Virus genome (UHGV): UHGV-0084588 | From: a virus | Length of the DNA: 64,000 bases | Direction: 5' to 3' (one strand) | Notes under the pieces: generated by a model | Told to the model about the DNA's origin: nothing | The model's database searches: none | What the model saw: only the letters and a program-made list of their open reading frames with translations | Part shown: positions 1 through 64,000 of the stretch, piece after piece | How the letters are laid out: each line of letters begins with the position of its first letter | Numbering within the stretch: position 1 is the first letter of the stretch | Position numbers and translations under genes: made by a program

Positions 1-32
1 GCGGCTATTCTAATGATTAGGAGAATATAGAG

Positions 33-428
33 ATGACCGCAATATTAGGTATAATGTCAAGAAAAGCTGATGCCATTACGACATTTATTGACCAATATAA
101 CAACTCACCGTATACACGTCTTAGATTGCGTAAACCCCAGAATAGTACAGAATGGGTTCGCTGGTTTAATATTTGGGATAAAACAATAAGTAAAATCAAT
201 CCGTTATTCAGAATTAGGGTTGAGCCTGCTTATTGGATTGTAATGGAAATATCGCTATTACGTATTATCGAAAAACGTCCTATAGACGTAAAGACGATGT
301 TTGGGGTAGATACGTATAAAATGTTGAACAATGGTTTTGTGGGTAATGGGGAACACACGTTGTATCAAGCGATGCTGGAAATGTGTTTGTTCGATTTAGT
401 TACTTACGAATTGGGGATTTCAAAATGA
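33..428 (+). CDS. hypothetical protein
   Basis: 131-aa ORF; AGGAGA Shine-Dalgarno about 7 nt upstream of ATG; stop overlaps next start (ATGA). Confidence 0.6.
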   Translation: MTAILGIMSRKADAITTFIDQYNNSPYTRLRLRKPQNSTEWVRWFNIWDKTISKINPLFRIRVEPAYWIVMEISLLRIIEKRPIDVKTMFGVDTYKMLNNGFVGNGEHTLYQAMLEMCLFDLVTYELGISK

Positions 429-889
429 ATTGCTTCGAATCTAAAGAAATTGTTGAGTTGTTTAAGCAGCGTGAGAAAACCGCTTTCCGTGACCTGTACG
501 ATTCTGATTATCGTCCACTGTTTGCGGTATTAATGCGACTGGATAAAGAACCCGAAGTCGCGTTAGCAGAGGTACAGCACCACCACGTCAGTTTCGTATT
601 AACCGAAAACATGAGCCGGTGGGTAGATGCTATGCTGATCCGTATTGGGCTCTTGGAAACACCACACCGTTGGGAAGTGGTTATTCAGAAATCATTATTC
701 CCACGGGAAGACATTTTCAACAACTATCGTCCGAAACAGTATTACAACCACGACGGGTCGCCGAAACGTGCTTTTCTGGCACCGCAACACTTCGTAACCT
801 ACGTAACGTTGCGTTACAAAGACACCGTGGTGCCGTTTGACACCTACCTGGAAATGCGTGAGATAATTTTAGGGAAGAATCCGTCATGA
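425..889 (+). CDS. hypothetical protein
   Basis: Start moved from 383 to the in-frame ATG at 425, which overlaps the upstream stop (ATGA); translationally coupled chain of small genes. Confidence 0.55.
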   Translation: MNCFESKEIVELFKQREKTAFRDLYDSDYRPLFAVLMRLDKEPEVALAEVQHHHVSFVLTENMSRWVDAMLIRIGLLETPHRWEVVIQKSLFPREDIFNNYRPKQYYNHDGSPKRAFLAPQHFVTYVTLRYKDTVVPFDTYLEMREIILGKNPS

Positions 890-1368
890 TTCAATTTTCC
901 GTTGATGCAGAAAGATTGGCGTCATTTAAAGAGCGTGCTCAGCTTGCAATCAAAAACGGCTATATTGAAAAAGGAGTTCGTGACACCTGTAAGCTAATCA
1001 ACGACCATCCACATTTGGCGACAATGTGGAGTTGTGAAGGCCACGGTATGTATTCTAAGTCACCTGGAAATCTGCATATCGTTTTTGCAACAGACGCTAT
1101 TGGAAGTCAGATTCCAATGCAGATTATGTCTATACTTGCAAAATCGGATTTACCGAATTTCTGGAATCTTAGTTTGTGTCGTCTTTATATACCAGATGCG
1201 TACACGGATTTGGTATATCTTGAACCTGACTACGGATTAAATACCGACGACACTTCTTACTGGTCTTGGAAAATCGGATACATGTGCTTGATTAATCGCC
1301 CTGCGTTAGTTGAGACACGTCAAGCTCTTTATAAAGCATTTCACACAGTATTAGTTGAGAATAAATAA
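886..1368 (+). CDS. hypothetical protein
   Basis: 160-aa ORF; ATGA overlap with upstream gene; TAATG overlap with downstream gene. Confidence 0.6.
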   Translation: MIQFSVDAERLASFKERAQLAIKNGYIEKGVRDTCKLINDHPHLATMWSCEGHGMYSKSPGNLHIVFATDAIGSQIPMQIMSILAKSDLPNFWNLSLCRLYIPDAYTDLVYLEPDYGLNTDDTSYWSWKIGYMCLINRPALVETRQALYKAFHTVLVENK

Positions 1369-2060
1369 TGGCTACCAAACAAAAGAAACCTCGTAACAAA
1401 AAGTATAACCCGAAAGCAGCTGCTAACCGTACCGCGCACACCATCGCTGAAAATGCGTTAAACCGCATTACTTTCGTCGGTAGCTCTATTCGTCCTATCG
1501 GTCCGTACGCAGGTCGTGGTTTCCAGTTTACAACGTCACCGCGTATGCGCATGGCAGCGACTGATATGTTAATCGGTGGTCTGTTTGACGAACCGCGTAA
1601 CTGGAAACTTTGGGTTGCGCATCTCTACGAAACAGATAATGGTGTACAGGCAGAAACCATCGTTGCAACGCTTGACGACTACACGTTAAGTGATTTCTGT
1701 CAGCACGGTGACAAAATCATTAAATCGCTACGTGAGACAGAAGAAAACTACTTCGGTTACGCTTTCGTTGCTGCACCTAACGAACGTTATGATTTTGACC
1801 AGGGAGAAGAACGCTTACTGGAAAACTTCATGCATTCTGGACTGTTAGACAAATCCCTACACTTACCTGAAGAAGAACTGATGGTTACGCGTAAGGATAT
1901 GGTAACGTTGCTGTTAGCCGATCGTGGTCGTTTTGATGTTACCGAATCCCATGTACGTAAAGTACAGAAGCTCGTGGATAAGGTCGACGAAACTGACCTG
2001 GACACTAGTGAAGTCGCAACGCGTATCCAATCGGTAGTCAATCAGGAAGAGGATTACTAA
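1368..2060 (+). CDS. hypothetical protein with basic N-terminus
   Basis: 230-aa ORF; Lys/Arg-rich N-terminus (MATKQKKPRNKKYNPK); start overlaps upstream stop (TAATG). Confidence 0.6.
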   Translation: MATKQKKPRNKKYNPKAAANRTAHTIAENALNRITFVGSSIRPIGPYAGRGFQFTTSPRMRMAATDMLIGGLFDEPRNWKLWVAHLYETDNGVQAETIVATLDDYTLSDFCQHGDKIIKSLRETEENYFGYAFVAAPNERYDFDQGEERLLENFMHSGLLDKSLHLPEEELMVTRKDMVTLLLADRGRFDVTESHVRKVQKLVDKVDETDLDTSEVATRIQSVVNQEEDY

Positions 2061-2062
2061 AC

Positions 2063-2593
2063 GTGATAGCGCGACTTGCGAGTCGGTTTAAGCAACGTCG
2101 GGCAAAGGCGGTCGAATGGCCGCCTATTACGCATGACGAGAAAGTAGTTTCTTTTTTGGAATATAACAAAGACCTGAAAAGATTAGGTGAGTTAATGCAC
2201 TTAACGGAACGTCAGGTTTTTGCTAAGATTTCAAGTAGTGTTTTACGTAAACAGGTAATTCCACACCTATCCTTTTCAGGGCAGGTTTTTGCAATAGCGA
2301 CAGAGGAATTTTTATCGATAGCGGGGAATGAAACCCCACGTATACGGTACTCAGTTACAGGTTCATCAGATGCGGTTGGTACAGTTGATTTCGGACGGTT
2401 GTATCAGAGCATTAAAAGTACGGGCCATATACATGTTAAACGGGTATCAGAAACTTCTGTAGTGATTTATCACCGTACTGAGAATGATTTGTTCGGGCGT
2501 GTTATAAGGCTAACAAACTTACGCAGTTTTTACGTTGATTTGCTTACAGAGTTTTATCCAGAACCATGGTGCTTTATAGATGAAAATAAATGA
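2063..2593 (+). CDS. hypothetical protein
   Basis: 176-aa ORF with GTG start 2 nt after upstream stop; no strong RBS, so the start is uncertain. Confidence 0.45.
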   Translation: MIARLASRFKQRRAKAVEWPPITHDEKVVSFLEYNKDLKRLGELMHLTERQVFAKISSSVLRKQVIPHLSFSGQVFAIATEEFLSIAGNETPRIRYSVTGSSDAVGTVDFGRLYQSIKSTGHIHVKRVSETSVVIYHRTENDLFGRVIRLTNLRSFYVDLLTEFYPEPWCFIDENK

Positions 2594-2792
2594 CGGATAT
2601 ATCATCACGGCAATTGTTTCAACTGCGCTGATTGTAACAATGTTGATGTTCTACGTTAAGACTTCCGACGAATCACGTAAAGAATCTCTTTATCGTGAAT
2701 GTATGGCAGGTACTACGGTAGATAATCCACGCTACGCTGAATTGGTAATGGCGTGTACGGATTACGCTAAACGAATGGGAGGTGGAGGATGA
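2580..2792 (+). CDS. small membrane protein
   Basis: 70-aa ORF with one hydrophobic helix (YIITAIVSTALIVTMLMFYV); conserved Cys pair shared with the next gene. Confidence 0.5.
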   Translation: MKINDGYIITAIVSTALIVTMLMFYVKTSDESRKESLYRECMAGTTVDNPRYAELVMACTDYAKRMGGGG

Positions 2793-2986
2793 AAATTTGG
2801 TTACCGATTCTAGTTTTTATCCTTATCGCAGGAGCACTAGCAAGTGCTGAGTACGATAATCGTGTTCTAGAAACAAAGCGCGAACTGTATCAGGACTGTA
2901 TAAAGGATTACACACCGGGTACAGAGCTTCATGCACAGGCTGTAAAAAGTTGTGCACTGATGGCCGAATCGCAGACTCGTTCCTAA
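2789..2986 (+). CDS. small membrane/secreted protein
   Basis: 65-aa ORF; N-terminal hydrophobic segment (IWLPILVFILIAGALASA); similar layout to 2580..2792, likely a paralog. Confidence 0.5.
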   Translation: MKIWLPILVFILIAGALASAEYDNRVLETKRELYQDCIKDYTPGTELHAQAVKSCALMAESQTRS

Positions 2987-3360
2987 TGCGAATCTGGACG
3001 CTACAACTCGCTAAGTGGCGATTAGCTAAGCAGAAAGGATTTCGCGCAGTGGATATCACTGTGAAGTCAGGGCGAAAGGAACTCGCCCCAGACTGGGATT
3101 TCCTAATGGCGTATAAAAACTCTGCCCAAGACGCCGCCGCTGAGCGTGAATACACGATAAAGTATTTGTACAAACTCGAACGACTGTTAGATACCGATGC
3201 CGAAACGTTGGTCTCGTTGCTTAGACACGAAGATTTGGTTTTGATGTGCTATTGTCCCGCAGGTAAGTTTTGTCATCGTCACCTACTGGCGAACAAACTT
3301 CAAGAAGTGGGAATGACGTTCGGTATCGATGTTGAGTTATGTGGAGAACTAACGGTCTGA
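2986..3360 (+). CDS. hypothetical protein with Cys/His cluster
   Basis: Start set to the ATG at 2986 overlapping the upstream stop (TAATG); C-terminal CYCPAGKFCHRH motif suggests metal binding; followed by a strong terminator. Confidence 0.5.
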   Translation: MRIWTLQLAKWRLAKQKGFRAVDITVKSGRKELAPDWDFLMAYKNSAQDAAAEREYTIKYLYKLERLLDTDAETLVSLLRHEDLVLMCYCPAGKFCHRHLLANKLQEVGMTFGIDVELCGELTV

Positions 3361-3383
3361 TTTGATATTTAGCTGCAAAATGA

Positions 3384-3431
3384 CCGCCTACCGCCCGATT
3401 CTATGGGCGGTAGGTGTTTTTATTTTTTTTT
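3384..3431 (+). terminator. rho-independent terminator
   Basis: GC-rich inverted repeat CCGCCTACCGCCC...GGGCGGTAGGTG followed by a T-tract of about 14 nt. Confidence 0.75.
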
Positions 3432-3447
3432 GATCTGGGAGGTTTTA

Positions 3448-4008
3448 GTGACTGCTTACGTACCTGATTTAAGTTTGTCCTCAGCCGAACTAGTGGTCGC
3501 TTTAATCAACCACGATAACGGTTCACGGTTGTCTCTAAGCGAAATCCGTATTAGCAACACTACGGCAAACCCATCCCCGACCACTTCGCGTCGTAACACA
3601 CTGACAGAGATTACAAAAATCAGGAAACCTGATGGTGCTTCTGTAGTTGTTTATTACGACCGTTTGGATGCGGACGAAGTGTTAGCGTCTGAACCTATTT
3701 TGATTTCGTTAGATGGTACTGAAGACAACCTTCGTGACATTTTAGGTGTTGTAAATGAATTCTGCGGAACGAACTTACAACCCGAGGATTTACGTGCTTC
3801 AGATATCACCTTAGGTAAAGAACCCATTGCTGTCAACGTTGCTGACGATTCCCCTGCGTGGATGAATGCGTTTATGGTGACGTTATTTGATACAACCGAA
3901 CGGGCATTGGCAAACGAAGAAGATGCAATCTTCTGTATTGATGATGAGGCCGTTCTTACCTTTGAGGTTCCAGATGACGGTACGGCTGAAGAAAATCCGG
4001 CTATATGA
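3448..4008 (+). CDS. fibre-associated paralog-family protein (family A, copy 1)
   Basis: GTG start with GGGAGG RBS 5 nt upstream (the ATG at 3403 lies inside the terminator hairpin); paralogous to 10163..10678 (VPDLSL, LINHDNG, CG.NLQP.DL motifs) and more distantly to 18506, 19368, 22511 and 23107. Confidence 0.6.
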   Translation: MTAYVPDLSLSSAELVVALINHDNGSRLSLSEIRISNTTANPSPTTSRRNTLTEITKIRKPDGASVVVYYDRLDADEVLASEPILISLDGTEDNLRDILGVVNEFCGTNLQPEDLRASDITLGKEPIAVNVADDSPAWMNAFMVTLFDTTERALANEEDAIFCIDDEAVLTFEVPDDGTAEENPAI

Positions 4009-4078
4009 GCTTGACGCTTTTACTGGTAATGGAGGCCAAAGTAAACTTTTATCAAGACTTAGTAAACCCAGATCATGA
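3974..4078 (+). pseudogene. truncated remnant of a tail-fibre N-terminal anchor domain
   Basis: 34-codon ORF MTVRLKKIRLYELDAFTGNGGQSKLL... closely resembles the N-termini of the fibre at 4213 (MAKAVKKIRLHDLRPYTGDIGEGVLLF) and of 10678 (MAELVGKVRIHELETLSEDITGVVVLA); overlaps the end of 3448..4008 in another frame, as the intact pair does at 10678. Confidence 0.4.
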
Positions 4079-4157
4079 GAACGCGGAATTGGACATCACT
4101 TTCACGTTAGAAGTTGATGGATTAAAACCAGTATAATAATCCGCTTATAAAAATGTT

Positions 4158-4190
4158 GGGGAGGTGCTTTACCTCCCCAGATCTTTTAGC
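4158..4190 (+). promoter_or_regulatory. stem-loop upstream of the tail-fibre start
   Basis: Perfect 8-bp inverted repeat GGGGAGGT-gcttt-ACCTCCCC followed by a short T-rich stretch, after a TATAAAAA box; terminator or 5' UTR structure. Confidence 0.4.
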
Positions 4191-4212
4191 TCCAGATAGA
4201 GAATTAAATATC

Positions 4213-7200
4213 ATGGCTAAAGCGGTAAAGAAAATACGTTTACACGATTTGCGTCCATACACCGGGGATATCGGTGAAGGCGTTTTACTTTTTTCGAAAG
4301 ACGAAAAAGATTATAAGTTACCCGTCCGCGAAATCGTTGCGGATATTGACACCGTCAGAAACGCGGTTGCTGATGCACAAACAGCTGCAGCCAAATCGCA
4401 GCAGTCTGCAACAGAAGCTACGCAAGCAAAAAATTTAGCGGAAACCGCGAAGCAACAAACTGACACGTTAGCTTCCACAGTCAGTGAGCAAGCGGGAACC
4501 GTTGCCACTAAAACTGCTGAAGTTAACAAAAAACACGCTGAAGTTTTAGCAGCGAAAACTGCCGTAGATACTGTTTCACAATCAGTAAATGAGAAGGCTC
4601 AAGCTGTCGCCACATCCGAACAATCTGTGACGGCTACGGCGGCTGATGTAACTAAGAAAGCAGAAACGGTTACGCAACAGGCCGGACAAGTTCAACAGAC
4701 GGCTACCAGCGTTGAAAATACCGCAGCTTCAGTCGAGGCCAGTAAAGGTGCAGTGGAGAAAATCGCTGCACAGGTCGCGAAAGATAAAGAAAGCTCAGAA
4801 GGGGCAGCTACGCGTTCGGAGTCAGCTGCCCTACGTGCGGAGAAAATCGCTGCCCAAGGATTAGTTGACGCTACTACAACCGGTAAAGGTATTGTTAAAC
4901 TTAACGATACCCTGACAAGCGATTCCGTGACTGAGGCTGCTACACCGTCCACGGTTAAACAGCTGAACGACGATTTACAGTTAAAAGCCAATAAACATTC
5001 GCCGAATTTTACGGGTAACCCGACATCCCCAAAACCGCCGAAGGACTCGAATGACACGAGTATCTCCACAACGTCCTGGGTGCGTGACGCGATTGCGGAA
5101 TTGGTTGGTTCTTCACCCGAGACGCTAAATACCTTAGCGGAATTAGCTGAGGCGTTAGGTAATGACCCTAACTTCGCAACAACGATCACTGAGGAACTTG
5201 CGCAGAAACAACCTCTCAGCCCGTTACTCACCGCTATTGCCGCAGTCACCACAGCGGCAAACAAACTCATGTATTTCACCGGCAGTAATAAAGTCGGATT
5301 AACAGATTTTACAGAAACGGCCAGATCCTTGTTAGCGAAAGGGTCAACTGCGGATATCATTAACTTCCTGGGTTTGAAACCCACCGTTGATAAAGCAAAC
5401 GGCGCATTACAGAAAAACTCTAACGGTGCTGATATCCCAAATAAAGAAACTTTTGCTCGCAACATCGGCCTATCTCCTGATACCTATCTGCGTTTCCGTG
5501 GCGAAATGCCTGTAGATGCTGATATTAACACATTTGCTCCAGATGCTAATTACACAGGAACATGGTCCAAGTCGACATCAACCAATGCGTCGATGGCAAA
5601 ACACTTCCCAGAAGACGGTGCAGTCGGTTATCTGGAAGTGTATAAAGCGGGCAACTACAGTGGAGCGCAACGTTTTACCTGCCGTAATGGTAACGTGTAC
5701 AACCGTATGTTGTCAGGTGCGTGGAACGGAACTAATGGCCCGTGGTCACCGTGGAGAATGGTAACTACCGGTGTACGTCCGTTATCTACATCGATCGATC
5801 TGAACTCCTTAGGCGGCGCTGAGCACATGGGTAACTGGCGTAACTCGTCCAGTTCGTTAGCGGTGTTCGACAGACATTATCCTGAAGAGGGCGGTAATGC
5901 GCAAGGCGTATTAGAAGTCATGGAAGGCGGTCTTTATGGACGGTTGCAACGATACACCACACGACATGGTACGATGTATGTCCGTGGTTTGACTGCGACT
6001 TGGGATTCTTCTAATCCGCAGTGGGAAGATTGGATTCAGGTTGGGTATCAGGTAGACGGTGCCTACTATAAGGGTAGCTTTAACGACTTAACTAAACCGG
6101 GCCGCTTTAGTGTTACCGGTGAGGCTACAGACAGTCCGTTAACAGACTCTGCTGGCGCAACCTTGCTAGGTGTTTGCGAAGTTACCTTACGCTTAGACGG
6201 TTCAGGCGTTGAACAAAATTATACCACATACGGTACAGGCGCAACTTCGAAAGGTCGCAAGTTCCAACGAATTCGTACAGGAAACGCCTGGAGCGAATGG
6301 CGAGAGATTTTCACATCCTATTCACTCCCGTTGACTTTAGGGATCGGTGGGGTTGCTGCTAAGGTCGATCCGTTAGACTGGCAAACATTCGACTTCGTTC
6401 CTGGCCAGATGATAAGTACACCGTTGAATACCATGAAAAATATTCCTGCGGGAATGGATTGGGGTGTTATCGACGGTAACTTGGTCACTATTCTTGTAGG
6501 GGCGTCGGAGGACACCGGTACTGGCCGGAGTATGTTGGTCTGGCGTGGTACAGTGTCTACTGCTAACTATCGCTTCTTTGCTGTTCGCGTCGCTGGTGAA
6601 AAGGGTAAACGTACTATTACTAGCCGCCAGATGCCCGTATTGAATGCAGCGCATACGTGGGCAGAAAAACAGACCTTTGCAAAAGGGTTATCGGGCGAAT
6701 TGACAGGTAATGCGTCAACGGCAACAAAACTGAAAACAGCCCGTTTAATCGGCGGTGTAAGTTTCGACGGTAGCGGCGACATTAGCCTCCCTGGTGTGAA
6801 CCAACAGGGTAATCAAAACACCTCTGGGAACGCGGGAACCGCAACCAAATTACAAACGGCTCGAAACATCAACGGTGTGAAATTTGATGGGTCTAGAGAC
6901 ATCAATATCAACACGTTGGTAGGACGTGGACGTGTTACTGCACTGTCTGGTTCAAACAAAGGTACACCCGGTATTCAGATGTACGAAGTTTACAATAACG
7001 GTTATCCAACCGCTTATGGTAACTTACTGCATTTGGGTGGCGCTACTGCGCTAGGTGAAGGCGAGCTGTTAATCGGATGGCCGGGGACGAGCGGTGCGCA
7101 CGCGCCTGTTTATATTCGTAGTCGACGTGATACGGCTGATGCACCGTGGTCAGATTGGGCACAAGTTTACACTGCCCGTGACAGCATTCCTGGCGTAAAT

Positions 7201-8655
7201 GCCACCGGTAATCAAGATACTACCGGCAACGCCGCTACCGCGACGAAACTGAAAACCGCTCGCAGGATCGGAGGCGTTACCTTTGACGGTACAGGTGATA
7301 TCAATTTACCGGGCGTTAACCAGCAAGGCAACCAGAATACGACAGGTAATGCAGCGACCGCTACTAAGTTACAAACCGCACGTAAGATCGGCGGTGTGCT
7401 TTTCGATGGGACAAAAGACGTTAATCTTCCTGGCGTAAACCAAACCGGTAACCAATCGACTACGGGGAATGCGGCGACAGCGACTAAGCTCCAGACTGCG
7501 CGAAATATAGGTGGTGTAGCTTTTGATGGTACTAAAGACATCAGTTTACCTGGAGTAAACCAAACAGGTAATCAGGCGACTACCGGAAACGCAGCCACGG
7601 CAACAAAGTTGCAAACCGCAAGAACCATTAACGGTATCGCATTTGACGGCACTAGAAATATATCGTTAGGACCTGCCGATATAGGTTGTCCGGCATCGCC
7701 TAGTGGTTGGTTAGAAACTGGCAAAGATGGCGGCGCAATAACTACAGCACAGCTAGTGACGTTATTGAAAAATAACGGCGCATTTACCACAAGATCGTGG
7801 GTTGCTCGCTGTGCATGGGCTTATGCCGCTAGTGCGTCCATACCACACAGCGAGACGGGTTGTGGTGTTATTCCGTTAGCTGGGGCCGTTATAGAAGTGA
7901 TTAGTAACGGTAATAGCACAAACAACTACACGATCCGTATAACGACTGCCACAACGGCGAGCGTCGGTGGCGCACTCACTAATGCGGAGTTTATCTACGT
8001 ATTTAACGGCGATACATACTCACCAGGCTGGCGTCGTGCTTACAATACGAGAAACAAGCCAACTGCTGCAGAAGTGGGTGCACTACCTTCGGGGGGCGGT
8101 ACTATAGGCGGCGATTTAACCGTTAACGGTAAATTGGCCACTAAATACCCTGATTTTCGAATCGCTTACGGTACCTACGGTTTTATTTTACGTAACGACG
8201 GTGCCAATACCTATTTCTTAGTAACCGACGCCGGACAAGCCGCAACGGGTTCCTGGAACGGATTACGCCCGTTGTCTTTTAATAATTCTAACGGCCAAGT
8301 AAACTTTGGACATAACGTTACTGGCAACGGTAACGGTTCGTTTAACGACGTACAGATTCGTTCTGACCGTCGTAACAAACGTAATCTGGTGAAGCTGGAT
8401 AAAGCTTTGGATCGGTTAGAGTTACTAACCGGTTATTTGTACGAAATTCAGCATCCGGATGACGGCTGGCAGACTTCTGTAGGTCTAATTGCTCAGGACG
8501 CATTAGAAGCGTTACCTGAACTTGTGTCTGAGGATGATGATGCCATTTCAGGCGAAAAACGTTTACGTCTAAACTACAATGGCGTTATTGCGCTGTTAGT
8601 AGAGGGTATGAAAGCGTTGCGTCAAGAGGTTAACGAAATTAAAGGAAGATCCTAA
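4213..8655 (+). CDS. long tail fibre protein with C-terminal intramolecular chaperone (S74-like)
   Basis: 1480 aa from the ATG at 4213. N-terminal Ala/Gln/Thr-rich segment; four copies of a W-containing ~70-aa knob-like domain; six 40-aa repeats (GNQNTTGNAATATKLQTAR.IGGV.FDGT.D..LPGVNQ) of the phage tail-fibre repeat type; C-terminal ~97 aa (SDRRNKRNLVKLDKALDRLELLTGYLYE...) resembles the self-cleaving chaperone of T5 pb1 / K1F endosialidase. Confidence 0.85.
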   Translation: MAKAVKKIRLHDLRPYTGDIGEGVLLFSKDEKDYKLPVREIVADIDTVRNAVADAQTAAAKSQQSATEATQAKNLAETAKQQTDTLASTVSEQAGTVATKTAEVNKKHAEVLAAKTAVDTVSQSVNEKAQAVATSEQSVTATAADVTKKAETVTQQAGQVQQTATSVENTAASVEASKGAVEKIAAQVAKDKESSEGAATRSESAALRAEKIAAQGLVDATTTGKGIVKLNDTLTSDSVTEAATPSTVKQLNDDLQLKANKHSPNFTGNPTSPKPPKDSNDTSISTTSWVRDAIAELVGSSPETLNTLAELAEALGNDPNFATTITEELAQKQPLSPLLTAIAAVTTAANKLMYFTGSNKVGLTDFTETARSLLAKGSTADIINFLGLKPTVDKANGALQKNSNGADIPNKETFARNIGLSPDTYLRFRGEMPVDADINTFAPDANYTGTWSKSTSTNASMAKHFPEDGAVGYLEVYKAGNYSGAQRFTCRNGNVYNRMLSGAWNGTNGPWSPWRMVTTGVRPLSTSIDLNSLGGAEHMGNWRNSSSSLAVFDRHYPEEGGNAQGVLEVMEGGLYGRLQRYTTRHGTMYVRGLTATWDSSNPQWEDWIQVGYQVDGAYYKGSFNDLTKPGRFSVTGEATDSPLTDSAGATLLGVCEVTLRLDGSGVEQNYTTYGTGATSKGRKFQRIRTGNAWSEWREIFTSYSLPLTLGIGGVAAKVDPLDWQTFDFVPGQMISTPLNTMKNIPAGMDWGVIDGNLVTILVGASEDTGTGRSMLVWRGTVSTANYRFFAVRVAGEKGKRTITSRQMPVLNAAHTWAEKQTFAKGLSGELTGNASTATKLKTARLIGGVSFDGSGDISLPGVNQQGNQNTSGNAGTATKLQTARNINGVKFDGSRDININTLVGRGRVTALSGSNKGTPGIQMYEVYNNGYPTAYGNLLHLGGATALGEGELLIGWPGTSGAHAPVYIRSRRDTADAPWSDWAQVYTARDSIPGVNATGNQDTTGNAATATKLKTARRIGGVTFDGTGDINLPGVNQQGNQNTTGNAATATKLQTARKIGGVLFDGTKDVNLPGVNQTGNQSTTGNAATATKLQTARNIGGVAFDGTKDISLPGVNQTGNQATTGNAATATKLQTARTINGIAFDGTRNISLGPADIGCPASPSGWLETGKDGGAITTAQLVTLLKNNGAFTTRSWVARCAWAYAASASIPHSETGCGVIPLAGAVIEVISNGNSTNNYTIRITTATTASVGGALTNAEFIYVFNGDTYSPGWRRAYNTRNKPTAAEVGALPSGGGTIGGDLTVNGKLATKYPDFRIAYGTYGFILRNDGANTYFLVTDAGQAATGSWNGLRPLSFNNSNGQVNFGHNVTGNGNGSFNDVQIRSDRRNKRNLVKLDKALDRLELLTGYLYEIQHPDDGWQTSVGLIAQDALEALPELVSEDDDAISGEKRLRLNYNGVIALLVEGMKALRQEVNEIKGRS
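6689..6909 (+). repeat. tandem 120-nt coding repeats (block 1, about 2 units)
   Basis: Repeated nucleotide units encoding ...TGNASTATKLKTAR.IGGV.FDGS.DI.LPGVNQ...; the minus-strand ORF 6567..6782 is a shadow of these. Confidence 0.7.
7189..7669 (+). repeat. tandem 120-nt coding repeats (block 2, 4 units)
   Basis: Units begin at about 7189, 7309, 7429 and 7549 (CCTGGCGTAAAC / CCGGGCGTTAAC ... GGTAA.CA...AC.AC.GG.AA.GC.GC.AC.GC.AC.AA); the minus-strand ORF 7212..7541 is a shadow. Confidence 0.8.
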
Positions 8656-9437
8656 TGGCAGTTGTCGGCGTAGGTGGTTGGATTGGTTCTTCAGCAAAAG
8701 CTGAAGCTGGTAACGAATGGATGTCTGGCGCGATGCGCACACTTGGTGTGCCGGTTCCAGGCTGGATGTCGCAATTGGCGGGAAAATCAAAAGAGGTCCA
8801 TTATTCTATTGGTGCTAACCATAGCTATAATAAGGATACTCTTATTAACTATTTACGTTCTTTAGGCTCTACTGCTGTCGTTGTGACTATTACGGGGGAT
8901 TTAGTGTCCCATAGTAGCACGGTTCCTTGTTTAGAATTCCCTAGCAATCTTCCAAATTCGTATATTACCCTCATCATCAATCCTGGGGTTACAGTATACG
9001 GCAGAGGAGGCAACGGCGGTTCTAACTCACCAGGCGGTGCAGGTGGAACCGCAATACAGAACGGAATAGGAAACAGACTGCGTATAACCAACCGTGGCGC
9101 TATTGCCGGAGGCGGTGGCGGCGGTGGCGGCGGTAACAGGGGTAGACTAACATTTGGTGGTGGCGGTGGTCGCCCATTCGGTGCTGGTGGGTCTTCCTCT
9201 CATATGAGTTCCGGTGCGGCTGCTGGTACTATTTCCGCTCCTGGTAGAGGATCTGTTGGTGAGGGGTCTCTTAGTGCATATACAGGCGGTTCGGGTGGTA
9301 ATGTCGGTGCTGCTGGAGGAAGATGTAATACTCATGGTAACGGTACAGAATATAACGGCGGAGCAGCTGGTAAAGCTGTTACTGGTAATGCGCCAAGATG
9401 GGACGCAGTAGGTGCAATATATGGTTCACGTGTTTAA
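8655..9437 (+). CDS. gp38-like tail-fibre adhesin with glycine-rich motifs
   Basis: N-terminus MAVVGVGGWIGSSAKAEAGNEWMS and the YGRGGNGGSNSPGGAGG / GGGGGGGGG / GGGGGRPFGAGGS segments match, from memory, the T2/T6-type gp38 adhesin; start overlaps the fibre stop (TAATG). Confidence 0.75.
   Translation: MAVVGVGGWIGSSAKAEAGNEWMSGAMRTLGVPVPGWMSQLAGKSKEVHYSIGANHSYNKDTLINYLRSLGSTAVVVTITGDLVSHSSTVPCLEFPSNLPNSYITLIINPGVTVYGRGGNGGSNSPGGAGGTAIQNGIGNRLRITNRGAIAGGGGGGGGGNRGRLTFGGGGGRPFGAGGSSSHMSSGAAAGTISAPGRGSVGEGSLSAYTGGSGGNVGAAGGRCNTHGNGTEYNGGAAGKAVTGNAPRWDAVGAIYGSRV
9108..9170 (+). repeat. GGC/GGT codon run encoding poly-glycine
   Basis: ggaggcggtggcggcggtggcggcggt... low-complexity triplet repeat inside the gp38-like gene. 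Confidence 0.6.
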
Positions 9438-9497
9438 TTTGAAAAAGTATGGGGGTACTCACTCCCCTCCTCGCATCTTTCAAAAGGTGGGGGTAAA

Positions 9498-10010
9498 ATG
9501 GCGGTAGCATCAGGATGGGTCGGATCTTCAGCTAAGAATGAAACTGGCGAACAATGGATGAGCGCTGCGGGTAGTAAATTAGGATTGGGTAGACCATTTA
9601 TGATGAGTCAAATGGTGGGCCGATCTACGGGTTGTAAAATTGCGACCGCTTACTACAAAGGGAATCCTCCTGATAAAGTTGAAAACTGGGGGGCCGTAGG
9701 TTCAGATTGGCCATTGGCTGAAAAGAACAAAGGCACAATTACTGGTGCTTCGAGCTGTGGTTTAGGTCGTTTAGTGGGGATCGTACTTACGCAAGCTCAC
9801 TACATTTCTGGTGTTCCACCCACTGCGGCTTTATACATCGCAGGAGGAAGGGCAAGTAATATTACAGTAACAGTTGGTGGGGTCTCACAAGTTTTCACCT
9901 ATAATAGTGTTATTAACGGTTTTCACTATTACTGGCAAGGAACACCTAGTTCGGCCTTTATAGCAGCAATGAAGAGAACGGGTGTTACACAAGATTTGAA
10001 AATTAGTTAA
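9498..10010 (+). CDS. gp38-like adhesin paralog (no glycine-rich region)
   Basis: N-terminus MAVASGWVGSSAKNETGEQWMSAAG parallels 8655..9437, with a different C-terminal domain; GGGGGTAAAATG RBS. Confidence 0.6.
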   Translation: MAVASGWVGSSAKNETGEQWMSAAGSKLGLGRPFMMSQMVGRSTGCKIATAYYKGNPPDKVENWGAVGSDWPLAEKNKGTITGASSCGLGRLVGIVLTQAHYISGVPPTAALYIAGGRASNITVTVGGVSQVFTYNSVINGFHYYWQGTPSSAFIAAMKRTGVTQDLKIS

Positions 10011-10162
10011 CTAATTGGGGTAAAACGACAACTAATGCTAGTAAAATAAGAGTTAGTGAATTCGTAATTCAATAATTTTTTATAGAAAGGCTGATTTATT
10101 AGAATCGGAGGGGGTAAGATGTTGCTAGAAACATTTCACCCCCTACCATAGGGAGTAAGCTT

Positions 10163-10678
10163 ATGGGGCAATTCGTGCCGGATTTGTCGTTAACTTCACT
10201 TAACATGGTTATTTCACTGGTTAACCATGACCTCCAGCTCGACTTGCAAGAGAACGAGGTTGAAGTCAGCGACGTAAAGACCAGTAACGAAATGGATCGT
10301 GACACCACTGCTGTTGTAAAGATAAAACGTCCGGACAACAGAACGTTGCAGATATATTACAACCGTTTAACCGCAGAGCGGTGGTTAAACCAGCAACCTA
10401 TCCTAGTAAAGGTTTCCGGTAATGGCTTTACCGCACACGATCTAATCGACGGAATTAACGCGGCTTGTGGTTGTAATTTACAACCCGACGATCTTACCGA
10501 CGAATCATTTACCGTAGGGAAAGACGCTGTAACGTTACAGGTTTCACCCAACTCGTTAGGTTATAAAGGCCAATTCTCCGTTCTGGTTTTCGGTAACGAT
10601 GAAGAAGCTGCTGTAGTAAAAGACAACGATTTAATCGTTACCGCAGATAACCGTGTCTTAACATTCGGAGGCCGCTAA
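10163..10678 (+). CDS. fibre-associated paralog-family protein (family A, copy 2)
   Basis: Paralog of 3448..4008; AGGGAG RBS; stop overlaps the next start (TAATG). Confidence 0.6.
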   Translation: MGQFVPDLSLTSLNMVISLVNHDLQLDLQENEVEVSDVKTSNEMDRDTTAVVKIKRPDNRTLQIYYNRLTAERWLNQQPILVKVSGNGFTAHDLIDGINAACGCNLQPDDLTDESFTVGKDAVTLQVSPNSLGYKGQFSVLVFGNDEEAAVVKDNDLIVTADNRVLTFGGR

Positions 10679-11298
10679 TGGCTGAACTGGTAGGAAAGGT
10701 GCGCATTCATGAACTGGAGACACTTTCAGAAGACATCACGGGTGTAGTAGTCTTAGCGTCTAAGGAACAAACTGAATACCAACTCCCGATTGAGAAATTA
10801 GGGGGTACCGAGGTTACAGTGAGTCCGTCAGCGAATAACATCCTTAAGTCTAACAACGATGGGTTGTTTGTTGACGGCACTCATCCGATTATACCAAAAA
10901 TGGATGCAAAAACCTTATCGGGAAATATGGTGGTAGAAAAAACGTTGACAGGTGGTGCGGTAATCTGCAAAACAACAGTTGACGTTAATAATAGACTGGG
11001 GGTTTCGCAATTATCTGGAGTGTCAATTTATAGCCAGTGTCTGTTGGAAAATAAATTGGTTTATCTGGGAGAAGACGGCAGTATTATTGATGCGTACTTC
11101 TACATTAGTAATACAAAGACCACAGCCAGTACAATAACCCACACCATTCGTGTTGTTTTAGCGAAGATACCCTCTAAAGTTATCGATATCACCGATTTGT
11201 CTGAAACCGAAGTACAATACGAGAATAGTAATTTACCTGTTAAGATCGTTATTAAACATCTTGCAGGGACAACACTTTCCCAGAACGGAATGAAATAA
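10678..11298 (+). CDS. short fibre-like protein sharing the N-terminal anchor of the long tail fibre
   Basis: N-terminus MAELVGKVRIHELETLSEDITGVVVLASKEQTEYQLP aligns with the first ~40 aa of 4213..8655; followed by a strong terminator. Confidence 0.6.
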   Translation: MAELVGKVRIHELETLSEDITGVVVLASKEQTEYQLPIEKLGGTEVTVSPSANNILKSNNDGLFVDGTHPIIPKMDAKTLSGNMVVEKTLTGGAVICKTTVDVNNRLGVSQLSGVSIYSQCLLENKLVYLGEDGSIIDAYFYISNTKTTASTITHTIRVVLAKIPSKVIDITDLSETEVQYENSNLPVKIVIKHLAGTTLSQNGMK

Positions 11299-11303
11299 AT
11301 TTT

Positions 11304-11350
11304 AGGTAGTAGGGGCTTAAGCCCCTACTACCTTTTCTTTTTTTTATTTT
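11304..11350 (+). terminator. rho-independent terminator
   Basis: AGGTAGTAGGGGC-ttaa-GCCCCTACTACCT hairpin followed by a T-run. Confidence 0.8.
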
Positions 11351-11353
11351 TTC

Positions 11354-11379
11354 TCAGATATATATTACCTAGGGGAGAG
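11354..11379 (+). promoter_or_regulatory. conserved 26-bp promoter-like motif (copy 1) with downstream hairpin
   Basis: TCAGATATATATTACCTAGGGGAGAG, one of four near-identical copies; followed by a hairpin and about 70 nt upstream of the ATG at 11426. Confidence 0.5.
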
Positions 11380-11425
11380 TGAAATTTACATTCACTCCAT
11401 TAGTTATAGCCGAAAGGAGGATTAG

Positions 11426-12277
11426 ATGTATCACCCGTATTATCTCCCGCGTATTCTAGCAAATAGGGACCCTGGTTATTACTACGAACAAACAAAGGGG
11501 TCTTTTAATCGACTTTACATTCGTGAATTTAATACCGACGAAATGACCGATGACCAGTATCTGGAGTATCTAAAAGACCTTTACAGTTTTTCAAAATCGA
11601 ATAAAGATGGCTTTGGACGTTCCGCAGTCATTAGAGATGGTGAATATCGCCATTTGGCTAAGCCTGTTACGTACCCTATTGTTACGCGAGCTTATACGTC
11701 GGATAGGCAATATATTGCTGAACTAAAATTTCCTTTACGGATAGACGGGCCTCAAATTAGCGCTATAGAAGTAGAAATTCAACCAATTGCTGAAAACTAT
11801 ATTGAGGACTACTTCAAGAAAGCTAAAGACGTACTCGACGAGGGTTTAAGTTACTCTGAAGAAGGCACGATTTGTCTTCTCTCGTTACTCACGAAGACTT
11901 ACGTCACGGCAAATTTCCGTGTCTCTGATTCCAGTAACTACAATACACTTACTCCCTCTAAGACAAAATCGGTTTATTGGGACGATCGGTTAGTCGACAG
12001 ACAACGCTGGCTTACTATCTTAGATAGAGTAAAATTCGAACCCCCTAAACACACCGAAGACAATTTTATTTTATTGCACAACTTCGAACCAATTTATATT
12101 CCAACGCATTTTGATCAAGCCTTACGTCATCGGTTGAAGTATGTGTTGGAATTACGGTACGGAAAGATAAACGGACTAACCTGTTCCGGTGAATTGGGTG
12201 AAGAAGAACGCGAGAAGATAAAAATCGTGTTTGATAAGTTGGTTGAAGATTACATTAAGAAGGAAGGGCAATTATGA
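11426..12277 (+). CDS. hypothetical protein
   Basis: 283-aa ORF; AAAGGAGG RBS. Confidence 0.65.
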   Translation: MYHPYYLPRILANRDPGYYYEQTKGSFNRLYIREFNTDEMTDDQYLEYLKDLYSFSKSNKDGFGRSAVIRDGEYRHLAKPVTYPIVTRAYTSDRQYIAELKFPLRIDGPQISAIEVEIQPIAENYIEDYFKKAKDVLDEGLSYSEEGTICLLSLLTKTYVTANFRVSDSSNYNTLTPSKTKSVYWDDRLVDRQRWLTILDRVKFEPPKHTEDNFILLHNFEPIYIPTHFDQALRHRLKYVLELRYGKINGLTCSGELGEEEREKIKIVFDKLVEDYIKKEGQL

Positions 12278-12717
12278 AACCAAATACTACTAACGGCATT
12301 ATGCTACTTTGTGATTCTGAAACGTTAGCAAATCGCATTCGTGGTTTGATGCAAGTACGTTGGCGGCAGAAAGTTCTCGTGGATTACGATGCACCGTTTG
12401 TTCACATTACCTGGCTGCCAGAAGCTAGTGATTTCAAAGAACGTATAACCACGAGAAGAATTAAAGAATGGTTATCGGCAATCATTAATAAACAGATTAC
12501 CGTTATCAATTTCCAACTTTTCGGTACCGCTGAAGAACATGAAATCTTGAAGCAGTGTTTAAGAGACTTGGGTCTTTCCTCTTCTGTTCGTGGTAGCTGC
12601 TACACGGCTTACTTTATCGGTTCACTTGAACTGTTTAAGAATACACTAATGCTTCAACTAAAAGACGACTACAAACTTTTAGATAAAATCGATTTCGAAT
12701 TCCCAGGCATGATTTAA
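12274..12717 (+). CDS. hypothetical protein
   Basis: 147-aa ORF; ATGA overlap with the upstream gene. Confidence 0.6.
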   Translation: MKPNTTNGIMLLCDSETLANRIRGLMQVRWRQKVLVDYDAPFVHITWLPEASDFKERITTRRIKEWLSAIINKQITVINFQLFGTAEEHEILKQCLRDLGLSSSVRGSCYTAYFIGSLELFKNTLMLQLKDDYKLLDKIDFEFPGMI

Positions 12718-12763
12718 GGAATCATAGCTTAATCACCCCACCATTTACCTAAAGGAGCATTAA

Positions 12764-13279
12764 ATGTCAGTAAATATTAACATGAATCTTTATACTAAAC
12801 GTGAACGTCAGATTCTGGCGAATCAACCTGGTGTTACGACTATCGACGGTAAACCTATTGACCGTTTAAAAGTTATCGTTGCGCGAAATTGTCATGAACA
12901 CGATTGGGACATTACCTACTTCCGTTGTTGTTCGGTCGCAAATGCGCTTACTCAACTCTCTAACTACCACTCAGGACCGCTATTAAAAGACTGGGTTTGG
13001 TTAGTGCCAAGAACACCCACAGCAATTGAGTATCCCGCTGGACTAGTTTATATTCGACCTGTCGCTTATCCAGAGCGTCTGAAAGAATATCTTGAAGTTA
13101 TCTGGAACCGTCCTCGTAAAGAGCTGGTGACGATTATTAATTTACTGCAGCAGATCGAAATCCCCGGCGTTTCGAATTTGAAACTCACGTCTCGCGATAT
13201 TAACCAGGCTTACTGGGAACTGGAGTGGACAGAACCGAAATTCGAAAACACTAACCGTATTTTCTTGCACCGGGGGTAA
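12764..13279 (+). CDS. hypothetical protein
   Basis: 171-aa ORF preceded by the conserved TTTACCTAAAGGAGCATTAAATG initiation context. Confidence 0.65.
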   Translation: MSVNINMNLYTKRERQILANQPGVTTIDGKPIDRLKVIVARNCHEHDWDITYFRCCSVANALTQLSNYHSGPLLKDWVWLVPRTPTAIEYPAGLVYIRPVAYPERLKEYLEVIWNRPRKELVTIINLLQQIEIPGVSNLKLTSRDINQAYWELEWTEPKFENTNRIFLHRG

Positions 13280-13281
13280 AA

Positions 13282-13563
13282 ATGTTAGATTGGTTGTTGG
13301 GTTTAATTAACACACGTCAACAGGAGCTTTATAAAGAAAACACGCGATTACGGCAGGAGCTTAGTAACAATCGTCAGACCAAACGACAATTAATTCGGAT
13401 GGTAAAACAACAGGCGCGTTGTATACGTGATATCGATTATCAGTATCACCGTCTGAATACCTTAGACCCAACAACAAAAGCCCTCGGTGGGACAATCGGA
13501 CACGCACGTAAAGTCAGTCACGATGCGTTAGTTCGATTAGATACAATAGAAGAGAAACTGTGA
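13282..13563 (+). CDS. hypothetical coiled-coil protein
   Basis: 93-aa ORF; GGGGGTAAAA RBS; predicted helical (NTRQQELYKENTRLRQELSNNRQTKRQLIRMVKQQ). Confidence 0.55.
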   Translation: MLDWLLGLINTRQQELYKENTRLRQELSNNRQTKRQLIRMVKQQARCIRDIDYQYHRLNTLDPTTKALGGTIGHARKVSHDALVRLDTIEEKL

Positions 13564-13605
13564 TATAACCCCTCTCAGGAAATCCTGAGAGGGGGGAGTA
13601 ACGAT

Positions 13606-13980
13606 ATGTCATTACTGTTATACAAATTCAGATGTTGGCTAGACACTTCGTTTAAAACCTGGGCTTGCGGCAAGAATGTCACAACGGTAGTTAAATCGGG
13701 TGACTGGTATACGGAAATTATTACATTAGCAAATGGAGGATTGCAAAACGTACAAGTTCGTAACGTAGTTGTTAGAATAGGACGTGAAGGAGGTGCAATC
13801 TTCAACTCTGAATACTATCAAGTTTCTGCCCTGGAGTTAAAAAACGGTCCGATTTTATTTATCGGTACAGCACAACACCTTTACGATACAGTTGTTAAGT
13901 TTGCTGAAAGGGTAAAACGTTTAAATGATTCGCTTAGTAAGTTTATTAAAGAAACTGAACGAACTACGGTGGAGATTTAA
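13606..13980 (+). CDS. hypothetical protein (tandem paralog 1)
   Basis: 124 aa; shares WACGKNVTTVVKSGDWYTE...NG.L.NV.VR.V.V..GR.GG..F.SE and LF..TAQ..YD with 13984..14370. Confidence 0.6.
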   Translation: MSLLLYKFRCWLDTSFKTWACGKNVTTVVKSGDWYTEIITLANGGLQNVQVRNVVVRIGREGGAIFNSEYYQVSALELKNGPILFIGTAQHLYDTVVKFAERVKRLNDSLSKFIKETERTTVEI

Positions 13981-13983
13981 AAG

Positions 13984-14370
13984 ATGCGTTTATTTTACTT
14001 AAAAAGGCGTTTGTCATTAAAAGCCCAACTGTTTGTTAACGAGAAAGTTAAAAACTGGCTGTGCGGTAAAAGGGTACAATATGTCGTTAAAGAAGGAGAC
14101 TGGTATACGGAGGTTGTGACTTCCCCTAACGGTGAACTTATAAACGTTACTATTCGTGACGTTATGGTTAAGGTTGGTAGGGGTGGCGGTCGGTTGTTTG
14201 AATCGGAAACTATAAGAGTCGCTGCTAAACAATTGAAAGATGGTCGAGTTTTATTCAATGTTACCGCCCAGAAATACTACGACAATTTATTCGAGTGTCA
14301 ACGAGCAATGGACAGAATGACCCGTGAGATGCGAAGAATGCACATTACGGAGATCACAATAGGAGTTTAA
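13984..14370 (+). CDS. hypothetical protein (tandem paralog 2)
   Basis: 128 aa; paralog of 13606..13980. Confidence 0.6.
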   Translation: MRLFYLKRRLSLKAQLFVNEKVKNWLCGKRVQYVVKEGDWYTEVVTSPNGELINVTIRDVMVKVGRGGGRLFESETIRVAAKQLKDGRVLFNVTAQKYYDNLFECQRAMDRMTREMRRMHITEITIGV

Positions 14371-14681
14371 TGATGGAAAATAAAATCGCGAACACATCGG
14401 CACCTGAGAACATTGTCAATTATATTCTCAGAGGCGGGTTATTAGAAGACAACAAAGAAACGTGCGATAAACTCGTTTCTCAACTACTGCCTATTCGTTC
14501 AGAATACTGCGAAATCGTTATCTTAGGTTCCGAGTATTGTGTACGCTCTTACTGCCGACGTTTCGAAGCCCTACGTGTACCTCGTACGTTAGGTGGTGTG
14601 ATCTTACTGATCTCATCTTTTCAAGACGCCCATGTGCGTGTGGCGACCTGGATTGCCAGAGGAGGTAACAGTGGTTTTTAA
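14370..14681 (+). CDS. hypothetical protein
   Basis: 103-aa ORF; start overlaps the upstream stop (TAATG). Confidence 0.55.
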   Translation: MMENKIANTSAPENIVNYILRGGLLEDNKETCDKLVSQLLPIRSEYCEIVILGSEYCVRSYCRRFEALRVPRTLGGVILLISSFQDAHVRVATWIARGGNSGF

Positions 14682-14979
14682 ATTGCTAGGTTTCGGAAAA
14701 TGCAAAGAGTGCGCAAAGCACGAAGAATTTATCAAGCTATTAGAAGAAACAGTTGAAACACAACAAGAACTCATTTCTGAATACCGTGCGAAAACTGGTT
14801 CAGTAGAATATCTGACCATCCTTGTTTGTGCTATTGCTGAGTTGGGTTGTGAGGGGGAATTGCCTAAAGAGGAGATATTAAAACTATTAAAAGAAAAAAC
14901 GTCGTTTTACCGTAAAGATATTGAAGCGTGTAAACGTGAGGTTAAAAGAGCTAACTGGGAGGTTATCAATGAAGCGTGA
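14671..14979 (+). CDS. hypothetical protein
   Basis: GTG start with GGAGG RBS 5 nt upstream; the ATG at 14632 has no RBS; Lys/Glu-rich with a CKEC motif. Confidence 0.45.
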   Translation: MVFKLLGFGKCKECAKHEEFIKLLEETVETQQELISEYRAKTGSVEYLTILVCAIAELGCEGELPKEEILKLLKEKTSFYRKDIEACKREVKRANWEVINEA

Positions 14980-15250
14980 AACTATTGTATTTTGTCAAAA
15001 CGGTGATGTAAAACAATACCGGGGCAAGAAGTTAATTCGTACGTTAGATTATCGCGAAGCAAAACGTTTCGTTGAAGAGTGTGCGTGGTTAATGCATTAC
15101 GAAGGGAACTATCGCGCCATCTTAGAAGCACCGCGTTTAGAACGTGCAGTTGCGCAGATGGCAATAGGTAATCCTAAGAACTGTTACCTGGCCCGTAAGC
15201 CCAAATACCTACAGCGTGTCTCGCTAGGCAGTTTTATTGCGGGTTTTTAA
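14969..15250 (+). CDS. hypothetical protein
   Basis: Internal ATG at 14969 with GGGAGG RBS, overlapping the upstream stop, preferred over 14921. Confidence 0.5.
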   Translation: MKRETIVFCQNGDVKQYRGKKLIRTLDYREAKRFVEECAWLMHYEGNYRAILEAPRLERAVAQMAIGNPKNCYLARKPKYLQRVSLGSFIAGF

Positions 15251-15261
15251 TAAAAATATTT

Positions 15262-15287
15262 TCAGATATATATTACCTAGGTGAGAG
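15262..15287 (+). promoter_or_regulatory. conserved 26-bp promoter-like motif (copy 2) with downstream hairpin
   Basis: TCAGATATATATTACCTAGGTGAGAG followed by the perfect hairpin GTGAGAGT-tcagtt-ACTCTCAC; 70 nt upstream of the ATG at 15332. Confidence 0.5.
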
Positions 15288-15331
15288 TTCAGTTACTCTC
15301 ACTTAACGAAACCATTTTAGGAGAATATACC

Positions 15332-15826
15332 ATGAACTTCACTAGACTTGATTACACTAACGAATTAGTCGACAAAGAAAAATACAAATTCACGATTGAC
15401 TTGGGTTACGGGCTGTGGGACGTAGAAAAAGATATTCTACACAAAGAATTCCGTGAGCAATTCGGTGCATTATTCTGCGCAGGATTCCGTAGAAATTCTA
15501 TTGATATCGGTTATGGTGCAACACCGTATAGCGACGAAGAAATGTTTACGCTGATAACACAGATTATCGGAACTCGTGTGGCTAAACGTTTTAATTATTC
15601 TAACGAACTTGTTTCGAAAGAACATTACAAGTTCACTGTTAGACTACCTGTTCCTCTCTTTAAAGAAGATAAGAATAGACTCTATAAAGCCCTACAAACC
15701 GAATTCGGTAAAACGCTCAAAATAGGGTTCCGCAGTCGTAGTATCGATATCGGAATTAGCGTAGACGTGTGCAGTGACGATGACCTTTACGAATTAGTTT
15801 CGGAAGTTATCGGAAAACACCTCTAA
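15332..15826 (+). CDS. hypothetical protein with internal tandem duplication
   Basis: Start at the ATG at 15332 (TAGGAGAATATACC RBS). Two ~85-aa halves repeat (YTNELVDKEKYKFTIDLGYGLW vs YSNELVSKEHYKFTVRLPVPLF; GFRRNSIDIGYG vs GFRSRSIDIGIS). Confidence 0.6.
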   Translation: MNFTRLDYTNELVDKEKYKFTIDLGYGLWDVEKDILHKEFREQFGALFCAGFRRNSIDIGYGATPYSDEEMFTLITQIIGTRVAKRFNYSNELVSKEHYKFTVRLPVPLFKEDKNRLYKALQTEFGKTLKIGFRSRSIDIGISVDVCSDDDLYELVSEVIGKHL

Positions 15827-15870
15827 GCGTAAATTAACGCTTCAGCTTGTAAAACCAAAAGGAAAATAAA

Positions 15871-16647
15871 ATGAAAACTATCGAGTTTAAGAATAGTAGT
15901 CTTTGGGCATACACGCACATCATTACGAGTTTCCTGAGAAACGTTACTCCACATCTTGCTTATCAGATTTATGGGAATGAGCTCACTATCGGTGGTTTTA
16001 ACGAGGATGAATTAAAACGAGCAAAAGAGTTCATTGACGATGTTCTTCGTGGTGAAGCAACGTGTTTAGTTGCAAGTTACGTTGCTAAAGACAAAGGAAG
16101 ATTAAACGTCATGGCAATTTTCAGATCGTTCTCCGAAAAAGTATACGAAGTTGAGAAGATTAGTCATACCGTTTATATTGTTTACTTTAAACGTTCGGCG
16201 GAGAAAAACGCTGATAAAATTCTGGAGTATTTCGACTGTAACCCGGGGGAAGGTATGGATGTCTATACGCTCGGTTACGATGGGGTACCTCACCGGAATA
16301 ACCTTATTCGCATTGACGAACCTTTTTCAGTCAATGACGATTCCTCGCCTATAGAGATGGTTCTGGTACACAAAGATCGTTTCGCGCATTACGACTCTGA
16401 TACTATTCAACGTGTCCTGAACAACGTTAATATACAGTTTTCACAAACCGAGCACTTAGTACGTGCATGTCTTAGGTCTAATGGCACAACATCATTTTTC
16501 TTCGAACGTCAAACCGTTTGGCAAACTTATCTGGCTCTGATGGAAGAACTTGATAGGATCGAGCCAGTTCAGGTTGGTGCAAATTGCTTATATTGGATAA
16601 AAACAAAAGGGTTCATGAATGAAAACGCTCAATTCAGATTTGCGTGA
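15871..16647 (+). CDS. hypothetical protein
   Basis: 258-aa ORF; AAAAGGAAAATAAA-ATG context. Confidence 0.6.
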   Translation: MKTIEFKNSSLWAYTHIITSFLRNVTPHLAYQIYGNELTIGGFNEDELKRAKEFIDDVLRGEATCLVASYVAKDKGRLNVMAIFRSFSEKVYEVEKISHTVYIVYFKRSAEKNADKILEYFDCNPGEGMDVYTLGYDGVPHRNNLIRIDEPFSVNDDSSPIEMVLVHKDRFAHYDSDTIQRVLNNVNIQFSQTEHLVRACLRSNGTTSFFFERQTVWQTYLALMEELDRIEPVQVGANCLYWIKTKGFMNENAQFRFA

Positions 16648-17047
16648 TTACATCCGTCAGTACCCAGCCAGTATTCCTGTACTGGCTTCACTTACGCTTT
16701 CAGGTACTGACGTTAACATCTTAACGGTGGAACAGTTCCACGAGATAATAAAAACCGCCTATAACTCCATTACCGCAACGTCAGTACGTAAACGTTGCGA
16801 TTATCCCGACGGGGATTTCGGCACCGAGATGTTTACCGATTACGCAGTTGCGTTTCTGTTAGGACGACACTGCCTCGATAAACTTAACACTGCAGTAGAA
16901 GGGGAAACAGTGACGGAAATAGTCAACGCTTGGCAGCAACGTATTCTGAGCGACCCTTACTGCCGCCAGGCGTTAAAACGAATGTCCACAACGGCGATTA
17001 CAAACGACCAGCGTGCTTTAGAGTTCTTTAAGCACAACTACAGCTAA
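16619..17047 (+). CDS. hypothetical protein (paralog of 17908..18339)
   Basis: 142 aa; N-terminal LNSDLRDYIRQYP.SIPVLA parallels LNDEIRNYIRNNPIALGVLA of 17908. Confidence 0.55.
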   Translation: MKTLNSDLRDYIRQYPASIPVLASLTLSGTDVNILTVEQFHEIIKTAYNSITATSVRKRCDYPDGDFGTEMFTDYAVAFLLGRHCLDKLNTAVEGETVTEIVNAWQQRILSDPYCRQALKRMSTTAITNDQRALEFFKHNYS

Positions 17048-17069
17048 TTTACCAAAAGGAAAAAATGAC

Positions 17070-17831
17070 ATGTTTAATATCGAAATTACCCCGCTCGTTA
17101 AAACTGAAATCCGTCCGGTTCCTGAAGCACAGTTACTCGATCAACTTTATCGCATATTCCTGGATAAAGGTGTACATTTCCGTGTAGAGCAGGTCAACGA
17201 TGAAAGCATCGTATTCTACTGGACTCACTGCAACGATTATCTTTGCGACACTATTGCGAAAGAAATCGGTGAGTTACTCAACTCAGCAGAAGGTACCACG
17301 AACACTCGGGTGGAAACGACCGAGACTGAACAACCGAAAGTAGAAGAACAGCAGAAAGACGAACCACACGTCCTCTGGTACGAAGGTAAGAAGATTAAGG
17401 AAATTAAAGAAGCGTTAGAGACCCTCTATCCCGACGATTTAGGTATTTATTCGGATAACGATAAGATCGTCGTTCGATTGAAGAAAGACGATCGTAATCT
17501 CATGGAAGAAATTAGTTCCATCGCTGAGCTGATCGATAACGATGCCGTTCGACTTATTTCGATTCATGGTATCGGAAAAGATACCGCTGATGAACTCATG
17601 CGTGTGGCTGTGCACGAACACAAGGAGAAAATTCATCAATCCGTTTACAAAGGTGAAACACTCACCGTTTTGATCGACAACGATGTTGAGGTTTTCAAAT
17701 CATTAACGAACTTTTTGCGAATTGTTTCAACGGATTCTTATATCGAAAAAGCACGTGCCTTGGTTCTCGAAAAGCTTTTTAATATTTACAACAAAGATTG
17801 CGATTGTCCTAATTGTCAAAAACGTCGTTAA
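17070..17831 (+). CDS. hypothetical protein with helix-hairpin-helix-like motif and C-terminal Cys cluster
   Basis: 253 aa; LISIHGIGKDTADELM resembles an HhH DNA-binding motif; C-terminal CDCPNCQKRR. Confidence 0.5.
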   Translation: MFNIEITPLVKTEIRPVPEAQLLDQLYRIFLDKGVHFRVEQVNDESIVFYWTHCNDYLCDTIAKEIGELLNSAEGTTNTRVETTETEQPKVEEQQKDEPHVLWYEGKKIKEIKEALETLYPDDLGIYSDNDKIVVRLKKDDRNLMEEISSIAELIDNDAVRLISIHGIGKDTADELMRVAVHEHKEKIHQSVYKGETLTVLIDNDVEVFKSLTNFLRIVSTDSYIEKARALVLEKLFNIYNKDCDCPNCQKRR

Positions 17832-17854
17832 TTAACGACATTCTAAATTCAACC

Positions 17855-17885
17855 AAGGGGTGGTTTACCGCCCCTCTATTATTGT
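17855..17885 (+). terminator. rho-independent terminator
   Basis: AGGGGTGG-ttta-CCGCCCCT hairpin followed by a T-rich tract. Confidence 0.6.
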
Positions 17886-17907
17886 ATTTACCTAAAGGAG
17901 TATTAAA

Positions 17908-18339
17908 ATGTTTTTCGTATTAAATGATGAAATCCGTAACTACATTCGTAACAATCCGATTGCTCTGGGCGTTTTAGCAGGTTTCTGTCGCCCAAATACT
18001 GACTTCGATTTAGTTAAGTTAGAAGAATATCAGGAAATTGTGAATACTAACTACATGCACATCTGTAGCTGGGGTAAACGTCCTCGTGAAGAGTACCCTG
18101 TAGGTGAGTTAGGTGACACTATGCATCGTGACCAGAATCTGATGCACGAATTCGTTGAATACACACTGGAAAATCTTAACTATCCGCTTCTGGTCGACAC
18201 TGTACCAGAAATGGTTGACGAATGGTTAAGTCGTGTTTACAATGACCCTACTACCAACAAGTTACTGAGTCAGATGTCGCAAACTTCTCGTGATATCGAC
18301 ACTCGCACCCTAATGTACTTAGCACACAACGTTCGCTAA
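17908..18339 (+). CDS. hypothetical protein (paralog of 16619..17047)
   Basis: 143 aa; preceded by the conserved TTTACCTAAAGGAGTATTAAAATG context. Confidence 0.6.
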   Translation: MFFVLNDEIRNYIRNNPIALGVLAGFCRPNTDFDLVKLEEYQEIVNTNYMHICSWGKRPREEYPVGELGDTMHRDQNLMHEFVEYTLENLNYPLLVDTVPEMVDEWLSRVYNDPTTNKLLSQMSQTSRDIDTRTLMYLAHNVR

Positions 18340-18346
18340 CCTCACT

Positions 18347-18400
18347 CCGCTATAGACCGAAGTCTATAGCGGAATTAATTTTCTTTCCCTTTTCTTTTTT
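18347..18400 (+). terminator. rho-independent terminator
   Basis: CCGCTATAGAC-cgaa-GTCTATAGCGG hairpin followed by a long T-rich tract. Confidence 0.75.
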
Positions 18401-18505
18401 GTTATTTTGACGCTACGTTACTTACCTTCTACTCGGCTATTCCTATGCTGGCTGAGGGATGTAAAACGACCTCTTAAACCTTTTTACTTATTGTGAGTTA
18501 ACGCG

Positions 18506-19354
18506 ATGTCTCTTACGTCAAAACAGAAACTGCTAAAACTCATCAACACTGAAAACAATATTGTTCCGCCATTGACCTTCAGTGATGTTGATATCGGCGA
18601 ACCTACTGGTACTGGGGTTGATACCCAGGTGGTTCTGACTTCTAAACTCAAAGGCGATGAGTCTACTACTTTAACGGTGACTTACCATCGTCGTAATTTG
18701 CCAGAATACCTAACAGGCGAGTTGGTATTCGGTAACGACGGTGTTGTAACTGCTGCAGATTTGCTTAATGCAATCAACGCAAAATACGATTTAAATATTC
18801 TGCCGTCAGATATCGTTGATGCGAAAGTTGAAGGTAAAACCCACCAACTTGCCGCTAACGAGAAATCCTACGAGTGGTGTGGCGAAGTGACACTTACGCT
18901 ACGCGATCCTATTGATCTGGCTAAACTGCTACCTGTTACTCAATTAGAAAACCTGGTAGAGTATCCGTCCACCAAGAAAGGTAACGCTGCGGTTTATTCT
19001 TATCCGATTGACTTCACCGCAGAAAAAGATTACCTTGATCCGATTACCATTAACGACACCGTAGACTTAGTAGAGTTAGCTACTAAACTGACTAACGTTG
19101 TTGACGAGAAATGGGTAAGCGTACCTAAGAACGCTGCTAATAACTTGTTCGGTGCTAAGGTTATCTACGATGGCCCTACCGCAGGTTTCGAAGGCGCAAA
19201 TGCGAAGTACACGCGTGTGCTGGTACTCGCCCTAAGCGGTATGTGTTCTAACCTGACCGGTAAACTGTTAATTCACTTTAACGGAACCGATCGTCCGAAG
19301 TCGAAGATTGAATTAGCCAAGACTAATTCGGTCTTACCGGGATTCTTAGATTAA
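18506..19354 (+). CDS. paralog-family protein (family A-related)
   Basis: 282 aa; N-terminus LINTENN...FSDVDIGEPTG...TLTVTYHRRNL...DLLNAINAKYDLNILPSDI aligns with 3448, 10163, 19368, 22511 and 23107. Confidence 0.6.
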   Translation: MSLTSKQKLLKLINTENNIVPPLTFSDVDIGEPTGTGVDTQVVLTSKLKGDESTTLTVTYHRRNLPEYLTGELVFGNDGVVTAADLLNAINAKYDLNILPSDIVDAKVEGKTHQLAANEKSYEWCGEVTLTLRDPIDLAKLLPVTQLENLVEYPSTKKGNAAVYSYPIDFTAEKDYLDPITINDTVDLVELATKLTNVVDEKWVSVPKNAANNLFGAKVIYDGPTAGFEGANAKYTRVLVLALSGMCSNLTGKLLIHFNGTDRPKSKIELAKTNSVLPGFLD

Positions 19355-19367
19355 GAGGATTACAGTA

Positions 19368-19844
19368 ATGACCAGTCAAGAAACTATCTTCGACCTTATT
19401 AAAAAGGCTAACCCAGACGCCGAGCTCGACACCGCCAAAGTCACATTGGGTGAGCCCGTCGTAAGTACCGGTACGTACAACACCGAAATTACGGTTGCGC
19501 CGGTGAAGAATCTCGGTTATGTTAATAAGCAAACGTTCCAGTATAACCGCATTGATGCAGGTTTGTATTTCCTCAACGTATTGCCGAAACTGTTAGTTGA
19601 AACAGCCACCACGACTGCGGACTTGCTGCCTGTAATTAACGAGCAGTATGGCTTAACCCTTACCGAAGACGATGTGTGGGTAGAGCAGGTTGGTGCGTTA
19701 CCGCTAGACGGCAGTGCAATCGAGCACGGTATTTTCTTCCGCCCAGAGTGTCTAACCTGGGTCGGTGGTTTTACAGTGCGTGTTGCGCGTAAACCGTCTG
19801 TCGAGACACCGCCAGCTAAGCCATCGCGCGCTAAGAAGAAATAA
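19368..19844 (+). CDS. paralog-family protein (family A-related)
   Basis: 158 aa; same motif series (DLIKKANPD...VTLGEP...QYNRID...ADLLPVINEQYGLTLTEDDV). Confidence 0.6.
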   Translation: MTSQETIFDLIKKANPDAELDTAKVTLGEPVVSTGTYNTEITVAPVKNLGYVNKQTFQYNRIDAGLYFLNVLPKLLVETATTTADLLPVINEQYGLTLTEDDVWVEQVGALPLDGSAIEHGIFFRPECLTWVGGFTVRVARKPSVETPPAKPSRAKKK

Positions 19845-19848
19845 CTAC

Positions 19849-19882
19849 AGGGTGGGGTAATCCCACCCTCTTTTCTTTTTTT
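19849..19882 (+). terminator. rho-independent terminator
   Basis: AGGGTGGGG-taat-CCCACCCT hairpin followed by a T-run. Confidence 0.8.
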
Positions 19883-19906
19883 GTGTAAAAAGAGGAGTTA
19901 AACAAA

Positions 19907-20497
19907 ATGGCCGAACGTTGGACTAAAGAAGGTATTATTGAATCAAAAACAGATTTAGAGGGTGGGTACGTGAACGACCCTGACGATAAAGGTGGGGAAA
20001 CCTGTCACGGGGTAACACTGACAACTGCACGCGAATACGGGTACAAAGGAAGAATGAAAGATCTGACCCGTGCGCAAGCGTTTGATATTTACGATCGTGG
20101 TTGGTGGAAGAAACTTAAACTCGATGAGATTTTCGCTATCTCGCCGATACTCGCAGACCGGATGTTTGATTTTGGTATTAACTCTGGCCGTGTTAACTGT
20201 GTGAAATCATTACAACGTATTCTCAACGTTTTAAATAACGAAGGGAAACTTTACGCAGATATTGACACCGACGGTGGCATGGGCCCTAAAACGCTAGGTG
20301 CCCTGAATGCTTATCTGAATTACCGTAAAGGCGAGGGATTAGGCATCTTAATCTTTGCGTTAATCTCACACCAGGTAACCTACTACACGGAAATCTCCGA
20401 AAAGCGTAAGAAGAATGAAAAATTCGCTTACGGCTGGTACGGACGCGTGTACAGGGAAATGCCGGATTATGTAGTGAAGGCGGGGTTAGTAAAATGA
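19907..20497 (+). CDS. GH108-type lysozyme with peptidoglycan-binding domain (putative endolysin)
   Basis: N-terminal EGGYVNDPDDKGGETCHGVT matches the GH108 signature; C-terminal part resembles PG_binding_3; AGAGGAG RBS. Confidence 0.7.
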   Translation: MAERWTKEGIIESKTDLEGGYVNDPDDKGGETCHGVTLTTAREYGYKGRMKDLTRAQAFDIYDRGWWKKLKLDEIFAISPILADRMFDFGINSGRVNCVKSLQRILNVLNNEGKLYADIDTDGGMGPKTLGALNAYLNYRKGEGLGILIFALISHQVTYYTEISEKRKKNEKFAYGWYGRVYREMPDYVVKAGLVK

Positions 20498-20598
20498 ATT
20501 GGTTTGCTAAACTCTTAGCACTATTGTGGAAAGCGTTAACGTCTGGACGGAAACGTAAAGACGAAAAGCGTGGGTACGAATTTTTCTGGTTTCTATAA
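20494..20598 (+). CDS. small amphipathic peptide (34 aa), possible lysis accessory
   Basis: ATG overlaps the lysozyme stop (ATGA); MNWFAKLLALLWKALTSGRKRKDEKRGYEFFWFL; absent from the ORF track because it is under 60 aa. Confidence 0.3.
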   Translation: MNWFAKLLALLWKALTSGRKRKDEKRGYEFFWFL

Positions 20599-20613
20599 GG
20601 GAAGGTGTGGGTA

Positions 20614-21279
20614 ATGGAGAAGCTTCAATATAAACGTTTAGACAATAAGTGGTTTGTATTAACGGAGGATTACCATTATCCGTTTACGTTACGCGAGATT
20701 TATCACGACCACGTACACTTAGACCGTGCGGTTTATTTAACGGGTGTATTGCCTGACACGCAACTGTGGTTAACAGCACCGAAAGGGTTCGTTACCGATT
20801 TAGCGTCAATTCCTGATCACCTCCAGGGAATTTTCCATCCTGACGGACCGTGGGCACCTGCGGCCTGTATTCACGACTTACTCTATCAAAAATGCAACAC
20901 AGAGCGTAGCTATCCCATGACACCGGGTGGTAACGTTTCGCGTTTTATCGATAAAGAGTTCTCTGACTTAACTTTCCTGCGTATTATGCAGTCGTTGGAA
21001 ATCTCGCCTTATATCTGCCAAACATTTTATAAGGCTGTTGTTGAATTCGGCTGGGATGCCTACGTAGATCCTAATGCAAAGCCATCCTACAACACTAACG
21101 CGTTTCGTACGTTAGATTACAATCGAAACTATTTATTCGTTCGCGAGTTTAAGGAACCTGCAATCCCTGACCACGAACGTATTGATATCACCACAGATTG
21201 TCCCGTTAATGTCAAATACCTGAACATCAAACGGGCATTTCTGTCTGGGAGGGAAGATGTTTCATCCAAATCCGAGTAA
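20614..21279 (+). CDS. DUF1353-like protein
   Basis: Start at the ATG at 20614 (AGGGAAGG RBS); GFVTDLASIPDHLQGIF...AACIHDLLYQ resembles the DUF1353 motif as recalled. Confidence 0.45.
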   Translation: MEKLQYKRLDNKWFVLTEDYHYPFTLREIYHDHVHLDRAVYLTGVLPDTQLWLTAPKGFVTDLASIPDHLQGIFHPDGPWAPAACIHDLLYQKCNTERSYPMTPGGNVSRFIDKEFSDLTFLRIMQSLEISPYICQTFYKAVVEFGWDAYVDPNAKPSYNTNAFRTLDYNRNYLFVREFKEPAIPDHERIDITTDCPVNVKYLNIKRAFLSGREDVSSKSE

Positions 21280-21772
21280 CTTTAAACTCAGAGAGTTAGT
21301 ACCACAGTCCTATATTGCCAAATACGGTGATTCCGCAATTCGGTTTATGAATCCGTTGTTAATGATTTCCCTACAACAGATTCGTAACCGTTTCGGTAGA
21401 ATGGTGATTAACTCAACTGCCGCACAACAGCGCGGACTAAGAACCTTAGATTTCTTTATTAATCAAGAAAAGCCTAAGGGTGGTAGTTATAAACAACGTG
21501 CGTTGCAGCTTTACGCCGATTCAGGAAGTCAACACAAATTCGGTAACGCTATTGATGCAACGTTGTTGGATAGCACCGTAAAACAGGTTCACGACTATAT
21601 CGCTGCTAACCCTGACGAGTTTCCGTTCATTCACTTTATTGAATGTGATATCAGTTGGTTACACATCGACGTTCGTAACCAACCTAACATTACTTTCTGG
21701 TCACCAAACCGTGGCACTGTGAAGGTTGTTAAGCAAAAGCCAATCGATTGGAGCGCCTTAGTCGAGATTTAA
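21257..21772 (+). CDS. peptidase M15 family (LAS superfamily) peptidoglycan hydrolase
   Basis: GSQHKFGNAIDA fits the S-x-H-x-x-G-x-A-x-D zinc-binding signature, with a downstream WLHIDVR histidine. Confidence 0.6.
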   Translation: MFHPNPSNFKLRELVPQSYIAKYGDSAIRFMNPLLMISLQQIRNRFGRMVINSTAAQQRGLRTLDFFINQEKPKGGSYKQRALQLYADSGSQHKFGNAIDATLLDSTVKQVHDYIAANPDEFPFIHFIECDISWLHIDVRNQPNITFWSPNRGTVKVVKQKPIDWSALVEI

Positions 21773-21855
21773 CTATTTCTAAGGTGTTTATACCTTATTT
21801 TGTATAAAGACGCTTAGAATGCGTTTTACGCACGATTTGGCGGTTAAAATGAATA

Positions 21856-21890
21856 TACCCTACTCCCGTTAAGGAGTAGGGTACTTTTTA
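21856..21890. terminator. bidirectional terminator between convergent genes
   Basis: TACCCTACTCC-cgttaa-GGAGTAGGGTA hairpin flanked by A/T-rich runs, between the plus gene ending at 21772 and the minus gene ending at 21888. Confidence 0.7.
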
Positions 21891-22370
21891 TTGTTCCGCA
21901 GGATGGAGCATTGTTCCAGTGTCAGGCGCTACACCTTCTATACAGCGGAAGAAAGTAATGCCTTTACCATCGCCCGTTTTATATTCTAAAGTAGAATACG
22001 CAAATGTTGGTGTTTTTGAAAGCAAACCATTTACACGGTAGTAACGTTGTCCCGTGATAGGATCAATATTCCCATTAACTTTACCTAATAAATCTTTATA
22101 AAGTTGGGGCGACTCAATCTTACCATTTGGCCAAGTGGCTACCCAATTAGCACCAGTATCGACTACGGTTACTGAGCCTAACATTAGATTAGTCGAGCTG
22201 ACGACAGGTTTGTAATTTGCAAAATCTTGCTCTACACCCATGCAGGTGTAAATAACCATGTCGTGTGGCTCCACCGGCACAGTCGAGAATTGGCCGTTAC
22301 CATTTGGTTGTAAGGCACATCCTGCTAATGAAAAAACACCAAGCATAACGATAAGAAAACGCTTTATCAT
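21888..22370 (-). CDS. lipoprotein
   Basis: Start taken at the ATG at 22370 (AAGGTG RBS); MIKRFLIVMLGVFSLAGC carries a lipobox before the Cys; convergent with the lysis-like block. Confidence 0.6.
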   Translation of the reverse strand: MIKRFLIVMLGVFSLAGCALQPNGNGQFSTVPVEPHDMVIYTCMGVEQDFANYKPVVSSTNLMLGSVTVVDTGANWVATWPNGKIESPQLYKDLLGKVNGNIDPITGQRYYRVNGLLSKTPTFAYSTLEYKTGDGKGITFFRCIEGVAPDTGTMLHPAEQ

Positions 22371-22433
22371 ACTTTTCACCTTTTTTATAAAAAGTTAAAA
22401 AAAATATTTTTACAGACAACCCTTACTGCCGAC

Positions 22434-22463
22434 TGTCATAACAATTAACACCACTTCTATAAT
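22434..22463 (+). promoter_or_regulatory. possible sigma70-type promoter (perfect -10)
   Basis: TATAAT at 22458..22463 about 47 nt upstream of the ATG at 22511; the -35 region matches poorly. Confidence 0.3.
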
Positions 22464-22510
22464 CCGAACAATACTATGCAATCCACCCTGCCAACCACGA
22501 GGTAAATACG

Positions 22511-23041
22511 ATGGCTAAAACCTTCCAACAGCAACTTATTGACGCTGTTAATACCAAAAACAGTACCCTGGACCCCGCACTCACCGTAGCTGATGTTGAC
22601 TTTGGTGCTGTTGCTGAGTTCACCGGAGAAGCTGGCCGCAACACTAAAATTACCCTGACCGCCAAGGAAGAAAGCCAGCACTTCAAGGGCGAGAAAGAAT
22701 TCCACTATACTCGTCTTTCATGCGACATCGTTGGTGAAGTTGAAGTAACTGCACCTGCTACCGATTTCGATTCAGCAGCGAAAATCCTGGCGAAAGTTAA
22801 CGCAGCCATGGCTGAGAAAGGGTACACCGATGACGAGTTCGGTGAAAACGACCTGCAAAGTATTTCTCGTGAAGAAGAAGGCAAAACCATTTACGTAGTA
22901 ACTGTTGTGGCCGGACACCTGAAGTTCCTGCCAGGCACTGTTGCAACGTATAAAGTTACTCCTCCGGCTCCTGAGAAAGTAGCACTGGACGGTCTGGAAG
23001 GTGAACTGGATAGCTTCACTGCACCGCTTCCTAAAGAGTAA
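22511..23041 (+). CDS. paralog-family protein (family A-related)
   Basis: 176 aa; paralog of 23107..23637 and of the 18506/19368/3448/10163 family. Confidence 0.6.
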   Translation: MAKTFQQQLIDAVNTKNSTLDPALTVADVDFGAVAEFTGEAGRNTKITLTAKEESQHFKGEKEFHYTRLSCDIVGEVEVTAPATDFDSAAKILAKVNAAMAEKGYTDDEFGENDLQSISREEEGKTIYVVTVVAGHLKFLPGTVATYKVTPPAPEKVALDGLEGELDSFTAPLPKE

Positions 23042-23046
23042 TTGAA

Positions 23047-23080
23047 CCGGGGGGGGGGTAACCTCCCCCGATATTTCTTT
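23047..23080 (+). terminator. hairpin terminator containing a G10 homopolymer
   Basis: CCGGGGGGGGGG-taa-CCTCCCCCG followed by a T-rich stretch. Confidence 0.5.
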
Positions 23081-23106
23081 AACCCGCATTTTAAGGATTT
23101 AAGATA

Positions 23107-23637
23107 ATGGCCGCTACTAACCAGATGATGTTGGTCGCGCTTTATAATGCTGCTAACACTGAGCTACCACATCAGATTACTGATAAAGAAGTGTCCTTTG
23201 GTCTCCCTACTGCGCTGGAAGGCAAAAGTAAGAATACCAAAGTTACCATGACTGCACTACCGGGTTCTGAGAATTTCAAAGGCGCAATCGAGCTGCATTA
23301 CGATCGTCTGGAGCCGGGTGTTGTAGGACGTATTGAACTAACTGACGATTTGTCTCGTTGGGAAGATCAAAACGAATTGCGCGCATGGTTACAATATTAC
23401 ATCAACAAAGTAAAACCTGACGACGCTATCGCACCTGGTGACGTTGTGTACAGCACCGAAGACCAGAAAGACGAACATGATAACGTCACACTGCGTACGG
23501 TAACGTGCACCGTTACTGAAAAGAACCTCCGTTATAAACCGGGTGTAATGGCAACTTTCGTAATTACGCCGAAAGTTGTTGACAATCGTATTGACCTGGC
23601 CACTACCAACGGCGAGCTGGACGGCTTTACGTCCTAA
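23107..23637 (+). CDS. paralog-family protein (family A-related)
   Basis: 176 aa; TAAGGATTTAAGATAATG context. Confidence 0.6.
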   Translation: MAATNQMMLVALYNAANTELPHQITDKEVSFGLPTALEGKSKNTKVTMTALPGSENFKGAIELHYDRLEPGVVGRIELTDDLSRWEDQNELRAWLQYYINKVKPDDAIAPGDVVYSTEDQKDEHDNVTLRTVTCTVTEKNLRYKPGVMATFVITPKVVDNRIDLATTNGELDGFTS

Positions 23638-23639
23638 GA

Positions 23640-23692
23640 AAAATAAAAAAATACCTACCTCCCGTAATAGGAGGTAGGTATATCTTTTTTTC
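23640..23692. terminator. bidirectional terminator
   Basis: A-run, then ATACCTACCTCC-cgtaata-GGAGGTAGGTAT, then T-run, between convergent genes. Confidence 0.8.
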
Positions 23693-23700
23693 ACTGTCGA

Positions 23701-24372
23701 TTACAGCCCTTGCTCTAACGCAAACGCTTTTATCGAATCGTAATCACGCGCCTCAGCCCAAGCCCTGACTTCTTTTTTCTGCTCAGACATTGCGTGGTGT
23801 AGTCTTTGATCACGCGCAACGATTGCTGCCATCAGCGCTTTGCACTGCTCTAACGAAAAAGGTTCGATGCGGGTGTTAGCCGTGTCCAACCAATAACTCG
23901 GTGCTGTTTCAGACTGGATATACTGGCCCAACATTTGACGAGACGTTTCGTCCGCTTGGAAGTAGCGACCATCGACTTCAATATATCCGTGGCGCTGATC
24001 TTCATAACGGTGTTCCATCTCCAACATGATTTTCTGGATATCGAGATAGATGTAACGCGCCGTCGAACGCATATTCGTTCGAATCTCTTCCAGGTTAATC
24101 TCCAGAACGTCAGTAATGAATTCTTTTGCTTTGTTCAGTGTAAACTTCGACTCGATAGGAGACATTTCGTAAGTTTTCATCTGGGCTAAAGCTTCTTCAT
24201 CACTCATCCCTTCAATCAACTTGTAGTGCAGTAATGCACAGAACCCCGTACGTCCACGGTCTTCGTTACCTACACGTTCCATGTAGTTACCATGGCGGTC
24301 AATTGGTAGATCGTGCGCGAAATAACGTGCGCGAATCTCTTCTTTCGTTAAGCTTTTGTTAGAAGCAGACAT
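23701..24372 (-). CDS. hypothetical protein (last gene of the radical SAM block)
   Basis: 223-aa ORF overlapping the upstream gene by about 25 nt. Confidence 0.55.
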   Translation of the reverse strand: MSASNKSLTKEEIRARYFAHDLPIDRHGNYMERVGNEDRGRTGFCALLHYKLIEGMSDEEALAQMKTYEMSPIESKFTLNKAKEFITDVLEINLEEIRTNMRSTARYIYLDIQKIMLEMEHRYEDQRHGYIEVDGRYFQADETSRQMLGQYIQSETAPSYWLDTANTRIEPFSLEQCKALMAAIVARDQRLHHAMSEQKKEVRAWAEARDYDSIKAFALEQGL

Positions 24373-24914
24373 TCTTCTTCTCCAACCATACCTAATTCTT
24401 GCAGCAAGCCAAAATCAATCAACTGGAAGGTTTCAGAGAGATCGTTTGACCACACCACGTTTGCAATGTCGCGTTCTTCATCGGATAATTGCGGTAACAC
24501 ATTTTCGTTGAACGTCTGATGCTCTACGTAATAAGCATCGTAGATAGACGTAGAACGCAAGCAACGGATTGGCAGTCTTGGGAAAGACACCGCTAATGCA
24601 GCAATAGATGCGCTGCTCGGATTCTCCGCAGAATAGCGAAGCAATTCGATTTTGTGGCGCGGATAGTCCAGTACGCGTTGCTCGAAACCCGGATTACGTT
24701 TTTCGATTTCAACAACGGACTCATGACCTGTTTCTGTACAGTAAACGGGAATCATCACGTTTAGCCCGTACTTAATTAACAGAGGTTTAATCTCATCTGT
24801 AAAGTCTTCGCCAGGGATAATGGCGTGAACGTTATAGAGTTTATGTTTGCGCAGAAAACGCTCAACCAGATGGAGTTTACGCTTCGTAAAATTGTGGATC
24901 AGAATTGATTTCAT
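24348..24914 (-). CDS. hypothetical protein
   Basis: Start taken at the internal ATG at 24914 (GAGG about 9 nt upstream); overlaps the 3' end of the radical SAM gene. Confidence 0.45.
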   Translation of the reverse strand: MKSILIHNFTKRKLHLVERFLRKHKLYNVHAIIPGEDFTDEIKPLLIKYGLNVMIPVYCTETGHESVVEIEKRNPGFEQRVLDYPRHKIELLRYSAENPSSASIAALAVSFPRLPIRCLRSTSIYDAYYVEHQTFNENVLPQLSDEERDIANVVWSNDLSETFQLIDFGLLQELGMVGEEECLLLTKA

Positions 24915-26211
24915 TATTTGCCTCAGTAGGTTGTGCATTTAAAGCACGTTTAGCTTGCTCACGCTCACGCGTACATTTCGGACAGTAACAAACAGACGAA
25001 TCGTGCAGTGACGATGCGTGGACGGTACCCGTACGTTGACGCCAGTATTCTGCTGCCATCAGTTTTGCGGTCGTCCAGCCACATTGACGACGTTCAGCGT
25101 GGTACGCCTTACGGTCTTCCAGTGTCCCTTCACCGTTTTCGTAGGAAGCAGCTGCACAGCTGCCACAACCGTGTTTCATCGGACAGCCTAAGCACGTTTC
25201 AGGGTAGTTAGTATATTGCGTCTGAATCTCTTCCAGCAGCTTCCCGTCATCTAAACTAACGAACTCGCGACCAACTAATTCAAACACCGCAGAACGTGAC
25301 GTTACCGTTGACATAAAACGGTTACAACCGTATACCTTGCGGTCAAAACCTAAACAGGTCATGAACGTTAACGTACCACAGAACGGACGTAGGCGATCTG
25401 GGTTATAACGATGCGTGTCGTCATACAGCAGCTTATCGCGCCAATCTGGGTCCCAAATCTGACGGAAATCCAGACCTTCGGGAATGATATGTGACAACAC
25501 GTTACGTGGATTGGTGTGCAACCCTTTCTCAATCCAATAATCCATCACGTCGATCATCTGCAACGCAATATCCGTTGCCATGCTCCGTGGAAGAATATCT
25601 TCGTACGTAACGTTACCTGAAATCGTACCGCCACCGGCAACATCGATTAGCGATTTCATACTCGCTGCATAATGCGGTAACGTTTCGGTCGTAAAGGTTG
25701 CCTTGATACCCAGTTCAGCAATACCGACTTCTTTTAAGTAGTTATAGCCACGAACAGCGGCTTCGTAAGAACCTTGACGCGTCGTGGTAAAGATACGATA
25801 GCGGTCATGGACTTCTGGTAAACCGTCGATAGAAACACCGATGGAGAGTTTGTCTTTCCAACGCTCAACAATCTCACGGTTTAACGGGCGATCTAACAAC
25901 GTACCGTTAGTTGAGATACTGAACATATACGGGCGATTGTGCTCCTTACACAACTGTTCTGCGGTTTCGAACGCCGCTAACAGCAGTTTCGGTTGCATAA
26001 AAGGCTCACCGCCGATGATATCAATAATGACGTCGATGTTCGGAATATCTTTATCGCGCTCAAAACACGCGTGTAAGAAATCCACGATATCCGCCGCTTT
26101 GTTATTACGCGGATACTTACGTTCGTAACAATACTCACAGTCTAAGTTACAAGACAGATTCGTTACCACCTGGTAAGTACGTTGAGAACGTGGTGCTTCA
26201 TTATTGCTCAT
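24877..26211 (-). CDS. radical SAM enzyme with C-terminal SPASM-like Cys cluster
   Basis: CNLDCEYC (CxxxCxxC) at residues 21-28, GGEPF SAM-binding motif, and C-terminal CLGCPMKHGCGSC plus additional Cys, as in SPASM maturases. Confidence 0.75.
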   Translation of the reverse strand: MSNNEAPRSQRTYQVVTNLSCNLDCEYCYERKYPRNNKAADIVDFLHACFERDKDIPNIDVIIDIIGGEPFMQPKLLLAAFETAEQLCKEHNRPYMFSISTNGTLLDRPLNREIVERWKDKLSIGVSIDGLPEVHDRYRIFTTTRQGSYEAAVRGYNYLKEVGIAELGIKATFTTETLPHYAASMKSLIDVAGGGTISGNVTYEDILPRSMATDIALQMIDVMDYWIEKGLHTNPRNVLSHIIPEGLDFRQIWDPDWRDKLLYDDTHRYNPDRLRPFCGTLTFMTCLGFDRKVYGCNRFMSTVTSRSAVFELVGREFVSLDDGKLLEEIQTQYTNYPETCLGCPMKHGCGSCAAASYENGEGTLEDRKAYHAERRQCGWTTAKLMAAEYWRQRTGTVHASSLHDSSVCYCPKCTREREQAKRALNAQPTEANNEINSDPQFYEA

Positions 26212-27118
26212 CTTTGCTTATCCTTTTACGCTCTGCATAAATCACGCGTTTAATGTACTCGTAAGCACCTACTCCAATAGAGCAAGCGAGCTGATTGCAG
26301 CCACCGTTTAAGATAGCTGGGGCATTCTGAAGCTGATGTTCTGTTCCATCTGCGTTCAAATACAACTCTTCGCTACAAACATTACACTCGTTTTCGAAAA
26401 TCTTGCTGACAGACACGCCGCACGATTCTCCAGTTTGGACGTTCAACCGTTCCATATTCTCCTGAATTTTTAAATAGCCATAAACGAAGTTCATGACGTG
26501 ATCAGGAGACAATGGTTTTGGCATCTGCGCATCAAACATTAGAGAAAACGCACGGGGACGATAGTGGTACATCGCACGATGCAAATCCACAATATCTTCA
26601 TACCAGCGCTTATCCGCTAACTGGTCACGCGTAATCACAGCCCAGGTTTGGAAATTATCGAGTTCGTATAACGCTTCCAATGCTTCGTGGCTATCCTCTT
26701 CAATAAAGCGCATAAAAGGGCGCTCAGAACGCTTGTAGCCATCAATTGATACAAACACATGCTCAAAGTCTTTTAGCAGCGTAAGATGCGATTTACGCAG
26801 TTTTAAGCCGTTGGTATACAAGTGATGCTCAAGGTGCGGATGAGACACTTTCAATTCGTTAACGAAATCCTCAATCTTACGTTGGACGAGTAGCGGCTCG
26901 CCACCGGTCCAATGTATTTCCTTAATAGCCGGATTCTCTTGTAGTAATTCCAGGATACGTTCGCGTTGAAAAGCACGAGACGAATCTTCACGATTCATGT
27001 AGTAGGCTCCACCGCAGAAACTACAATCTAGGTTACACTTAGACGTCGTAACTACGGACAATATAGTGGGTTTATCGTACAACTTCGTCGAGATCCTGGA
27101 TTCCACATTGTCTATCAT
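26201..27118 (-). CDS. radical SAM enzyme (second, shorter)
   Basis: CNLDCSFC (CxxxCxxC) near the N-terminus, GGEPLL motif, and a C-terminal Cys cluster (CNVCSEE...GGCNQLACS); overlaps the downstream gene by 11 nt. Confidence 0.7.
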   Translation of the reverse strand: MIDNVESRISTKLYDKPTILSVVTTSKCNLDCSFCGGAYYMNREDSSRAFQRERILELLQENPAIKEIHWTGGEPLLVQRKIEDFVNELKVSHPHLEHHLYTNGLKLRKSHLTLLKDFEHVFVSIDGYKRSERPFMRFIEEDSHEALEALYELDNFQTWAVITRDQLADKRWYEDIVDLHRAMYHYRPRAFSLMFDAQMPKPLSPDHVMNFVYGYLKIQENMERLNVQTGESCGVSVSKIFENECNVCSEELYLNADGTEHQLQNAPAILNGGCNQLACSIGVGAYEYIKRVIYAERKRISKDEQ

Positions 27119-27138
27119 TGCAGGTTGCTCCAGTATTT

Positions 27139-28026
27139 TTAAATATAATCGATGGCGAATAAAGGATCTTCGTCGAAGTTAACACCTGGTTTTAAAATCA
27201 GTGGTGAATTATACGCTTCCAGTAAACGGTTAAGTTCGTTGTAGCGGCTATTCATCCGTTTGAGGTCTTCTAAGGTTACAACACGGTCCAGCATCGGTTT
27301 AACCGCTGCGGCTTCCTCGTCAGTCAATTTAACTTTCGACAACAGGAAACTGACGAGTTTAGAAATGTCCGCTTCGGTGGCTGGACTCTGACCGAAACGT
27401 ACCTGAACCATGTGCTGCATCCACGGTTTACGAATGCGTTTCGTAATCACGTGTTCGTCAGTAATGGCTTTCCAAACCGAACGCTCACGAATCCATTCAA
27501 ACTTATAGCTGTACGCCATTAAGTCAGCCAGATGCGTAATTCCGAGTTCTTGATAACCTTCAATATCGATATACGGTTCCGTATCAAAATACTCTTTGGT
27601 ATCCTTTTCAACCAAAGCGTAGTAGTTAGGGAACGCACCCAGGTAGTCTGGGCTCCACCAACGACGGGCCATCGGTTTAGCATCGAGTTCTTCAAACGGC
27701 GTGAACATAAGTTCTAAGTCAACTGTATTATTTAACACACCGTCGCTAAAGAAATATTTGCCGTCGATAAGTTTACCGCGTTGTGAGTTATCACCGGTAA
27801 AGACAACAATGCTTTCGCCAACCATATCACGAATTTTAAACGTGTTCTCAACCGTAAAGTTGTCACGATTAGCGATATGACGGCCGCGCACTTTCGGCCA
27901 TTCCCCAGGAATCATGGCAATTAAACGTACGTCGTCGGCAAGATGGTGACGTACCGAATCAGGGGAAGAGATGTGAAGTGGATGATTGAACGTTGTCGTA
28001 TATGCAAGATGTAGATCGTTCTTCAT
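27139..28026 (-). CDS. hypothetical protein
   Basis: 295-aa ORF between the Cys-rich genes and the radical SAM genes. Confidence 0.55.
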   Translation of the reverse strand: MKNDLHLAYTTTFNHPLHISSPDSVRHHLADDVRLIAMIPGEWPKVRGRHIANRDNFTVENTFKIRDMVGESIVVFTGDNSQRGKLIDGKYFFSDGVLNNTVDLELMFTPFEELDAKPMARRWWSPDYLGAFPNYYALVEKDTKEYFDTEPYIDIEGYQELGITHLADLMAYSYKFEWIRERSVWKAITDEHVITKRIRKPWMQHMVQVRFGQSPATEADISKLVSFLLSKVKLTDEEAAAVKPMLDRVVTLEDLKRMNSRYNELNRLLEAYNSPLILKPGVNFDEDPLFAIDYI

Positions 28027-28094
28027 TGATTACTCCAATTATTTCACGGTCAAACGGTCATTCAGGCTATAGAGTCTACCACTGGAGGGTTTAC

Positions 28095-28301
28095 TTACCT
28101 TCCCCCCGCACCTTTACTACAGCTACCACTGCACGCCCAGCTACAACTGCCGTTACAGTTATAGTGGGTTAATGGTAATCCTGCCAAGTTATTCGTCGTG
28201 GACACCGTACCTTGGTTAGCGATGTAGTTATTCGCGTCTGAGGTTTTGATGTAGCCTTCAACCTGACCGATTCTGTCTCGAATATTTTTGAGGGAAATCA
28301 C
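28095..28301 (-). CDS. Cys-rich leader/core small protein 3 (short core)
   Basis: GTG start with AGGAGGTGA RBS; leader MISLKNIRDRIGQVEGYIK..., then HYNCNGSCSWACSGSCSKGAGGR. Confidence 0.6.
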   Translation of the reverse strand: MISLKNIRDRIGQVEGYIKTSDANNYIANQGTVSTTNNLAGLPLTHYNCNGSCSWACSGSCSKGAGGR

Positions 28302-28311
28302 TTCTCACCTC

Positions 28312-28707
28312 CTATCGTCCTGTACACGCTGAGCAACCGCCAGTACAGCTACTGGAACACGATGCTGTGCACCCGCCAGAACAAGTGCCTGAGCACAGGT
28401 TAGCACACCCACCTGAACAACTCCCCGAGCACCCTGAACACGAAGTGGAACACCCTGACGTACAGTTTGCAGAACATGAGGAACCACAACCGCCGGACGC
28501 GTTCCCAGTACACCCACCAGAACAACTCGAACAGGTAAACGAACACGTACCCGCACAGTCGTAATGCGCACGATTCTGACCGCCGAACAGGTCTGCGTTA
28601 TTCGTACCTTTATTGCGGATATAGTTCTGTACACCCGTGGTATTTTTCAGTGCGATACTATCGACGTTATTAAGACGTCTTACTAATTCAGATAAACCGA
28701 CTGCCAT
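28312..28707 (-). CDS. Cys-rich leader/core small protein 2
   Basis: Leader MAVGLSELVRRLNNVDS... then an ~80-aa core of C-[ST]-x-x-C repeats (HYDCAGTCSFTCSSCSGGCTGN...); GGGGGAAG RBS. Confidence 0.65.
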   Translation of the reverse strand: MAVGLSELVRRLNNVDSIALKNTTGVQNYIRNKGTNNADLFGGQNRAHYDCAGTCSFTCSSCSGGCTGNASGGCGSSCSANCTSGCSTSCSGCSGSCSGGCANLCSGTCSGGCTASCSSSCTGGCSACTGR

Positions 28708-28716
28708 TTCTTCCCC

Positions 28717-29109
28717 CTATCGTCCAGAGCATCCGCCGGAGCAAGCACCCGAACAGTTATGCGAACAACGTCCAGTACAACTTCCGGTACAGGTACTTGT
28801 ACAACTGCTAGAACAACCGCCAGAACAGCCAGAGCATCCTGAACAGTTACCCCCACAGGACGAAGAACAGCTACCCACACAAGCGGCTGAACAGTTACCT
28901 GAACAGCTAGAGCAACCGTGACTACATCCGTTAGAACATGTCCACGAACACGTTCCTCCGCAGTCTAAACGTGAAGGTGTCCAACCAGAAAACGAATCTG
29001 CCGCGTTATGCGCTTTCGATGCGACCTGCGCATCGACACGAGGGCCGGTAGCGACTGTATTTTCTACTACGGTTAACCGATCGCGCATTTGTTTAACACT
29101 AATCGCCAT
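28717..29109 (-). CDS. Cys-rich leader/core small protein 1
   Basis: Leader MAISVKQMRDRLTVVEN... then SRLDCGGTCSWTCSNGCSHGCSSCSGNCS... ending GCSGR; AAGGAAG RBS. Confidence 0.65.
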   Translation of the reverse strand: MAISVKQMRDRLTVVENTVATGPRVDAQVASKAHNAADSFSGWTPSRLDCGGTCSWTCSNGCSHGCSSCSGNCSAACVGSCSSSCGGNCSGCSGCSGGCSSSCTSTCTGSCTGRCSHNCSGACSGGCSGR

Positions 29110-29113
29110 TACG

Positions 29114-29164
29114 CTTCCTTAAAATTAAAATAGAGGAGGAACCAGCCATAAGCATAGTTCCTCC
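29114..29164 (-). terminator. hairpin/terminator between the fibre genes and the Cys-rich cluster
   Basis: 8-bp stem GGAGGAAC/GTTCCTCC with a 14-nt loop; on the minus strand it is followed by TCTATTTTAATTTT. Confidence 0.5.
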
Positions 29165-29174
29165 TGTAATAAAA

Positions 29175-30374
29175 TTATCTCGTACCTGCTTCTGCCTGAA
29201 CGTCATCACGGGACGTCAAGTTAGCGTTAACGTGCACTGAAGCCTGAACCACACCGCCGTATTTCTTGTGCAGGTAACCTGTGTGTGGGTTATCCGCCGC
29301 AATATGGTTTTGTAGGTTCTGATTCGCCTGACTGATTGCGTTCGTGTTATTCGCAACCTGTTGTTTAAGCGCATCCAAGTTTTGTTGCAGATTATCAATT
29401 TTCTGATCGGTCTCATTACCCCGCTGTTCTAACGCAGCAATGCGCTGAATCGCTTGGTTGAGCTTGGTGTTCAGATCGTTGATATTTTTCTGTAACTGTA
29501 ACACTAACGAGTTTAGGTTCGCCAGTGCCAGTGCCATTTTCTGGTAGTTTTGTGCAACGACGTTAAGTTGGTCGTTCCACGCTTCCAGAGATTTGACAAC
29601 AGCATCAATACGTTTTCCTAACGCTTCGTCCGCTTTCTTCAATGCGTTGATTTCAGTAATCGTTGCATCAATGGCAGACTGCACGTCGCGGATAAGCGCA
29701 CGGATTTCCGTTTCCGTTAACCCGTTAACCTGATGAATATCCAGATGGTGGACATTACCAGTGGAGTTAATGTGCGCGTTCAGCGCGTCCAGGAAATCGT
29801 TTTTCAGGCTATCGAGAATCGCTTTGATGTTCTCAAGCTGTACAGCATCGCCCGCAGTTATCGCATCTTTAATACCGGCGAGCACTGTAATGATGTATTC
29901 GAAGCCGTAGATATCGCCGACGTCTTTATACGTTGGTGCCGAAGGAAACGTGTCCGGCACATTTCGCAAGTCTTTAAAGCCAACAGTTCGATTATCGAGA
30001 TTCAACTCGGCAATCGCTTGCTCAATCGCGGTCACAACTGCAGACTGTGGACCACCAACTACTTGCGCCGATACCGTGATATCGGTCGGAATCGCGGTGT
30101 TCGTTACAACAACCGCCATTACTACTTCCCGGTTCTTCGTCAATTTCTCGTAAGCCGGGTGTGCAAAAATCAGCTCATAGTCCGTTCCACGCTCATACGT
30201 CGCTCCAGGTCGATTGGCAACCCGCAAGCGGAACGTATCGGCATAAAACGGGCCATCAGGGAAAGCAAACGCACGGTTAACTTTACCTGTACCTAACGTA
30301 ATCTGACGCTCCACGGCGTTAGAGGTTAGGGTTCCCGTTAAATCTAAAGGGTATTGGTATACAATGGAGGCCAT
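29175..30374 (-). CDS. fibre-like protein with N-terminal anchor motif and coiled-coil shaft
   Basis: Start at the ATG at 30374 (AAGGAGAG RBS); N-terminal FAFPDGPFYADTFRLRV...GTDYELIF shared with the three giant tailspikes; long heptad-like region. Confidence 0.6.
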   Translation of the reverse strand: MASIVYQYPLDLTGTLTSNAVERQITLGTGKVNRAFAFPDGPFYADTFRLRVANRPGATYERGTDYELIFAHPAYEKLTKNREVVMAVVVTNTAIPTDITVSAQVVGGPQSAVVTAIEQAIAELNLDNRTVGFKDLRNVPDTFPSAPTYKDVGDIYGFEYIITVLAGIKDAITAGDAVQLENIKAILDSLKNDFLDALNAHINSTGNVHHLDIHQVNGLTETEIRALIRDVQSAIDATITEINALKKADEALGKRIDAVVKSLEAWNDQLNVVAQNYQKMALALANLNSLVLQLQKNINDLNTKLNQAIQRIAALEQRGNETDQKIDNLQQNLDALKQQVANNTNAISQANQNLQNHIAADNPHTGYLHKKYGGVVQASVHVNANLTSRDDVQAEAGTR

Positions 30375-30414
30375 GGCCACTCTCCTTAATCCGAGACGTC
30401 CTTGTCTCGTGGCG

Positions 30415-33400
30415 TTAAGATGTAAACATAAGATTGAACTGGAGCTTATCGATATCGCGAGTTTGTGCTGGGTTAACCGCATCGTACGTGGTTGCCACGT
30501 AGACCGTTAACGTGCCGTCAGAAAACGCGGTTTTCACCGGTGGTGTAGTCCCTGTCTGTCCATCAGTTACAATGACGACAGGTTGAGCCGGGAGTTGACG
30601 AAACTGACTCTTAACCGCTTTATACACCAAACCAGATTGTGCCGCTTGCTCTGTGGCGGTGTACACGATAAACGGTGTGTCGATATCTGTCTGTTTAATG
30701 ACAGTGTTCGTCTCAACGTCAATCAGCTGAACAGCACCAAATTTGGTCCGGTAACTATCGTATTCATTTTTTGGAATGACAAACGTAGCATGAAGGCGGA
30801 CTTCGGCGGCTGGCTTAAATCCCGCGTGTTCTTTTTCCAGGTAACTGTTAGCAGTTAGCGTTACTGTCTGTTCAGTCATCGTACCGCCAGACTGATTTAG
30901 CCCGTAACGAACTTGAGTTATACCTGTCGGGGCCGCAAGCCTGATTTTCAGTCGACGATTAGTAGTACCAGGATCGCCAGGTACTTTAACACGCAGACTC
31001 AATGCCAGATATGCATACTCGCCGGTAGTCGGTTTCGTATACGCACCCAACCACTTCATGTTCGCGGTTGCTGCTTGTTTGTTCTCAGAAGCAGTAGCCG
31101 CTGCAACGTTCGCAGCAACCGCTTTCTGCCAGAACTGGTCAGCGCAGTTCTCATACGCCACCCTGCTGATACTTTTATAACCTGAATAGGTTTCCTGTAC
31201 CGGCAACCTGGGCCGCGTTGCAATCCCGGACAACGTATTCCATTTCTGGCCATCGACATACCCAGCACCCTTGCTCGCAGATGCTGTAATGGCTTTAACG
31301 GGTTTATTAACCACTGTTAATAGTGGACCAGTTTTCCTGTCGAACGCCTGCGCCACATCGTGCTGATCAACAACCGAGGCATGATTTTCCAGCTCTTTTA
31401 CACGACCTAACCGTTTTACTTTATCGATACTGATATCCGTAATACGGTTCGAATCAGTGGTTACTGTCCCAACAAACAGTCTCGACGAGGTATCAGCTAA
31501 CTGCTCTAAACCGATGCGGTATTGGGCAGTAGAACCGACCACTTCAGCATAAACGTAGAATGTCTGGTTAGCGTGATTAGTCGGGAATTCATCGCTTAAA
31601 TCAACGGACCATCTTGGAACGGTATATCTTTTATTTCCAAAACTTAACTCGGTTTCCTCCGTCAGATAGAAATTCCAACCGCTCTGTGTTTGTACGCCGC
31701 CAATAATAATCTTATCGATAACAGTATATTTTTTGTTAAACAAATCAGAGATTCTATACTGTTCGCCACCGAGATACAACTCGTTTAAATCTTCCGAGTT
31801 ACAAGTCAATAGCGCGATGCCCGAGAGATCGGGTATATAGACTTCAGATGTATTATTCAGCGTATACGTATAGCCCCACGCCCGATGAATTTCGCCGGTA
31901 AACCATTCTCCTTTTTTAGTCAAGTTTATCCCAAAAGCAAAAGAAATCTCTGATCCTACAAGATTCCCGCCAACCAGGTTATGTATTGAGAATCTGAACT
32001 TTTGTCCGTCTTGCGAATAAAGGAAAACTTGACCGGAGCGTTGTTTAAGTTCACCATTAAAAGCTGTGGGTGAGAGATTAATGGCGTTACTGGCCACTTT
32101 TTCCCTGAACGTCATCATTCTCGCTTCCGAACTAACGAACCTTATGACCCCGTTGGTTATAGTCGGTTTTACCTGAAAGAAGTAAAAAGCAAACTTATTT
32201 ACCCCGTCAGTGTCTTTATAGATAAGACTCACTATCGCGATACAAAGCGGACCACCAGACATCGTTTGACCAAGCACCCAAAAGGACAAACTGTAGTTGT
32301 TCTTTTTGGTCTTAGCTACGCTAATCCGCTCATAGGCGTTGCCGTTAGAAGCCCCAGAGAACTGGCTGGACTGAACAATATTAGTCAACTTCGCCCATTC
32401 TGCCGCATCGATAGACAACCGATCACTAGCCACCGTAGTGGTACCGTAAACAACTTTACATGGTTTACTTTCAGCACCGATAAAGTAAGCCCCATCTAGT
32501 AGACCTTTCGGTATGTCTGGCGTAACAACCAGCGGTATATTTGTCAATACGCCGTATTCGTTCGCTTTTTTTTCAACACGGCGGGATGTTGGTCCAAACC
32601 CGCCGTATCCAGGATAACCATAAGTCGTATCTTTATCATATTCGGCTTCAATGAAATAAGCCGTTTTTTGATGTTTAAGCCATACTTTGTTTGTTCCTGG
32701 GAAGAACAATGGGAAGGTCATAGACGGTTTCCACACCGAACCCACCACAGGGTTTATCCGATTTTCAAACGTAGATTGCCCCTCATACCCCGCACTCAAC
32801 TTAACATAGTCCAGATAACTAACTCCTTCTGGGAGTTTCTGGTAATGGAGAGATGGTGCAAGTTGTTTTTCTGTCGAACAGCAGCAAGAATAAACCATAT
32901 CACCGACACAGATTCTATTGTCGGCCATATAGCCAGAACTTCGAGTAGCCCATTTCCATTTCAGCTCTATTTTTGTTCCGTCTTTTAAGTAGCAACCTGT
33001 AGTATCGATTTTGATTGGGAAGATGTTAGTTGTCTCTAACCCAACCTCCCCGGTTAATAGGTCGAGACGATAAGCACCATTCCATGGCCCGAATGTGGTA
33101 CCTTTCGTTGAAGAAAAACCAAGACAAACGCCAGACACGCCGACGGTTAACAAGTGACCGTCCTTAACAACGGGCGTTATCCATCTTGACACCCCTCTAG
33201 TTAATTGTAAATTCACTGTCCACAACGCTTTGCCTTCCGCAGTGAAGTAGGCAAGACGCTTCGTATTCGGATTATCTACATCGAACGCGCCAGGTTCAAC
33301 CAAATCGGCACACTTACCGATTTTTCGTGTAGAGCTTAAATCAACCTGTTCAAACCGATCGGTTTTATTAAGCCGCAATAACCCAACACGGAACATAGGT

Positions 33401-35601
33401 TGCGGAGTATCCTTAATGTAGTCCACCAGACTATTGTTTTTCAGATCGGCCATTAGCATCGTACGCAAAACATAAACGCCATTATCGGCTATGACCACAC
33501 GATCCATGAACATATTCGGCACAAATTCCCATGTTGTTTCTGAAACAAATTCTGAGAAAGTTACCAACCTGACATCGGTATGTTTGGTGTAATCCATTGA
33601 ACCGTTCAGTTTAACTAAATAATAATTATCGTCGCTGCCCTTCGCTATAAATGCTTCGGTACCAGTAACGGTAATTTCTTTTAGTTCCACCCCCGGATAA
33701 TTCGTCTCTAACCCTTTCGGCTTATAACGGAAAGTTGTTTTGTAAATTTCACCGAGACTTTTGTCGTTTTTTAACCCAGCAACAGCGTAATAAATACCCT
33801 CAGTTCCCGGAAGGGCAGATTTAGAACTAATTAAAGCATAAAGCTTACCTTGTTGTACCCCTATAACCATCTGGAGCGCATCCATGTTTTTACCATAACC
33901 TTCGTAATTACCCATCGACAAGATCGGCAATATCGAATTGTTGGTATATTTGCTCCCGGCCGTTGTCCATGCGGGCAAGAGGGTATTCAGTTTATCAGAG
34001 ACCTTCTTAATCTCTTTTGCGAACAACCACCCTTGGCGTGATGTGACGGCTTTATCATTCGTGGTATCAATCGCATCCCACAGCTGTAAGATACCGTCCA
34101 CTGTTGCGCTACCGATCGGGACATTATCCAAATCAGCGGTAGTGTGCGTGTGTACCTTCAAACTTTTATTTTTCAGCACGTTCGCTAATGCTTTTGTTAC
34201 CGGTTTAGCGATGGGTGTGGTGTTATTCATCTTATCGATACCGAAATCGGCCTTCGTTAAGGTTAACACCATGTTGTCGCCTGTCTTAACAAACCCTTTA
34301 CCGTTAACCGTGTAGTCGTCGTCAACGTACAAGTCCAACCGGTCTTTTAATTCGGTCACAGCCTTTTGGGAAATAGCAGTGCCTAGCGCTACAGAGGTTG
34401 CGATATTCGTAATCGAAAACACCCCATAAACCGACTCGGTTGCTGTGGGAATATTCGCATTCAACGTTAGTGGGTTAGACTGCTTCGCTGTACCGTACGG
34501 TTTTACGGTGTCAGACGATTTGAAATAGGCGTTCGCTTCAAGTAACGTTACAGACGTCAGGTACATGTTCACCATTTCTGGTGTAACCAAATACACAGAG
34601 TTATAGACCGGTGCTAATACATCCTGTTCTGACCCAGAATGTACCCAAAGCGTATTCAGCCCCGCACTAAACTCAACCGCCAAACCGGATTCGTTGTTGT
34701 CTTGGTCTGCTTTAATCACTAACGGTTGTGGTGAAGTAATTAACCACTTATCACCACGGATGCTGATGATGTGTCCACCCGGTGTTTTAAACGTTAGTTC
34801 ATTACCGTTCGTGGTACCCCAACGACCGTAAACGGTACCGAGGGCTTCGCCCATTAACTGTTCAACGTCTGATTGCTCAATGCCCGCCGAACCCATCAGC
34901 GTAGCCAGTTGGTCAATTGTCAACCCAAACGCTTTTGTAGCGTCAACAGCACGTCCTAAAACCGGAAGGGCCCCAACGTCATTGGTCGTATACTGGTGAG
35001 CGTTAGGATTAAGGTGGTGTTGGTATAGTTCTTCATCGAAAATCTTTTTACCGTTCTCGTAAATCAGGTTAGTGACTTCGGTGAAGGCCGCATCTAACTC
35101 TGTTGAACGCTGAATGATTTTCTTGCGGATATCGTTCAACGCTTTAACGACCTCGTCCCTCAGAATCGCTTCTTCTAAGTTAGCAGGGGGGTCGATTGGT
35201 TGAATAACCGGCGCGTACGCCATTAACTCCGACCAGTCCACGTTACGTGGGTCTTTCAGGTCAGTACGAACTAAGAACTTCCCGATTTCAGATTGCGGTA
35301 CACGGTATTGACGTGCTACCCCTAAAATCTCATATTCGATTTCTGTTGCAGTAAGCAACATAAACCCGCCATAAATCTGATCTTGTTCAGCTTCTGCGAG
35401 TTCTTTAAAGTAATAGCCTAAATAGTAGTCCAACCCCTCAATCAGAGTACGACGTCCGTTAGGCGCGGTATCGTCGGCTACTGTGAGTTTTAATCCGATA
35501 CGATAAAAAGGTCCTTCAGGCGGAATGACCACGTTAAATCGGTTAGGGTACGTCGTTGTGCTTAGCGTACCGTTAAACTGCGCCGCGTCTTCTCTCGGCA
35601 T
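30415..35601 (-). CDS. giant tailspike/tail-fibre protein (1728 aa)
   Basis: N-terminal VIPPEGPFYRIGLKLTV...LIEGLDYYL anchor motif (T7 gp17 / T4 gp10-like as recalled); a tail-fibre-type segment with KVHTHTTADL; AGGAG RBS. Confidence 0.75.
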   Translation of the reverse strand: MPREDAAQFNGTLSTTTYPNRFNVVIPPEGPFYRIGLKLTVADDTAPNGRRTLIEGLDYYLGYYFKELAEAEQDQIYGGFMLLTATEIEYEILGVARQYRVPQSEIGKFLVRTDLKDPRNVDWSELMAYAPVIQPIDPPANLEEAILRDEVVKALNDIRKKIIQRSTELDAAFTEVTNLIYENGKKIFDEELYQHHLNPNAHQYTTNDVGALPVLGRAVDATKAFGLTIDQLATLMGSAGIEQSDVEQLMGEALGTVYGRWGTTNGNELTFKTPGGHIISIRGDKWLITSPQPLVIKADQDNNESGLAVEFSAGLNTLWVHSGSEQDVLAPVYNSVYLVTPEMVNMYLTSVTLLEANAYFKSSDTVKPYGTAKQSNPLTLNANIPTATESVYGVFSITNIATSVALGTAISQKAVTELKDRLDLYVDDDYTVNGKGFVKTGDNMVLTLTKADFGIDKMNNTTPIAKPVTKALANVLKNKSLKVHTHTTADLDNVPIGSATVDGILQLWDAIDTTNDKAVTSRQGWLFAKEIKKVSDKLNTLLPAWTTAGSKYTNNSILPILSMGNYEGYGKNMDALQMVIGVQQGKLYALISSKSALPGTEGIYYAVAGLKNDKSLGEIYKTTFRYKPKGLETNYPGVELKEITVTGTEAFIAKGSDDNYYLVKLNGSMDYTKHTDVRLVTFSEFVSETTWEFVPNMFMDRVVIADNGVYVLRTMLMADLKNNSLVDYIKDTPQPMFRVGLLRLNKTDRFEQVDLSSTRKIGKCADLVEPGAFDVDNPNTKRLAYFTAEGKALWTVNLQLTRGVSRWITPVVKDGHLLTVGVSGVCLGFSSTKGTTFGPWNGAYRLDLLTGEVGLETTNIFPIKIDTTGCYLKDGTKIELKWKWATRSSGYMADNRICVGDMVYSCCCSTEKQLAPSLHYQKLPEGVSYLDYVKLSAGYEGQSTFENRINPVVGSVWKPSMTFPLFFPGTNKVWLKHQKTAYFIEAEYDKDTTYGYPGYGGFGPTSRRVEKKANEYGVLTNIPLVVTPDIPKGLLDGAYFIGAESKPCKVVYGTTTVASDRLSIDAAEWAKLTNIVQSSQFSGASNGNAYERISVAKTKKNNYSLSFWVLGQTMSGGPLCIAIVSLIYKDTDGVNKFAFYFFQVKPTITNGVIRFVSSEARMMTFREKVASNAINLSPTAFNGELKQRSGQVFLYSQDGQKFRFSIHNLVGGNLVGSEISFAFGINLTKKGEWFTGEIHRAWGYTYTLNNTSEVYIPDLSGIALLTCNSEDLNELYLGGEQYRISDLFNKKYTVIDKIIIGGVQTQSGWNFYLTEETELSFGNKRYTVPRWSVDLSDEFPTNHANQTFYVYAEVVGSTAQYRIGLEQLADTSSRLFVGTVTTDSNRITDISIDKVKRLGRVKELENHASVVDQHDVAQAFDRKTGPLLTVVNKPVKAITASASKGAGYVDGQKWNTLSGIATRPRLPVQETYSGYKSISRVAYENCADQFWQKAVAANVAAATASENKQAATANMKWLGAYTKPTTGEYAYLALSLRVKVPGDPGTTNRRLKIRLAAPTGITQVRYGLNQSGGTMTEQTVTLTANSYLEKEHAGFKPAAEVRLHATFVIPKNEYDSYRTKFGAVQLIDVETNTVIKQTDIDTPFIVYTATEQAAQSGLVYKAVKSQFRQLPAQPVVIVTDGQTGTTPPVKTAFSDGTLTVYVATTYDAVNPAQTRDIDKLQFNLMFTS

Positions 35602-35619
35602 CGTAAAGACTCCTACTTT

Positions 35620-35658
35620 TAAATAAAATGGATACCCCTCCCCATTACAGGGAGGGGT
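35620..35658 (-). terminator. hairpin between tailspike genes
   Basis: ACCCCTCC-ccattacag-GGAGGGGT, followed on the minus strand by a U-rich stretch and the RBS of the next gene. Confidence 0.5.
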
Positions 35659-35695
35659 TACCTACGGACACACAACTGCCCGCAGGCAGTCTGTC

Positions 35696-38600
35696 CTAAG
35701 TACGATCCCCTAACTGCTTCCCGTTAAGTTCTCGTTTCAGTACAGCCAGAATCCACTTCCACGCTTTACTCGTGATGTGGTACGGGTTGCGTTTCTCCAT
35801 TAAGAACTGACTTTCGCCGCTACGGAGTTCGAAACTCTGTGCATTGAGTTGATCTTGACGGACGCTTTTCTCGTCAGTGACATCTAACGAACAAGCGAAG
35901 TTAAGTTCATAACCTTCTGGATTATTGCCGGGTGGTTCTAAGACAATATAAATGTCCTGACCTACACGTAAGTCCTTTGGCGTAAGAGTAATCGCTTTAC
36001 CTGTATCAGAGGCGGTCGAAAGCGCAAAAGATACGCTATCAATAGCCGATACATACGGGTCCTTCCCGGCATCACCGATAATCACTTTACCCGGCCAGTT
36101 AGACTTCACCGTCCCGGCCACTTTTGCAACGCGATACTGCTGTTTATCAGCACCTTGTGCAAAGCGTAAAATGAGTTTATGGCGATAACGACTCGCAGCA
36201 GCTTTAGTCGTGCTCCACTCATTATTCCAGGAAGCGTTGAGTTCACCTTTCTTGGCCATCAAGGCACCACGAGACAGCTTACGGTCAAAGAACTGCGCAG
36301 GCAACTGACCGTCATGGGAAACAGCAACACTTCCCTGTCCGGTTGGCAGCGCGATGCTTTCTGTAACGCGGTATTTTTGACTAACCTCATAAGTCGCAGG
36401 GTCAATCACAGACTGACTAAAATCAACGTCTTTGGTATCAGCCAAATACCCAACGGACGAATCCAGATACGATTCGAACAACGAACGTAAGTAATGGTAC
36501 TTATCAATGTCGACGTTACTCGTAGCCGGATCAATCAGCGCGTGACTAATCGTTACACGGCATTTCGCAGACAGTTCTTTAAACGACAATCCCACACCGT
36601 CGCCAGTGAAATAATCCACTAAATCGAACGGGAATTGAATCTCCAGCTGTCGATGTTTAACTGTTGTCGTTCCGAACTGTGAGAACGTCAGTGCTAAACG
36701 TAATACCCGACTGTTTACGTTGTAACGATAGCGAATCATGCCACGAGGTGCATGGTTTGCAGAAATTTTATCTCGACCGGCACCCCAACCTATCAAGTCG
36801 AGCGTCGCCGCGTTGGTTTCCTCACCGTTGAACAACACATCCTTAAACGTTGCGGCCACTGCCGTTTCCCCAGACTCCTCCATCACTAACGGAATATCCG
36901 TAACAGCAGAATCTGAACGGGAACCAATCCCCAACTTACAGGTTTTGGTAGTTAGGTCAATGCGCAGATAGCGACGTTTAACGCTGCTACCTTGCGTTGA
37001 CGTGCATAGAACCAAATCCGGCGCAGCAGCAAGGGCTTGCGTTCCACCAACATCGTCAACATCGAACGCAAACGAGCCTTCGAATGTCGGTGCGTTGTTT
37101 TCTTTCGGGTTAAATGGTGTAAACCAACAATACGGCGTAGCACCTTCAGGTATCACAACGTATTGAAGACTCGACTTCACGTTTTGGTTGTGTGCGTAGG
37201 TATAAAGGCCGCGACTGACAAGATGGAAAACATCCCCTGTAGCGGTTGCTAACGGTTTCCTAAAGATACACGCTCTTGGTTCAGCAATAGCACGGTTTAA
37301 TAACGGCAGCCGTGGGTTATCCGTTAACGCCCAGTCAACAGCGCTGAGTCCGTGTGCCTTACGAGTGCTGATGTGCTCGCTAACTTCCGCACTTTTCCCG
37401 AAATCAAACGTGGTTTCAAACCCCACAGTTTTATTCGCGTAAGACTGACCAGGAACGATATCAACATATCCGATATAACCGCGCTCTGGGTCAACGGCAA
37501 TACTCTGAATCGGTTCAGCACGCGAATACAGAGAGCCTGTGAGCATGTTAACGTATAAATAGTGACGAACCCCTACGTGCGTTGTAACAAACTCCTGGAG
37601 AAGCTCTACGCGCGTTTCAGGACCACTGAAATAAACGGGGTAATCACCATCGTAAACTTCGAACTGTACCGCTGCGGATTTAGTCGTGTCGCTACACTCG
37701 GCTTTAACCGCCACTGTGTAATTTTCAACGTCTGCTGACGTTTCATACACCGCGACGAGTGGAGACTCGCCTGAAGCGGCCTGGATACCGTTAATGTAAA
37801 CCGTAACCTGACCACCCCCAGCAGCATAAACCCAGAGCTTCGGTTGGTATGCTTTTACACGCGTTTTTGCCAATACAGTAATAACTGACTGGTCACCCAT
37901 CTGTGTAGCAGTCTTACCTACCGGGACAGACTGGAACCCCATCAATGGCGGTTCTTCAATACCCGTCCAGTTGATCCCCGTACCGTTACTCACCTTACCC
38001 GTAGCCCAAGTCAGCTCAAGTTGGTTATTCGGTGAGAACCAGTTAAACATCGGGGTGGTTTGCAGGTCAATCGCACCGGTAACGGTACTGTCACCTTTCG
38101 TGCCGTCCAGCAAATAGAAATATTTCAAATCCTGAACGGAGATTGCCGTACCCTGGCTATTAAATCGCCAGTCTGCGCCTTTTACAGCAGCGAAATCCGT
38201 GACTGTTCCTTCTTTCGCATTTGCAATTGCCGCAGCGACCACACTTAAACGTGCCGAAAGCTCTTTTAAGATGTTCGGTACCACTGCACGGTTTTCAACC
38301 AAACCGTTCTGGTTAGTTGCATAACGACCAATACCGTAAACAGATTGAGAAGCTTTATAAATGCCTAACTCCGACCAATCGTGATGATGGCCTACATCTG
38401 CTAGACCGCTAACCGCCTTAGTTAACTCGGTTGACAACGGTTTGTCAAGGTCTGCGGTGTTATCCGCTTGCCCTAACCCCAGGTCAGCTTTCGTGATTGT
38501 CCTGGAGCCGTCATTCATTGGCTTACCGTTAATCATGGTCGTTTTAGCCACATACCCTGATAGGTCGGTCGAATAAGGTGTTAATGACGCTGGCGTTGCT

Positions 38601-39880
38601 GCAACCCCAACCGTTTCTGTACCTTTACCAGTTTTAAGCTTAACAACACCTTTTTCAGCGGTTGTCGCTTTCGTCGGGTCGATAGTACCCACGATAGGAT
38701 CGGTCCGAGAGCCTTTACCGGTGAAGCTAATCCCATTACGGCCTTCGATGTACACCTTCGAGTCATCAGGGTCACCGCCGCCGCTCCCGCCAGCATCAGG
38801 ATCTTGTTGGTATTCCATCAACGCCGTGGTAGTCAGTAACGGGTTACCATTCAGGGTGAGTTTGTTCATCCCTAAAGCATCGCCGGTTGACTCGATACGT
38901 AAGGTGTTTTTACCAGCACGCCAGTTAATGTAACGTCCTGCACCCGTTCCCTCCAGATGCCCTACCGCCAACACCACAGAACCGTTGGATTTTAACGTAA
39001 AGCCATCATTCGCAAAAATGATTTCTGACTCACCGTTTTTTGAGCGGAATTGTGCACGGTTTCCTGACACCGTACAGTTAAACACACCCCGTACTTCTGA
39101 AGAAATCCAGTGGGAGATATACGTGTCAATAACTGACTGTGGTAAACGAAACGCTTTCAGTTCATCCGTCAGTGCTTTCAACTTTAACCCGTACGCCATA
39201 AAGGTGTCGGGTGTTTTCAAGTTAACAGGATGTGCGCTAATCTGTGCAGAAGTAGTTTGGTGCGGGTTGGTTTCCGCGATGTGTGCCGGGTAGTTAAATG
39301 CTTCGATTTCTTTACCCAGAGCGGTGACTAACGCTTTAACTTCGGCTAATTTATCTTTAATTAGTTGGTTAGCGTCGTCGGTTTTCAATTCAACATCGTG
39401 GACCGCTGACGCTAAATATTTTTTGTTCAGCAAATCCGCCCAGGACGTTGCCGCAGGCGTAGCCGGGTATAACGACGGTCTGCCTTCTAATAACAGCCAA
39501 TCAGCGCTGACTGGGTTATTCAAATATTTCACCAGCTCATCGAGAATGTCAACAAACGGGTCGTAGAACGTACCACCGAGCATTTGTCCTTCAAAGGTTA
39601 CGATGCCCTTGATGGATGGGTTGATAAGGTGTACCCCACAATACACGTTGGCTGCTACCGAGTCATCCAGTTCTGTCAGTTGGTATTGCAGTTCGTAGTC
39701 CACCCCACGACTCAGTGGGGTGGTTGAACCTGGTTGTCTGACGACTAAATCTTCAAAGAACGGGCGATGGTCTAAAATCACCACCCGATCGTTGTTGTTT
39801 TCTGACCCGATGATACGCTCCTCTAAGAAGTGATTCTCGGTTTTCGTCCCCCGAGGATCGTAAGGATACGCTTTCATCAA
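35696..39880 (-). CDS. giant tailspike/tail-fibre protein (1394 aa)
   Basis: N-terminal RVVILDHRPFFEDLVVRQPG...GVDYELQY anchor motif; internal tail-fibre-repeat-like segment (ATTAEKGVVKLKT...TKADLGLGQADNTADLDKPLS) with VGHHHDW. Confidence 0.75.
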   Translation of the reverse strand: MMKAYPYDPRGTKTENHFLEERIIGSENNNDRVVILDHRPFFEDLVVRQPGSTTPLSRGVDYELQYQLTELDDSVAANVYCGVHLINPSIKGIVTFEGQMLGGTFYDPFVDILDELVKYLNNPVSADWLLLEGRPSLYPATPAATSWADLLNKKYLASAVHDVELKTDDANQLIKDKLAEVKALVTALGKEIEAFNYPAHIAETNPHQTTSAQISAHPVNLKTPDTFMAYGLKLKALTDELKAFRLPQSVIDTYISHWISSEVRGVFNCTVSGNRAQFRSKNGESEIIFANDGFTLKSNGSVVLAVGHLEGTGAGRYINWRAGKNTLRIESTGDALGMNKLTLNGNPLLTTTALMEYQQDPDAGGSGGGDPDDSKVYIEGRNGISFTGKGSRTDPIVGTIDPTKATTAEKGVVKLKTGKGTETVGVAATPASLTPYSTDLSGYVAKTTMINGKPMNDGSRTITKADLGLGQADNTADLDKPLSTELTKAVSGLADVGHHHDWSELGIYKASQSVYGIGRYATNQNGLVENRAVVPNILKELSARLSVVAAAIANAKEGTVTDFAAVKGADWRFNSQGTAISVQDLKYFYLLDGTKGDSTVTGAIDLQTTPMFNWFSPNNQLELTWATGKVSNGTGINWTGIEEPPLMGFQSVPVGKTATQMGDQSVITVLAKTRVKAYQPKLWVYAAGGGQVTVYINGIQAASGESPLVAVYETSADVENYTVAVKAECSDTTKSAAVQFEVYDGDYPVYFSGPETRVELLQEFVTTHVGVRHYLYVNMLTGSLYSRAEPIQSIAVDPERGYIGYVDIVPGQSYANKTVGFETTFDFGKSAEVSEHISTRKAHGLSAVDWALTDNPRLPLLNRAIAEPRACIFRKPLATATGDVFHLVSRGLYTYAHNQNVKSSLQYVVIPEGATPYCWFTPFNPKENNAPTFEGSFAFDVDDVGGTQALAAAPDLVLCTSTQGSSVKRRYLRIDLTTKTCKLGIGSRSDSAVTDIPLVMEESGETAVAATFKDVLFNGEETNAATLDLIGWGAGRDKISANHAPRGMIRYRYNVNSRVLRLALTFSQFGTTTVKHRQLEIQFPFDLVDYFTGDGVGLSFKELSAKCRVTISHALIDPATSNVDIDKYHYLRSLFESYLDSSVGYLADTKDVDFSQSVIDPATYEVSQKYRVTESIALPTGQGSVAVSHDGQLPAQFFDRKLSRGALMAKKGELNASWNNEWSTTKAAASRYRHKLILRFAQGADKQQYRVAKVAGTVKSNWPGKVIIGDAGKDPYVSAIDSVSFALSTASDTGKAITLTPKDLRVGQDIYIVLEPPGNNPEGYELNFACSLDVTDEKSVRQDQLNAQSFELRSGESQFLMEKRNPYHITSKAWKWILAVLKRELNGKQLGDRT

Positions 39881-39890
39881 AAAATTCTCC

Positions 39891-42800
39891 TTAATCGCGA
39901 ATGATTACCGCCTGCACTTTATTGTTGGTGTCGATAAACGACATTACGCGCTCCTTGTTAAGATAAGGAGGTATCGGTAACGCAGCGTAATCCGCCAGGC
40001 TGTTATTAAATTCAGTTGCCACTAACGCATTAAGCGTTTCGGGGTCTGAGCTGACACCGGCCAATTCCATGACGCGTACTCGATTTAATGAGGAATAGTT
40101 GCTAATATAGTCCAACAACGTACCGTAGACTTTATTCGCAGTTGCGCTGTCTGCTGTAGAGCGGATGTTGGCACGAACCTCATCCTCATAAAGTCCCCCT
40201 AAACCGTAGTAAATAGGGGTATACGGATCATTAACAATAGGTTCGATATTGAACCCGGTTAAACGGTCGACTAATGGGATTTTCTGCGTAGTTCCCCCTG
40301 CTGCCGTACAGCTTACGTATTTATCTGTCGTGGATAAAAACACCACGATAGTATACACAGTGCCAGCTAAAGTCAGCGATGCATTAAACGTTATTGCGTT
40401 GTTTGCACCACGGGTGTGGGTAAACGTTACGTCAGGTTGTAATGAACTCCACGGTGCAGCTGTAACACGCTTCGTTGGTGTGAAACCTACCACTACCGAT
40501 TTCCCGCTACCGAAGTTCAAACCGAACCCTGCGTAACAATATTCACCGTTACTGTCAGTTAAACGATAACCGCGAGTGATGAGTAATGACAACCGCATAA
40601 ACTCGCCGTCGGTGTTCTTCCAACAACCTAAAACAGTTTCTAACACTGTTCCGGTTTTTGCGTTGCTTTCTGTTTCCCAACTTACCCGCATTCCTGCGTT
40701 TTTGAAAGTCGGGAATAAGTTGTGAATAAAACCATGAAGGTTATCACTTACCCCTTTCGCATCGAAAACCCACTTTGATGCGAGCTGGTCGTATTTCACC
40801 CCGTCTAAGGCTCTATACTGTCCACCGACGACATAACGCCAATCTGCTTCACCACGTACTACTGCCTGGAGTCCCGAAGCCCAGCAGGGCGCACCTACCG
40901 TTAAGTTAGCTAACCCAAGCACTGCACGTGTCGTGGAGCGGTGAATATGCGCGTTATCGTCAGCAGCGTGATCTTTCAGTTCACGGAAATCGTCCAGCCG
41001 TGTGACGTTACGCATCTCTGTAACGAACACTTCAGAAAGGTCATTGACGCCGATTAATCCCACACGCGTCATGGTATCCGTTTCAGCCTGACTGTAGCTG
41101 TCGTGAATAATGTACTTCGCTTTGTTGTCAACAATATCAACAAAAATCCCCGCGTAGATTTCTGTATTCAACTTCGGAAAACGTTCACTGACGTTAATCG
41201 TCGTCAACGGCACGGTGTATGTTTCGCCACCGATAAAATACGTTGATGCTGGAAGTGTAACCAGTATTTTGTCTTTGACCGTAACATCAATTAAGTCGTT
41301 ACCAGACTTACCAAAACGTATAATGTCGAGACGTGCCTCCGAGTCAACACCCCCGACAGCACTTTCCAATTTTTCAATCTGGGTAGTCTGCGCCATTACC
41401 ACACTGCCATCGAGTGCTAAAGTCGCGTCGTCCACATCCAGACCAAATTTAATCAAGCCACGTTTCGCGGTGGTTGCGTTCCCGGTACCAAATGCGGTAA
41501 ATGGGTGGTGGTGTACTTTAGGCGAATATTTATCTAACTCCGCCTGCTGTGCTGTGGAGATCGGCAAATCGACATCGGGTGTATTCGCAACGTTACCCAA
41601 ACCAAAGGTAATTTTGTCGATAGTAACTGAGCTGGTAAGTTGCATGTCGTTAATGTACGATTTAGCTGCAACTAGTTTACCGGTAAACTCAGCGTCCAGT
41701 TTTTCAATCAATGCGGGGGTTGCTGCGAGATTTTCAGCCGTACCGAATTCGTCCGTTAACTGCCAACACGCTAACGTAGTAACGTCTTCGGCAACCGGAA
41801 GAATAAACGTTGCTACGAATGGCGATGCTTTAATCCCACTACCGGTAAGTTCCACCGTAGCTGTAGATGCACCGTAGAATAATCCCGTACCACCTGCAGT
41901 ATTGCCCGGCAAATACGGCGCTACCGTGGTGGGGTCTAAGAGCTTCTTACCACGCCACAGTAATCCTCGGTCATCGGGATATAGCACAAGCTGGTTGTCG
42001 CCCGCTTGCAACGTTACCGGGTTGTTACCCACGTTAACATCAGTAGAACCTTGGCCGATGAACTTAATGGATTTCGGGTCAACGACAAACTGGGCACCTA
42101 AACGGGTCCCGTCAACGACATCGGGCGCTTTCTTAATGGTAACCGTGTTACCTTTATTCCCCGAGCTAATAGTGACGTTGTCAGCAACATTACCGATCAA
42201 TGATTTAAAGTGGTGGCTATTCTCCAATGCTTCTAGTGCAGCGTCCATGTTAGTGAAGTTAACACGTGCACTATATGTCTTGCCGTTTATGGTAATAACG
42301 ACATCAAACACGTTCCCTGTGCGTTTCAGTTGAAAACGCAGCGTAAAATCCCCATCCGGTATTGCTGGATTAGGAGCTTGGGAAAGATACTGAACTTCCG
42401 GTGTGGGATTCGAAAAACCGTTCAGTTCCAACTTAACGCCGACTTTACCCGCAGAAATTTCACCTGTAAGCTGGATAAATTTTCCAGAGTTAGTACCAGG
42501 TTTCTGATAGAAACGTAGGCTAACCGTACCGACGGCTTCATTACCAGACGCTGTTTTACGTCCGGTAACAATAAAGTCAATATCTTGCAGGTTAGCAGGT
42601 ACCGCATTAAAAGAAGTGGTGAATCCACTCTTCGTTCCTGTGTAACGAAGCGCACCGTGATACCTGTGACCATTACTAACGTAGCTTTCGCTAAAACGAG
42701 GACTCACGTATTTCGACATTGACACCGGGTCAACTTCCGTCGTGAACGAAGTAAAACCGGGCAGCGTTCCAATAGTTCCGTTAGCCGTTTTCGTAGCTGA

Positions 42801-44213
42801 CGTGCGTAATAGTTTCTTTTGTGCTGTCAACGTCGCTTGTGTTGGATACTTAGCATTAACATAGTCCGTTAACTGCGGCTTCGTTTTTCCGTAAGCTAAT
42901 GCTGCATCCGACGCAATGCCGTTCAACTCTAACGCACGGATCGGACCCCACGTATCTGTGTGTGGGTTGTCCTTACGTGTAACGTGTTCGTGCGCAGGCG
43001 CATTACGATACAGCTGCTCAACTAACTGATGATACTTAACTATTAACTGGTAAACATCGTTATCGACGTCGGGCTCCGGCGCACCGGGTAAAGAACGAAT
43101 TTGAACATAATCGTTTTCAGCCGCATACCAGTTCAGGTTAATGTTCGTTTTAGACTTCAACCATTTGGCTACATTCGTTTTCGAATACCCTGCCGAGAAC
43201 TCATCAGGCGGCGTATCGACGTTGAATGTATAATCCATGGTCTGTTTATTTGTTTTTACTACGATTACGTAAACGCCGTTTCCGGGCTGACGGGTTACAC
43301 TAAAATCGATATCGTTTTTTAACTCATCGTCAGTTAAACCGTTGATTAAAGTATAATCGTAGTTTGTTGAACCACTGCCAATAGCGACAGTTAAGACCAG
43401 TGAGATTTTGCGCTGTTTTAGCTGTAACCGTAGAATGCTTGCACCGCCGTTGGCATAACAGAGCATCCAATCGATCTGCTCGTTCGGATTCAACTTTGTC
43501 ATGTCTGGCAGAATAGCAGGAATTCTGTGTTTCACCGACAGGGAATAGTCGTTAAAGGTTGTCGCGTTATAACTCAGGCTATAACGGTGGCGAGCTGTGT
43601 TGTAGGTGAAACCGCCTTTATTATCGTACGCGGCATACTGCTCGGAAGTGATAACCTTGCTATTAGCACGATATTCCAAATCCAGTGTGTTGCGTGCGAT
43701 TGGGTTAAGCCGACTCACGACTTCCCCTAACGAATCGCCTACCCCAGCAATGGCCTGCATTAGCTCCAGTTCACCTTTCCAATTCTCCCAATCGAACTGG
43801 ATATCGACCGGTGGAAAGTAAACGTCTCCGATAACGGTGTCCCACTGACACGCGGAAGGGTATTTACCTTTATTAAGCTCGCGCTCTGCGGTAATCTGCT
43901 CTTGGGTTGCTTCACCGCAACCAACGGCATGGTAATCTACAGTAAAGTTCGATTTGTATTTGTCATTAACAATCCAAATCATCCCGTGAATGAGATAGGC
44001 TGTGCGCAACATACCAGTCTCGTACGGGTGTGTAATAACGTAATCGTCGCCTAAGGTCAGTATTTTGCCGCCGCTCTTGACCACCAGGGATGTGGTGAAA
44101 AAAGGGGCGTGGGCAGGTACCAACATTCGGTATTTCGTACCAATGACGGCGACCGCTTCACCGGTTATTTTATTCCCCGGTTTTTTGAAGTGTGGGTCTA
44201 AGACGACAGCCAT
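39891..44213 (-). CDS. giant tailspike/tail-fibre protein (1440 aa)
   Basis: N-terminal YRMLVPAHAPFFTTSLVVKSGGKILTLGDDYVITHPY anchor motif; FGLGNVANTPDVDLPIS and KVHHHPF segments. Confidence 0.75.
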   Translation of the reverse strand: MAVVLDPHFKKPGNKITGEAVAVIGTKYRMLVPAHAPFFTTSLVVKSGGKILTLGDDYVITHPYETGMLRTAYLIHGMIWIVNDKYKSNFTVDYHAVGCGEATQEQITAERELNKGKYPSACQWDTVIGDVYFPPVDIQFDWENWKGELELMQAIAGVGDSLGEVVSRLNPIARNTLDLEYRANSKVITSEQYAAYDNKGGFTYNTARHRYSLSYNATTFNDYSLSVKHRIPAILPDMTKLNPNEQIDWMLCYANGGASILRLQLKQRKISLVLTVAIGSGSTNYDYTLINGLTDDELKNDIDFSVTRQPGNGVYVIVVKTNKQTMDYTFNVDTPPDEFSAGYSKTNVAKWLKSKTNINLNWYAAENDYVQIRSLPGAPEPDVDNDVYQLIVKYHQLVEQLYRNAPAHEHVTRKDNPHTDTWGPIRALELNGIASDAALAYGKTKPQLTDYVNAKYPTQATLTAQKKLLRTSATKTANGTIGTLPGFTSFTTEVDPVSMSKYVSPRFSESYVSNGHRYHGALRYTGTKSGFTTSFNAVPANLQDIDFIVTGRKTASGNEAVGTVSLRFYQKPGTNSGKFIQLTGEISAGKVGVKLELNGFSNPTPEVQYLSQAPNPAIPDGDFTLRFQLKRTGNVFDVVITINGKTYSARVNFTNMDAALEALENSHHFKSLIGNVADNVTISSGNKGNTVTIKKAPDVVDGTRLGAQFVVDPKSIKFIGQGSTDVNVGNNPVTLQAGDNQLVLYPDDRGLLWRGKKLLDPTTVAPYLPGNTAGGTGLFYGASTATVELTGSGIKASPFVATFILPVAEDVTTLACWQLTDEFGTAENLAATPALIEKLDAEFTGKLVAAKSYINDMQLTSSVTIDKITFGLGNVANTPDVDLPISTAQQAELDKYSPKVHHHPFTAFGTGNATTAKRGLIKFGLDVDDATLALDGSVVMAQTTQIEKLESAVGGVDSEARLDIIRFGKSGNDLIDVTVKDKILVTLPASTYFIGGETYTVPLTTINVSERFPKLNTEIYAGIFVDIVDNKAKYIIHDSYSQAETDTMTRVGLIGVNDLSEVFVTEMRNVTRLDDFRELKDHAADDNAHIHRSTTRAVLGLANLTVGAPCWASGLQAVVRGEADWRYVVGGQYRALDGVKYDQLASKWVFDAKGVSDNLHGFIHNLFPTFKNAGMRVSWETESNAKTGTVLETVLGCWKNTDGEFMRLSLLITRGYRLTDSNGEYCYAGFGLNFGSGKSVVVGFTPTKRVTAAPWSSLQPDVTFTHTRGANNAITFNASLTLAGTVYTIVVFLSTTDKYVSCTAAGGTTQKIPLVDRLTGFNIEPIVNDPYTPIYYGLGGLYEDEVRANIRSTADSATANKVYGTLLDYISNYSSLNRVRVMELAGVSSDPETLNALVATEFNNSLADYAALPIPPYLNKERVMSFIDTNNKVQAVIIRD

Positions 44214-44282
44214 TATCTACTCCTATAGTCCGTGGGCGTCGAAGTTCATACTATGACTTGAATCTATAGAGGAAAAAGAGCT

Positions 44283-45545
44283 GTGACTACTGCTTATCAA
44301 GTGCGGCCCGACAGCGCTTTTGGCTTCTCTCGAGAGTCCCGTACCTGGGGAGCCATCGATGTCACGCAACCCTTAACTACGTTGTGTTCAGACTACCACA
44401 CCTTTGAGATCGGTTTAAGTGCACTTGGTAAAGACTATACGTTAATCAGTCAATACCATCTTGCTGAACTACAAAACCGAACAGACACTTTACAAGATTG
44501 GTTAAATGAAAAGGCCGGAAACGTCATTCCCACTCTAAAAGCCGGATTGCCGAAACTGGAATTCAGTTGGGCACATTACCAATCAATTAATGCCGATGTA
44601 CCTGTCGAAACATATCTGTGTCCACCAGGGTACCACCACAGTCAAGATTTCAGCCTAGACGATGCTGATGACGTTGTCGTCGTTTGTGAGGACAAGTGGA
44701 AAGACAAATACCGTAATAGTGTGCTGTACAACATTAACGGTCAATGGGTACCGCACCAGACGGATACCGTAGGTGTGCGATTGCCTGGGGCCGGTAAAAT
44801 CGTACGGAGAGCATGTACGCCAGATATTGGCTGTATGGTTTTTGGTCAGCTAGGGAATGTTAAAACCTATCCAATCGCCAACCTTACGCTAAACAAGCTC
44901 GACACTACACGCGACTATTACTCCACGTTAATGATATCGCTGCCTGAGTCTATTACGGGGAAAACCGTGGGTTTCGTCATAGGCGGATTGTTACGTTGGT
45001 TGCCCCCGGACGGTTATTTCTCTGACCGTGCGATCATGATTTCTTTACCGAATTTTGATCTTGCACGGACCGTTCTGGAAACCCGCCGTTATTACGACTG
45101 GGATAGCATCGGTGTAGGGGATTTATCATCGCCTACCAACGTTCAACGTATTCGTAACCCTGAAACACTGAAGGCGCTTTTACTCCACGAATCCTCTTTT
45201 ATCTTTACGGTAGATAATCCGTATTTAGAAGAAGAAGTTGTGGGTGTTTCGCATAACGCCGTTTGGGGACGCTGTTACCTCAAGGACCCCAACGATCCTG
45301 ATTCTGAAAAACCATTAGGGTACTTAAATAATCGATTTGGTAAGACGGTAGGTTATTGGCCTACGTGGGAGGAAGGTGAGTGGGTATTTAACACTACCGA
45401 ATTCGACAGTCAAAACTACGTCTTTCGTGAAGCCCGGTGGTATAATCAGAAGAAGATTAACGATGCTCAAGCAATCGTTGGTCCATTCGGTCCCTGGGAA
45501 AAAGTGTATTTAGAAATGCATCGCTTTAAAGCACGAAAAAAATAA
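44283..45545 (+). CDS. hypothetical protein
   Basis: 420-aa ORF with GTG start (GAGGAAAAAGAG upstream); divergent from the tailspike block; followed by a strong terminator. Confidence 0.5.
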   Translation: MTTAYQVRPDSAFGFSRESRTWGAIDVTQPLTTLCSDYHTFEIGLSALGKDYTLISQYHLAELQNRTDTLQDWLNEKAGNVIPTLKAGLPKLEFSWAHYQSINADVPVETYLCPPGYHHSQDFSLDDADDVVVVCEDKWKDKYRNSVLYNINGQWVPHQTDTVGVRLPGAGKIVRRACTPDIGCMVFGQLGNVKTYPIANLTLNKLDTTRDYYSTLMISLPESITGKTVGFVIGGLLRWLPPDGYFSDRAIMISLPNFDLARTVLETRRYYDWDSIGVGDLSSPTNVQRIRNPETLKALLLHESSFIFTVDNPYLEEEVVGVSHNAVWGRCYLKDPNDPDSEKPLGYLNNRFGKTVGYWPTWEEGEWVFNTTEFDSQNYVFREARWYNQKKINDAQAIVGPFGPWEKVYLEMHRFKARKK

Positions 45546-45550
45546 AGTAA

Positions 45551-45593
45551 CCTCCTACCCTCTAAGAGGGTAGGAGTAGCACGTTTTTTTTTT
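45551..45593 (+). terminator. rho-independent terminator
   Basis: CTCCTACCCTC-taag-AGGGTAGGAG hairpin followed by a T-run of about 11 nt. Confidence 0.8.
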
Positions 45594-45597
45594 TCGC

Positions 45598-45807
45598 TTA
45601 GTCTTTTTTGTAGACAATCGCGTTACCGTGCAGTTTGTTGTTGCCGGAAATACCGATAACTTTGAATGCGTCGCCGCCAATTTTTTCGGCTTCAGCAGCC
45701 AGTTTACCAGTTACATGATCAACGGTATCGCCGAAAGCGCTGACGTTACCGATTTTCTTAAACTCTTCTGGAATATGCTCAGCAGAAGAGAACTCTTTAA
45801 TAGACAT
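45598..45807 (-). CDS. DUF1471 (BhsA/McbA/YdgH-like) domain protein lacking a signal peptide
   Basis: Start at the ATG at 45807 (GGAGAG RBS); C-terminal ...GDAFKVIGISGNNKLHGNAIVYKKD parallels the BhsA C-terminus (...SFRITSVTGPNTLHGTAVIYK) as recalled. Confidence 0.55.
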   Translation of the reverse strand: MSIKEFSSAEHIPEEFKKIGNVSAFGDTVDHVTGKLAAEAEKIGGDAFKVIGISGNNKLHGNAIVYKKD

Positions 45808-46013
45808 AACAGCTCTCCATTTCAAAAGGTTAGTGGTCTAAGACCGACGTGTGTTACAACCGAAGCATAAGATAGCTCCTCCCCGTAGGGAGGAGTAGAG
45901 TGCGCGAAAAAAGTGGCCTGCTTAACTAAACGATGGGTTTAAGAAAAGTGTTGATAAAAAGTTTTACCAACGTCAGGTCACAATATATAAAAACAACGTA
46001 AGAAAAAGGGGAA

Positions 46014-46979
46014 TTATTGCGGAGGTGATGTCGGGCCATGTTTACCTTGGTGAATGTGAACGCTAAAGGTAATACCAGAAATAACGGCATCTTTAACCGT
46101 AAAGACACCGACGCCTTTGCCAGTACCGCCGTATTTGAAGTTCTTAGCGATTTCCAGATTACCGGTGAACATCGCTTCATTCCCTTCTTGTTTAAAGTTC
46201 GGCGTTTTAAATGTTGTCGAACTCCCTGCTTCCGTTAACCAGGTTTGTGTTTTAAACGTAACGGATTTCGCTGCTTCCGTATTGCGAACTTCGCATTTTT
46301 CATTAATTGTTTTCGTTTCCAGGTTAATAGAACGCTTTGAATAAATGAACGCATCTTCTTTGTTGATGTTCACTTTTGAAAGCATCGCATTCTCAAAACC
46401 TAAATCGTCTTCCACCGAGTTAATGTAATACTTATTCCCTTTGTGGTCAACACACTGCCACGTGCCATTTGCATTATCAAACTGAAATAACCACGCCGCT
46501 TTCTCGCCGTTCACCATACTTGTTCTTAGCGTGATATGTTTGTCAATCGTCGAGATATTCAACACATACGCATTGGACAGGTCATCCGCCATCTGGTTTT
46601 CAGGGTCAGCAGACCACGCGTAAACCGCATCCTCTAATCGCTTAACGTTAGCGAAGTTCAGATCAATCCAAAAATAAATATCGGTTTTCCCCAAACGTAA
46701 CAAGATAACGTAATCTTCTCGTTTAACGTCAGGGGAATTAATTCGGTTGGAGTTAAACTTCCACCACTTTGCTGTTATCGTGTTACCCGTCTTAATGGTT
46801 AGGTTATCTGTTGCACCAGACGTTTCATGCGTCTTTTCAGTTGCTGAAGAAACAGATTGCACCACGGTAGGGTTAGCAAAGTTGGTTTCAATTGGTATCA
46901 CTTTTACCCGATCTGTACCACGGGGTTTGTCTTCCGCGACGATACCAATTGAGAAAAAATCAACACTGGATTTCTCCAT
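46014..46979 (-). CDS. possible baseplate central spike protein (gpV/gp138-like)
   Basis: 321 aa; N-terminal GIVAEDKPRGTDRVKVIPIE resembles the OB-fold start of spike proteins; C-terminal SVHIHQGKHG His cluster as at spike tips. Confidence 0.4.
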   Translation of the reverse strand: MEKSSVDFFSIGIVAEDKPRGTDRVKVIPIETNFANPTVVQSVSSATEKTHETSGATDNLTIKTGNTITAKWWKFNSNRINSPDVKREDYVILLRLGKTDIYFWIDLNFANVKRLEDAVYAWSADPENQMADDLSNAYVLNISTIDKHITLRTSMVNGEKAAWLFQFDNANGTWQCVDHKGNKYYINSVEDDLGFENAMLSKVNINKEDAFIYSKRSINLETKTINEKCEVRNTEAAKSVTFKTQTWLTEAGSSTTFKTPNFKQEGNEAMFTGNLEIAKNFKYGGTGKGVGVFTVKDAVISGITFSVHIHQGKHGPTSPPQ

Positions 46980-47007
46980 CGGGACGTTCCTTAGATCGGA
47001 ATTGAAT

Positions 47008-47033
47008 TCAGATATATATTACTTAAGTGAATA
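47008..47033 (+). promoter_or_regulatory. conserved 26-bp promoter-like motif (copy 3) with downstream hairpin
   Basis: TCAGATATATATTACTTAAGTGAATA followed by an 11-bp stem (TAGGGACTGAA/TTCAGTCCCTA); unlike the other copies it lies about 390 nt upstream of the next ATG. Confidence 0.45.
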
Positions 47034-47398
47034 GGGACTGAAGTACCAGTTCAGTCCCTACGGACACGTTTCATTCGAAACGGATTGATTAAACCATTTG
47101 GGGAGACAGATCATGTCTACTAAAAAAAGAAAGTCTCAATGAGCTGCTCAAACGTCTTAAAGACTACACTCCATTTAGTACCTTCCGATAACAGGTACTA
47201 AAATTTTACAGTCTGCCCCTTTATTCTGCTACTCGGGATACCGGTAGGGGGTAGGGGGCATTATGTATACGGATATAAATAGCGGAGGTATACGTAGTAT
47301 ACCGACATACTCTTCCCAGAGGAACGTAGTGACTTCCTTATTCCTCTTCTGCAATCCATAATAATAGACTCCCCTTTATTGAGATTAGCGAGTAAATC

Positions 47399-48136
47399 AT
47401 GAGAGAATTATTAGACGATATCTTTACTAACACCAGTTTAGAACTTTCTTCTACCGTTGTTAACGAACTATTAAAACAATCGCAACCTGCTAAGTTAATC
47501 GATGCTGGAACAATTAAACCTGAAGATTATCCAGACAGTGACGTTATCGACTGTATGATTGACGAATACGTGATAGGCAGTTACGCCAACCGCGTCTTCT
47601 TCGTTATTAATACCGAAACCAGTGTCATGTTAATCTATAAGTTGATCAGTGATGCCGAACTTGAAGTTGTGGCTGACCACATTCGTCTTCTTGCGAACAC
47701 GCCTACTAGTATCGATGATGTGCTTATTGGGAACGGTTGGGCTTTACCACCACTATTCTCTTACTTCCCTCTGTTTAGAAATGGGATAGGGTTACTCCGA
47801 AATGCAGAAAAGCTTCCCGATAACGTCGAGTTATCACTGCTTGGACCCGGCATCGATCTTTGTCCATTAGAAGACGAGGGCACGCTATATGGTTTGCGCA
47901 TCTATGTTTCTGTGTTAAAGGGTTACCGCGTTATTGAACTGATTGCATCCGACTTAGCAAAACAGATCCCAGATGTGGAAACGATTTCTAAAGCCACCCA
48001 CCTGGTTGAGATTAACTCAGACGATCCCTTATTGAAATATCACGAGAAAATTGATCTTCGTAAAATCGCCACGATGAGAGGGTGGAGTTGTGCTGAGATT
48101 ACGAAGGACTATCTGCTGTTAATTAAAACCGCGTAA
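47399..48136 (+). CDS. hypothetical protein (paralog array member 1)
   Basis: 245 aa; C-terminal ...RGWSCAEITKDYLLLIKTA is related to the GW...QLLF.AD ends of the next three genes. Confidence 0.55.
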   Translation: MRELLDDIFTNTSLELSSTVVNELLKQSQPAKLIDAGTIKPEDYPDSDVIDCMIDEYVIGSYANRVFFVINTETSVMLIYKLISDAELEVVADHIRLLANTPTSIDDVLIGNGWALPPLFSYFPLFRNGIGLLRNAEKLPDNVELSLLGPGIDLCPLEDEGTLYGLRIYVSVLKGYRVIELIASDLAKQIPDVETISKATHLVEINSDDPLLKYHEKIDLRKIATMRGWSCAEITKDYLLLIKTA

Positions 48137-48166
48137 TTAAGAAAACCGAAAAAAGGAGAATATACC

Positions 48167-48721
48167 ATGTTTCAAACTGAACTGAAAAATGAAATTATCC
48201 AAACCCTTGAAAAAGGCGTAGGCGAACATTTCTTTGTCCGTCCTTATACCGTACTGACCAATACCATTATCCAGCCAGGTGCGATGATAGTAGGGGTAAG
48301 TGTACAAGCTGTAGAGGAAGCCCCGCTGCGTCGTAACATCACACGTAAAAACCATATTCCATTTAGAACGGGTTTTACAAATTACTTTCAGAGCTTACTG
48401 AAAGATAGCGTTTGGAAAACAGGCAGCTTCTTCCACGAAGGGAAGACTTCCACGCTGGTTTATAAAGAGAACACCAAGTATCTGGTTGATTTTCTCTTAG
48501 CGCGTCAATACGATTTCTTTCCTTCACCCACCGGTCTCACCCCAGACAATCCGAGTAAGCTGTTAAACCAAGACGAAGCTGAAGCACTGCGTGCACAACT
48601 GAGAAAAGAAGGTTGTGATGTCGATGACCATGAAACCTTAATCGGGGTTGCTAAAGCACACGGTTGGTATACCGTGCGTGTATTTGGGCGTCAGATGTTG
48701 TTCTTAGCTTATAACGTTTAA
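48167..48721 (+). CDS. hypothetical protein (paralog array member 2)
   Basis: 184 aa; AAAAGGAGAATATACC-ATG; C-terminal AHGWYTVRVFGRQMLFLAYNV. Confidence 0.6.
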   Translation: MFQTELKNEIIQTLEKGVGEHFFVRPYTVLTNTIIQPGAMIVGVSVQAVEEAPLRRNITRKNHIPFRTGFTNYFQSLLKDSVWKTGSFFHEGKTSTLVYKENTKYLVDFLLARQYDFFPSPTGLTPDNPSKLLNQDEAEALRAQLRKEGCDVDDHETLIGVAKAHGWYTVRVFGRQMLFLAYNV

Positions 48722-48732
48722 AGGATGGTATC

Positions 48733-49860
48733 ATGCATATCTGTCATAACGCACCGTCGCACAAACTTTATCTTGAATTGCTTTTCGAGGACTACAAGAA
48801 AGGGGTGCCGAAAATATTACTTAGCATCCCGCCTGATACGCAAACTGAATTGTTCGGTCGCGTTTTTGGTTGTACCGTTAACGCTTTGCCAGAACCAATC
48901 TGTGCGCCTGTGGATAATTGTGTTTTCGACGAACGAATTGAGGATTTTCAATTCACCTTTTACGTAAACGATTCTTTACTGTACGATAAACTCTATGTTC
49001 GTGAGTTGAAATCAAATCAGCGGTTAATGTACCGCGTCTATCCGCCCCACAGAGGGTCGATACTAGAGTATAAAATCAGACGGCTACCTTACGAGGGTGT
49101 GAATTTACTCGACCAGCAGGATATGGCTTTTCTGGAAGAACTCTGTGGATTTGAAATTGAGAAGATTCACGTAACCCAGGAAATATCCCGAAACGTACCT
49201 AGTCGTCATACCCCTTACGGTGGGTTTCCGTACGAGTTCACCGACACAGGACTAAGGCTCGTAACCGAATTTAACGACGTAATGTATTACGCAGTGTGTA
49301 TTGAACGTAAAGTAGTGGAGAAAGAAATGACAAGTACATTGAAAGAAGAATTAGCCCAATTCATTCGTGATGTTGAAGAGAAAAGCAAGAGCGATCACAT
49401 TTTCTCACAACGTTATCCTGAACTTATTGACGAAACCACCGATAGTGTCGTCGATGGTATACGCATTTTCCCAAGTGGTCTTGCAATTTACCGACTGCCT
49501 AGTGTTAATCAGCTTAAAGTCATGGAAATGCTAAAAGACGTTTTAGCAGAAGCAGGTTGGGAATATCGTTTCGATTGCAATTTCGAAGGGATGGCGTTAT
49601 TCGTTACAAAGAAAAATTATACGTTGTCAATCGATCTGCCCAAAAGTCAATATTACAGTTTCTTCCCGAAAGCGGATGACCGCACTGAAAAAGAACCTGC
49701 GATGTTACTTGATGCGGCAGAGTCCAATACGCTAATGATACATCTGCGGACGATTGATAAAGAGTTAACTACCAGTCATTTAACGACGATCGGTAAAGAT
49801 TACGGTTGGAAATCTGTCGAACCGTATGGCAGTCAGCTACTGTTTGTTGCTGACCTCTAA
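48733..49860 (+). CDS. hypothetical protein (paralog array member 3)
   Basis: 375 aa; C-terminal DYGWKSVEPYGSQLLFVADL. Confidence 0.6.
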   Translation: MHICHNAPSHKLYLELLFEDYKKGVPKILLSIPPDTQTELFGRVFGCTVNALPEPICAPVDNCVFDERIEDFQFTFYVNDSLLYDKLYVRELKSNQRLMYRVYPPHRGSILEYKIRRLPYEGVNLLDQQDMAFLEELCGFEIEKIHVTQEISRNVPSRHTPYGGFPYEFTDTGLRLVTEFNDVMYYAVCIERKVVEKEMTSTLKEELAQFIRDVEEKSKSDHIFSQRYPELIDETTDSVVDGIRIFPSGLAIYRLPSVNQLKVMEMLKDVLAEAGWEYRFDCNFEGMALFVTKKNYTLSIDLPKSQYYSFFPKADDRTEKEPAMLLDAAESNTLMIHLRTIDKELTTSHLTTIGKDYGWKSVEPYGSQLLFVADL

Positions 49861-49886
49861 TAAGTGAAACTACACTTTCTCTAACT

Positions 49887-49910
49887 GCCGCGCTTTAGTC
49901 GCGGCTTTTG
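49887..49910 (+). terminator. weak hairpin terminator
   Basis: GCCGCG-cttta-gtCGCGGC followed by TTTTGTT. Confidence 0.4.
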
Positions 49911-49928
49911 TTAAGAAGGAAAAAAGAA

Positions 49929-50708
49929 ATGAAAATCCATTTAGACGACCTCTTTAAAACTGAACCGTACATGGTTAAAGGTTCGCTGGCTTCATTGTTG
50001 CTAGACGATAGATACCATCGAACGCTACAATTACAATCGGTAGAAACCGCGCCAACGGGAATTGAAGACGTGGGTCTTTACCAACGTATCACTCACACAC
50101 GTGGAGAATATCGTCGATATAAACCCGATACACTGACCGTTAAGCTTTGGCAAGTGGGCACAGGCAAGGTATTAAGTTATCGCGCCGTTGGTCTGTACCA
50201 CGTTGAACGTGCTTACACATGGTTAGAAGAAGTTAAAGAAATGGATTACGACCAGCTAAGCAAAAGACTTCGTGACCATAACGCCAGTTTACCGTTACGT
50301 AATTATTTCTCCACAGTTGAAAATAGTCGTTGTTTCGTTTCTCGCGAATCCATGATATTACCTGGAACTGACGTTCAGACGACGCTAAAAGACGTGGTTG
50401 TAAAGAAAGTCTTTCATGAGTCTGAACACGTTGGGTTTCGTATCTATTTAACCCACAAGAGACCATTTACCGTGATTCATGTTGTTACCGTACCCGAAGG
50501 ATCAGCAGTCTCTCGGGAACTTCCTGATGCTCGCGACCGTTGCCCTAATGAGCCGCTCTACTTAATGTCAGGAACAAAATCAACCGCGTTGATGTCTCGT
50601 TACAGCATGATAGATGTTGTTGACGCTGCTATGAAGCTAGGTTGGAAAGAAGTGCAGCAACACGGTAAACAGTTGCTGTTTATTGCCGATGTAAAACTTA
50701 ATTATTAG
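49929..50708 (+). CDS. hypothetical protein (paralog array member 4)
   Basis: Start at the ATG at 49929 (AAGGA RBS); C-terminal KLGWKEVQQHGKQLLFIADV. Confidence 0.55.
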   Translation: MKIHLDDLFKTEPYMVKGSLASLLLDDRYHRTLQLQSVETAPTGIEDVGLYQRITHTRGEYRRYKPDTLTVKLWQVGTGKVLSYRAVGLYHVERAYTWLEEVKEMDYDQLSKRLRDHNASLPLRNYFSTVENSRCFVSRESMILPGTDVQTTLKDVVVKKVFHESEHVGFRIYLTHKRPFTVIHVVTVPEGSAVSRELPDARDRCPNEPLYLMSGTKSTALMSRYSMIDVVDAAMKLGWKEVQQHGKQLLFIADVKLNY

Positions 50709-50720
50709 TGAGGTGGAACC

Positions 50721-51299
50721 GTGTACCGATTAATAGAAATGCGAAAAGACGTTTGGTTGGAAAATCTCGTCGATGGGGAGCTTGAGGGAGTTGGGCTTTC
50801 CTTACCAGAAAGGGCGGACACGGTATTAGCCTTTCTGATAAAGCGGGCAGCGAATGAACCTGTGGGGATTTTCGACGTGGATTACAAAGAACCGCGCGGA
50901 ATTCGTTTACGTAACATCTGTTGTGGTTTAGAGAACTTGACGGCAAGTCCTTTCGTAAACTACGCAAAACGTAAACTCCAGCCAGGGCAACATCTCTGGG
51001 TAGTTCTAGCGCCAGATATTCGCATTATGCGAGACGACCTGACTGCGTTTGTGCAAGCAACGAAAGTCAGTTTGTACAATCCTAATGCGGAACGTACCGA
51101 TATGCCGTTTACAATCACCTTAGAAGACGATGGAACGCAAGAGGGCATTGAGGCGATTACGGAATTAGTAAACTCTTATCCGGTTGCATCTATCGAGTTA
51201 GAAAACCCAAACCGATTACCGTTGGGGGATTTACTCGAATGGATTGAGCTGAATACTGAGTTCCTCATTAACTCCCGACAATATCGGTTCGATGTATAA
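50721..51299 (+). CDS. hypothetical protein
   Basis: 192-aa ORF with GTG start (GAGGTGG RBS). Confidence 0.5.
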   Translation: MYRLIEMRKDVWLENLVDGELEGVGLSLPERADTVLAFLIKRAANEPVGIFDVDYKEPRGIRLRNICCGLENLTASPFVNYAKRKLQPGQHLWVVLAPDIRIMRDDLTAFVQATKVSLYNPNAERTDMPFTITLEDDGTQEGIEAITELVNSYPVASIELENPNRLPLGDLLEWIELNTEFLINSRQYRFDV

Positions 51300-51303
51300 C
51301 GTC

Positions 51304-51336
51304 GGTGGGGGTAAACCCCCACCTTTTATTTTTTGT
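51304..51336 (+). terminator. rho-independent terminator
   Basis: GGTGGGGG-taaa-CCCCCACC followed by TTTTATTTTTTG. Confidence 0.8.
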
Positions 51337-51357
51337 TCGTCAACATTAAAAATAATT

Positions 51358-51383
51358 TCAGATATATATTACTTAGGTGAGAG
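51358..51383 (+). promoter_or_regulatory. conserved 26-bp promoter-like motif (copy 4) with downstream hairpin
   Basis: TCAGATATATATTACTTAGGTGAGAG followed by GAGTTA-tgat-TAACTC; 72 nt upstream of the ATG at 51430. Confidence 0.5.
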
Positions 51384-51429
51384 TTATGATTAACTCATTT
51401 ATACATTAACGCCTTAAAGGAGCAAAACA

Positions 51430-51891
51430 ATGAAATTTTTTACTTCCTTTTTAACCATCCTCTTAACGCTGGGTCTCAATACTGCACACGCAGCAATCAA
51501 TAGCTGGGAACAAATCCAGTCTCCAGACCAAGCCATCTACGAAATCGAAGACACTGAAGGCAACAGCCTCTCTATCAATTGCAGTACAGAAACCGCCAAT
51601 CGTAAATTTTACGGGCACAATGTTTGGTATTACGGAGAACCTGCAGGGGCAACAAACGCTGAGGATAACGCGCTCGATATTGTCGTAAATGGTAAAAAAT
51701 ACCGTATCCCTACCATCGACGGTAGCGACCGTTCAGAACAAGCCTGGGCGGATTTCATTAAAGCGGTCGGTGGGGCAAACCATTTTAGCTTGCTTATTAA
51801 CGATAACGTGGCAGCAGGGTTTACCGTAGAAGGCGAACGCCTTAACGAAACGTTTTTCCAGAACTGTGGACACAGCCGTCCTAACAAATAA
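51430..51891 (+). CDS. secreted protein (signal peptide)
   Basis: MKFFTSFLTILLTLGLNTAHA-AINSW is a typical Sec signal peptide with an AHA cleavage site; AAAGGAG RBS. Confidence 0.65.
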   Translation: MKFFTSFLTILLTLGLNTAHAAINSWEQIQSPDQAIYEIEDTEGNSLSINCSTETANRKFYGHNVWYYGEPAGATNAEDNALDIVVNGKKYRIPTIDGSDRSEQAWADFIKAVGGANHFSLLINDNVAAGFTVEGERLNETFFQNCGHSRPNK

Positions 51892-51919
51892 ATATTAATC
51901 TTTTTTAGAGTGCGTGAAA

Positions 51920-52306
51920 ATGAATATCAGAACTATACTTTATACTATCATTATTTTCTGTGCGGTCGGAATTACTGGCACTTATGCTTTCGGTGATTCG
52001 GATGTCCGCTATTACGAACCGGCTCCTGACTCACCCATTATCAACCCGGATGAGTCCCCTACGTTAATGCGCAGTTTCGGTAAACTGCAAGTTTATCGTT
52101 TAGTGCGTGGTGAAACGTGTACGGGATTACTCATTGCTGACACCCGTGCACAAGTCTACCAACGTCTAACCGATATTGCTTGCGAACAACCGAAAGTAAT
52201 GTCAGTTAGTATCCATCCGCTATCAGTTGGTAACTATACCGCTGTGGACTTCTTTCATAACGCCGAATTAATTGGCCGTGTTACTTTAAATCGTCCTGCT
52301 GAATAA
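51920..52306 (+). CDS. secreted/membrane-anchored small protein
   Basis: MNIRTILYTIIIFCAVGITGTYAFG N-terminal hydrophobic segment; an alternative GTG start exists at 51914. Confidence 0.5.
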   Translation: MNIRTILYTIIIFCAVGITGTYAFGDSDVRYYEPAPDSPIINPDESPTLMRSFGKLQVYRLVRGETCTGLLIADTRAQVYQRLTDIACEQPKVMSVSIHPLSVGNYTAVDFFHNAELIGRVTLNRPAE

Positions 52307-52324
52307 TCTAAAGGAGTAGTTGCA

Positions 52325-52810
52325 ATGAAACGTTTACATACGCTGATGTTCTTTCTGGTTTTCTTGTTTATCGGTGCCACACCAACTGTAGATGCGGCCT
52401 CCGTAGACGAATTACTTACCTGTGATGGAAACGCTTGGGAAGGTCAGCCAAATGCGTGCCCGAACATCAACGACTTGTACGATACCGATAAGTCATTTAA
52501 AGCTGTTGTTGATAAAACACTAGACCCGGTGGGACTGGATGGTATGTTCGGCTCTAAAGGTTACATGGATGGTCCTGGCGGTAACATGTATCCGGTAAAC
52601 ATCAACAACAAAATCTGGATTGAAAGTGGTGGTTGTAAAGCTAATGCTTGTGGCTGGGAATACATCGTAACGCTATACAACCCACACACCAAGAAACTCG
52701 TCGGTTATTACTACAACATCGACCCCGGTTATCTGATTTGGTTCGGTGATATCGGTGTTGCTGAATTCGCTTACCTGGTTAAGAAATACGCGGAACAATC
52801 TAAATACTAA
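52325..52810 (+). CDS. secreted protein (signal peptide)
   Basis: MKRLHTLMFFLVFLFIGATPTVDA-ASV; AAGGAG RBS; several Cys in the mature part. Confidence 0.65.
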   Translation: MKRLHTLMFFLVFLFIGATPTVDAASVDELLTCDGNAWEGQPNACPNINDLYDTDKSFKAVVDKTLDPVGLDGMFGSKGYMDGPGGNMYPVNINNKIWIESGGCKANACGWEYIVTLYNPHTKKLVGYYYNIDPGYLIWFGDIGVAEFAYLVKKYAEQSKY

Positions 52811-52821
52811 GGACTTTTATC

Positions 52822-53232
52822 ATGAAAACTATCATCAACACTCTTCTCATTGCAATTGCTATTCTGTTCTCTGTTAACGTATCAGCAAAAACAATACAGT
52901 TGCCAGACGGTATTAAGTACGTCAATAGCACCGACGATTTCTACTGTACGGAAATTGACGGTCTGTACTGCCAGGCGAAGAACCTGTTTAAATACAAAGG
53001 TAGCAGATACGTGTTCATCGTTGAGCAAGGTGGTGCCTGGTGCTACGACAGCCCAATGTCTGTACTCAACCTCGAAACGTGGAAGGCACAACGTCTTGAA
53101 TACAACGACAAACATTTGTGCTCAGGCAACAACAAACCATTCTTCAAAGTCGTAGATGGTGTACCGATGGTAGGGATATTAGACACTTCGGAAAAACCTA
53201 TCGTTGTAGCTATGGATAAACTTAAAATTTAA
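52822..53232 (+). CDS. secreted protein (signal peptide)
   Basis: MKTIINTLLIAIAILFSVNVSA-KTIQ; Cys-containing mature part. Confidence 0.65.
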   Translation: MKTIINTLLIAIAILFSVNVSAKTIQLPDGIKYVNSTDDFYCTEIDGLYCQAKNLFKYKGSRYVFIVEQGGAWCYDSPMSVLNLETWKAQRLEYNDKHLCSGNNKPFFKVVDGVPMVGILDTSEKPIVVAMDKLKI

Positions 53233-53242
53233 GGAGTAACTC

Positions 53243-53632
53243 ATGCGTCTCATCTGCGCTTTAGCATTCTTCTTCTCCCTGGGTGTAGCGGCATCTACTC
53301 AAGTTAACGATTTACTGCTAACCCCAAACAACAATACCGATTACCAGTACAATCCTCCGGGGTTTGAAGTTTGTGAAGTCGGTGAAACAATCTGCCAAGA
53401 AGTCGGCGCAGACGGGCGCTATATTCTGGTAAAAGCTGATGGTGGCACAATGTGTCCCGCAGGTTATTACTTTCTTCTCGATTCCGTTGCAAGAGAGGTT
53501 CTTCCTATCACCACGAAAACGTGCGACCCTACTGTTGTCTTAACTCTCGCTAAAAGCAAATCTCGCGACCGTTATCTGATCGTTATCGAAGAACGGGGCA
53601 AGATGGCTGGCGCTATCGAATTAGATCATTGA
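53243..53632 (+). CDS. secreted protein (signal peptide)
   Basis: MRLICALAFFFSLGVAAS-TQV; AAGGAG RBS; followed by a terminator. Confidence 0.65.
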   Translation: MRLICALAFFFSLGVAASTQVNDLLLTPNNNTDYQYNPPGFEVCEVGETICQEVGADGRYILVKADGGTMCPAGYYFLLDSVAREVLPITTKTCDPTVVLTLAKSKSRDRYLIVIEERGKMAGAIELDH

Positions 53633-53642
53633 GTGTAGTCTT

Positions 53643-53670
53643 GGCCCCGGAATGTCCGGGGTCCTTTTTT
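53643..53670 (+). terminator. rho-independent terminator
   Basis: GCCCCGG-aatgt-CCGGGGT followed by CCTTTTTT. Confidence 0.75.
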
Positions 53671-53700
53671 ACGACATGTTTTACCTAAAGGAGTATTAAA

Positions 53701-54177
53701 ATGCAATTATCTAACGTCTATCAAGCTGCGCAATTTCATCATGACCTGTCGGCTAAACCTGAACAAATTCGCCACAACTTAACGGTGGCCTGGAAACTGC
53801 TGCGCATCGCAGAAGCCGCACGCCTTAACGATCAGTCAACGATTATCGACACTGTGCGCACATTACATCCAGTTGACCTGGAAACAATCTGGACATTTGA
53901 TTTAACCCGAATTTATCATCGCCGTTTTAATGCGGCGGTTGACGCAATCCGGCCTTACTTTCACCACCTGCGGACAACACGCGAAAATGACACCGCGCTC
54001 GAATGGGTATTGGTACAAAGCGTATGGAGCGACTACATTTATCTCCTTTCTTTAGAGACGGGTGAATGTATCGTTGCTAACGAAGTTTTTTCAAGTAACG
54101 CAGAAATGTATCGTTCCTTCGCGACGATTAAAGGTGAAACACAGCCTATTTTATCACTCACGCACTTAGGGCTATAA
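53701..54177 (+). CDS. hypothetical protein
   Basis: 158-aa ORF preceded by the conserved TTTTACCTAAAGGAGTATTAAAATG context. Confidence 0.6.
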   Translation: MQLSNVYQAAQFHHDLSAKPEQIRHNLTVAWKLLRIAEAARLNDQSTIIDTVRTLHPVDLETIWTFDLTRIYHRRFNAAVDAIRPYFHHLRTTRENDTALEWVLVQSVWSDYIYLLSLETGECIVANEVFSSNAEMYRSFATIKGETQPILSLTHLGL

Positions 54178-54180
54178 TTA

Positions 54181-54213
54181 GCCCGGCCCCGTTTATTCGG
54201 GGCTTCTTTTTTT
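54181..54213 (+). terminator. rho-independent terminator
   Basis: GCCCCG-tttattc-GGGGC followed by a T-run. Confidence 0.75.
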
Positions 54214-54233
54214 GATCTAAAAGGAAAGACCAG

Positions 54234-54842
54234 ATGAACGAAATTACCTTAGTTCGTTTTCTTGAAGCGATGCAAAATGCAGAGCGTTTTTCGCATACGC
54301 CTTTATTCATCGACTTAATGGAAGAGGAAGTAGAGGGCTTCCTGGCGTATCCACGCTTACGGGAGTATTTTAAACGTAAAACGCCGAATGCTTACGAAAA
54401 ATTGGTTTACGCACTTGAGAACAGTTCAACATTGTTAACGACGCCTTTCAAGGCGTTGGAGGCTTTAGACCCGGCTGGTACCACAAGTATCCCACAACGT
54501 GTTGTGTTCTACTATATCGACCACGATCGAATTAAAGCCGATGTTGTTAACTGGATCTCTGAAAACGCAGTTCCAGAAACACGCACTTTTAATCTCTGTC
54601 CTGTAGAAGAAGGGTGGAAGGTCGGCAATCACTATTCTTATCCATACCAATCCATTAAATCACCGTTTTTATACCCGGTTTATCTGGACGACGTTACGCC
54701 AGGAAATTGCATTCCGGTAACAAACCTGATCTGTGCACTGACAATGGAAGTCTTAGCCACAAAGGCGGGACAGGTTTGGGTAGAAAACGCGAAGAACATC
54801 GATTATTGGACTTCAATGGGTTATCACCCATATACCAAATAA
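54234..54842 (+). CDS. hypothetical protein
   Basis: 202-aa ORF; AAAGGAAAGACCAG-ATG. Confidence 0.6.
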   Translation: MNEITLVRFLEAMQNAERFSHTPLFIDLMEEEVEGFLAYPRLREYFKRKTPNAYEKLVYALENSSTLLTTPFKALEALDPAGTTSIPQRVVFYYIDHDRIKADVVNWISENAVPETRTFNLCPVEEGWKVGNHYSYPYQSIKSPFLYPVYLDDVTPGNCIPVTNLICALTMEVLATKAGQVWVENAKNIDYWTSMGYHPYTK

Positions 54843-54847
54843 CGTTT

Positions 54848-54890
54848 GGGAGAACCTTCGGGTTCTCCCTTCTCTGTTTTTTTTTCTTTT
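54848..54890 (+). terminator. rho-independent terminator
   Basis: GGGAGAACC-ttcg-GGTTCTCCC followed by a long T-tract. Confidence 0.8.
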
Positions 54891-54921
54891 TACACCACAC
54901 TCCGTCTTTATGGAGGTGGGT

Positions 54922-57426
54922 ATGCTAAAAGTTGAACGCATTATACTCAAAGGTTTTACGGGGATGGGATTACATGAAATTGAAACTTTCGATTTCACTA
55001 TCCAGTCTCCAACAACAATTATCCTGGGTGGGAACGGTTGCGGGAAAACCAGTCTACTGTCTGTATTCTTACCCTTAGCACCGGCTAAAACTGAATTCAG
55101 AGACGGCGGTTCTTACACGAACTACTGTTTAGTTGGTGATCAACGGTATCGATTCAAAGTTGCCCGTAAAGGTAACTCTTTGGTTTGCGATATTGAAAAT
55201 CTGACCACGGGAGCAAAGATCGTCGAGCAAGGTAATGCGAAGGTCTACAACTCCCGTGTTGAAGAAATCACGGGTATTACGAAAGAAATTAAAGAACTAT
55301 TAAATGGTGATGTTTTGTTAACCGATGCGGGAACCGAATTACGCCGTAAATGGTTTTACCGTTTAAGTACCTCTGATCTCACATACGCGTTAGGGTTTTA
55401 TCAACGTTTGCGTAAAAACCTTACCGCCTTAAATGGGGGTATTGAAATCACCAGTCGCAAGATTGCCGAATTACGGACGCGTGTTATTGAGAACGAGGAA
55501 GAACGACAACAATTAGCAACGAGATTAAAAGGTCTGGAATCGGATTTACGTGAACTGAACCGAGAAATCGAACAGTTGCCAGGATTAAATCGTGCTGTCA
55601 CGATCGAAACAATCCAAGCGTTATTAAACGGTTTGGGTCCAACCATCGACGCAATATTACAACATCGTGGTGGGTTGCCTACTGATGAACAGATACTGGT
55701 CGCCCGACAAAATGAAGCGACAGCCCGCGAAGCCGTCGTTTCTACCGAAACAGAGGTATCGATGTTGAATAAAGATTTATCGCTATTGATGGATGAGTCA
55801 ACACGACAAGACTACCTGATGCGGAATCACGAAGGTCTCAAGAATACACTGGCACGTTTACGTGAGTTACTTACCAAGTGGGACACCGAACATCTCTTTC
55901 CAGGTTTATTTAACGATAACGTTAATTTAGACCAACTTCGTGCGGCTACCGATGCGCGTGTTTGGGGACAACGGTTGGGGACAACACTGGACGCTATTCA
56001 TTCAACCGAGAAACTCAATGTTTTGGAAGAACGTCTTCTGGTGATGGATCAAAAAACCGCAGGATTACGGGATAGACTCCAGCGAGTGGAGAACGTTTTA
56101 CAGAATTTAAATCACGAGCGTAACCACTACTTAGAAACGGCAGAAGTGGATTGTCCGCAGTGTCGGTTTAAGTTTCGGCCAGGTGTTACGCGTTCTTTAC
56201 CTGAACTCGAGTCATCGATTCGTGGACAACAACAGCAGCGGACGGAACTGCAAACGCAGTTAGAGACTTTATTACGCGATCGTGTTGAATTAGAATCTGA
56301 TGTAACTTATATGCGGCAGGTTCGTGAGATTGTACTGACGTATTCAAAAGACCCTGTATTGAGCATGTTCTTTAAGCGTTTGCAAGAACGTAACGTTTTC
56401 ACAGAGTCTCGCGAGCAGTTCGGGAGTCTATGCGCAGCGTTTGACGGTGAGTTGTACTCTGCTATTGAGTACCATGAAACCCGACAACGGTTAGTGAAAG
56501 CGGAAAAAGAATGGCAGGATGCCGTGGCGGCCGTTGGTAACGTCGATGGTGCTTTACAACAAAAGATCGCCTTCCAACAGTCACGGTTAGGTAAAGCCAC
56601 AGAGATGCTCTCAATGCGTCGTAGAGAGCACGAACTGGCTAACACGACACTTACCTATCTAGTGAATGTTAAACGTGCTGTAGATGATTTCAGTGCGTTA
56701 TTCGAACGGTTAGAGAGTGATGTTAAGGTTACTTTGACAAATACGGTCGTCGAGGAGCTCTTACGAGTGCGGGAAGGGAAGCTGGATGCTTTTACAACTG
56801 CACGCGAACGTTATCGTCAGATGGAAAACGAATTGAATCAGCTCAACAGTTTGGAGCGCGAACTTACAGACTTACAAGCCCAACAGTTCAATAACAAACT
56901 GATGATTCAAGCCTTCTCGCCAGAAAAGGGTGTACTTAGAAAGTATTTTTACAACGCTATCGTTAGAATCACAGAGTTAATGACGCGTTATATCGAACAG
57001 GTCTGGACGTACCCCATGCGCGTTATGCCCTGTGATCTCACTGACGGTGATTTGGATTATACTTTTCCTGTCCAGCTAAAAACGCACCCTGAGCCTGTTC
57101 CTGACGTGCGTAAAGGGTCTAAGGCACAGCGTGCTATATTTAATCTGATGTTCAGACTGACTGCGTACAAAGCGTTGAAGTTGCATCAGTTTCCGTTGCT
57201 TTTGGATGAGCCTTCGGAAGGCATGGACGAGGAGCACCGTAATAACCTGGTCGGCTTTATTAAAACGTTAGCAAACTCGGGAGAATTTTCACAGCTGTTG
57301 GTAGTCTCCCACGAAGCCGAGGTTCATTCTAAACTTAATGAAGCATCGTACTGTGTCATCGAACCGGAAGGAGTGACATTGCCTGCGGTGTATAACGAAG
57401 GAGTAAAAATTGTTTATGCAAACTGA
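54922..57426 (+). CDS. SMC/Rad50/RecN-like ABC-type ATPase with long coiled-coil
   Basis: Start at the ATG at 54922 (GGAGGTGGG RBS). N-terminal Walker A ILGGNGCGKTSLLSVF; about 550 aa of Glu/Leu/Arg/Gln-rich coiled-coil with a central CPQC hook-like motif; C-terminal Walker B LLLDEPSEGMD and VVSHEAEV. Confidence 0.65.
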   Translation: MLKVERIILKGFTGMGLHEIETFDFTIQSPTTIILGGNGCGKTSLLSVFLPLAPAKTEFRDGGSYTNYCLVGDQRYRFKVARKGNSLVCDIENLTTGAKIVEQGNAKVYNSRVEEITGITKEIKELLNGDVLLTDAGTELRRKWFYRLSTSDLTYALGFYQRLRKNLTALNGGIEITSRKIAELRTRVIENEEERQQLATRLKGLESDLRELNREIEQLPGLNRAVTIETIQALLNGLGPTIDAILQHRGGLPTDEQILVARQNEATAREAVVSTETEVSMLNKDLSLLMDESTRQDYLMRNHEGLKNTLARLRELLTKWDTEHLFPGLFNDNVNLDQLRAATDARVWGQRLGTTLDAIHSTEKLNVLEERLLVMDQKTAGLRDRLQRVENVLQNLNHERNHYLETAEVDCPQCRFKFRPGVTRSLPELESSIRGQQQQRTELQTQLETLLRDRVELESDVTYMRQVREIVLTYSKDPVLSMFFKRLQERNVFTESREQFGSLCAAFDGELYSAIEYHETRQRLVKAEKEWQDAVAAVGNVDGALQQKIAFQQSRLGKATEMLSMRRREHELANTTLTYLVNVKRAVDDFSALFERLESDVKVTLTNTVVEELLRVREGKLDAFTTARERYRQMENELNQLNSLERELTDLQAQQFNNKLMIQAFSPEKGVLRKYFYNAIVRITELMTRYIEQVWTYPMRVMPCDLTDGDLDYTFPVQLKTHPEPVPDVRKGSKAQRAIFNLMFRLTAYKALKLHQFPLLLDEPSEGMDEEHRNNLVGFIKTLANSGEFSQLLVVSHEAEVHSKLNEASYCVIEPEGVTLPAVYNEGVKIVYAN

Positions 57427-57595
57427 TTGGTTCCGTCGTTTTATGGACGCGGCGGGGTTTGGTTTCATGTCCATTCTAGCGGTTCTTTATGTCATGTTTT
57501 GCGTGGTGATGATTTTATGGGTAGTTTCATCTTATCTGATTAAACTATCGTGGGGTTCAATTTGGCGTCAACGTGAATGCGAATGGCGGAATTAG
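57410..57595 (+). CDS. small membrane protein
   Basis: 61 aa with a hydrophobic core (FGFMSILAVLYVMFCVVMILWVVSSYLI); TTG at 57410 or ATG at 57416 as start; overlaps the end of the ATPase gene. Confidence 0.45.
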   Translation: MFMQTDWFRRFMDAAGFGFMSILAVLYVMFCVVMILWVVSSYLIKLSWGSIWRQRECEWRN

Positions 57596-57606
57596 GAGAA
57601 GGGAAT

Positions 57607-57705
57607 ATGGTTGAAGGGGTTCTGTTAACACTTGGTGCGATGTGGTTAATCGGTAAAGGTTTAAACTTGCTGGTTAAACAACACAGATGGGCGTTTGAAG
57701 ATTAA
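57607..57705 (+). CDS. small membrane peptide (32 aa)
   Basis: AGGAGAAGGG RBS then ATG; MVEGVLLTLGAMWLIGKGLNLLVKQHRWAFED; under 60 aa, so not in the ORF track. Confidence 0.35.
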   Translation: MVEGVLLTLGAMWLIGKGLNLLVKQHRWAFED

Positions 57706-57762
57706 ACGCCCAAATAATCCGGAAAATACCCTCCGGCGTGAGGGTATTACTAGGAGCAGAAA

Positions 57763-57891
57763 ATGACCTCGATAAACACTACGAATGTAGCGATATCCGC
57801 ATTATACGATGCGGAACTTTCATGGGGTGGATTAATAATCACCACGGCCATATTAGCCGCAGCGGCATTCGTCATCGCGCGTTGGTTTTAA
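57763..57891 (+). CDS. small membrane peptide (42 aa)
   Basis: TAGGAGCAG RBS then ATG; MTSINTTNVAISALYDAELSWGGLIITTAILAAAAFVIARWF; preferred over the overlapping 57738..57941 track ORF, which has no RBS. Confidence 0.35.
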   Translation: MTSINTTNVAISALYDAELSWGGLIITTAILAAAAFVIARWF

Positions 57892-57922
57892 TTTTACTTT
57901 TTTGCGTCTCTAAGGTTTGCAA

Positions 57923-58366
57923 ATGGAAATTTATTTGTTGAACGCATCTTCTAAAGTCGGCGAACGACAAGCTGCCGATTTACTCAAACTACACTACCGT
58001 TACTTGGACCACCAGGCTACATTACTAAAAATCAAAACGTCGGTACCGAAATTAAAAGCTCGACAACTGATCGAAGGTAACTGCATAGTTCTGGTGTATC
58101 AGGATGATGTCGCGGTAGGATACTGTAGTTATCGGAATCGTAACGGTTCACTTAAGATACGTTCGGTATACGTGCTCCCAGACTATCGTCAGCGGGGTGT
58201 AATGAAAGAGATTTTCAAAGCAATTGCCGCCGATGAAGTTTTCGGTGAAATTGTTACTGGCATGTATGCGAAATGTAAAGAAGCAAAAGAGTATTTCATC
58301 CGACGCGGTTATCAGGCGGTTTACTCACACGATCGTGAGTGGGTCGATTTTAGCAAAACATTCTAA
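57923..58366 (+). CDS. GNAT-family acetyltransferase-like protein
   Basis: SVYVLPDYRQRGVMKEIFKAI resembles GNAT motif A (acetyl-CoA binding, Q/R-x-x-G-x-G/A); 148 aa from the ATG at 57923. Confidence 0.45.
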   Translation: MEIYLLNASSKVGERQAADLLKLHYRYLDHQATLLKIKTSVPKLKARQLIEGNCIVLVYQDDVAVGYCSYRNRNGSLKIRSVYVLPDYRQRGVMKEIFKAIAADEVFGEIVTGMYAKCKEAKEYFIRRGYQAVYSHDREWVDFSKTF

Positions 58367-58432
58367 AACAATAAAAGCTCTCTTGGCGTACCTCACTATG
58401 AGTGTGAGAAATTTACGTCAGGAGAGCTAATT

Positions 58433-58678
58433 ATGTTAAAATCGTACGGAGTGGGTGGTTTGGATACGAGTATTTGTTGGAAAGAATACGAACGTGCAAA
58501 AGCGTTCTTACAACATCCCAATGTAGGGACAATAGGTAAGGTCTGTTTCGGCAAACCTACGTTGACAGCTTGTATCCAAGGGGCTTTAGGAACGTTGCCA
58601 CCCGAAACACATTTCGAGCCTGAGGAGAATACGAATGTTCACAGAGAACCCATCAATTTACGGCATACCGTTGAATGA
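58433..58678 (+). CDS. hypothetical protein
   Basis: 81-aa ORF; GGAGAG RBS. Confidence 0.5.
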   Translation: MLKSYGVGGLDTSICWKEYERAKAFLQHPNVGTIGKVCFGKPTLTACIQGALGTLPPETHFEPEENTNVHREPINLRHTVE

Positions 58679-59003
58679 AATTGACATTCTACAAATTTGT
58701 TATCAGTGCGACGACTTTGGTAACACGCAGGTAACAGAGCTAGTTAAGCTTTTAGGTTACTTACCTGAAATCGAGCTACCTTTTGTTAAACCCAGCTTGG
58801 TTCGTCGTGCATCGTGTCGCGAAGCTTATTTGTTGTGGAAACACAATATTTCAGTAGAGAAGGTCTGGGACCGCATGAACGATCATCAGTTCCGTGAACA
58901 GGTTGTGCACACGCTCAATTTGGCACTGACTATGCAACGGCTGGGCTTACAACACGAAGGTTTAGAAGCGGCGGTCAAACAATGGATTACAAAAAATCGC
59001 TAA
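58635..59003 (+). CDS. hypothetical protein
   Basis: 122-aa ORF; GAGGAG RBS; overlaps the upstream gene. Confidence 0.55.
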   Translation: MFTENPSIYGIPLNEIDILQICYQCDDFGNTQVTELVKLLGYLPEIELPFVKPSLVRRASCREAYLLWKHNISVEKVWDRMNDHQFREQVVHTLNLALTMQRLGLQHEGLEAAVKQWITKNR

Positions 59004-59090
59004 TGGGTAAAACATATATCGCTATACTTGTCGAGCTATCAATCGGCGGTACACGTTTTAATACTACACATCAACTACGGCCGATTCGTT

Positions 59091-59588
59091 ATGTTAACGG
59101 TACGTAAAGAATCTGAAATTGGTAACGATCTTTTTAATGCGCCCGAAGACTATAAAGTCGTTACCATTAACTGTGTAGGAGCAATGGGTCGCGGTATTGC
59201 GCTGGCGTGCCGTGAACGCTACCCCAACCTTTATCAAGATTACCGTAAGCGGTGTCGCGAAGACGAAATTAAGATTGGAAGTGTTTACGTTTACCCTGAT
59301 GAAAAGTGCATCTTGCTCCCCACGAAAACACATTGGCGTTTAAAGTCCCAGGTTTCTTATGTTACTGCGGGCATTACCGCATTAGCAGATTGTATTGAAG
59401 AACTGGATACCAGCGTTGCTATCCCTCCACTGGGAATGGCAAATGGGTGGTTAGATTCCTGGGAAAGACAAGAAATCTTCTTGTGGCTTTACAAAAAACT
59501 TGAACCGAGGAGGCAACGCTACACGTTATACTTACCCGATAAGCTGTACCGAGAAGCAGAGTCATTAATTCCAAACTCTTTTAAATAG
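59091..59588 (+). CDS. macrodomain protein (TARG1/OARD1-like ADP-ribose hydrolase)
   Basis: From the ATG at 59091: GNDLFNAPEDYKVVTINCVGAMGRGIALACRERY...AIPPLGMANGWLDSWERQ parallels human TARG1 ([34 protein letters not shown]...SMPRIGCGLDRLQWENV) as recalled; no clear RBS, so the start is uncertain. Confidence 0.55.
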   Translation: MLTVRKESEIGNDLFNAPEDYKVVTINCVGAMGRGIALACRERYPNLYQDYRKRCREDEIKIGSVYVYPDEKCILLPTKTHWRLKSQVSYVTAGITALADCIEELDTSVAIPPLGMANGWLDSWERQEIFLWLYKKLEPRRQRYTLYLPDKLYREAESLIPNSFK

Positions 59589-59688
59589 ATATTATCATTA
59601 GGGCACACAACAAAGGAGTATTAGCTGTCCGCGCCGTCATTTCGTCTTACGGAATACGGAAATGTATAAATCCAACTGGAGAAACAAA

Positions 59689-60387
59689 ATGTTTCGTATC
59701 TTCTTTCTTTTACTGGTAACACTTTTCGCGTTTAACGCACAGGCGTCAACGTCAACGCCGCAAACTAAACATCAGCGTGAATTTACACAAATCCAACATC
59801 GGTTCGAAAAGGTCAGTCCGTTAATTGTGGAAATCTCACGAAAGCAAGGCGTTGATCCTAAGCTGATGATTACGCTGATTTATCGCGAATCGCGTTTTGA
59901 TCCCAAGGCTTACAACAAAAGCACACGAGCGCACAGCCTAGTACAGATGCTTCCAAGTACCAAGCGCAATCTGCTAAAGCTTTATGGAAAAGAATTAGGT
60001 CTTAGTCAGAACGCTGATTTGTATAATCCGCGTAACGCTGTTTTGCTGGCTACCGCGTATGTTAAACATCTTGAGAAGGGGTTAACCAAACGACTCAAAC
60101 GCAAGCCCACCATGGCTGAAGTTGCGTTAGCTTACCACTGGGGTGAAAGTGGCGCTCACACGCGAATCAAAAGCAAATCTCGAGCAGCACAACGAGAAAT
60201 GGCAGGCTTTATGAAAGACGCCGCGTTCTATAGCGCGAAAATCGATGTGCCTGTTGTTGTGGGCTCGGCCCCACGTCAGCTTGCGTTTGCGAAGAAAACA
60301 CCACGTCAGATTCAATTGGCGGAAGTTAGTAAAATTTGGGATACGATAAACACGAGTTTTCCAATCAATAGAGGAGTTACCCTTTGA
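59689..60387 (+). CDS. secreted lytic transglycosylase (SLT domain)
   Basis: Start at the ATG at 59689: signal peptide MFRIFFLLLVTLFAFNAQA, then ESRFDPKAYNKSTRAHSLVQMLPST matching the SLT catalytic motif (E-S...GLMQ-x-MP-x-T). Confidence 0.65.
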   Translation: MFRIFFLLLVTLFAFNAQASTSTPQTKHQREFTQIQHRFEKVSPLIVEISRKQGVDPKLMITLIYRESRFDPKAYNKSTRAHSLVQMLPSTKRNLLKLYGKELGLSQNADLYNPRNAVLLATAYVKHLEKGLTKRLKRKPTMAEVALAYHWGESGAHTRIKSKSRAAQREMAGFMKDAAFYSAKIDVPVVVGSAPRQLAFAKKTPRQIQLAEVSKIWDTINTSFPINRGVTL

Positions 60388-60893
60388 GCATCGTTGTAAC
60401 CGATTGGTATAAAGGCATTACAAAAGCCGCACAACTAACCGCGAAAGATATTTACGGTATCGTCCGAAGCAGCATCGAAGACGAGATTAAATCGGATGAA
60501 GAATTCGCAGAGAAACACGAATTTTACGATGCTTTACCTACAGCATTCGGTGATGACGAAGAAGAAGGTTTAGAGTTTGACTGGAATGTCAACCTTGCCT
60601 TGCTGTGGATTTGTGGTTTACGTCCAACGGTAAAAGAAACCGAAGAAGGGAAAGTCTTGCTTTGGAATTTTACCGGACAGTATAACCGTAGCCTAGTCTT
60701 TAAACAGGCGTATATGGACGCTACTGTAGAACTTCAGAAACTGCTACTTGGCGAAAACACATACTGCCAGCGTAGTTTTCTAACGATTCTGGAAAAACTT
60801 GTGTTAACACACAAAGTCTGGCGTAAAGAAGACGCCCCAGAGCACATGTTCATTTTAGAGTACGCTGTCATTCCAAATCAGCCGTTCTTCTAA
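60384..60893 (+). CDS. hypothetical acidic protein
   Basis: 169-aa ORF with TTG start (AGAGGAG upstream); overlaps the upstream stop. Confidence 0.45.
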   Translation: MSIVVTDWYKGITKAAQLTAKDIYGIVRSSIEDEIKSDEEFAEKHEFYDALPTAFGDDEEEGLEFDWNVNLALLWICGLRPTVKETEEGKVLLWNFTGQYNRSLVFKQAYMDATVELQKLLLGENTYCQRSFLTILEKLVLTHKVWRKEDAPEHMFILEYAVIPNQPFF

Positions 60894-60898
60894 TCTCT

Positions 60899-60937
60899 AC
60901 CCCTTACCCTTTACGGAGTAAGGGGTAATTTTATTTT
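60899..60937 (+). terminator. rho-independent terminator
   Basis: CCCCTTAC-cctttacgga-GTAAGGGG followed by TAATTTTATTTT. Confidence 0.7.
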
Positions 60938-60959
60938 CATTCCCTAAAGGAACAGAGAT

Positions 60960-61439
60960 ATGATAAAATTCATTTGGCGTTACCCAACACGTTTTTGGTT
61001 TGTGGTGCTTGAACTGTGTATGGTTCTTGTAGCGGTTACTTTTATCGATGCACCTGCCTCACAGTTGACCATTTTCTGTCTTTTCGTGGCAGTTCCTGTA
61101 TGGGTTATTGCGAAGGCTATTAAGTTCGCCATGGTGAGTTGGGCGAATTATACGTGTCCGTATAAACCTAGACAAATCATGAACTGGTTAATGTTTATTG
61201 AAGAACGTTTACCGGCGCAACGTAAATTACTGGGCTGGTCGTCAATGTTAGATATTGCGCTAGAAACCAATGCAAAGTTCCCCGGCGCGAAAAACCCGTA
61301 TTTGCTGTTGGCGGTAATTGTTGCGCAACAAAAACTGGTAGGCGATCGTTGGTTGCCAGAAGAAGCGAAAGCGTATATCCGTAAACATCCAAAAGCTTTT
61401 TACTCGGTAGGTCAATGGCGTAACTTACCACTATTTTAA
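60960..61439 (+). CDS. membrane protein
   Basis: 159 aa; two N-terminal hydrophobic helices (FWFVVLELCMVLVAVTFI; IFCLFVAVPVWVIAKAI). Confidence 0.6.
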   Translation: MIKFIWRYPTRFWFVVLELCMVLVAVTFIDAPASQLTIFCLFVAVPVWVIAKAIKFAMVSWANYTCPYKPRQIMNWLMFIEERLPAQRKLLGWSSMLDIALETNAKFPGAKNPYLLLAVIVAQQKLVGDRWLPEEAKAYIRKHPKAFYSVGQWRNLPLF

Positions 61440-61492
61440 CTTTTTACATAACCCTTAGTTGATTTGAACAAACCTAAAAGAGGACTATTAAA

Positions 61493-62425
61493 ATGACTTT
61501 TCCATCTGAAGTAATTTACGAACTGGCTAACACTCTACGTCGTCGTTATAGCTACCATATGCTGCAAACCAGCGTAGGTCCAACCGCTGCTTTTCTGCGT
61601 AACCATTTCCTAGGCAGCAATCAGTCTTCAATTACGCAGGAAACGATTTTCTCTATCGATCGTACCACCGATATTCTTCCGATTGACTGTGCAATTGCGG
61701 TTCAAAATGGGGATACGTTCAACTTCGCCATGGGAATGCGCCATACAACCGTTACTGTTGACCCAAGCGTGGGGATCGAACATTCTTTCATGCGTAATCC
61801 GTATCCACTGTCGGATAACTGGTTCGTTGTTGTAGAACAAGGCGTGAATAAGTACGAAGTTGTTGCGGCGCACGACGAATCTTTCTTTGGTTTGGGGGAG
61901 ATTTCACGTCCCCTGGAAATTGCTCTCGAACTTCGACAGGGTAATATCGGATTAAATGGGGGTGTTGTCTACTTCATCCTGAGCAACTGGGCGCATGTGA
62001 GCCACGTCCTGAGAAAAGCTGACGCAACGTTCCATGCAACAAAAGTAAGTTACTTCTCCGCTGAGAATAAAGTTCAAGACGAAGAAGAAACAGTACCTGG
62101 CACAGAAGTCGCCGTTTGTGAAAACTACGACGATCTGAAATCTGTACTCGTTAAGCGTGATGTTTTCGAATCGTTAAACCTGGATTTCCCTGGTGACGAA
62201 AATGAAATATCCGTAGCTGATCTGGTAGAAGCATTGTGTCAGAAAGACCAAGCTAACGAAATTAGCGACGAAGAAGCGGAACTCTTCCAAGTTCAACAAC
62301 TCGTCAGCAAGGTTATCGGTGGCCAGGAAATCGTTGACACCCTTATGGCTTTACCGCCGAAGAAACGTACTCAAAAGTACATTCGTGAACTGGTTCTTGA
62401 CAAGCTGGGCCAAACCAAAAAATAA
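61493..62425 (+). CDS. hypothetical protein (paralog of 62487..63035)
   Basis: 310 aa; N-terminal FPSEVIYELANTLRRR...FLRNHFLG parallels the next gene; acidic C-terminal tail. Confidence 0.6.
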   Translation: MTFPSEVIYELANTLRRRYSYHMLQTSVGPTAAFLRNHFLGSNQSSITQETIFSIDRTTDILPIDCAIAVQNGDTFNFAMGMRHTTVTVDPSVGIEHSFMRNPYPLSDNWFVVVEQGVNKYEVVAAHDESFFGLGEISRPLEIALELRQGNIGLNGGVVYFILSNWAHVSHVLRKADATFHATKVSYFSAENKVQDEEETVPGTEVAVCENYDDLKSVLVKRDVFESLNLDFPGDENEISVADLVEALCQKDQANEISDEEAELFQVQQLVSKVIGGQEIVDTLMALPPKKRTQKYIRELVLDKLGQTKK

Positions 62426-62431
62426 TCTAAG

Positions 62432-62468
62432 ACCCCTACTCCTCCGGGAGTAGGGTTAATTCTTTTTC
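62432..62468 (+). terminator. rho-independent terminator
   Basis: CCCTACTC-ctccgg-GAGTAGGG followed by TTAATTCTTTTT. Confidence 0.8.
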
Positions 62469-62486
62469 CATCTTAGGAGTATTAAA

Positions 62487-63035
62487 ATGTTTCCATCGTC
62501 TGAATATTTAACTCATCTGGCTTACGGTATTCGCCGTGGTTCTGTTTTCCGCACACGTTTAAAGGATATAAATTTCCTGGCTAATTTCTTATATAACCAT
62601 TTTGGTGATGGAACTAACGTTTACAAAAAGATCACCTCAACACAACTTTATTCCCTTATAGCGGCGTCTGAAATCGTACCTACAGATATTTGGCGATTCA
62701 AACGTTATAACGGAGATATTACAATCAGTTTTCTTGATCATTCCCCTATTACCGTTGAAATCGCCGATCGTATTGACATTAATAGTGAAATGTCTGGTTG
62801 GAAGATTCTGTTTGATTGTGGCAATCGTTATGCGGTACTTGGCTCCTCTGATGAACGTGACTTCCCATTCGACAGGCCCTACTATTACCTTAGCGAAGAT
62901 GATTTCCCGGATAAAGAATCCAATATCTATTTAAACGGGGATACCGTTTACTTCATTTTTCGTACTTGGAACGACGTTGCTGCTATGATTGCTCAAGGCG
63001 TCATCGATTACCGTAAGCTAGAAGTCGACATTTAA
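62487..63035 (+). CDS. hypothetical protein (paralog of 61493..62425)
   Basis: 182 aa; TAGGAGTATTAAAATG context. Confidence 0.6.
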   Translation: MFPSSEYLTHLAYGIRRGSVFRTRLKDINFLANFLYNHFGDGTNVYKKITSTQLYSLIAASEIVPTDIWRFKRYNGDITISFLDHSPITVEIADRIDINSEMSGWKILFDCGNRYAVLGSSDERDFPFDRPYYYLSEDDFPDKESNIYLNGDTVYFIFRTWNDVAAMIAQGVIDYRKLEVDI

Positions 63036-63078
63036 AATAAAAGCTACCCTACTCCTTCTGGAGTAGGGTAATCTTTTT
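63036..63078. terminator. bidirectional terminator between convergent genes
   Basis: A-run, then TACCCTACTCC-ttct-GGAGTAGGGTA, then T-run; same stem sequence as the hairpin at 21856. Confidence 0.8.
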
Positions 63079-63700
63079 AGTTAACTAACCCGTTAGCTTT
63101 AAGAATCTCTAACATTTGGTTGTTTAACTCTTTTAATTTTTTGTTTTCTTCTGTCAACGCAGCAACTTTCTCGCCTAACGGAATAGACTCACGAATTTTA
63201 TTTTTTCGTGCCGCTTCCATCTGCAAGTGTTGTTCCTCCGTTACCTTCCCCTCATACTCGAGAGTTGTAATTTCAACTTTCGGTTCAATCCCCAGAGTAT
63301 GCGTGAGAATATCTGAAACGTCTTTTGTTATAGACGACACTTTCACGTAATCCGGTACTAGTGCCAAATCTACCACTAACACATTTCGTTGATACGTGAT
63401 CCCGGATAAACCTGGGTACGATTCCAGGTAGGTGTCAGGTATGTATACAACTTGACCATCACGAGATTTAAATGTCAAAATCGACGCACTAACATTCGCA
63501 TCTGCTAAATATTCTTCACGCCCTAGCCCTGCTGGCTGGTAATACGAATTATAAACGTCGATATTCTGACGTACTAAATCTGGGAAGGTACGCGATGCCT
63601 CTACCGTATAAATGACTGTCTCGGCTAAAGTAAATGGTGTTTTTACTTTAAACAGACCCGTGGTGTTGACTGGTACCTGTAGTGGTAAACGCGTAGCCAT
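63077..63700 (-). CDS. hypothetical protein
   Basis: 207-aa ORF with a C-terminal coiled-coil-like tail (EKVAALTEENKKLKELNNQMLEILK). Confidence 0.6.
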   Translation of the reverse strand: MATRLPLQVPVNTTGLFKVKTPFTLAETVIYTVEASRTFPDLVRQNIDVYNSYYQPAGLGREEYLADANVSASILTFKSRDGQVVYIPDTYLESYPGLSGITYQRNVLVVDLALVPDYVKVSSITKDVSDILTHTLGIEPKVEITTLEYEGKVTEEQHLQMEAARKNKIRESIPLGEKVAALTEENKKLKELNNQMLEILKANGLVN

Positions 63701-63703
63701 TCA

Positions 63704-63916
63704 TTACTCCTCGTCTAACTCGCTGTACCATTTCGCTTTCCGAGACAGGATTCGATATTCCACATTATCGTACTCAAATACCCAGAAATAGTTATCGGGG
63801 TCTGCCTCATCGACCAGTTTTACAATGTCTAAGCTGGTTTGATACGGGTGGTATTCTTCCGCAGCAATAAGTGCCTGGAAGAATAACGCCAACCATTCGG
63901 TCGTTGTTTTCGACAT
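63704..63916 (-). CDS. hypothetical small acidic protein
   Basis: 70-aa ORF immediately upstream of 63077..63700 on the minus strand. Confidence 0.5.
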   Translation of the reverse strand: MSKTTTEWLALFFQALIAAEEYHPYQTSLDIVKLVDEADPDNYFWVFEYDNVEYRILSRKAKWYSELDEE

Positions 63917-64000
63917 ACGTGCAATATCAGGGTTAGTCGTCGCAATTAACGCATAATCCGGGATAGTTTCGTGTAAGGTCGCTTTCCGCGTATCATTTTC

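What the first reader, a model, noticed from the sequence alone, without database searches (positions are those of the whole stretch)
3974..4078. Vestigial tail-fibre N-terminus directly upstream of the intact long tail fibre gene
A 34-codon ORF (MTVRLKKIRLYELDAFTGNGGQSKLL...) overlaps the end of 3448..4008 in another frame, exactly as the intact partner gene 10678 overlaps 10163..10678, then stops. About 135 nt later the intact fibre starts with a closely similar N-terminus (MAKAVKKIRLHDLRPYTGDIGEGVLLF). This looks like the scar of a fibre gene replacement: the ancestral anchor was truncated and a new fibre with its own anchor was inserted. The alternative is a small expressed anchor-mimic peptide.
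Basis: seen in the sequence. Interest (0 to 1): 0.65.

Follow-up and report, generated by a model that had tools for sequence, protein, structure and literature searches.

The report
Deletion scar of two tail genes
The short reading frame is a leftover of a 3.3-kb deletion that removed a short tail-fibre gene and a large tail-protein gene from a giant enterobacterial phage; it drifts neutrally and is an ordinary pseudogene remnant, not a new kind of element.

Summary
The 34-codon ORF at 3974..4078 begins with a significant match to the N-terminal "anchor" shared by the phage's fibre proteins (profile E = 8.5e-5 against the six-frame window; 0 of 20,000 shuffles).

It is only half of the scar. 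About 19 codons (3974..~4030) are the 5' end of a 153-aa short fibre gene (TF). The 34 codons at ~4032..4136, in another frame, are the 3' end of a 1001-aa tail-protein gene (TP; E = 1.1e-9).

Eight close relatives carry TF and TP intact between the DUF7941 gene and the same long tail fibre. The long fibre was therefore already present, and the event was a ~3.3-kb deletion, not the insertion of a new fibre.

- **One origin.** Seven divergent genomes share one junction. One of them received the deleted allele by recombination.
- **Neutral drift.** omega is about 1, against 0.08 in the adjacent gene. Variable sites are spread evenly over the three codon phases. Frameshifts occur, the anchor's invariant His is lost, and the ORF's stop codon is polymorphic.

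The anchor-mimic peptide idea is therefore unlikely. Compared with SPN3US, the overall history is gain of a long-fibre/gp38 module followed by loss of TF-TP.

Interest is low to moderate.

The parts
3448..4008 (+). A1: DUF7941 (N-terminal module only) virion protein. It is intact and under purifying selection. Its last 35 nt overlap the start of the scar ORF.
   Evidence: Pfam DUF7941 E = 7.9e-19, profile positions 3-153 of 276. About 45% aa identity to the SPN3US and Asesino 'virion structural protein'. omega = 0.08 against L003.
3964..3967 (+). GAGG Shine-Dalgarno-like motif 6 nt upstream of ATG 3974. It is inherited from the intact TF gene and lies inside the A1 coding sequence.
   Evidence: Read from the sequence. 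The same 'GAGGTTCCAGATG' precedes the intact TF in L004.
3974..4030 (+). 5' remnant: the first ~19 codons of the short tail-fibre gene TF (the anchor N-terminus).
   Evidence: 43/57 nt and 13/19 aa identical to L011 TF at the syntenic position. Anchor HMM E = 8.5e-5, aligned to model positions 1-22.
3974..4078 (+).
   Evidence: The stop is TGG in L016, L017, L019 and L020. The ORF is cut to 18 codons in L012.
4027..4034 (.). Deletion junction, resolved to about 8 nt. About 3.3 kb is missing relative to intact relatives (roughly L004 9581..12883).
   Evidence: Sliding identity switches from the TF 5' register to the TP 3' register here. The same junction is present in seven loci.
4032..4136 (+). 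3' remnant: the last 34 codons plus the stop of the ~1001-aa tail protein gene TP, in a different frame from the 5' remnant.
   Evidence: HMM of eight TP C-termini hits segment 3990..4133 with E = 1.1e-9 and nothing else in the window. The alignment runs collinearly through the stop codon, the hairpin and the long-fibre start.
4005..4136 (+). 43-aa ORF that gene callers annotate here. It is the TP remnant with a chance ATG overlapping the A1 stop (ATGA).
   Evidence: Called as a 43-residue gene on L016-L021. The ATGs at 4005 and 4029 are absent from L003, L007, L008 and L009. The frame is broken in L010. omega is about 1.1.
4156..4180 (+). Terminator-like hairpin that follows TP in intact relatives and is retained after the scar.
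   Evidence: It aligns with the region after the TP stop in L004.
4213..8655 (+). Long tail fibre (1480 aa) with the same type of N-terminal anchor. It was already present downstream of TP before the deletion.
   Evidence: Phage_fiber_2, Gp34_trimer and Peptidase_S74 domains. Its first 45 residues are identical to those of the long fibre in intact relatives L004 and L013.
8655..10010 (+). Two gp38-type adhesin genes (8655..9437 and 9498..10010) belonging to the long-fibre module.
   Evidence: Pfam GP38 and Gp38_N. 80-91% nt identity to E. coli phages RB49/JSE and CMS-2020a.
10163..11298 (+). Intact paralogous pair: A2 (DUF7941, 10163..10678) and F2 (206-aa fibre with anchor, 10678..11298).

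Best explanation
Region 3974..4136 is the scar of one ancient ~3.3-kb deletion in the tail-fibre locus of an SPN3US-related jumbo phage.

**Ancestral order.** DUF7941 gene (A1), then a 153-aa short fibre TF whose first ~44 residues form the anchor shared by all fibres of this phage group, then a 1001-aa tail protein TP, a hairpin, the long tail fibre, and the gp38 adhesins.

**The deletion.** It joined codon ~19 of TF to the last 34 codons of TP, out of frame. What remains is a 34-codon ORF that still has TF's ribosome-binding site and start codon, and a 43-codon ORF that gene callers annotate.

**Status of the DNA.** Neither ORF is maintained by selection. This is neutrally drifting spacer between A1, which is still needed, and the hairpin and upstream region of the long fibre.

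**Inferred consequence, not shown.** The virion loses the TF-TP receptor-binding unit and relies on the long fibre with gp38 adhesins, plus F2. The long fibre and its module had been gained earlier, since SPN3US and Asesino lack them. The overall history is gain followed by loss.
For: **Synteny and homology**
- SPN3US and Asesino have A, then TF, then TP. The TF N-termini read MATVVKKKRLHELDSYDGD.. and MAAPVKKKRLHELDVFSGD... The TP C-terminus reads ..DIYRDLAIPDHTTASLDITFTI...
- Close relatives L004, L005, L011, L013, L014, L022, L029 and L030 have A-TF-TP followed by the same long fibre.

**Statistics**
- Anchor HMM E = 8.5e-5.
- TP C-terminus HMM E = 1.1e-9.
- Shuffle test: 0 of 20,000.
- 43/57 nt identical to L011 TF.

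**Single event**
- The junction is identical in the window, L003, L007, L008, L009, L010 and L012.
- L012 resembles L005 on both flanks but resembles L010 in the scar, so the allele moved by recombination.

**Neutrality**
- Window against L003: A1 is 94.9% identical with omega 0.08. The scar is 85.9% identical, with omega 0.67-1.0 in the ORF frame and 1.1 in the TP frame.
- Across the clade, 16.4% of scar sites are variable, against 17.1% of A1 third-codon positions. They are spread 6/10/5 over the three phases.
- Fisher tests against A1 give p = 0.0025 and p = 0.0011.
- A +1 indel in L012 truncates the ORF to 18 codons, and a -1 indel in L010 breaks the TP frame.
- The anchor's invariant His11 is Tyr in the window and Gln in four other scars.
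- Four genomes whose A1 protein is identical to the window's have TGA changed to TGG at the ORF stop.
- The intact TF anchor is constrained: 8 synonymous against 1 nonsynonymous change over 44 codons, L011 against L030.
Against: - The start codon and a GAGG ribosome-binding site are intact, and the ORF sits on the A1 transcript, so a peptide is probably still made. Absence of function is inferred from evolution, not measured.
- Six of seven scars keep a 34-codon ORF of the same length. With so little divergence and so few indels, this is weak evidence either way.
- All the selection statistics rest on few substitutions (23 between the window and L003).
- The exact breakpoint and any microhomology cannot be resolved after drift.
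- One extra G (GGAGGCC against GGAGCC in intact relatives) decides that the fusion is out of frame. I cannot tell whether the original deletion was in frame.
Confidence: 0.9

Rival explanations
1. One reading: one replacement event in which a new fibre gene with its own anchor was inserted and the resident fibre gene was truncated at the same time.
For: - The long fibre carries a complete anchor and starts 135 nt after the remnant.
- The long-fibre/gp38 module is foreign in origin: 80-91% nt identity to E. coli phage adhesin genes. It is absent from SPN3US and Asesino.
Against: - Eight relatives have intact TF and TP immediately upstream of the same long fibre, with the same intergenic hairpin.
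- The scar's 3' half is the TP C-terminus and runs collinearly into that intergenic region. The fibre was therefore already there when TF-TP were deleted.
Confidence: 0.04
2. The 34-aa product is a functional small protein, for example an anchor mimic that competes with fibres for their docking site or regulates fibre loading.
For: - An intact ATG and GAGG at 6-nt spacing lie inside a transcribed gene.
- The ORF length is kept in six of seven scar lineages.
- The deleted allele has spread into a second genomic background.
Against: - omega is about 1 over the 19 anchor codons.
- The invariant His11 is replaced in 5 of 7 scars.
- L012 truncates the ORF to 18 codons.
- The stop codon is lost in near-identical genomes.
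- Only 19 of ~44 anchor residues remain.
Confidence: 0.04
3. The 43-aa ORF 4005..4136 that gene callers annotate is a real small gene preserving the TP C-terminal peptide.
For: - It is called as a gene on six contigs.
- It has an ATGA overlap with the A1 stop.
- The 34 C-terminal residues are recognisably TP-like.
Against: - Both candidate ATGs are absent from L003, L007, L008 and L009.
- A -1 indel breaks the frame in L010.
- omega is 1.1-1.6.
Confidence: 0.02

Closest known systems
SPN3US 'tail fiber protein' YP_009153417.1 (156 aa) and 'tail protein' YP_009153418.1 (1005 aa), with their Asesino orthologs gp140 and gp141
   Same: - Same position directly after the DUF7941 gene.
- The window's 5' remnant matches their short-fibre N-terminus, and its 3' remnant matches their tail-protein C-terminus.
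   Different: In the window both genes are reduced to 19 and 34 codons, fused out of frame, and evolving neutrally.
Conserved N-terminal attachment modules on otherwise unrelated phage fibres or tailspikes, for example T5-like DT57C LtfA/LtfB, N4-like G7C gp63.1/gp66 and CBA120 tailspikes (from my own knowledge, not tested here)
   Same: One ~44-residue N-terminal motif heads at least four different fibre bodies in this phage group: TF, the long fibre, F2 and F3. This is the pattern expected of a common docking module with exchangeable distal parts.
   Different: The docking partner is unknown. No sequence relationship to those systems was found or tested.
DUF7941 proteins of chimalliviruses: Goslar gp22/gp23 and PhiKZ gp126/gp127 (bioRxiv 10.64898/2026.04.21.720040)
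   Same: - A1 and A2 carry the DUF7941 N-terminal module.
- The window also has a full-length copy (18506..19354) followed by an N-terminal-module-only copy (19368..19844), like gp22 and gp23.
- The preprint places these proteins on the peripheral baseplate and proposes a role in host recognition.
   Different: - A1 and A2 are each followed by a fibre gene with an anchor.
- Whether the anchor docks on the DUF7941 N-terminal module is only an inference. A profile comparison of the anchor with the DUF7941 linker gave no signal.
Gene remnants left by deletions in phage receptor-binding loci, which are generally mosaic (from my own knowledge)
   Same: A fragment of a fibre gene left next to an intact one, in a locus that also shows other decayed copies in relatives.
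   Different: Nothing unusual. Here the undeleted state, the single origin and the lateral spread of the allele could all be documented.

Membership tests
Deletion remnant / pseudogene fragment | Significant homology to part of a gene that is intact at the syntenic position in relatives | tested here: met
   The 5' part matches the TF N-terminus (HMM E = 8.5e-5; 43/57 nt to L011). The 3' part matches the TP C-terminus (E = 1.1e-9)..
Deletion remnant / pseudogene fragment | The rest of the gene is absent and the flanks are collinear with the intact locus | tested here: met
   163 nt here correspond to 3468 nt in L004. The flanks align through A1 on one side and through the hairpin and long-fibre start on the other.
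Deletion remnant / pseudogene fragment | Neutral evolution: omega about 1, no codon-phase bias, frame-breaking indels | tested here: met
   omega is 0.67-1.1 against 0.08 in A1. Variable sites fall 6/10/5 over the three phases. The rate equals that of A1 third positions. Indels occur in L010 and L012. Fisher p = 0.0025 and 0.0011.
Deletion remnant / pseudogene fragment | No functional product | not testable with these tools
   Needs ribosome profiling, proteomics and genetics.
Anchor-bearing fibre proteins of SPN3US-like phages (TF, long fibre, F2, F3) | Complete ~44-residue N-terminal motif including the invariant R9, H11 and L13 and the ..VLLxSKDxKEY.. segment | tested here: not met
   Only residues 1-19/22 align. 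H11 is Tyr in the window. The SKDxKEY segment is absent.
Anchor-bearing fibre proteins of SPN3US-like phages (TF, long fibre, F2, F3) | A fibre or receptor-binding body following the anchor | tested here: not met
   The ORF stops after 34 codons. Residues 20-34 are out-of-frame TP sequence.
Anchor-bearing fibre proteins of SPN3US-like phages (TF, long fibre, F2, F3) | Start overlapping or abutting the 3' end of a DUF7941 gene | tested here: met
   A 35-nt overlap with A1, the same as TF in L004.
Functional small ORF (microprotein) | Start, stop and length conserved among relatives | tested here: not met
   L012 is truncated at codon 18. The stop is lost in L016, L017, L019 and L020.
Functional small ORF (microprotein) | Purifying selection on the peptide sequence | tested here: not met
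   9 nonsynonymous against 3 synonymous changes in codons 1-19, window against L003. The intact TF anchor shows 0-1 nonsynonymous against 3-8 synonymous.
Functional small ORF (microprotein) | Translated in infected cells | not testable with these tools
   GAGG followed 6 nt later by ATG is present, so translation is plausible but unmeasured.
Fibre cassette replacement by insertion | The 'new' fibre is absent from genomes that keep the old gene intact | tested here: not met
   The long fibre is present downstream of intact TF-TP in eight relatives.

The most novel reading that the evidence does not exclude
The deleted allele may be advantageous rather than merely tolerated.

Removing TF-TP could free docking sites, perhaps on the upstream DUF7941 protein A1, for the long fibre with its gp38 adhesins. 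That would shift or widen host range, and would explain why one deletion allele has been carried by recombination into a second genomic background (L012).

A weaker variant is that the residual 19-residue anchor peptide is translated and modulates fibre loading.

My data neither support nor exclude selection for the allele. No clean host association was seen.
Probability: 0.08. Interest if true: 0.5.

Novelty: new member of a known kind. Interest (0 to 1): 0.27.

Why it matters
**Annotation.** The 43-aa 'hypothetical protein' that gene callers place here, and the 34-codon ORF, should be marked as remnants of two genes rather than as genes.

**Biology.**
- TF-TP, the tail-protein unit conserved from SPN3US to this clade, is dispensable once a long fibre with gp38 adhesins is present.
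- The adjacent DUF7941 protein stays under strong selection without its neighbouring fibre.
- One ~44-residue N-terminal module heads every fibre type in this group.

With the 2026 proposal that DUF7941 proteins build host-recognition structures on the chimallivirus baseplate, the natural pair of deleted and undeleted genomes offers a ready comparison. It could be used to ask what TF-TP and the DUF7941 partners contribute to adsorption.

It does not reveal a new mechanism.

Tried and rejected
1. **Frameshift in A1.** I first suspected that the A1 C-terminus was shifted by a 1-nt deletion relative to A2 ('FGGR*'). I dropped this because the same 35-nt overlap and stop position exist in intact relatives.
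2. **Exact breakpoint and microhomology.** L011 shows 'TTACCGG' against 'TTACGG' near the two breakpoints. After drift the junction can only be placed within about 8 nt.
3. **Structure of A1.** The AlphaFold2 model from a 7-sequence alignment had mean pLDDT 44.9, too poor for a fold search, so none was run.
4. **Solved structures.** Sequence searches of the PDB with A1 and TP found nothing. TF gave only chance-level hits.
5. **'The fibre anchor mimics the DUF7941 linker that docks on the next protomer's N-terminal module.'** hhalign of the TF family against the single full-length DUF7941 protein of the window placed the anchor on the linker (residues 144-165), but with E = 0.23. Against an 8-sequence full-length profile the signal vanished. 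This remains a lead only.
6. **Host association of deleted and intact forms.**
   - Cluster names suggested that the intact form occurs in Salmonella and the deleted form in Shigella or E. coli.
   - Intact copies also occur as 222-kb circular 'plasmids' in E. coli 98232 and Enterobacter ludwigii.
   - Scar-type A1 proteins also occur in Salmonella assemblies, so there is no clean association.
7. **Megablast of the locus against cultured phages.** No match. The clade is known only from metagenomes and from contigs in bacterial assemblies.
8. **Weak anchor-HMM hit on the minus strand at 52134..52205 (E = 0.012).** It looks like chance.

Full report
**1. What is in the sequence**

The ORF exists at 3974..4078 and reads MTVRLKKIRLYELDAFTGNGGQSKLLSRLSKPRS*.

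- It starts 35 nt before the stop of gene 3448..4008 and lies in another frame.
- A GAGG motif sits 6 nt upstream of its ATG.
- A third-frame ORF, 4005..4136 (43 aa), overlaps both.
- A terminator-like hairpin at 4156..4180 follows.
- The 1480-aa long tail fibre (LTF) starts at 4213.

Annotation of the neighbouring genes:

| Coordinates | Name used here | Annotation |
|---|---|---|
| 3448..4008 | A1 | DUF7941, N-terminal module only |
| 10163..10678 | A2 | DUF7941, N-terminal module only |
| 4213..8655 | LTF | Fibre with Phage_fiber_2, Gp34_trimer and Peptidase_S74 domains |
| 8655..9437 and 9498..10010 | gp38 adhesins | GP38 / Gp38_N |
| 10678..11298 | F2 | 206-aa protein with an N-terminus resembling that of the LTF |

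**2. Is the similarity real?**

Yes.

- The peptide aligns with the LTF N-terminus at BLOSUM62 score 56, and 0 of 20,000 shuffles reach that score.
- I built an HMM from 18 intact anchor N-termini taken from the window and its relatives, leaving out all scar ORFs. Against all 1848 six-frame segments of the window it finds the LTF (2e-25), F2 (2e-23) and this ORF (8.5e-5). Nothing else passes the inclusion threshold.
- The alignment covers only model positions 1-22.

**3. What it is**

A1 is about 45% identical to a 'virion structural protein' of the jumbo phages SPN3US, Asesino and their relatives. In those phages the gene order is DUF488, a hypothetical gene, the DUF7941 gene, a ~155-aa 'tail fiber protein' (TF) and a ~1000-aa 'tail protein' (TP).

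- The TF N-termini are MATVVKKKRLHELDSYDGD.. and MAAPVKKKRLHELDVFSGD... This is the motif seen in the short ORF.
- The TP C-termini are ..DIYRDLAIPDHTTASLDITFTIPDDPLETN* and its Asesino equivalent. They match the 43-aa ORF of the window..NFYQDLVNPDHENAELDITFTLEVDGLKPV*.
- An HMM of eight TP C-termini hits window segment 3990..4133 at E = 1.1e-9 and nothing else.

Region 3974..4136 therefore holds the 5' end of one gene and the 3' end of the next, in different frames.

**4. Close relatives settle the history**

Scans with A1 returned loci from viral and metagenome collections, from assemblies, and from two complete bacterial genomes in which the phage is recorded as a 222-kb circular plasmid. 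A tblastn map and ORF lists divide them into two forms.

| Form | Loci | Layout |
|---|---|---|
| Intact | L004, L005, L011, L013, L014, L022, L029, L030 (A1 82-89% identical where measured) | A, TF (153 aa), TP (1001 aa), the same hairpin, then the same LTF |
| Scar | window, L003, L007, L008, L009, L010 (A1 93-96%) and L012 (85%) | A, about 210 nt, then the LTF |

- The first 45 residues of the LTF are identical in the window, L004 and L013.
- The LTF was therefore already in place, and the event was a deletion.
- From the TF start codon to the TP stop is 3468 nt in L004 and 163 nt in the window, so about 3.3 kb was lost.
- Register-specific identity switches from the TF 5' register to the TP 3' register at about 4027-4034.
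- The 5' remnant is 43/57 nt identical to L011 TF but only 31/57 to the window's own LTF. It is an ortholog of TF, not a copy of the LTF anchor.

**5. One event, later moved by recombination**

All seven scars share the same junction sequence, TTTTACYGGTAAYGGAGGMCAAA.

L012 is 92-98% identical to L005 across most of A1, dipping to 88% in one 100-nt window, and 88-96% identical across the first kilobase of the LTF. It is only 59-84% identical to L010 in those flanks. Within the scar the pattern reverses: 85-93% to L010 and 67-70% to L005. The deleted allele was therefore carried into a second lineage by homologous recombination.

**6. Scar or functional peptide?**

*Window against L003*

| Region | nt identity | Synonymous : nonsynonymous | omega |
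|---|---|---|---|
| A1 outside the overlap | 94.9% | 21 : 6 | 0.08 |
| Scar, 163 nt | 85.9% | n/a | 0.67 for the whole short ORF |
| Scar, the 19 anchor codons | n/a | 3 : 9 | about 1.0 |
| Scar, TP frame | n/a | n/a | 1.1 |

Fisher tests against A1 give p = 0.0025 for the short ORF and p = 0.0011 for the TP-frame remnant.

*Across the six non-recombinant scar genomes*
- 21 of 128 scar sites beyond A1 are variable (16.4%).
- This equals the rate at A1 third-codon positions (17.1%).
- The variable sites fall 6/10/5 over the three phases, chi-square p = 0.37.

*Frame-breaking changes*
- L012 has a +1 insertion that ends the ORF at codon 18.
- L010 has a -1 deletion that breaks the TP frame.
- The two candidate ATGs of the 43-aa ORF are missing in L003, L007, L008 and L009.

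*Loss of conserved features*
- His11 is invariant in all 18 intact anchors. It is Tyr in the window and Gln in four other scars.
- Four genomes that encode an A1 protein identical to the window's have TGA changed to TGG at the short ORF's stop codon.

*Contrast with the intact gene*
- The intact TF anchor is constrained: 8 synonymous against 1 nonsynonymous change over 44 codons, L011 against L030.

Relatives do carry the ORF, but it is neither identical nor under purifying selection. The scar reading stands. The peptide may still be translated, because TF's ribosome-binding site and start codon survive inside the A1 coding sequence. That point is unmeasured.

**7. Wider history**

In SPN3US and Asesino, TP is followed after two small genes by the homolog of window gene 12764..13279. 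The whole stretch from the LTF to F2 (4213..11298), plus two further genes, is absent there. The gp38 genes are 80-91% nt identical to genes of E. coli phages.

The lineage therefore first gained a long-fibre/adhesin module whose fibre carries the resident anchor type. A sub-lineage later lost TF-TP. 'Replacement' is correct as a two-step outcome, not as a single insertion that truncated the old gene.

**8. How it works (inference)**

- TP has no anchor, while TF is little more than an anchor plus a ~110-aa domain. TF probably tethers TP to the virion, and the two were lost as a unit.
- TP has only a sub-threshold GH76-like match.
- A 2026 preprint reports that DUF7941 proteins are specific to chimalliviruses, sit on the peripheral baseplate, and form head-to-tail filaments proposed to act in host recognition (bioRxiv 10.64898/2026.04.21.720040).
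- The window has four DUF7941 genes: A1, A2, a full-length copy at 18506..19354 and an N-terminal-module copy at 19368..19844.
- A1 remains under strong selection after losing TF. Its role is therefore not tied to TF alone, and it may serve the LTF.
- I tested whether the anchor resembles the DUF7941 linker and found no supported signal.
- The A1 structure prediction was too poor to use.

**9. Comparison and novelty**

This is a gene remnant in a mosaic receptor-binding locus, which is a well-known kind of feature. The specifics are new: two genes, a single origin and lateral spread of the allele. The clade has no cultured representative in the phage collection searched. The mechanism is ordinary.

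No clean association between form and host emerged.

**10. Verdict**

- Observation: confirmed.
- Interpretation: partly supported. It is a scar, but of a deletion across two genes, with the long fibre already present.
- Anchor-mimic alternative: unlikely.
- Interest: low to moderate.

Noticed in passing
window 8655..9437 and 9498..10010: Two T-even-type gp38 adhesin genes sit in an SPN3US-like jumbo phage. They are 80-91% nt identical to genes of E. coli phages RB49/JSE and CMS-2020a. This points to recent horizontal transfer of the adhesin module into this lineage.
   Followed up: partly
window 18506..19354 and 19368..19844: A full-length DUF7941 gene (profile positions 5-275 of 276) is followed directly by a copy with only the N-terminal module. 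This mirrors Goslar gp22/gp23, reported as abundant filament-forming virion proteins. With A1 and A2 the window has four DUF7941 genes.
   Followed up: partly
L012 about 10450..10793 (equivalent to window 3962..4154): A recombinant patch. L012 resembles L005 on both flanks but carries the L010-like deletion scar, so the deleted allele moved between lineages.
   Followed up: yes
L005 about 10127 (codon 48 of TP): An otherwise intact TP gene has an in-frame stop (EEGVL*NNRHF against EEGVLSNNRHF in L004). This may be an independent inactivation of TP or an assembly error.
   Followed up: partly
L013 20297..20434; L010 16786..17625: Further decay in the second fibre pair. In L013, F2 is reduced to its last ~46 codons right after A2. 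In L010, A2 has two frameshifts and F2 reads 'MAKT*' followed by a C-terminal fragment, with an intact third fibre (F3, carrying the anchor) downstream. These could be real decay or metagenome assembly errors.
   Followed up: partly
L016, L017, L019, L020 (equivalent to window 4078): Genomes that encode an A1 protein identical to the window's have A>G at 4078. This turns the short ORF's TGA stop into TGG.
   Followed up: yes
L029 (NZ_CP173450.1, E. coli 98232) and L030 (NZ_CP134650.1, Enterobacter ludwigii); protein clusters: Relatives of this ~222-kb phage are deposited as circular 'plasmids' in complete bacterial genomes. They also appear as 222-226-kb contigs in many Salmonella, Shigella and E. 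coli isolate assemblies; one A1 variant was seen on 405 contigs. This suggests a carrier state or persistent contamination of cultures.
   Followed up: partly
window 19907..20497: A gene with Glyco_hydro_108 and PG_binding_3 domains (probably an endolysin or a virion-associated lysin) lies directly after the DUF7941 pair.
   Followed up: no
window 3974..4008 (A1 C-terminal tail): The acidic tail of A1 after '..VLTF' varies strongly among close relatives (11 of 35 sites variable) and is absent from A2. The overlap with the TF start therefore lies in a weakly constrained part of A1.
   Followed up: partly

What the first reader, a model, noticed from the sequence alone, without database searches (positions are those of the whole stretch)
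3448..11298. Duplicated receptor-binding cassette: two family-A/anchor-gene pairs flanking a long fibre and two gp38-like adhesins
Gene order is A1 (3448), anchor remnant (3974), long fibre (4213), gp38-like adhesin with poly-Gly (8655), second gp38-like (9498), A2 (10163), short anchor-bearing protein (10678). Each family-A gene is translationally coupled to a gene with the conserved KIRLH[DE]L anchor N-terminus. Two alternative adhesins with the same attachment domain but different C-terminal domains suggest dual receptor specificity or a recently exchanged host-range module.
Basis: partly seen in the sequence, partly recalled or inferred. Interest (0 to 1): 0.65.

Follow-up and report, generated by a model that had tools for sequence, protein, structure and literature searches.

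The report
Jumbo phage fibre with two adhesins
This stretch is the host-recognition locus of a giant SPN3US-like phage: a long tail fibre with a T2/S16-type tip, followed by two different tip-adhesin genes and flanked by two small baseplate-adaptor genes, one of which lost its original partner genes by deletion; it is an instructive mosaic of parts that are mostly already known.

Summary
In detail: all seven ORFs exist at the stated coordinates and the profile assignments hold. The window is a ~225-kb chimallivirus related to SPN3US. "Family A" is Pfam DUF7941. A1 is the orthologue of SPN3US gp122. The A2 model matches one solved structure, the phiKZ outer-baseplate chain. The KIRLH[DE]L N-terminus is a ~45-residue anchor shared with SPN3US gp123, a tail-associated virion protein. 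The "anchor remnant" is the scar of a 3.4-kb deletion that removed gp123/gp124-like genes; at least nine related contigs share the same junction. The long fibre ends in a T2/S16 gp37-type tip with a self-cleaving chaperone domain. gp38a is a polyglycine (T2/S16-type) adhesin. gp38b is an RB43-type small adhesin with the same attachment domain and an unrelated β-sandwich head. Across 22 related loci, a gp38b-type gene is always present. A second adhesin gene precedes it in 16. Both genes are under purifying selection. In S16, one gp38 monomer caps one fibre trimer, so mixed populations of fibre tips, and hence two receptor specificities, are the likeliest outcome. This is inferred, not shown. 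"Recently exchanged module" is disfavoured. Tandem adhesin genes also occur in about 2% of Gp38_N-bearing phage records. Verdict: new variant of a known kind, moderate interest.

The parts
3385..3416 (+). Terminator-like hairpin (13 bp stem followed by a T run) that closes the upstream unit, just before A1
   Evidence: sequence
3448..4008 (+). A1: short DUF7941 protein (186 aa, GTG start), orthologue of SPN3US gp122
   Evidence: Pfam DUF7941 8e-19. 45% identical to SPN3US gp122 and 87% to the L001 orthologue. dN/dS 0.07-0.15.
3974..4078 (+). 5' scar: the first ~20 codons of a gp123-like anchor gene, then out-of-context sequence (34 codons in all)
   Evidence: Aligns with the N-terminus of L001 gp123-like and of SPN3US gp123. 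The deletion junction is shared colinearly with L045, L046, L052, L054, L056 and L057.
4083..4139 (+). 3' scar: the last ~57 nt of the deleted gp124-like (1002-aa tail protein) gene
   Evidence: Window 4083 onward aligns with L001 8008 onward, and the L001 gene ends at 8064
4156..4180 (+). Terminator-like hairpin that would have ended the gp123/gp124 unit; it now sits between A1 and the fibre
4213..8655 (+). Long tail fibre, 1480 aa. Anchor at 4213-4347. Phage_fiber_2 at 4873-4992. 120-nt gp37/gp34-type repeats at 7348-7624. Gp34_trimer-like domain at 7978-8277. Intramolecular chaperone from S1384 (nt 8362) to the end.
   Evidence: Pfam, PHROGs tail-fibre families, TRF. C-terminus aligns with S16 gp37 (6F45_A) across the SDRR motif, 1e-13. 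Coordinates.
8655..9437 (+). gp38a: T2/S16-type adhesin (260 aa). Attachment domain with W9, W22 and W37, a β-helix and a polyglycine sandwich. Start overlaps the fibre stop (TAATG).
   Evidence: Pfam GP38 2e-70 and Gp38_N. phrog_2056 6e-94. 64-69% identical to Tequatrovirus gp38. Junction. Trp positions.
9498..10010 (+). gp38b: RB43-type small adhesin (170 aa). Gp38_N attachment domain (W7, W20, M35) plus a ~125-aa β-sandwich head. Has its own Shine-Dalgarno sequence.
   Evidence: Gp38_N 8e-21. phrog_1121 over its full length, 3e-54. Residues 1-43 align with S16 gp38 6F45_D. 37% identical to RB43. AF2 model. dN/dS ~0.1. SD.
10163..10678 (+). A2: short DUF7941 protein (171 aa), N-terminal domain plus a disordered tail
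   Evidence: Pfam 6e-17. AF2 model. The only significant PDB fold match is the phiKZ outer peripheral baseplate chain 9xqd_0, E 1.6e-9.
10678..11298 (+). Short anchor-bearing protein (206 aa), TAATG-coupled to A2. In some relatives this slot holds a 706-aa anchor+SASA esterase protein instead.
   Evidence: Anchor alignment. C-terminus matches phrog_33169. Orthologues are 91-99% identical. Alternatives in this slot.
11304..11333 (+). Strong terminator-like hairpin that ends the fibre-gp38a-gp38b-A2-short block
   Evidence: sequence
11426..12277 (+). 283-aa ORF of unknown function. Often, but not always, co-present with the gene after A2. Membership of the locus is uncertain.
   Evidence: No Pfam or PHROG hit. 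Presence and absence across relatives.

Best explanation
This is the host-recognition locus of an SPN3US-related chimallivirus (jumbo phage). Every receptor-binding protein of the locus starts with the same ~45-residue anchor. That anchor is what ties the protein to the outer rim of the baseplate, probably through the short DUF7941 proteins A1 and A2 encoded next to them.

The ancestral locus had three modules:
1. A1, a gp123-like adaptor and a gp124-like 1000-aa tail protein.
2. The long fibre with its tip adhesins.
3. A2 and a short or esterase-bearing protein.

In the window, module 1 has lost gp123/gp124 by a 3.4-kb deletion. Only A1 and two scars remain.

The long fibre carries a T2/S16 gp37-type distal end. 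It trimerises with the help of its C-terminal intramolecular chaperone, which then cuts itself off before Ser1384. The exposed tip is then capped by a single monomeric adhesin that plugs in through its Gp38_N helical bundle. Two adhesins with this plug are made from the same terminator-bounded block. gp38a is the polyglycine type that binds outer-membrane proteins in T-even phages. gp38b is the RB43 type with a β-sandwich head. They compete for the one cap position per fibre, so a virion carries a mixture of fibre tips and can use two receptors.

Shown: gene identities, homologies, the deletion, conservation of the pair, and purifying selection.
Inferred: anchor-DUF7941 docking, autoproteolysis, one cap per fibre, co-incorporation of both adhesins, and dual specificity.
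For: Phage identity:
- 73-76% nt matches to SPN3US-like and Erwinia jumbo phages.
- 86.6% nt identity to a 222-kb Enterobacter 'plasmid', L001.

A proteins and the anchor:
- A1 and A2 match DUF7941.
- The A2 fold matches only phiKZ 9xqd_0 in the outer peripheral baseplate. [quoted passage not shown]
- The anchor is shared with SPN3US gp123. gp123 and gp124 are virion proteins not flagged as head proteins.
- A short DUF7941 gene sits immediately upstream of an anchor-bearing fibre or spike gene in SPN3US, Asesino and Eowyn (three pairs in Eowyn).
- The slot after A2 holds either the short protein or an anchor+SASA esterase protein.
- A1 stays under purifying selection in the deletion clade (dN/dS 0.07).

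Deletion:
-.

Fibre tip:
- Peptidase_S74 domain, and alignment to the S16 gp37 crystal construct.
- In S16, one gp38 caps the gp37 trimer through three conserved Trp (PMC6851490).
- gp38a keeps 3 of 3 Trp. gp38b keeps 2 of 3 plus a Met.

gp38b as a genuine adhesin:
- SSU5-like phage-plasmids carry either type alone at the same position after the fibre gene.
- RB42/RB43 host-range mutations map to the C-terminal domain of this type.
- It is the only Gp38_N gene in 6 related jumbo loci and in about 27 prophage or plasmid loci.

Both genes maintained:
- Two adhesin genes in 16 of 22 loci, in three combinations.
- dN/dS about 0.1 for gp38b and 0.15-0.44 for gp38a.
- No strong terminator between 4180 and 11304.
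Against: - No expression or virion data exist for this phage.
- SPN3US gp122, the A1 orthologue, was not detected in virions, and the rest of that paralogue family was called 'head' because it appeared in a tailless mutant (PMC5694885). A chaperone or other role for A is therefore not excluded.
- The long fibre has no DUF7941 gene of its own in the ancestral gene order.
- gp38a is dispensable in nature. It is absent from 6 loci, and L039 carries a 48-aa in-frame deletion.
- gp38b lacks the third Trp, so its affinity for the tip may differ.
- The anchor profile found no solved structure, so docking is conjecture.
- Competition for one site, as opposed to different sites, could not be modelled. 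No multimer prediction was available.
Confidence: 0.6

Rival explanations
1. Only one adhesin is functional at a time. gp38b is the obligate tip protein. The upstream gene (gp38a or the 180-aa type) is a passenger brought in by recombination with phage-plasmids or T-even-like fibres, tolerated but not incorporated, or the reverse.
For: gp38b-type is present in 22 of 22 loci while the first position is variable or empty. gp38a carries an in-frame deletion in L039 and a 3' remnant is left in L054. gp38a and gp38b are 83-92% nt identical to phage-plasmid genes, which shows exchange. GC of the fibre and gp38a is 49-50% against 40-45% in the flanking genes.
Against: gp38a is TAATG-coupled to the fibre gene and keeps all three docking Trp. 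dN/dS is 0.15-0.44 across relatives. A gene in the first position is retained in 16 of 22 loci, in three different type combinations.
Confidence: 0.2
2. gp38b is not a receptor binder. It is an assembly factor or chaperone for the fibre (as T4 gp38 is for T4 gp37), or a cap that merely protects the tip.
Against: T4 gp38 belongs to an unrelated family. gp38b carries the Gp38_N plug that holds adhesins on gp37. RB42/RB43 host-range mutations map to residue 100 of the homologous C-terminal domain. The fibre already has its own intramolecular chaperone. Two allelic head types only 62% identical circulate in the lineage, consistent with specificity variants.
Confidence: 0.1
3. A1 and A2 are not structural adaptors. 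They are non-virion assembly factors for the anchor-bearing proteins, or members of a head-associated family with no role in host recognition. The gene adjacency reflects co-regulation only.
For: SPN3US gp122 was not detected by virion mass spectrometry, and family B members were seen in a tailless mutant.
Against: The A2 fold matches the phiKZ outer peripheral baseplate chain 9xqd_0, which the Goslar preprint identifies as the gp127 N-terminal domain. Goslar DUF7941 proteins are virion-associated and form filaments, and some carry glycan-binding or glycan-hydrolysing domains. In L040, A2 is fused to a tail-fibre C-terminal domain. Synteny with anchor-bearing genes holds in three genera.
Confidence: 0.2

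Closest known systems
T2 / S16-type long tail fibre tip (gp37 with C-terminal intramolecular chaperone plus gp38 polyglycine adhesin; PDB 6F45)
   Same: The fibre C-terminus aligns with S16 gp37 through the SDRR chaperone motif. gp38a has Gp38_N, the three docking Trp and the glycine-rich GP38 domain. The adhesin gene lies directly after the fibre gene.
   Different: The fibre is a single 1480-aa protein with a chimallivirus N-terminal anchor, not a gp34-37 four-protein fibre. The host phage is a jumbo phage and not a member of Straboviridae. A second adhesin gene follows.
RB43-type gp38 (174 aa; first ~50 aa like T6 gp38, unrelated C-terminal specificity domain; Trojet et al. 2011, PMC3157838); PHROG 1121
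   Same: gp38b has the same architecture and length, matches phrog_1121 over its full length, and is 37% identical to RB43 over residues 6-125.
   Different: It is distant in sequence. Here it is the second of two adhesin genes. The third docking Trp is replaced by Met.
SPN3US gp122-gp123-gp124 module (also Erwinia phage Asesino gp139-141)
   Same: A1 is 45% identical to gp122. The anchor of the fibre, the remnant and the short protein matches the gp123 N-terminus. The gene order and overlap are the same.
   Different: In the window, gp123/gp124 are deleted. A long fibre, two adhesins and a second A+anchor pair have been added.
Chimallivirus DUF7941 proteins (Goslar gp22/gp23, phiKZ gp126/gp127; bioRxiv 10.64898/2026.04.21.720040)
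   Same: Pfam membership. The A2 model matches the phiKZ outer peripheral baseplate chain 9xqd_0, which the preprint identifies as the gp127 N-terminal domain. A1 and A2 have the domain-plus-linker layout of Goslar gp23.
   Different: The preprint proposes long DUF7941 filaments (a 'fibre cloud'). It does not describe pairing of short DUF7941 genes with anchor-bearing receptor-binding genes.
Tail-fibre locus of SSU5-like phage-plasmids of E. coli and Shigella (e.g. NC_018651, NZ_CP020118)
   Same: Fibres have the same chaperone end. gp38b is 91-92% nt identical and gp38a 83-84% nt identical to their adhesin genes.
   Different: Each plasmid has one adhesin gene, of one type or the other. The jumbo phage has both in tandem.
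Tandem 'tail fiber adhesin' genes in Winklervirus (Erwinia phage Virsaitis27 ORF266/267; Serratia phage LC53 gp252/253)
   Same: Two Gp38_N genes follow gene 37.
   Different: Both are of the small type and sit in a T4-like phage. No functional analysis was found in the literature searched here. Only 17 of 879 Gp38_N-bearing phage records show two copies.

Membership tests
gp38 adhesin, T2/S16 polyglycine type (applies to gp38a) | N-terminal Gp38_N attachment domain with three conserved Trp | tested here: met
   Gp38_N 5e-14; W9, W22 and W37; Trp role from PMC6851490
gp38 adhesin, T2/S16 polyglycine type (applies to gp38a) | Glycine-rich motifs interspersed with hypervariable segments (Pfam GP38) | tested here: met
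   GP38 2e-70 covering profile positions 1-218 of 218. The segments between the glycine-rich motifs differ between window and L001 while the motifs are conserved.
gp38 adhesin, T2/S16 polyglycine type (applies to gp38a) | Encoded directly after a gp37-type fibre gene whose C-terminal chaperone is removed | tested here: met
   TAATG junction. Peptidase_S74 domain and alignment to S16 gp37. Cleavage itself was not tested.
gp38 adhesin, T2/S16 polyglycine type (applies to gp38a) | One monomer caps the fibre trimer and binds an outer-membrane protein | not testable with these tools
   Needs multimer modelling, virion proteomics and receptor screens
RB43-type small gp38 adhesin / PHROG 1121 (applies to gp38b) | First ~50 residues homologous to the gp38 attachment domain | tested here: met
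   Gp38_N 8e-21. Residues 1-43 align with S16 gp38. Only 2 of 3 Trp are kept (W7, W20, M35).
RB43-type small gp38 adhesin / PHROG 1121 (applies to gp38b) | About 120-aa C-terminal domain unrelated to the polyglycine domain, homologous within the family | tested here: met
   phrog_1121 matched at residues 1-169 against profile positions 1-179 of 181, 3e-54. tblastn to RB43 and to Klebsiella T4-like phages. Confident β-sandwich model.
RB43-type small gp38 adhesin / PHROG 1121 (applies to gp38b) | Determines host range | not testable with these tools
   Shown genetically only for RB42/RB43
DUF7941 chimallivirus proteins (applies to A1 and A2) | Match to PF25613 above the gathering score | tested here: met
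   68.6 and 62.5 bits against a cut-off of 27
DUF7941 chimallivirus proteins (applies to A1 and A2) | Fold of the N-terminal globular domain as in phiKZ gp127 | tested here: met
   A2 model versus 9xqd_0: E 1.6e-9, TM 0.58/0.65. A1 was not modelled.
DUF7941 chimallivirus proteins (applies to A1 and A2) | Virion or baseplate association and head-to-tail oligomerisation | not testable with these tools
   SPN3US gp122 was not detected in virions. The Goslar and phiKZ data come from the preprint.
SPN3US gp122-gp123-gp124 tail module | All three genes intact and adjacent | tested here: not met
   Only A1 and 5'/3' scars remain in the window. The module is intact in L001, L039 and L048.

The most novel reading that the evidence does not exclude
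The short DUF7941 proteins may be dedicated sockets. The ~45-residue anchor of any receptor-binding protein would dock on the N-terminal domain of the DUF7941 protein encoded just upstream, mimicking the linker-to-domain contact that builds DUF7941 filaments. The DUF7941 tail would in turn plug into the peripheral baseplate. Chimallivirus host range would then be set by freely exchangeable 'socket + anchored protein' cassettes. On top of that, the long fibre would use a second exchange level: two or more monomeric caps competing for one trimeric tip, giving phenotypically mixed virions.
Probability: 0.3. Interest if true: 0.7.

Novelty: new variant of a known kind. Interest (0 to 1): 0.5.

Why it matters
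How chimalliviruses attach their fibres is unresolved. The peripheral baseplate and the fibres could not be modelled in either the Goslar or the phiKZ cryo-EM maps. This locus gives a concrete hypothesis that can be tested by sequence and structure: a conserved 45-residue anchor paired with short DUF7941 proteins. A natural series of relatives supports it, in which modules are deleted, swapped or fused.

The locus also shows that T2/S16-type tip modules move between T-even-like phages, SSU5-like phage-plasmids and jumbo phages. A lineage found in Salmonella, Shigella, E. coli and Enterobacter assemblies stably keeps two different caps for one fibre. That makes it a compact system for studying, or engineering, dual receptor use.

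Tried and rejected
1. I first read the megablast hits as lying inside the fibre ("knob domains like RB49 gp38"). The query began at window 3400, so those hits are simply gp38a and gp38b. The idea was withdrawn (note).
2. Sigma-70 promoter scan: fewer sites than in shuffled sequence. It is uninformative for a phage that uses its own RNA polymerases.
4. A2 against the PDB by sequence: nothing. Only the fold search worked.
5. Anchor profile against PDB sequences: nothing. The anchor-baseplate contact therefore cannot be read from the phiKZ structure.
6. tblastn of the short protein against isolated phages: no match. It is lineage-specific.
7. "Recent duplication of an A+anchor cassette" was rejected. 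A1 and A2 are 34% identical, and A1 is closer to SPN3US gp122 than to A2.
8. "Tandem Gp38_N genes are unique to this lineage" was rejected. 17 of 879 phage records have two copies, for example Virsaitis27.
9. gp38b capping the short protein instead of the long fibre was rejected. L001 and L041 lack the short protein but keep gp38b.
Full report
**What the window is.**
- Megablast of the window against plasmids finds one close relative. It is a circular 222-kb "plasmid" of Enterobacter ludwigii (NZ_CP134650, locus L001; 86.6% identity over 81% of the first 25 kb).
- Against isolated phages, only 73-76% matches over small fractions appear. They are to SPN3US-like Salmonella/E. coli jumbo phages and to Erwinia jumbo phages.
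- Seoulvirus (SPN3US) belongs to Chimalliviridae.
- Orthologues of the locus genes sit on 150-226-kb contigs in Salmonella, Shigella and E. coli assemblies and in metagenomes. They also sit on a 221.9-kb "plasmid" of E. coli 98232.
- The window is therefore part of a ~225-kb chimallivirus lineage known only from assemblies.

**Checking the observation.**
- Pfam gives DUF7941 for A1 (8e-19) and A2 (6e-17).
- The fibre matches Phage_fiber_2, Gp34_trimer and Peptidase_S74.
- The 8655 gene matches GP38 (2e-70) plus Gp38_N. The 9498 gene matches Gp38_N alone (8e-21).
- PHROGs agrees. phrog_2056 ("tail fiber protein; host specificity") matches gp38a. phrog_1121 ("tail fiber adhesin") matches gp38b over its full length at 3e-54.
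- The shared N-terminus is real. Within the window it links the fibre, the short protein and the remnant. A profile of the two intact copies finds only 17 representatives among 1.84 billion proteins. Every match is at residues 1-48, in proteins of 31 to 1494 residues.
- Fibre/gp38a and A2/short overlap as TAATG. gp38b has its own strong Shine-Dalgarno sequence.
- Strong terminator-like hairpins lie at 3385-3416, 4156-4180 and 11304-11333, and none lies between the last two. The fibre, both adhesins, A2 and the short gene therefore form one terminator-bounded block.

**What "family A" and the anchor are.**
- A1 is the orthologue of SPN3US gp122 (45% identity). A2 is a diverged paralogue, 34% identical to A1 and 31% to gp122.
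- In SPN3US the order is gp122, gp123 (156 aa, annotated tail fibre protein) and gp124 (1005 aa, tail-associated).
- gp123 begins with the same anchor.
- SPN3US virion mass spectrometry lists gp123 and gp124 without the "head" flag. gp122 was not detected. The authors suspected gp122 of belonging to their 20-member "paralog family B" (PMC5694885).
- A 2026 preprint on phage Goslar names this family DUF7941 and reports that it is specific to chimalliviruses. It shows filament formation by gp22. It places the phiKZ gp127 N-terminal domain in the outer peripheral baseplate. It notes DUF7941 proteins fused to glycan-binding or glycan-hydrolysing domains.
- My AF2 model of A2 is folded at residues 1-149 with a disordered tail. 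It has a single significant PDB match, the phiKZ outer peripheral baseplate chain 9xqd_0 (E 1.6e-9, TM 0.58/0.65).
- The same pairing recurs in other genera. A short DUF7941 gene lies immediately upstream of a gene whose product starts with the anchor in Erwinia phage Asesino (gp139/gp140). It occurs three times in Klebsiella phage Eowyn (gp226/227, gp229/230, gp234/235), ahead of fibre or β-helix proteins.
- The window has four more DUF7941 genes that are not so paired.

**The remnant is a deletion scar.**
- In L001, A1 is followed by an intact gp123-like gene (anchor plus a ~100-aa domain) and a gp124-like gene (70% identical to SPN3US gp124). The long fibre comes next.
- Window 4027-4082 replaces L001 4648-8007. 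The window retains the first ~20 codons of the gp123-like gene and the last ~57 nt of the gp124-like gene.
- The junction region (3950-4230) aligns end to end at 87-93% with six sampled relatives. Those six plus L047, L053 and L055, which show the same remnant ORF, make nine relatives with the scar. It is a single, inherited event.
- Conversely, L001 and L041 have lost the short protein and the 283-aa ORF, and scars remain there too.
- A1 remains under purifying selection inside the deletion clade (dN/dS 0.07). It therefore still has a function, plausibly serving the fibre, whose anchor is closer to that of gp123 than to that of the short protein.

**The fibre and its two caps.**
- The last 150 residues of the fibre align with the crystallised S16 gp37 construct (6F45_A). 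The alignment includes the SDRR motif that opens the intramolecular chaperone (1e-13).
- More proximal parts resemble T4 gp34 and Mu/P1 S fibres.
- In S16, a single gp38 monomer caps the gp37 trimer. Three conserved Trp on its helical bundle insert into three equivalent pockets (PMC6851490).
- gp38a keeps all three Trp (W9, W22, W37). gp38b keeps W7 and W20 and has Met at the third position.
- gp38b residues 1-43 align with S16 gp38 residues 1-44. Residues 45-170 model confidently as a β-sandwich with no close solved relative.
- gp38b has the architecture that Trojet et al. described for RB43 gp38. In that protein, host-range mutants of RB42 and RB43 map to residue 100 of the C-terminal domain. 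tblastn links gp38b to RB43 and to Klebsiella T4-like phages.
- SSU5-like phage-plasmids carry, at the same position after their fibre gene, either a polyglycine gp38 (NZ_CP020118) or a gp38b-type gene (NC_018651). These are 83-84% and 91-92% nt identical to the window genes. Each type can therefore serve alone.

**Comparative survey.** I assembled 22 loci of the lineage. Several are nearly identical to one another.

| Position after the fibre | Loci |
|---|---|
| Polyglycine type + gp38b type 1 | 4 |
| Polyglycine type + gp38b type 2 | 8 |
| Divergent 180-aa phrog_1121 member + gp38b type 2 | 4 |
| gp38b type 2 alone | 6 |

- A gp38b-family gene is present in all 22 loci. There are two allelic head types, 62% identical.
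- A second Gp38_N gene precedes it in 16 loci.
- One of the polyglycine + type 2 loci (L039) carries a 48-aa in-frame deletion in the polyglycine gene.
- Where gp38b stands alone, L054 still shows a 3' remnant of gp38a.
- dN/dS is about 0.1 for gp38b and 0.15-0.44 for gp38a.

| Slot after A2 | Loci |
|---|---|
| Short protein | 12 |
| 706-aa anchor + SASA esterase + DUF6645 protein | 7 |
| Split version of the 706-aa gene | 1 |
| Empty | 2 |

- In L040, A2 is fused behind a domain that matches the C-terminal parts of tail-fibre PHROGs.
- Outside the jumbo lineage, about 27 prophage or plasmid loci with gp38b homologues have a single Gp38_N gene.
- Among isolated phages, 17 of 879 records with a Gp38_N match have two copies. 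One example is the tandem "tail fiber adhesin" pair of Erwinia phage Virsaitis27, a Winklervirus.

**Interpretation.**
- The parts are known kinds: the DUF7941/gp122-gp123 system of chimalliviruses, a T2/S16-type fibre end, a polyglycine gp38 and an RB43-type gp38.
- The combination is what is unusual. A jumbo phage has grafted a T-even or phage-plasmid type tip module onto its own anchor. It stably keeps two heterotypic caps.
- One cap fits one trimer, and both genes are conserved, co-oriented and in the same terminator-bounded block. Mixed fibre tips and dual receptor use are therefore the most economical reading (confidence about 0.6).
- Virion incorporation, cleavage of the chaperone, anchor-DUF7941 docking and receptor identities remain inferred.
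- gp38a is closest (64-69% identity) to Tequatrovirus adhesins. These include T4_ev240, reported as OmpA-specific in a preprint. This is only a lead, because specificity resides in the hypervariable loops.

**Novelty and score.** The locus is not a new kind of system, and tandem adhesin genes have annotated precedents. It is still a new variant. It adds a testable link between DUF7941 proteins and fibre anchoring, which the current chimallivirus structures leave open. I rate interest at 0.5.

Noticed in passing
window 18506-19354, 19368-19844, 22511-23041, 23107-23637: Four further DUF7941 paralogues. The first is full length (282 aa, 2e-52). None is followed by an anchor-bearing gene. They may be the baseplate-bound or filament-forming members of the family.
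   Followed up: partly
window 19907-20497 and 20605-21279: A GH108/PG_binding_3 endolysin-like gene and a DUF1353 gene lie between the DUF7941 paralogues.
   Followed up: no
window 24877-26211 (- strand) and neighbours: A radical-SAM gene homologous to the 'radical SAM superfamily' genes of SPN3US-like phages. It is divergently oriented relative to the structural block.
   Followed up: no
window 13606-13980 / 13984-14370 and 16619-17047 / 17908-18339: Two pairs of small paralogous ORFs of unknown function. The similarity was seen by eye in the translations.
   Followed up: no
whole window; L001, L044, L046, L049, L052, L056, L057; NZ_CP173450: This ~222-226-kb chimallivirus lineage appears only as large contigs or circular 'plasmids' in Salmonella, Shigella, E. 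coli and Enterobacter assemblies and in metagenomes. No isolated phage in the August 2025 collection is close to it. This suggests carrier-state persistence in cultures.
   Followed up: partly
L040 6217-8151: A2 is fused in frame behind a ~475-aa domain that matches the C-terminal parts of tail-fibre PHROGs 13714 and 7032. This would be a DUF7941 protein that itself carries a receptor-binding or enzymatic domain.
   Followed up: partly
L039 8735-9373: gp38a carries a 48-aa in-frame deletion between two glycine-rich motifs. It looks like recombination between the repeats and removes part of the polyglycine sandwich.
   Followed up: partly
L052-L055, L057-L059 (about 10517-12637 in each): The slot after A2 holds a 706-aa protein instead of the 206-aa short protein. 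It has the anchor, a SASA (sialate O-acetylesterase family) domain and DUF6645. In L056 the gene is split in two.
   Followed up: partly
L056-L059 (e.g. L057 8799-9341): A third adhesin type of 180 aa. It has a Gp38_N domain with only one of the three Trp and is a divergent phrog_1121 member. It takes the place of gp38a upstream of gp38b.
   Followed up: partly
window 5500-6400 (fibre residues ~440-720): Three consecutive ~90-residue segments with similar Trp-containing motifs, seen by eye in the translation. They had no Pfam match and were not analysed further.
   Followed up: no

What the first reader, a model, noticed from the sequence alone, without database searches (positions are those of the whole stretch)
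3448..23637. Six-member dispersed paralog family (3448, 10163, 18506, 19368, 22511, 23107)
All six proteins share an N-terminal series ([LI]-I-N-x-x-N..., V-x-x-G-x-P, T-[LV]-T, Y-x-R-[LI], DLL-x-x-IN-x-x-Y-x-L). Two copies are coupled to anchor-bearing fibre genes and two pairs are tandem. They may be fibre-associated accessory or decoration proteins that expanded by duplication.
Basis: seen in the sequence. Interest (0 to 1): 0.5.

Follow-up and report, generated by a model that had tools for sequence, protein, structure and literature searches.

The report
DUF7941 bead proteins of a jumbo phage
The six genes are real relatives of one another, but they belong to an already described family (DUF7941) of giant "nucleus-forming" phages, whose members are thought to link head-to-tail into filaments on the tail baseplate, so the finding is correct but mostly not new.

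Summary
All six ORFs (A 3448, B 10163, C 18506, D 19368, E 22511, F 23107) pass Pfam's curated threshold for PF25613/DUF7941, and the window holds no seventh member.

The window comes from an undescribed relative of the chimallivirus SPN3US and is collinear with it. The family is SPN3US "paralog family B" and the Goslar/phiKZ DUF7941 family. Models of C and E match only one solved chain, the N-terminal domain of phiKZ gp127 in the outer baseplate. The fold is neither Ig-like nor chaperone-like.

The members differ by what follows the ~150-aa N-terminal domain (NTD):
- **E, F and C** carry a conserved "L-[DN]-G-[FL]" peptide. C carries it twice, plus the only C-terminal domain.
- **A and B** carry a different, repeated hydrophobic–Asp tail. 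Each is followed at once by a receptor-binding gene that starts with a shared 45-aa anchor. This two-gene cassette recurs in relatives with swapped fibre bodies.
- **D** has no such tail.

The best reading is head-to-tail beads (E, F, C), fibre-linked adaptors or assembly factors (A, B) and a possible cap (D). The location is disputed: phiKZ and Goslar work places the family on the baseplate, SPN3US proteomics places it in the head. Verdict: a new member of a known kind, of moderate interest.

The parts
3448..4008 (+). A: DUF7941 N-terminal domain (NTD) plus a 'type II' tail (DAIFCIDDE-AVLTFEVPDD, nt 3922-3978). It corresponds to SPN3US gp122.
   Evidence: Pfam 68.6 bits; phrog_2935; 34% identical to B; gp122 match; start supported by RBS and the upstream terminator.
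3974..4078 (+). Relic of an anchor-bearing gene overlapping the 3' end of A (MTVRLKKIRLYELDAFTGNGG..., 34 codons). It keeps only the first ~20 residues of the anchor.
   Evidence: Anchor HMM hit, E 5e-4; sequence; also present in related contigs as 43-53-aa ORFs.
4156..4180 (+). Terminator-like hairpin between the relic and the fibre gene. The ORF start at 4153 runs through it and is spurious.
4213..8655 (+). Fibre 1 (1480 aa): a 45-aa N-terminal anchor (nt 4213-4347), a T-even-type long-tail-fibre shaft and a C-terminal S74 chaperone domain.
   Evidence: Anchor alignment; many tail-fibre PHROGs from residue ~74 of the 1500-aa ORF query (ATG 4153), i.e. ~54 of the real protein; Phage_fiber_2 and Peptidase_S74 in orthologues; nt 5755-7011 are 78-91% identical to T-even-type fibre/adhesin genes.
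8655..10010 (+). Two gp38-like adhesin genes (8655-9437 and 9498-10010) that belong to the fibre 1 cassette.
   Evidence: phrog_2056 and phrog_1121; Gp38_N in orthologues.
10163..10678 (+). B: DUF7941 NTD plus a type II tail (DLIVTADN-RVLTFGGR, nt 10628-10675). It is the second gp122-type gene.
   Evidence: Pfam 62.5 bits; homologues in the lineage are 72-99% identical, with most divergence in the tail.
10678..11298 (+). Fibre 2 (206 aa): the same 45-aa anchor (nt 10678-10812) plus a short body. Its start overlaps B's stop. This slot is swapped between relatives.
   Evidence: Anchor HMM 102 bits; body matches phrog_33169. In relatives the slot holds a 706-aa SASA esterase protein, a 731-aa protein or a 133-aa protein.
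18506..19354 (+). C: the only full-length DUF7941 protein. It has the NTD (to ~18919), a linker plug VTQLENLVEYP (18935-18967), a C-terminal domain (~18986-19285) and an extra C-terminal plug IELAKTNSVLPGFLD (19307-19351).
   Evidence: Pfam 178.6 bits over model positions 5-275; 44-46% identical to the first gene of the SPN3US/pEa_SNUABM_29 array; NTD model matches 9xqd_0; only ORF with the C-terminal domain; extra plug conserved in the lineage only.
19368..19844 (+). D: NTD only, ending in a Pro/Lys-rich 17-aa tail (nt 19791-19841) with no plug motif. It is a candidate chain cap, or the truncated remnant of an array gene.
   Evidence: Pfam 104.2 bits; tail sequence; conserved orthologue P0107.
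22511..23041 (+). E: NTD plus a type I plug (VALDGLEGELDSFTAP, nt 22979-23026). It corresponds to SPN3US gp160 and Goslar gp23.
23107..23637 (+). F: tandem paralogue of E, NTD plus a type I plug (IDLATTNGELDGFTS, nt 23590-23634).
   Evidence: 31% identical to E; phrog_4862; Pfam 37.9 bits; the tail is the most conserved part of the E/F family.

Best explanation
The six genes encode the DUF7941 family of a new SPN3US-like chimallivirus (a jumbo, nucleus-forming phage).

**The shared part.** Each protein starts with the same ~150-aa alpha/beta domain, the 'socket'. This is the fold of the phiKZ gp127 N-terminal domain in the outer baseplate.

**The part that differs.** What follows the domain differs between members and, I infer, sets the role of each.
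- **E and F** end in a short conserved peptide (x-L-[DN]-G-[FL]-x, the 'plug'). They are orthologues of the most abundant members in other phages.
- **C** has this plug in its linker, then the only C-terminal domain, then a second plug.
- **How these three would work.** The plug/linker of one protomer docks on the N-terminal domain of the next. The proteins would thus chain head-to-tail into flexible bead-like filaments that start at the peripheral baseplate and serve host finding. This step is inferred from AlphaFold and EM work on Goslar, not tested here.
- **D** has a socket but no plug. If it is functional, it can only end a chain.
- **A and B** carry a different tail of two hydrophobic-Asp repeats. 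Each is translationally coupled to a receptor-binding gene that begins with a shared 45-aa anchor. I infer that they bring, or hold, that particular fibre at the DUF7941 scaffold, as a low-copy adaptor or a transient assembly factor.

**Shown here:** homology, fold, synteny, tail classes and cassette conservation. **Inferred:** polymerisation, polarity, location and the individual roles.
For: **Membership and fold**
- All six exceed the Pfam gathering score for PF25613.
- A profile of the six hits PDB chain 9xqd_0 (phiKZ gp127), E 1.5e-5.
- The C model hits only 9xqd_0 by Foldseek: E 1e-5, probability 1.0, TM 0.62.

**Orthology and abundance**
- The window is collinear with SPN3US gp122-gp170.
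- C is most similar to Goslar gp22, and E/F to Goslar gp23.
- Goslar gp23 is estimated at ~2144 copies and gp22 at ~577 copies per virion.
- SPN3US gp160 ranks with the tail sheath in abundance.

**Published mechanism**
- Purified Goslar gp22 forms filaments.
- AlphaFold predicts that the linker/CTD of one protomer docks on the next NTD.
- The phiKZ gp127 NTD is modelled at the end of the gp139 band, with gp126 fitted next to it.

**Plug conservation**
- In 150 diverse representatives the motif follows the NTD, both at C-termini and between tandem NTDs.
- The strict motif occurs after 61 of 213 NTDs, against 2 of 213 control windows. The loose motif occurs in 124 against 18.
- It is the most invariant stretch of the E/F family.

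**An outward-facing role**
- The NTD is fused to Laminin_G_3 lectin domains, a GP38 adhesin domain, SPRY, Ig and beta-propeller domains.
- Natural 2x to 4x tandem NTDs exist.

**The cassette**
- An A/B-type gene is followed directly by an anchor-bearing gene in 11 of 11 cases across this lineage, SPN3US and pEa_SNUABM_29, with unrelated bodies downstream.
- Goslar gp91, which is A/B-like, sits directly upstream of fibre gp90.
Against: **Location.** SPN3US proteomics places the whole family with tailless head particles, in two different tail mutants. Goslar maps show no DUF7941 density, and that preparation also carried PhuZ and chimallin assemblies. Self-assembled filaments could therefore simply co-purify.

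**Strength of the structural evidence.**
- Only one member, in phiKZ, has been placed in a map, and that was by docking a predicted model at ~4.4 A.
- Foldseek did not link the E model to 9xqd_0.
- The C-terminal domain of the C model is unreliable.
- No multi-chain prediction could be run here, so no plug-socket contact was tested. In the monomer models the tails are not confidently docked.

**Against a stoichiometric structural adaptor role for A and B.** Goslar gp91 is estimated at ~1.2 copies against ~43 for fibre gp90, and SPN3US gp122 was not detected in wild-type virions.

**Other weaknesses.**
- The co-variation of B's tail with the anchor is confounded by physical linkage, since the two lie within about 100 bp of each other.
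- Goslar gp90 lacks the anchor.
- D may be a deletion remnant rather than a designed cap.
Confidence: 0.55

Rival explanations
1. The family is made of head proteins, either internal or ejected. They would be packaged in the capsid in high copy and delivered to the host, as proposed for SPN3US paralog family B.
For: The family B proteins, including gp138-154 and gp160, were found in head-only particles from tailless mutants and are labelled 'Head' or 'Head ejection?'. Their abundance is comparable to that of the inner-body PF12699 proteins.
Against: - They are not processed by the prohead protease, unlike the nine cleaved head proteins.
- The phiKZ gp127 NTD is modelled in the outer baseplate.
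- The NTD is fused to lectin, adhesin and glycosidase-type domains that make sense only outside the virion.
- A and B are coupled to fibre genes.
- Purified gp22 self-assembles, so co-sedimentation with heads is plausible.
Confidence: 0.2
2. A and B only: they are non-structural assembly or attachment factors for the fibre encoded next to them, and they leave the finished virion.
For: SPN3US gp122 was undetected in wild-type virions while its neighbours gp123 and gp124 were detected. Goslar gp91 is at ~1.2 copies against ~43 for fibre gp90. Gene order and translational coupling resemble fibre-plus-chaperone pairs.
Against: - They keep the full structural NTD of a virion protein family.
- Fibre 1 already has its own S74 intramolecular chaperone and gp38-type partners.
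- gp122 was detected in particles of one mutant.
- Small proteins are easily missed by mass spectrometry.
Confidence: 0.4
3. The six are capsid or fibre decoration proteins with Ig-like folds.
For: They are small, abundant and duplicated, as decoration proteins often are.
Against: There is no Ig or decoration family hit. The predicted fold is alpha/beta and matches only phiKZ gp127. The Goslar capsid was fully modelled without them.
Confidence: 0.03
4. The similarity is chance or a compositional effect, and there is no real family.
For: Several pairs (A-E, A-F, B-E, B-F, D-E, D-F) are not significant by BLASTP alone.
Against: All six pass the Pfam gathering score. hhalign gives 96% probability. 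Two members share one fold. There are 2559 related clusters in public data.
Confidence: 0.01

Closest known systems
Pfam PF25613 (DUF7941) as characterised in phage Goslar (gp22, gp23, gp31, gp33, gp34, gp86, gp91-93, gp161; bioRxiv 10.64898/2026.04.21.720040)
   Same: - Same domain, and the same split into a full-length member (C, like gp22) and short members (E/F, like gp23).
- Same neighbourhood next to a GH108-type endolysin and fibre genes.
- A short member sits just upstream of a long fibre gene (gp91 before gp90, like A before fibre 1).
   Different: - Sequence identity is only ~25-37%.
- In Goslar three members are fused to receptor-binding domains. Here the receptor-binding proteins are separate genes that carry a 45-aa anchor, which Goslar gp90 lacks.
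- C has an extra C-terminal plug.
- D is plug-less.
- The preprint describes no sequence motif and makes no link to SPN3US.
SPN3US paralog family B (gp83, gp138-154, gp160, gp237, candidate gp122; Thomas 2016, Ali 2017)
   Same: Orthology is shown by synteny: A and B correspond to gp122, C to the first array gene, and E and F to gp160. The flanking genes gp123, gp156-gp170 are collinear.
   Different: - The 17-gene array is reduced to C plus the truncated D.
- The gp122-gp123 cassette and gp160 are each doubled.
- One cassette carries a T-even-type 1480-aa fibre with gp38-like adhesins instead of the 156-aa gp123.
- The SPN3US authors place the family in the head.
phiKZ gp127 (PDB 9xqd) and gp126, outer peripheral baseplate
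   Same: Same N-terminal domain fold. It is the only solved structure that matches C and E.
   Different: Identity is 17-18%. phiKZ has only about three members. The baseplate position has not been shown for any protein of this window.
phiKZ gp131-type fibre proteins (SPN3US paralog family C, gp168-170)
   Same: These are also a paralogous set that shares an N-terminal attachment domain with variable distal parts. Their orthologues lie in the same window at 30415-44213 on the minus strand.
   Different: This is an unrelated domain. Neither the DUF7941 HMM nor the anchor HMM hits them.

Membership tests
Pfam PF25613 / DUF7941 | Sequence score above the curated gathering threshold (27 bits) | tested here: met
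   A 68.6, B 62.5, C 178.6, D 104.2, E 43.9 and F 37.9 bits.
Pfam PF25613 / DUF7941 | N-terminal globular domain with the fold of the phiKZ gp127 NTD | tested here: met
Pfam PF25613 / DUF7941 | Linker after the NTD that can dock on another NTD (head-to-tail module) | tested here: inconclusive
   A conserved post-NTD motif is present in C (twice), E and F. A and B carry a different repeat tail, and D has none. Docking itself could not be computed, because only single chains can be predicted.
Pfam PF25613 / DUF7941 | C-terminal globular domain (full-length architecture) | tested here: met
   Met only for C (model positions 5-275; CTD HMM 137 bits). The other five are NTD-only forms, like Goslar gp23.
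Pfam PF25613 / DUF7941 | Encoded by a chimallivirus | tested here: met
   The window is collinear with SPN3US (Seoulvirus, Chimalliviridae), with about 73-75% nucleotide identity in conserved genes.
Pfam PF25613 / DUF7941 | Self-assembly into filaments; presence in virions; attachment to the peripheral baseplate | not testable with these tools
   Known only from papers on the orthologues, and those papers disagree on location.
SPN3US paralog family B | Orthology by position and sequence to gp122, the gp138-154 array and gp160 | tested here: met
   tblastn matches and synteny; HMM hits to gp122, gp138-145, gp148, gp151, gp154 and gp155.
Tail-fibre assembly chaperones (Caudo_TAP, T4 gp38/gp57A type) | Match to a chaperone family or fold | tested here: not met
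   No such Pfam or PHROG hit for any of the six. The gp38-like genes of the window are separate ORFs at 8655 and 9498.
Ig-like decoration proteins (Hoc or Big_2 type) | Ig-like beta-sandwich domain | tested here: not met
   The models are alpha/beta (helix, strands, helix, strands). There are no Ig family hits and no Ig structures among the significant fold matches.

The most novel reading that the evidence does not exclude
DUF7941 could be a plug-and-socket construction kit in which the C-terminal tail encodes the assembly rule.
- L-D-G-F plugs extend the chain (E, F).
- Two plugs branch it (C).
- No plug ends it (D).
- The hydrophobic-Asp repeat tail of A and B specifically recruits whichever receptor-binding protein carries the 45-aa anchor.

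On this reading the [A/B-type gene + anchor] pair is a portable host-range cassette. It would let a jumbo phage bolt on fibres taken from unrelated phages, here a T-even long fibre with gp38 adhesins and, in relatives, a sialate-O-acetylesterase protein.
Probability: 0.25. Interest if true: 0.6.

Novelty: new member of a known kind. Interest (0 to 1): 0.38.

Why it matters
The family has had a Pfam entry since before this work. It was listed as SPN3US paralog family B in 2016-2017 and was given a mechanism in a 2026 preprint. The bare finding therefore adds a new genome, not a new kind of system.

Three results from this window could still be useful.
- **It links two literatures that do not cite each other and that disagree.** One places the family in the head, the other in a baseplate filament cloud. 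This genome has only six members in the window, against about 21 in SPN3US, which makes it a simpler system for settling the question.
- **The tail classes give concrete residues to mutate** to test head-to-tail assembly.
- **The conserved [A/B-type gene + anchor] cassette with swapped bodies points to how chimalliviruses change host range.** That is relevant for engineering jumbo phages.

Tried and rejected
- **Nucleotide search of the region against 50,697 phage records.** Only patches of the fibre gene match, at ~78-91% to T-even-type phages. The phage itself is not in that collection.
- **Word-based protein searches.** They returned almost only the same lineage, at 58-99% identity, so the alignments for structure prediction were shallow. 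As a result the C-terminal domain of the C model is unreliable.
- **Seventh member or a CTD-only member in the window.** None found.
- **The anchor in solved structures and in PHROGs.** No match. Weak tblastn matches to Felixounavirus genes (E 0.1-1) were not pursued.
- **Generality of 'type II tail then fibre gene' in four distant metagenomic contigs.** One is clear: L012, where a protein called as 2151 aa (1332 aa within the locus) follows after 3 nt. Three are ambiguous because the contigs are short.
- **Co-variation of B's tail with the anchor.** It is real but cannot be separated from linkage.
- **Readings rejected.** Ig-like decoration, fibre chaperone fold, chance similarity, and the longer ORF starts at 3403 and 4153, which run through hairpins.

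Full report

Yes. The six ORFs lie on the + strand at the stated coordinates (translations). All six exceed Pfam's curated gathering score of 27 bits for PF25613, DUF7941: A 68.6, B 62.5, C 178.6, D 104.2, E 43.9 and F 37.9 bits. In PHROGs they fall into the related 'virion structural protein' families 1037, 2935 and 3589, and E and F into phrog_4862.

Pairwise BLASTP alone supports only three pairs: A-B (34% identity), E-F (31%) and C-E. The rest needs profiles. A profile of E/F homologues against a profile of C/D/A/B homologues gives hhalign probability 96.3%, E 1.6e-9, over 127 columns that cover the whole domain. An HMM of the six finds nothing else in the window, and only C has the family's C-terminal domain.

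Y-x-R is invariant and the two Asn are nearly so. 'V..G.P' fails in A and B, and 'DLL..IN..Y.L' fails in E and F.

Likewise the fibre gene starts at ATG 4213, not 4153.

**2. What genome is this?**

The window is not close to any deposited phage at the nucleotide level. It is collinear with Salmonella phage SPN3US (Seoulvirus, Chimalliviridae) and Erwinia phage pEa_SNUABM_29.
- C is 44-46% identical to the first gene of their long paralogue array.
- A and B match SPN3US gp122.
- E and F match gp160.
- The genes between and after them match gp156-gp170.

Near-identical relatives occur as ~220-228 kb contigs in Salmonella, E. coli and Shigella assemblies and in metagenomes.

**3. What family is it?**

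It is SPN3US 'paralog family B' (about 21 members: gp83, gp138-154, gp160, gp237 and candidate gp122). It is also the DUF7941 family described for phage Goslar in April 2026.

That preprint reports the following.
- Goslar has ten members.
- gp23 is at ~2140 copies and gp22 at ~580 copies per virion.
- Purified gp22 forms filaments.
- AlphaFold models show the linker/CTD of one protomer docking on the N-terminal domain of the next.
- A 'fibre cloud' is proposed on the peripheral baseplate.

In the phiKZ atlas the gp127 N-terminal domain is modelled at the outer end of the gp139 band of the baseplate.

Here, a profile of the six hits that chain (9xqd_0, E 1.5e-5).
- The model of C (N-terminal domain confident, C-terminal domain not) has 9xqd_0 as its only significant Foldseek match: E 1e-5, probability 1.0.

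The fold is alpha/beta, not Ig-like and not a known chaperone. By sequence, Goslar gp22 is closest to C, gp23 to F and E, and gp91 to A.

**4. Family size.**

A full HMMER scan of 1.84 billion representatives finds 2559 clusters at E <= 1e-3 and 738 at E <= 1e-10. The architectures are:
- single domains of 150-200 aa;
- two to four tandem domains in one chain;
- domains fused to long C-terminal parts.

The long parts carry several Laminin_G_3 lectin domains, a GP38 adhesin domain, SPRY, Ig_2 or beta-propeller repeats. These are binding modules that make sense on the outside of a virion.

Compared with SPN3US, the window's family is contracted. The 17-gene array is reduced to C plus D. D aligns with the N-terminal domain of the second array gene and then ends in a Pro/Lys-rich tail. 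By contrast, gp122 and gp160 are each present twice.

**5. Tails, the main new descriptive result.**

In the diverse representatives the ~150-aa domain is followed within about 20 residues by a short motif, x-L-[DN]-G-[FL]-x-(Y)-(P). It occurs at the C-terminus of single-domain proteins and between tandem domains.
- The strict pattern occurs after 61 of 213 domains, against 2 of 213 control windows inside the domain.
- A loose pattern occurs after 124, against 18.
- In the E/F family this tail (D-L-x-T-T-N-G-E-L-D-G-F-T) is the most invariant stretch across homologues of 27-95% identity.

The six members sort as follows.
- **E and F** end with this motif.
- **C** has it in the linker (VTQLENLVEYP) and again at its extreme C-terminus (NSVLPGFLD). 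The second copy is conserved in this lineage but absent from other full-length members.
- **A, B, SPN3US gp122, pEa29 gp28 and Goslar gp91** instead end in two short hydrophobic-Asp/Gly repeats, such as AIFCIDDE-AVLTFEVPDD. This tail type also closes many multi-domain representatives.
- **D** and its orthologue have neither.

The preprint speaks only of a 'disordered linker' and names no motif. I take the first motif to be the conserved core of that docking linker. This is an inference.

**6. The fibre cassette.**

B's stop overlaps the start of a 206-aa gene. Its first 45 residues (MAELVGKVRIHEL...TEYQLPIEKL) match the N-terminus of the 1480-aa fibre after A, of SPN3US gp123 and of pEa29 gp27.

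Overlapping A's 3' end is a 34-codon relic that keeps only the first ~20 residues of this anchor. Then come a hairpin and the full fibre gene.

In four related ~225-kb genomes, SPN3US and pEa29, every A/B-type gene (11 of 11) is followed at once by an anchor-bearing gene, while the bodies differ completely:
- 206 aa;
- 706 aa with a SASA esterase domain;
- 731 aa;
- 133 aa;
- 156-158 aa;
- 1476-1533-aa T-even-type fibres with an S74 chaperone domain and gp38-like adhesins.

The bodies match families of other phages only from about residue 40-50 onward. The anchor is therefore a lineage-specific handle on borrowed receptor-binding proteins.

B homologues vary mostly in the tail, and each tail class comes with its own anchor variant. 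The two lie about 100 bp apart, so linkage alone could explain this.

In Goslar the A-like gp91 sits directly upstream of the P1-S-like fibre gp90 and its assembly protein gp89, but gp90 lacks this anchor. In one distant metagenomic contig a type II-tailed gene is followed after 3 nt by a fibre-like gene called as 2151 aa, of which 1332 aa lie within the locus. Three other contigs were too short to judge.

**7. Stoichiometry and location, where the evidence pulls apart.**

Orthologues of E/F and C are abundant. SPN3US gp160 has a spectral count per mass of 9.46, against 8.84 for the tail sheath. Goslar gp23 is at ~2144 copies and gp22 at ~577.

Orthologues of A/B are not. SPN3US gp122 was undetected in wild-type virions, although gp123 and gp124 were found and are not labelled as head proteins in that table. 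Goslar gp91 is estimated at ~1.2 copies against ~43 for fibre gp90. A and B are therefore more likely low-copy or transient factors than 1:1 structural adaptors.

On location, the SPN3US group finds the whole family in head-only particles of two tailless mutants. The phiKZ map and the Goslar proposal put it on the baseplate. The Goslar maps show no DUF7941 density, and that preparation also carried PhuZ and chimallin assemblies. Co-purification of self-assembled filaments could explain both data sets. Nothing I could run decides this.

**8. Best explanation and rivals.**

The best reading is a modular head-to-tail bead system.
- E and F are bulk protomers.
- C is a full-length protomer with a second plug.
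- D is a plug-less end piece, or a deletion remnant.
- A and B are fibre-specific adaptors or assembly factors for anchor-bearing receptor-binding proteins.

I put about 0.55 on this as a whole. Family membership is near certain. Polymerisation is moderately supported by others' experiments. The individual roles are my inference.

The rivals are:
- internal or ejected head proteins (0.2);
- for A and B alone, a purely non-structural assembly role (0.4 within that sub-question);
- decoration proteins (0.03);
- chance similarity (0.01).

**9. Novelty and score.**

The family, its paralogy and a mechanism are already published, so this is a new member of a known kind. Three things are new here:
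- the link between the SPN3US and Goslar literatures;
- the tail classes;
- the conserved and duplicated [A/B-type + anchor] cassette with swapped bodies, including a T-even-type fibre grafted onto a chimallivirus anchor.

These are modest and partly inferential. Interest is 0.38.

**10. Limits.**

- No multi-chain structure prediction was available.
- The alignments for the models were shallow.
- The motif classes rest on inspection plus simple patterns.
- The mechanistic source is an unreviewed preprint. Its text also contains slips: it writes 'DUF4391' and PDB '9QXD' where DUF7941 and 9XQD are meant.

Noticed in passing
3974-4078 (+): A 34-codon ORF overlapping the end of gene A starts like the fibre anchor (MTVRLKKIRLYELDAFTGNGG) and then diverges. 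It looks like the stump left when a new fibre gene replaced the original gp123-like gene. Related genomes keep 43-53-aa versions.
   Followed up: partly
4213-10010 (+): A jumbo chimallivirus carries a T-even-style long tail fibre (S74 chaperone end) plus two gp38-like adhesin genes. Nucleotides 5755-7011 are 78-91% identical to fibre/adhesin genes of RB49/JSE-type phages and 'CMS-2020a'. This points to recent horizontal transfer of the receptor-binding tip.
   Followed up: partly
10678-11298 (+) and L004, L007, L008, L009: The slot after gene B is a swap hot-spot. Close relatives carry 206 aa (as here), 706 aa with a SASA sialate-O-acetylesterase domain, 731 aa, or 133 aa plus 348 aa. All begin with the same 45-aa anchor.
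   Followed up: yes
whole window; This phage lineage is absent from the phage collection at >85% nucleotide identity. It turns up as ~220-228 kb contigs in many Salmonella, E. coli and Shigella isolate assemblies and in metagenomes. It may persist with its hosts in culture (carrier state), or it may be a common contaminant.
   Followed up: no
30415-44213 (-): Three giant paralogous ORFs (1728, 1394 and 1440 aa) lie at the position of SPN3US gp168-170, the phiKZ gp131-type baseplate fibre family. They form a second, separate paralogue family in the window. They are not hit by the DUF7941 HMM or the anchor HMM.
   Followed up: partly
13606-14370; 16619-18339; 28098-29118 (-); 48137-50705; 61478-63032: Further tandem or near-tandem paralogue pairs or triplets of unknown function (BLASTP E 1e-8 to 1e-29): 13606/13984, 16619/17908, three small ORFs at 28098-29118 on the minus strand, 48167/48733/49908, and 61493/62487.
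   Followed up: no
3385-3416, 4156-4180, 11304-11333, ~19850-19890, ~23050-23090: G+C-rich hairpins followed by T runs bracket each DUF7941 unit: before A, before fibre 1, after fibre 2, after D, and between E and F. The members therefore seem to sit in separate short transcription units, which would allow very different expression levels.
   Followed up: partly
24877-27118 (-): A pair of radical-SAM genes is conserved with SPN3US gp163 and gp164 at ~75% nucleotide identity. This is the best-conserved stretch of the window.
   Followed up: no
P0137 and other representatives: Some metagenomic proteins string four or more DUF7941 N-terminal domains in one chain with near-identical repeats (P0137: 1496 aa, with a period of ~220 aa). 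These are natural covalent versions of the proposed bead chain.
   Followed up: no
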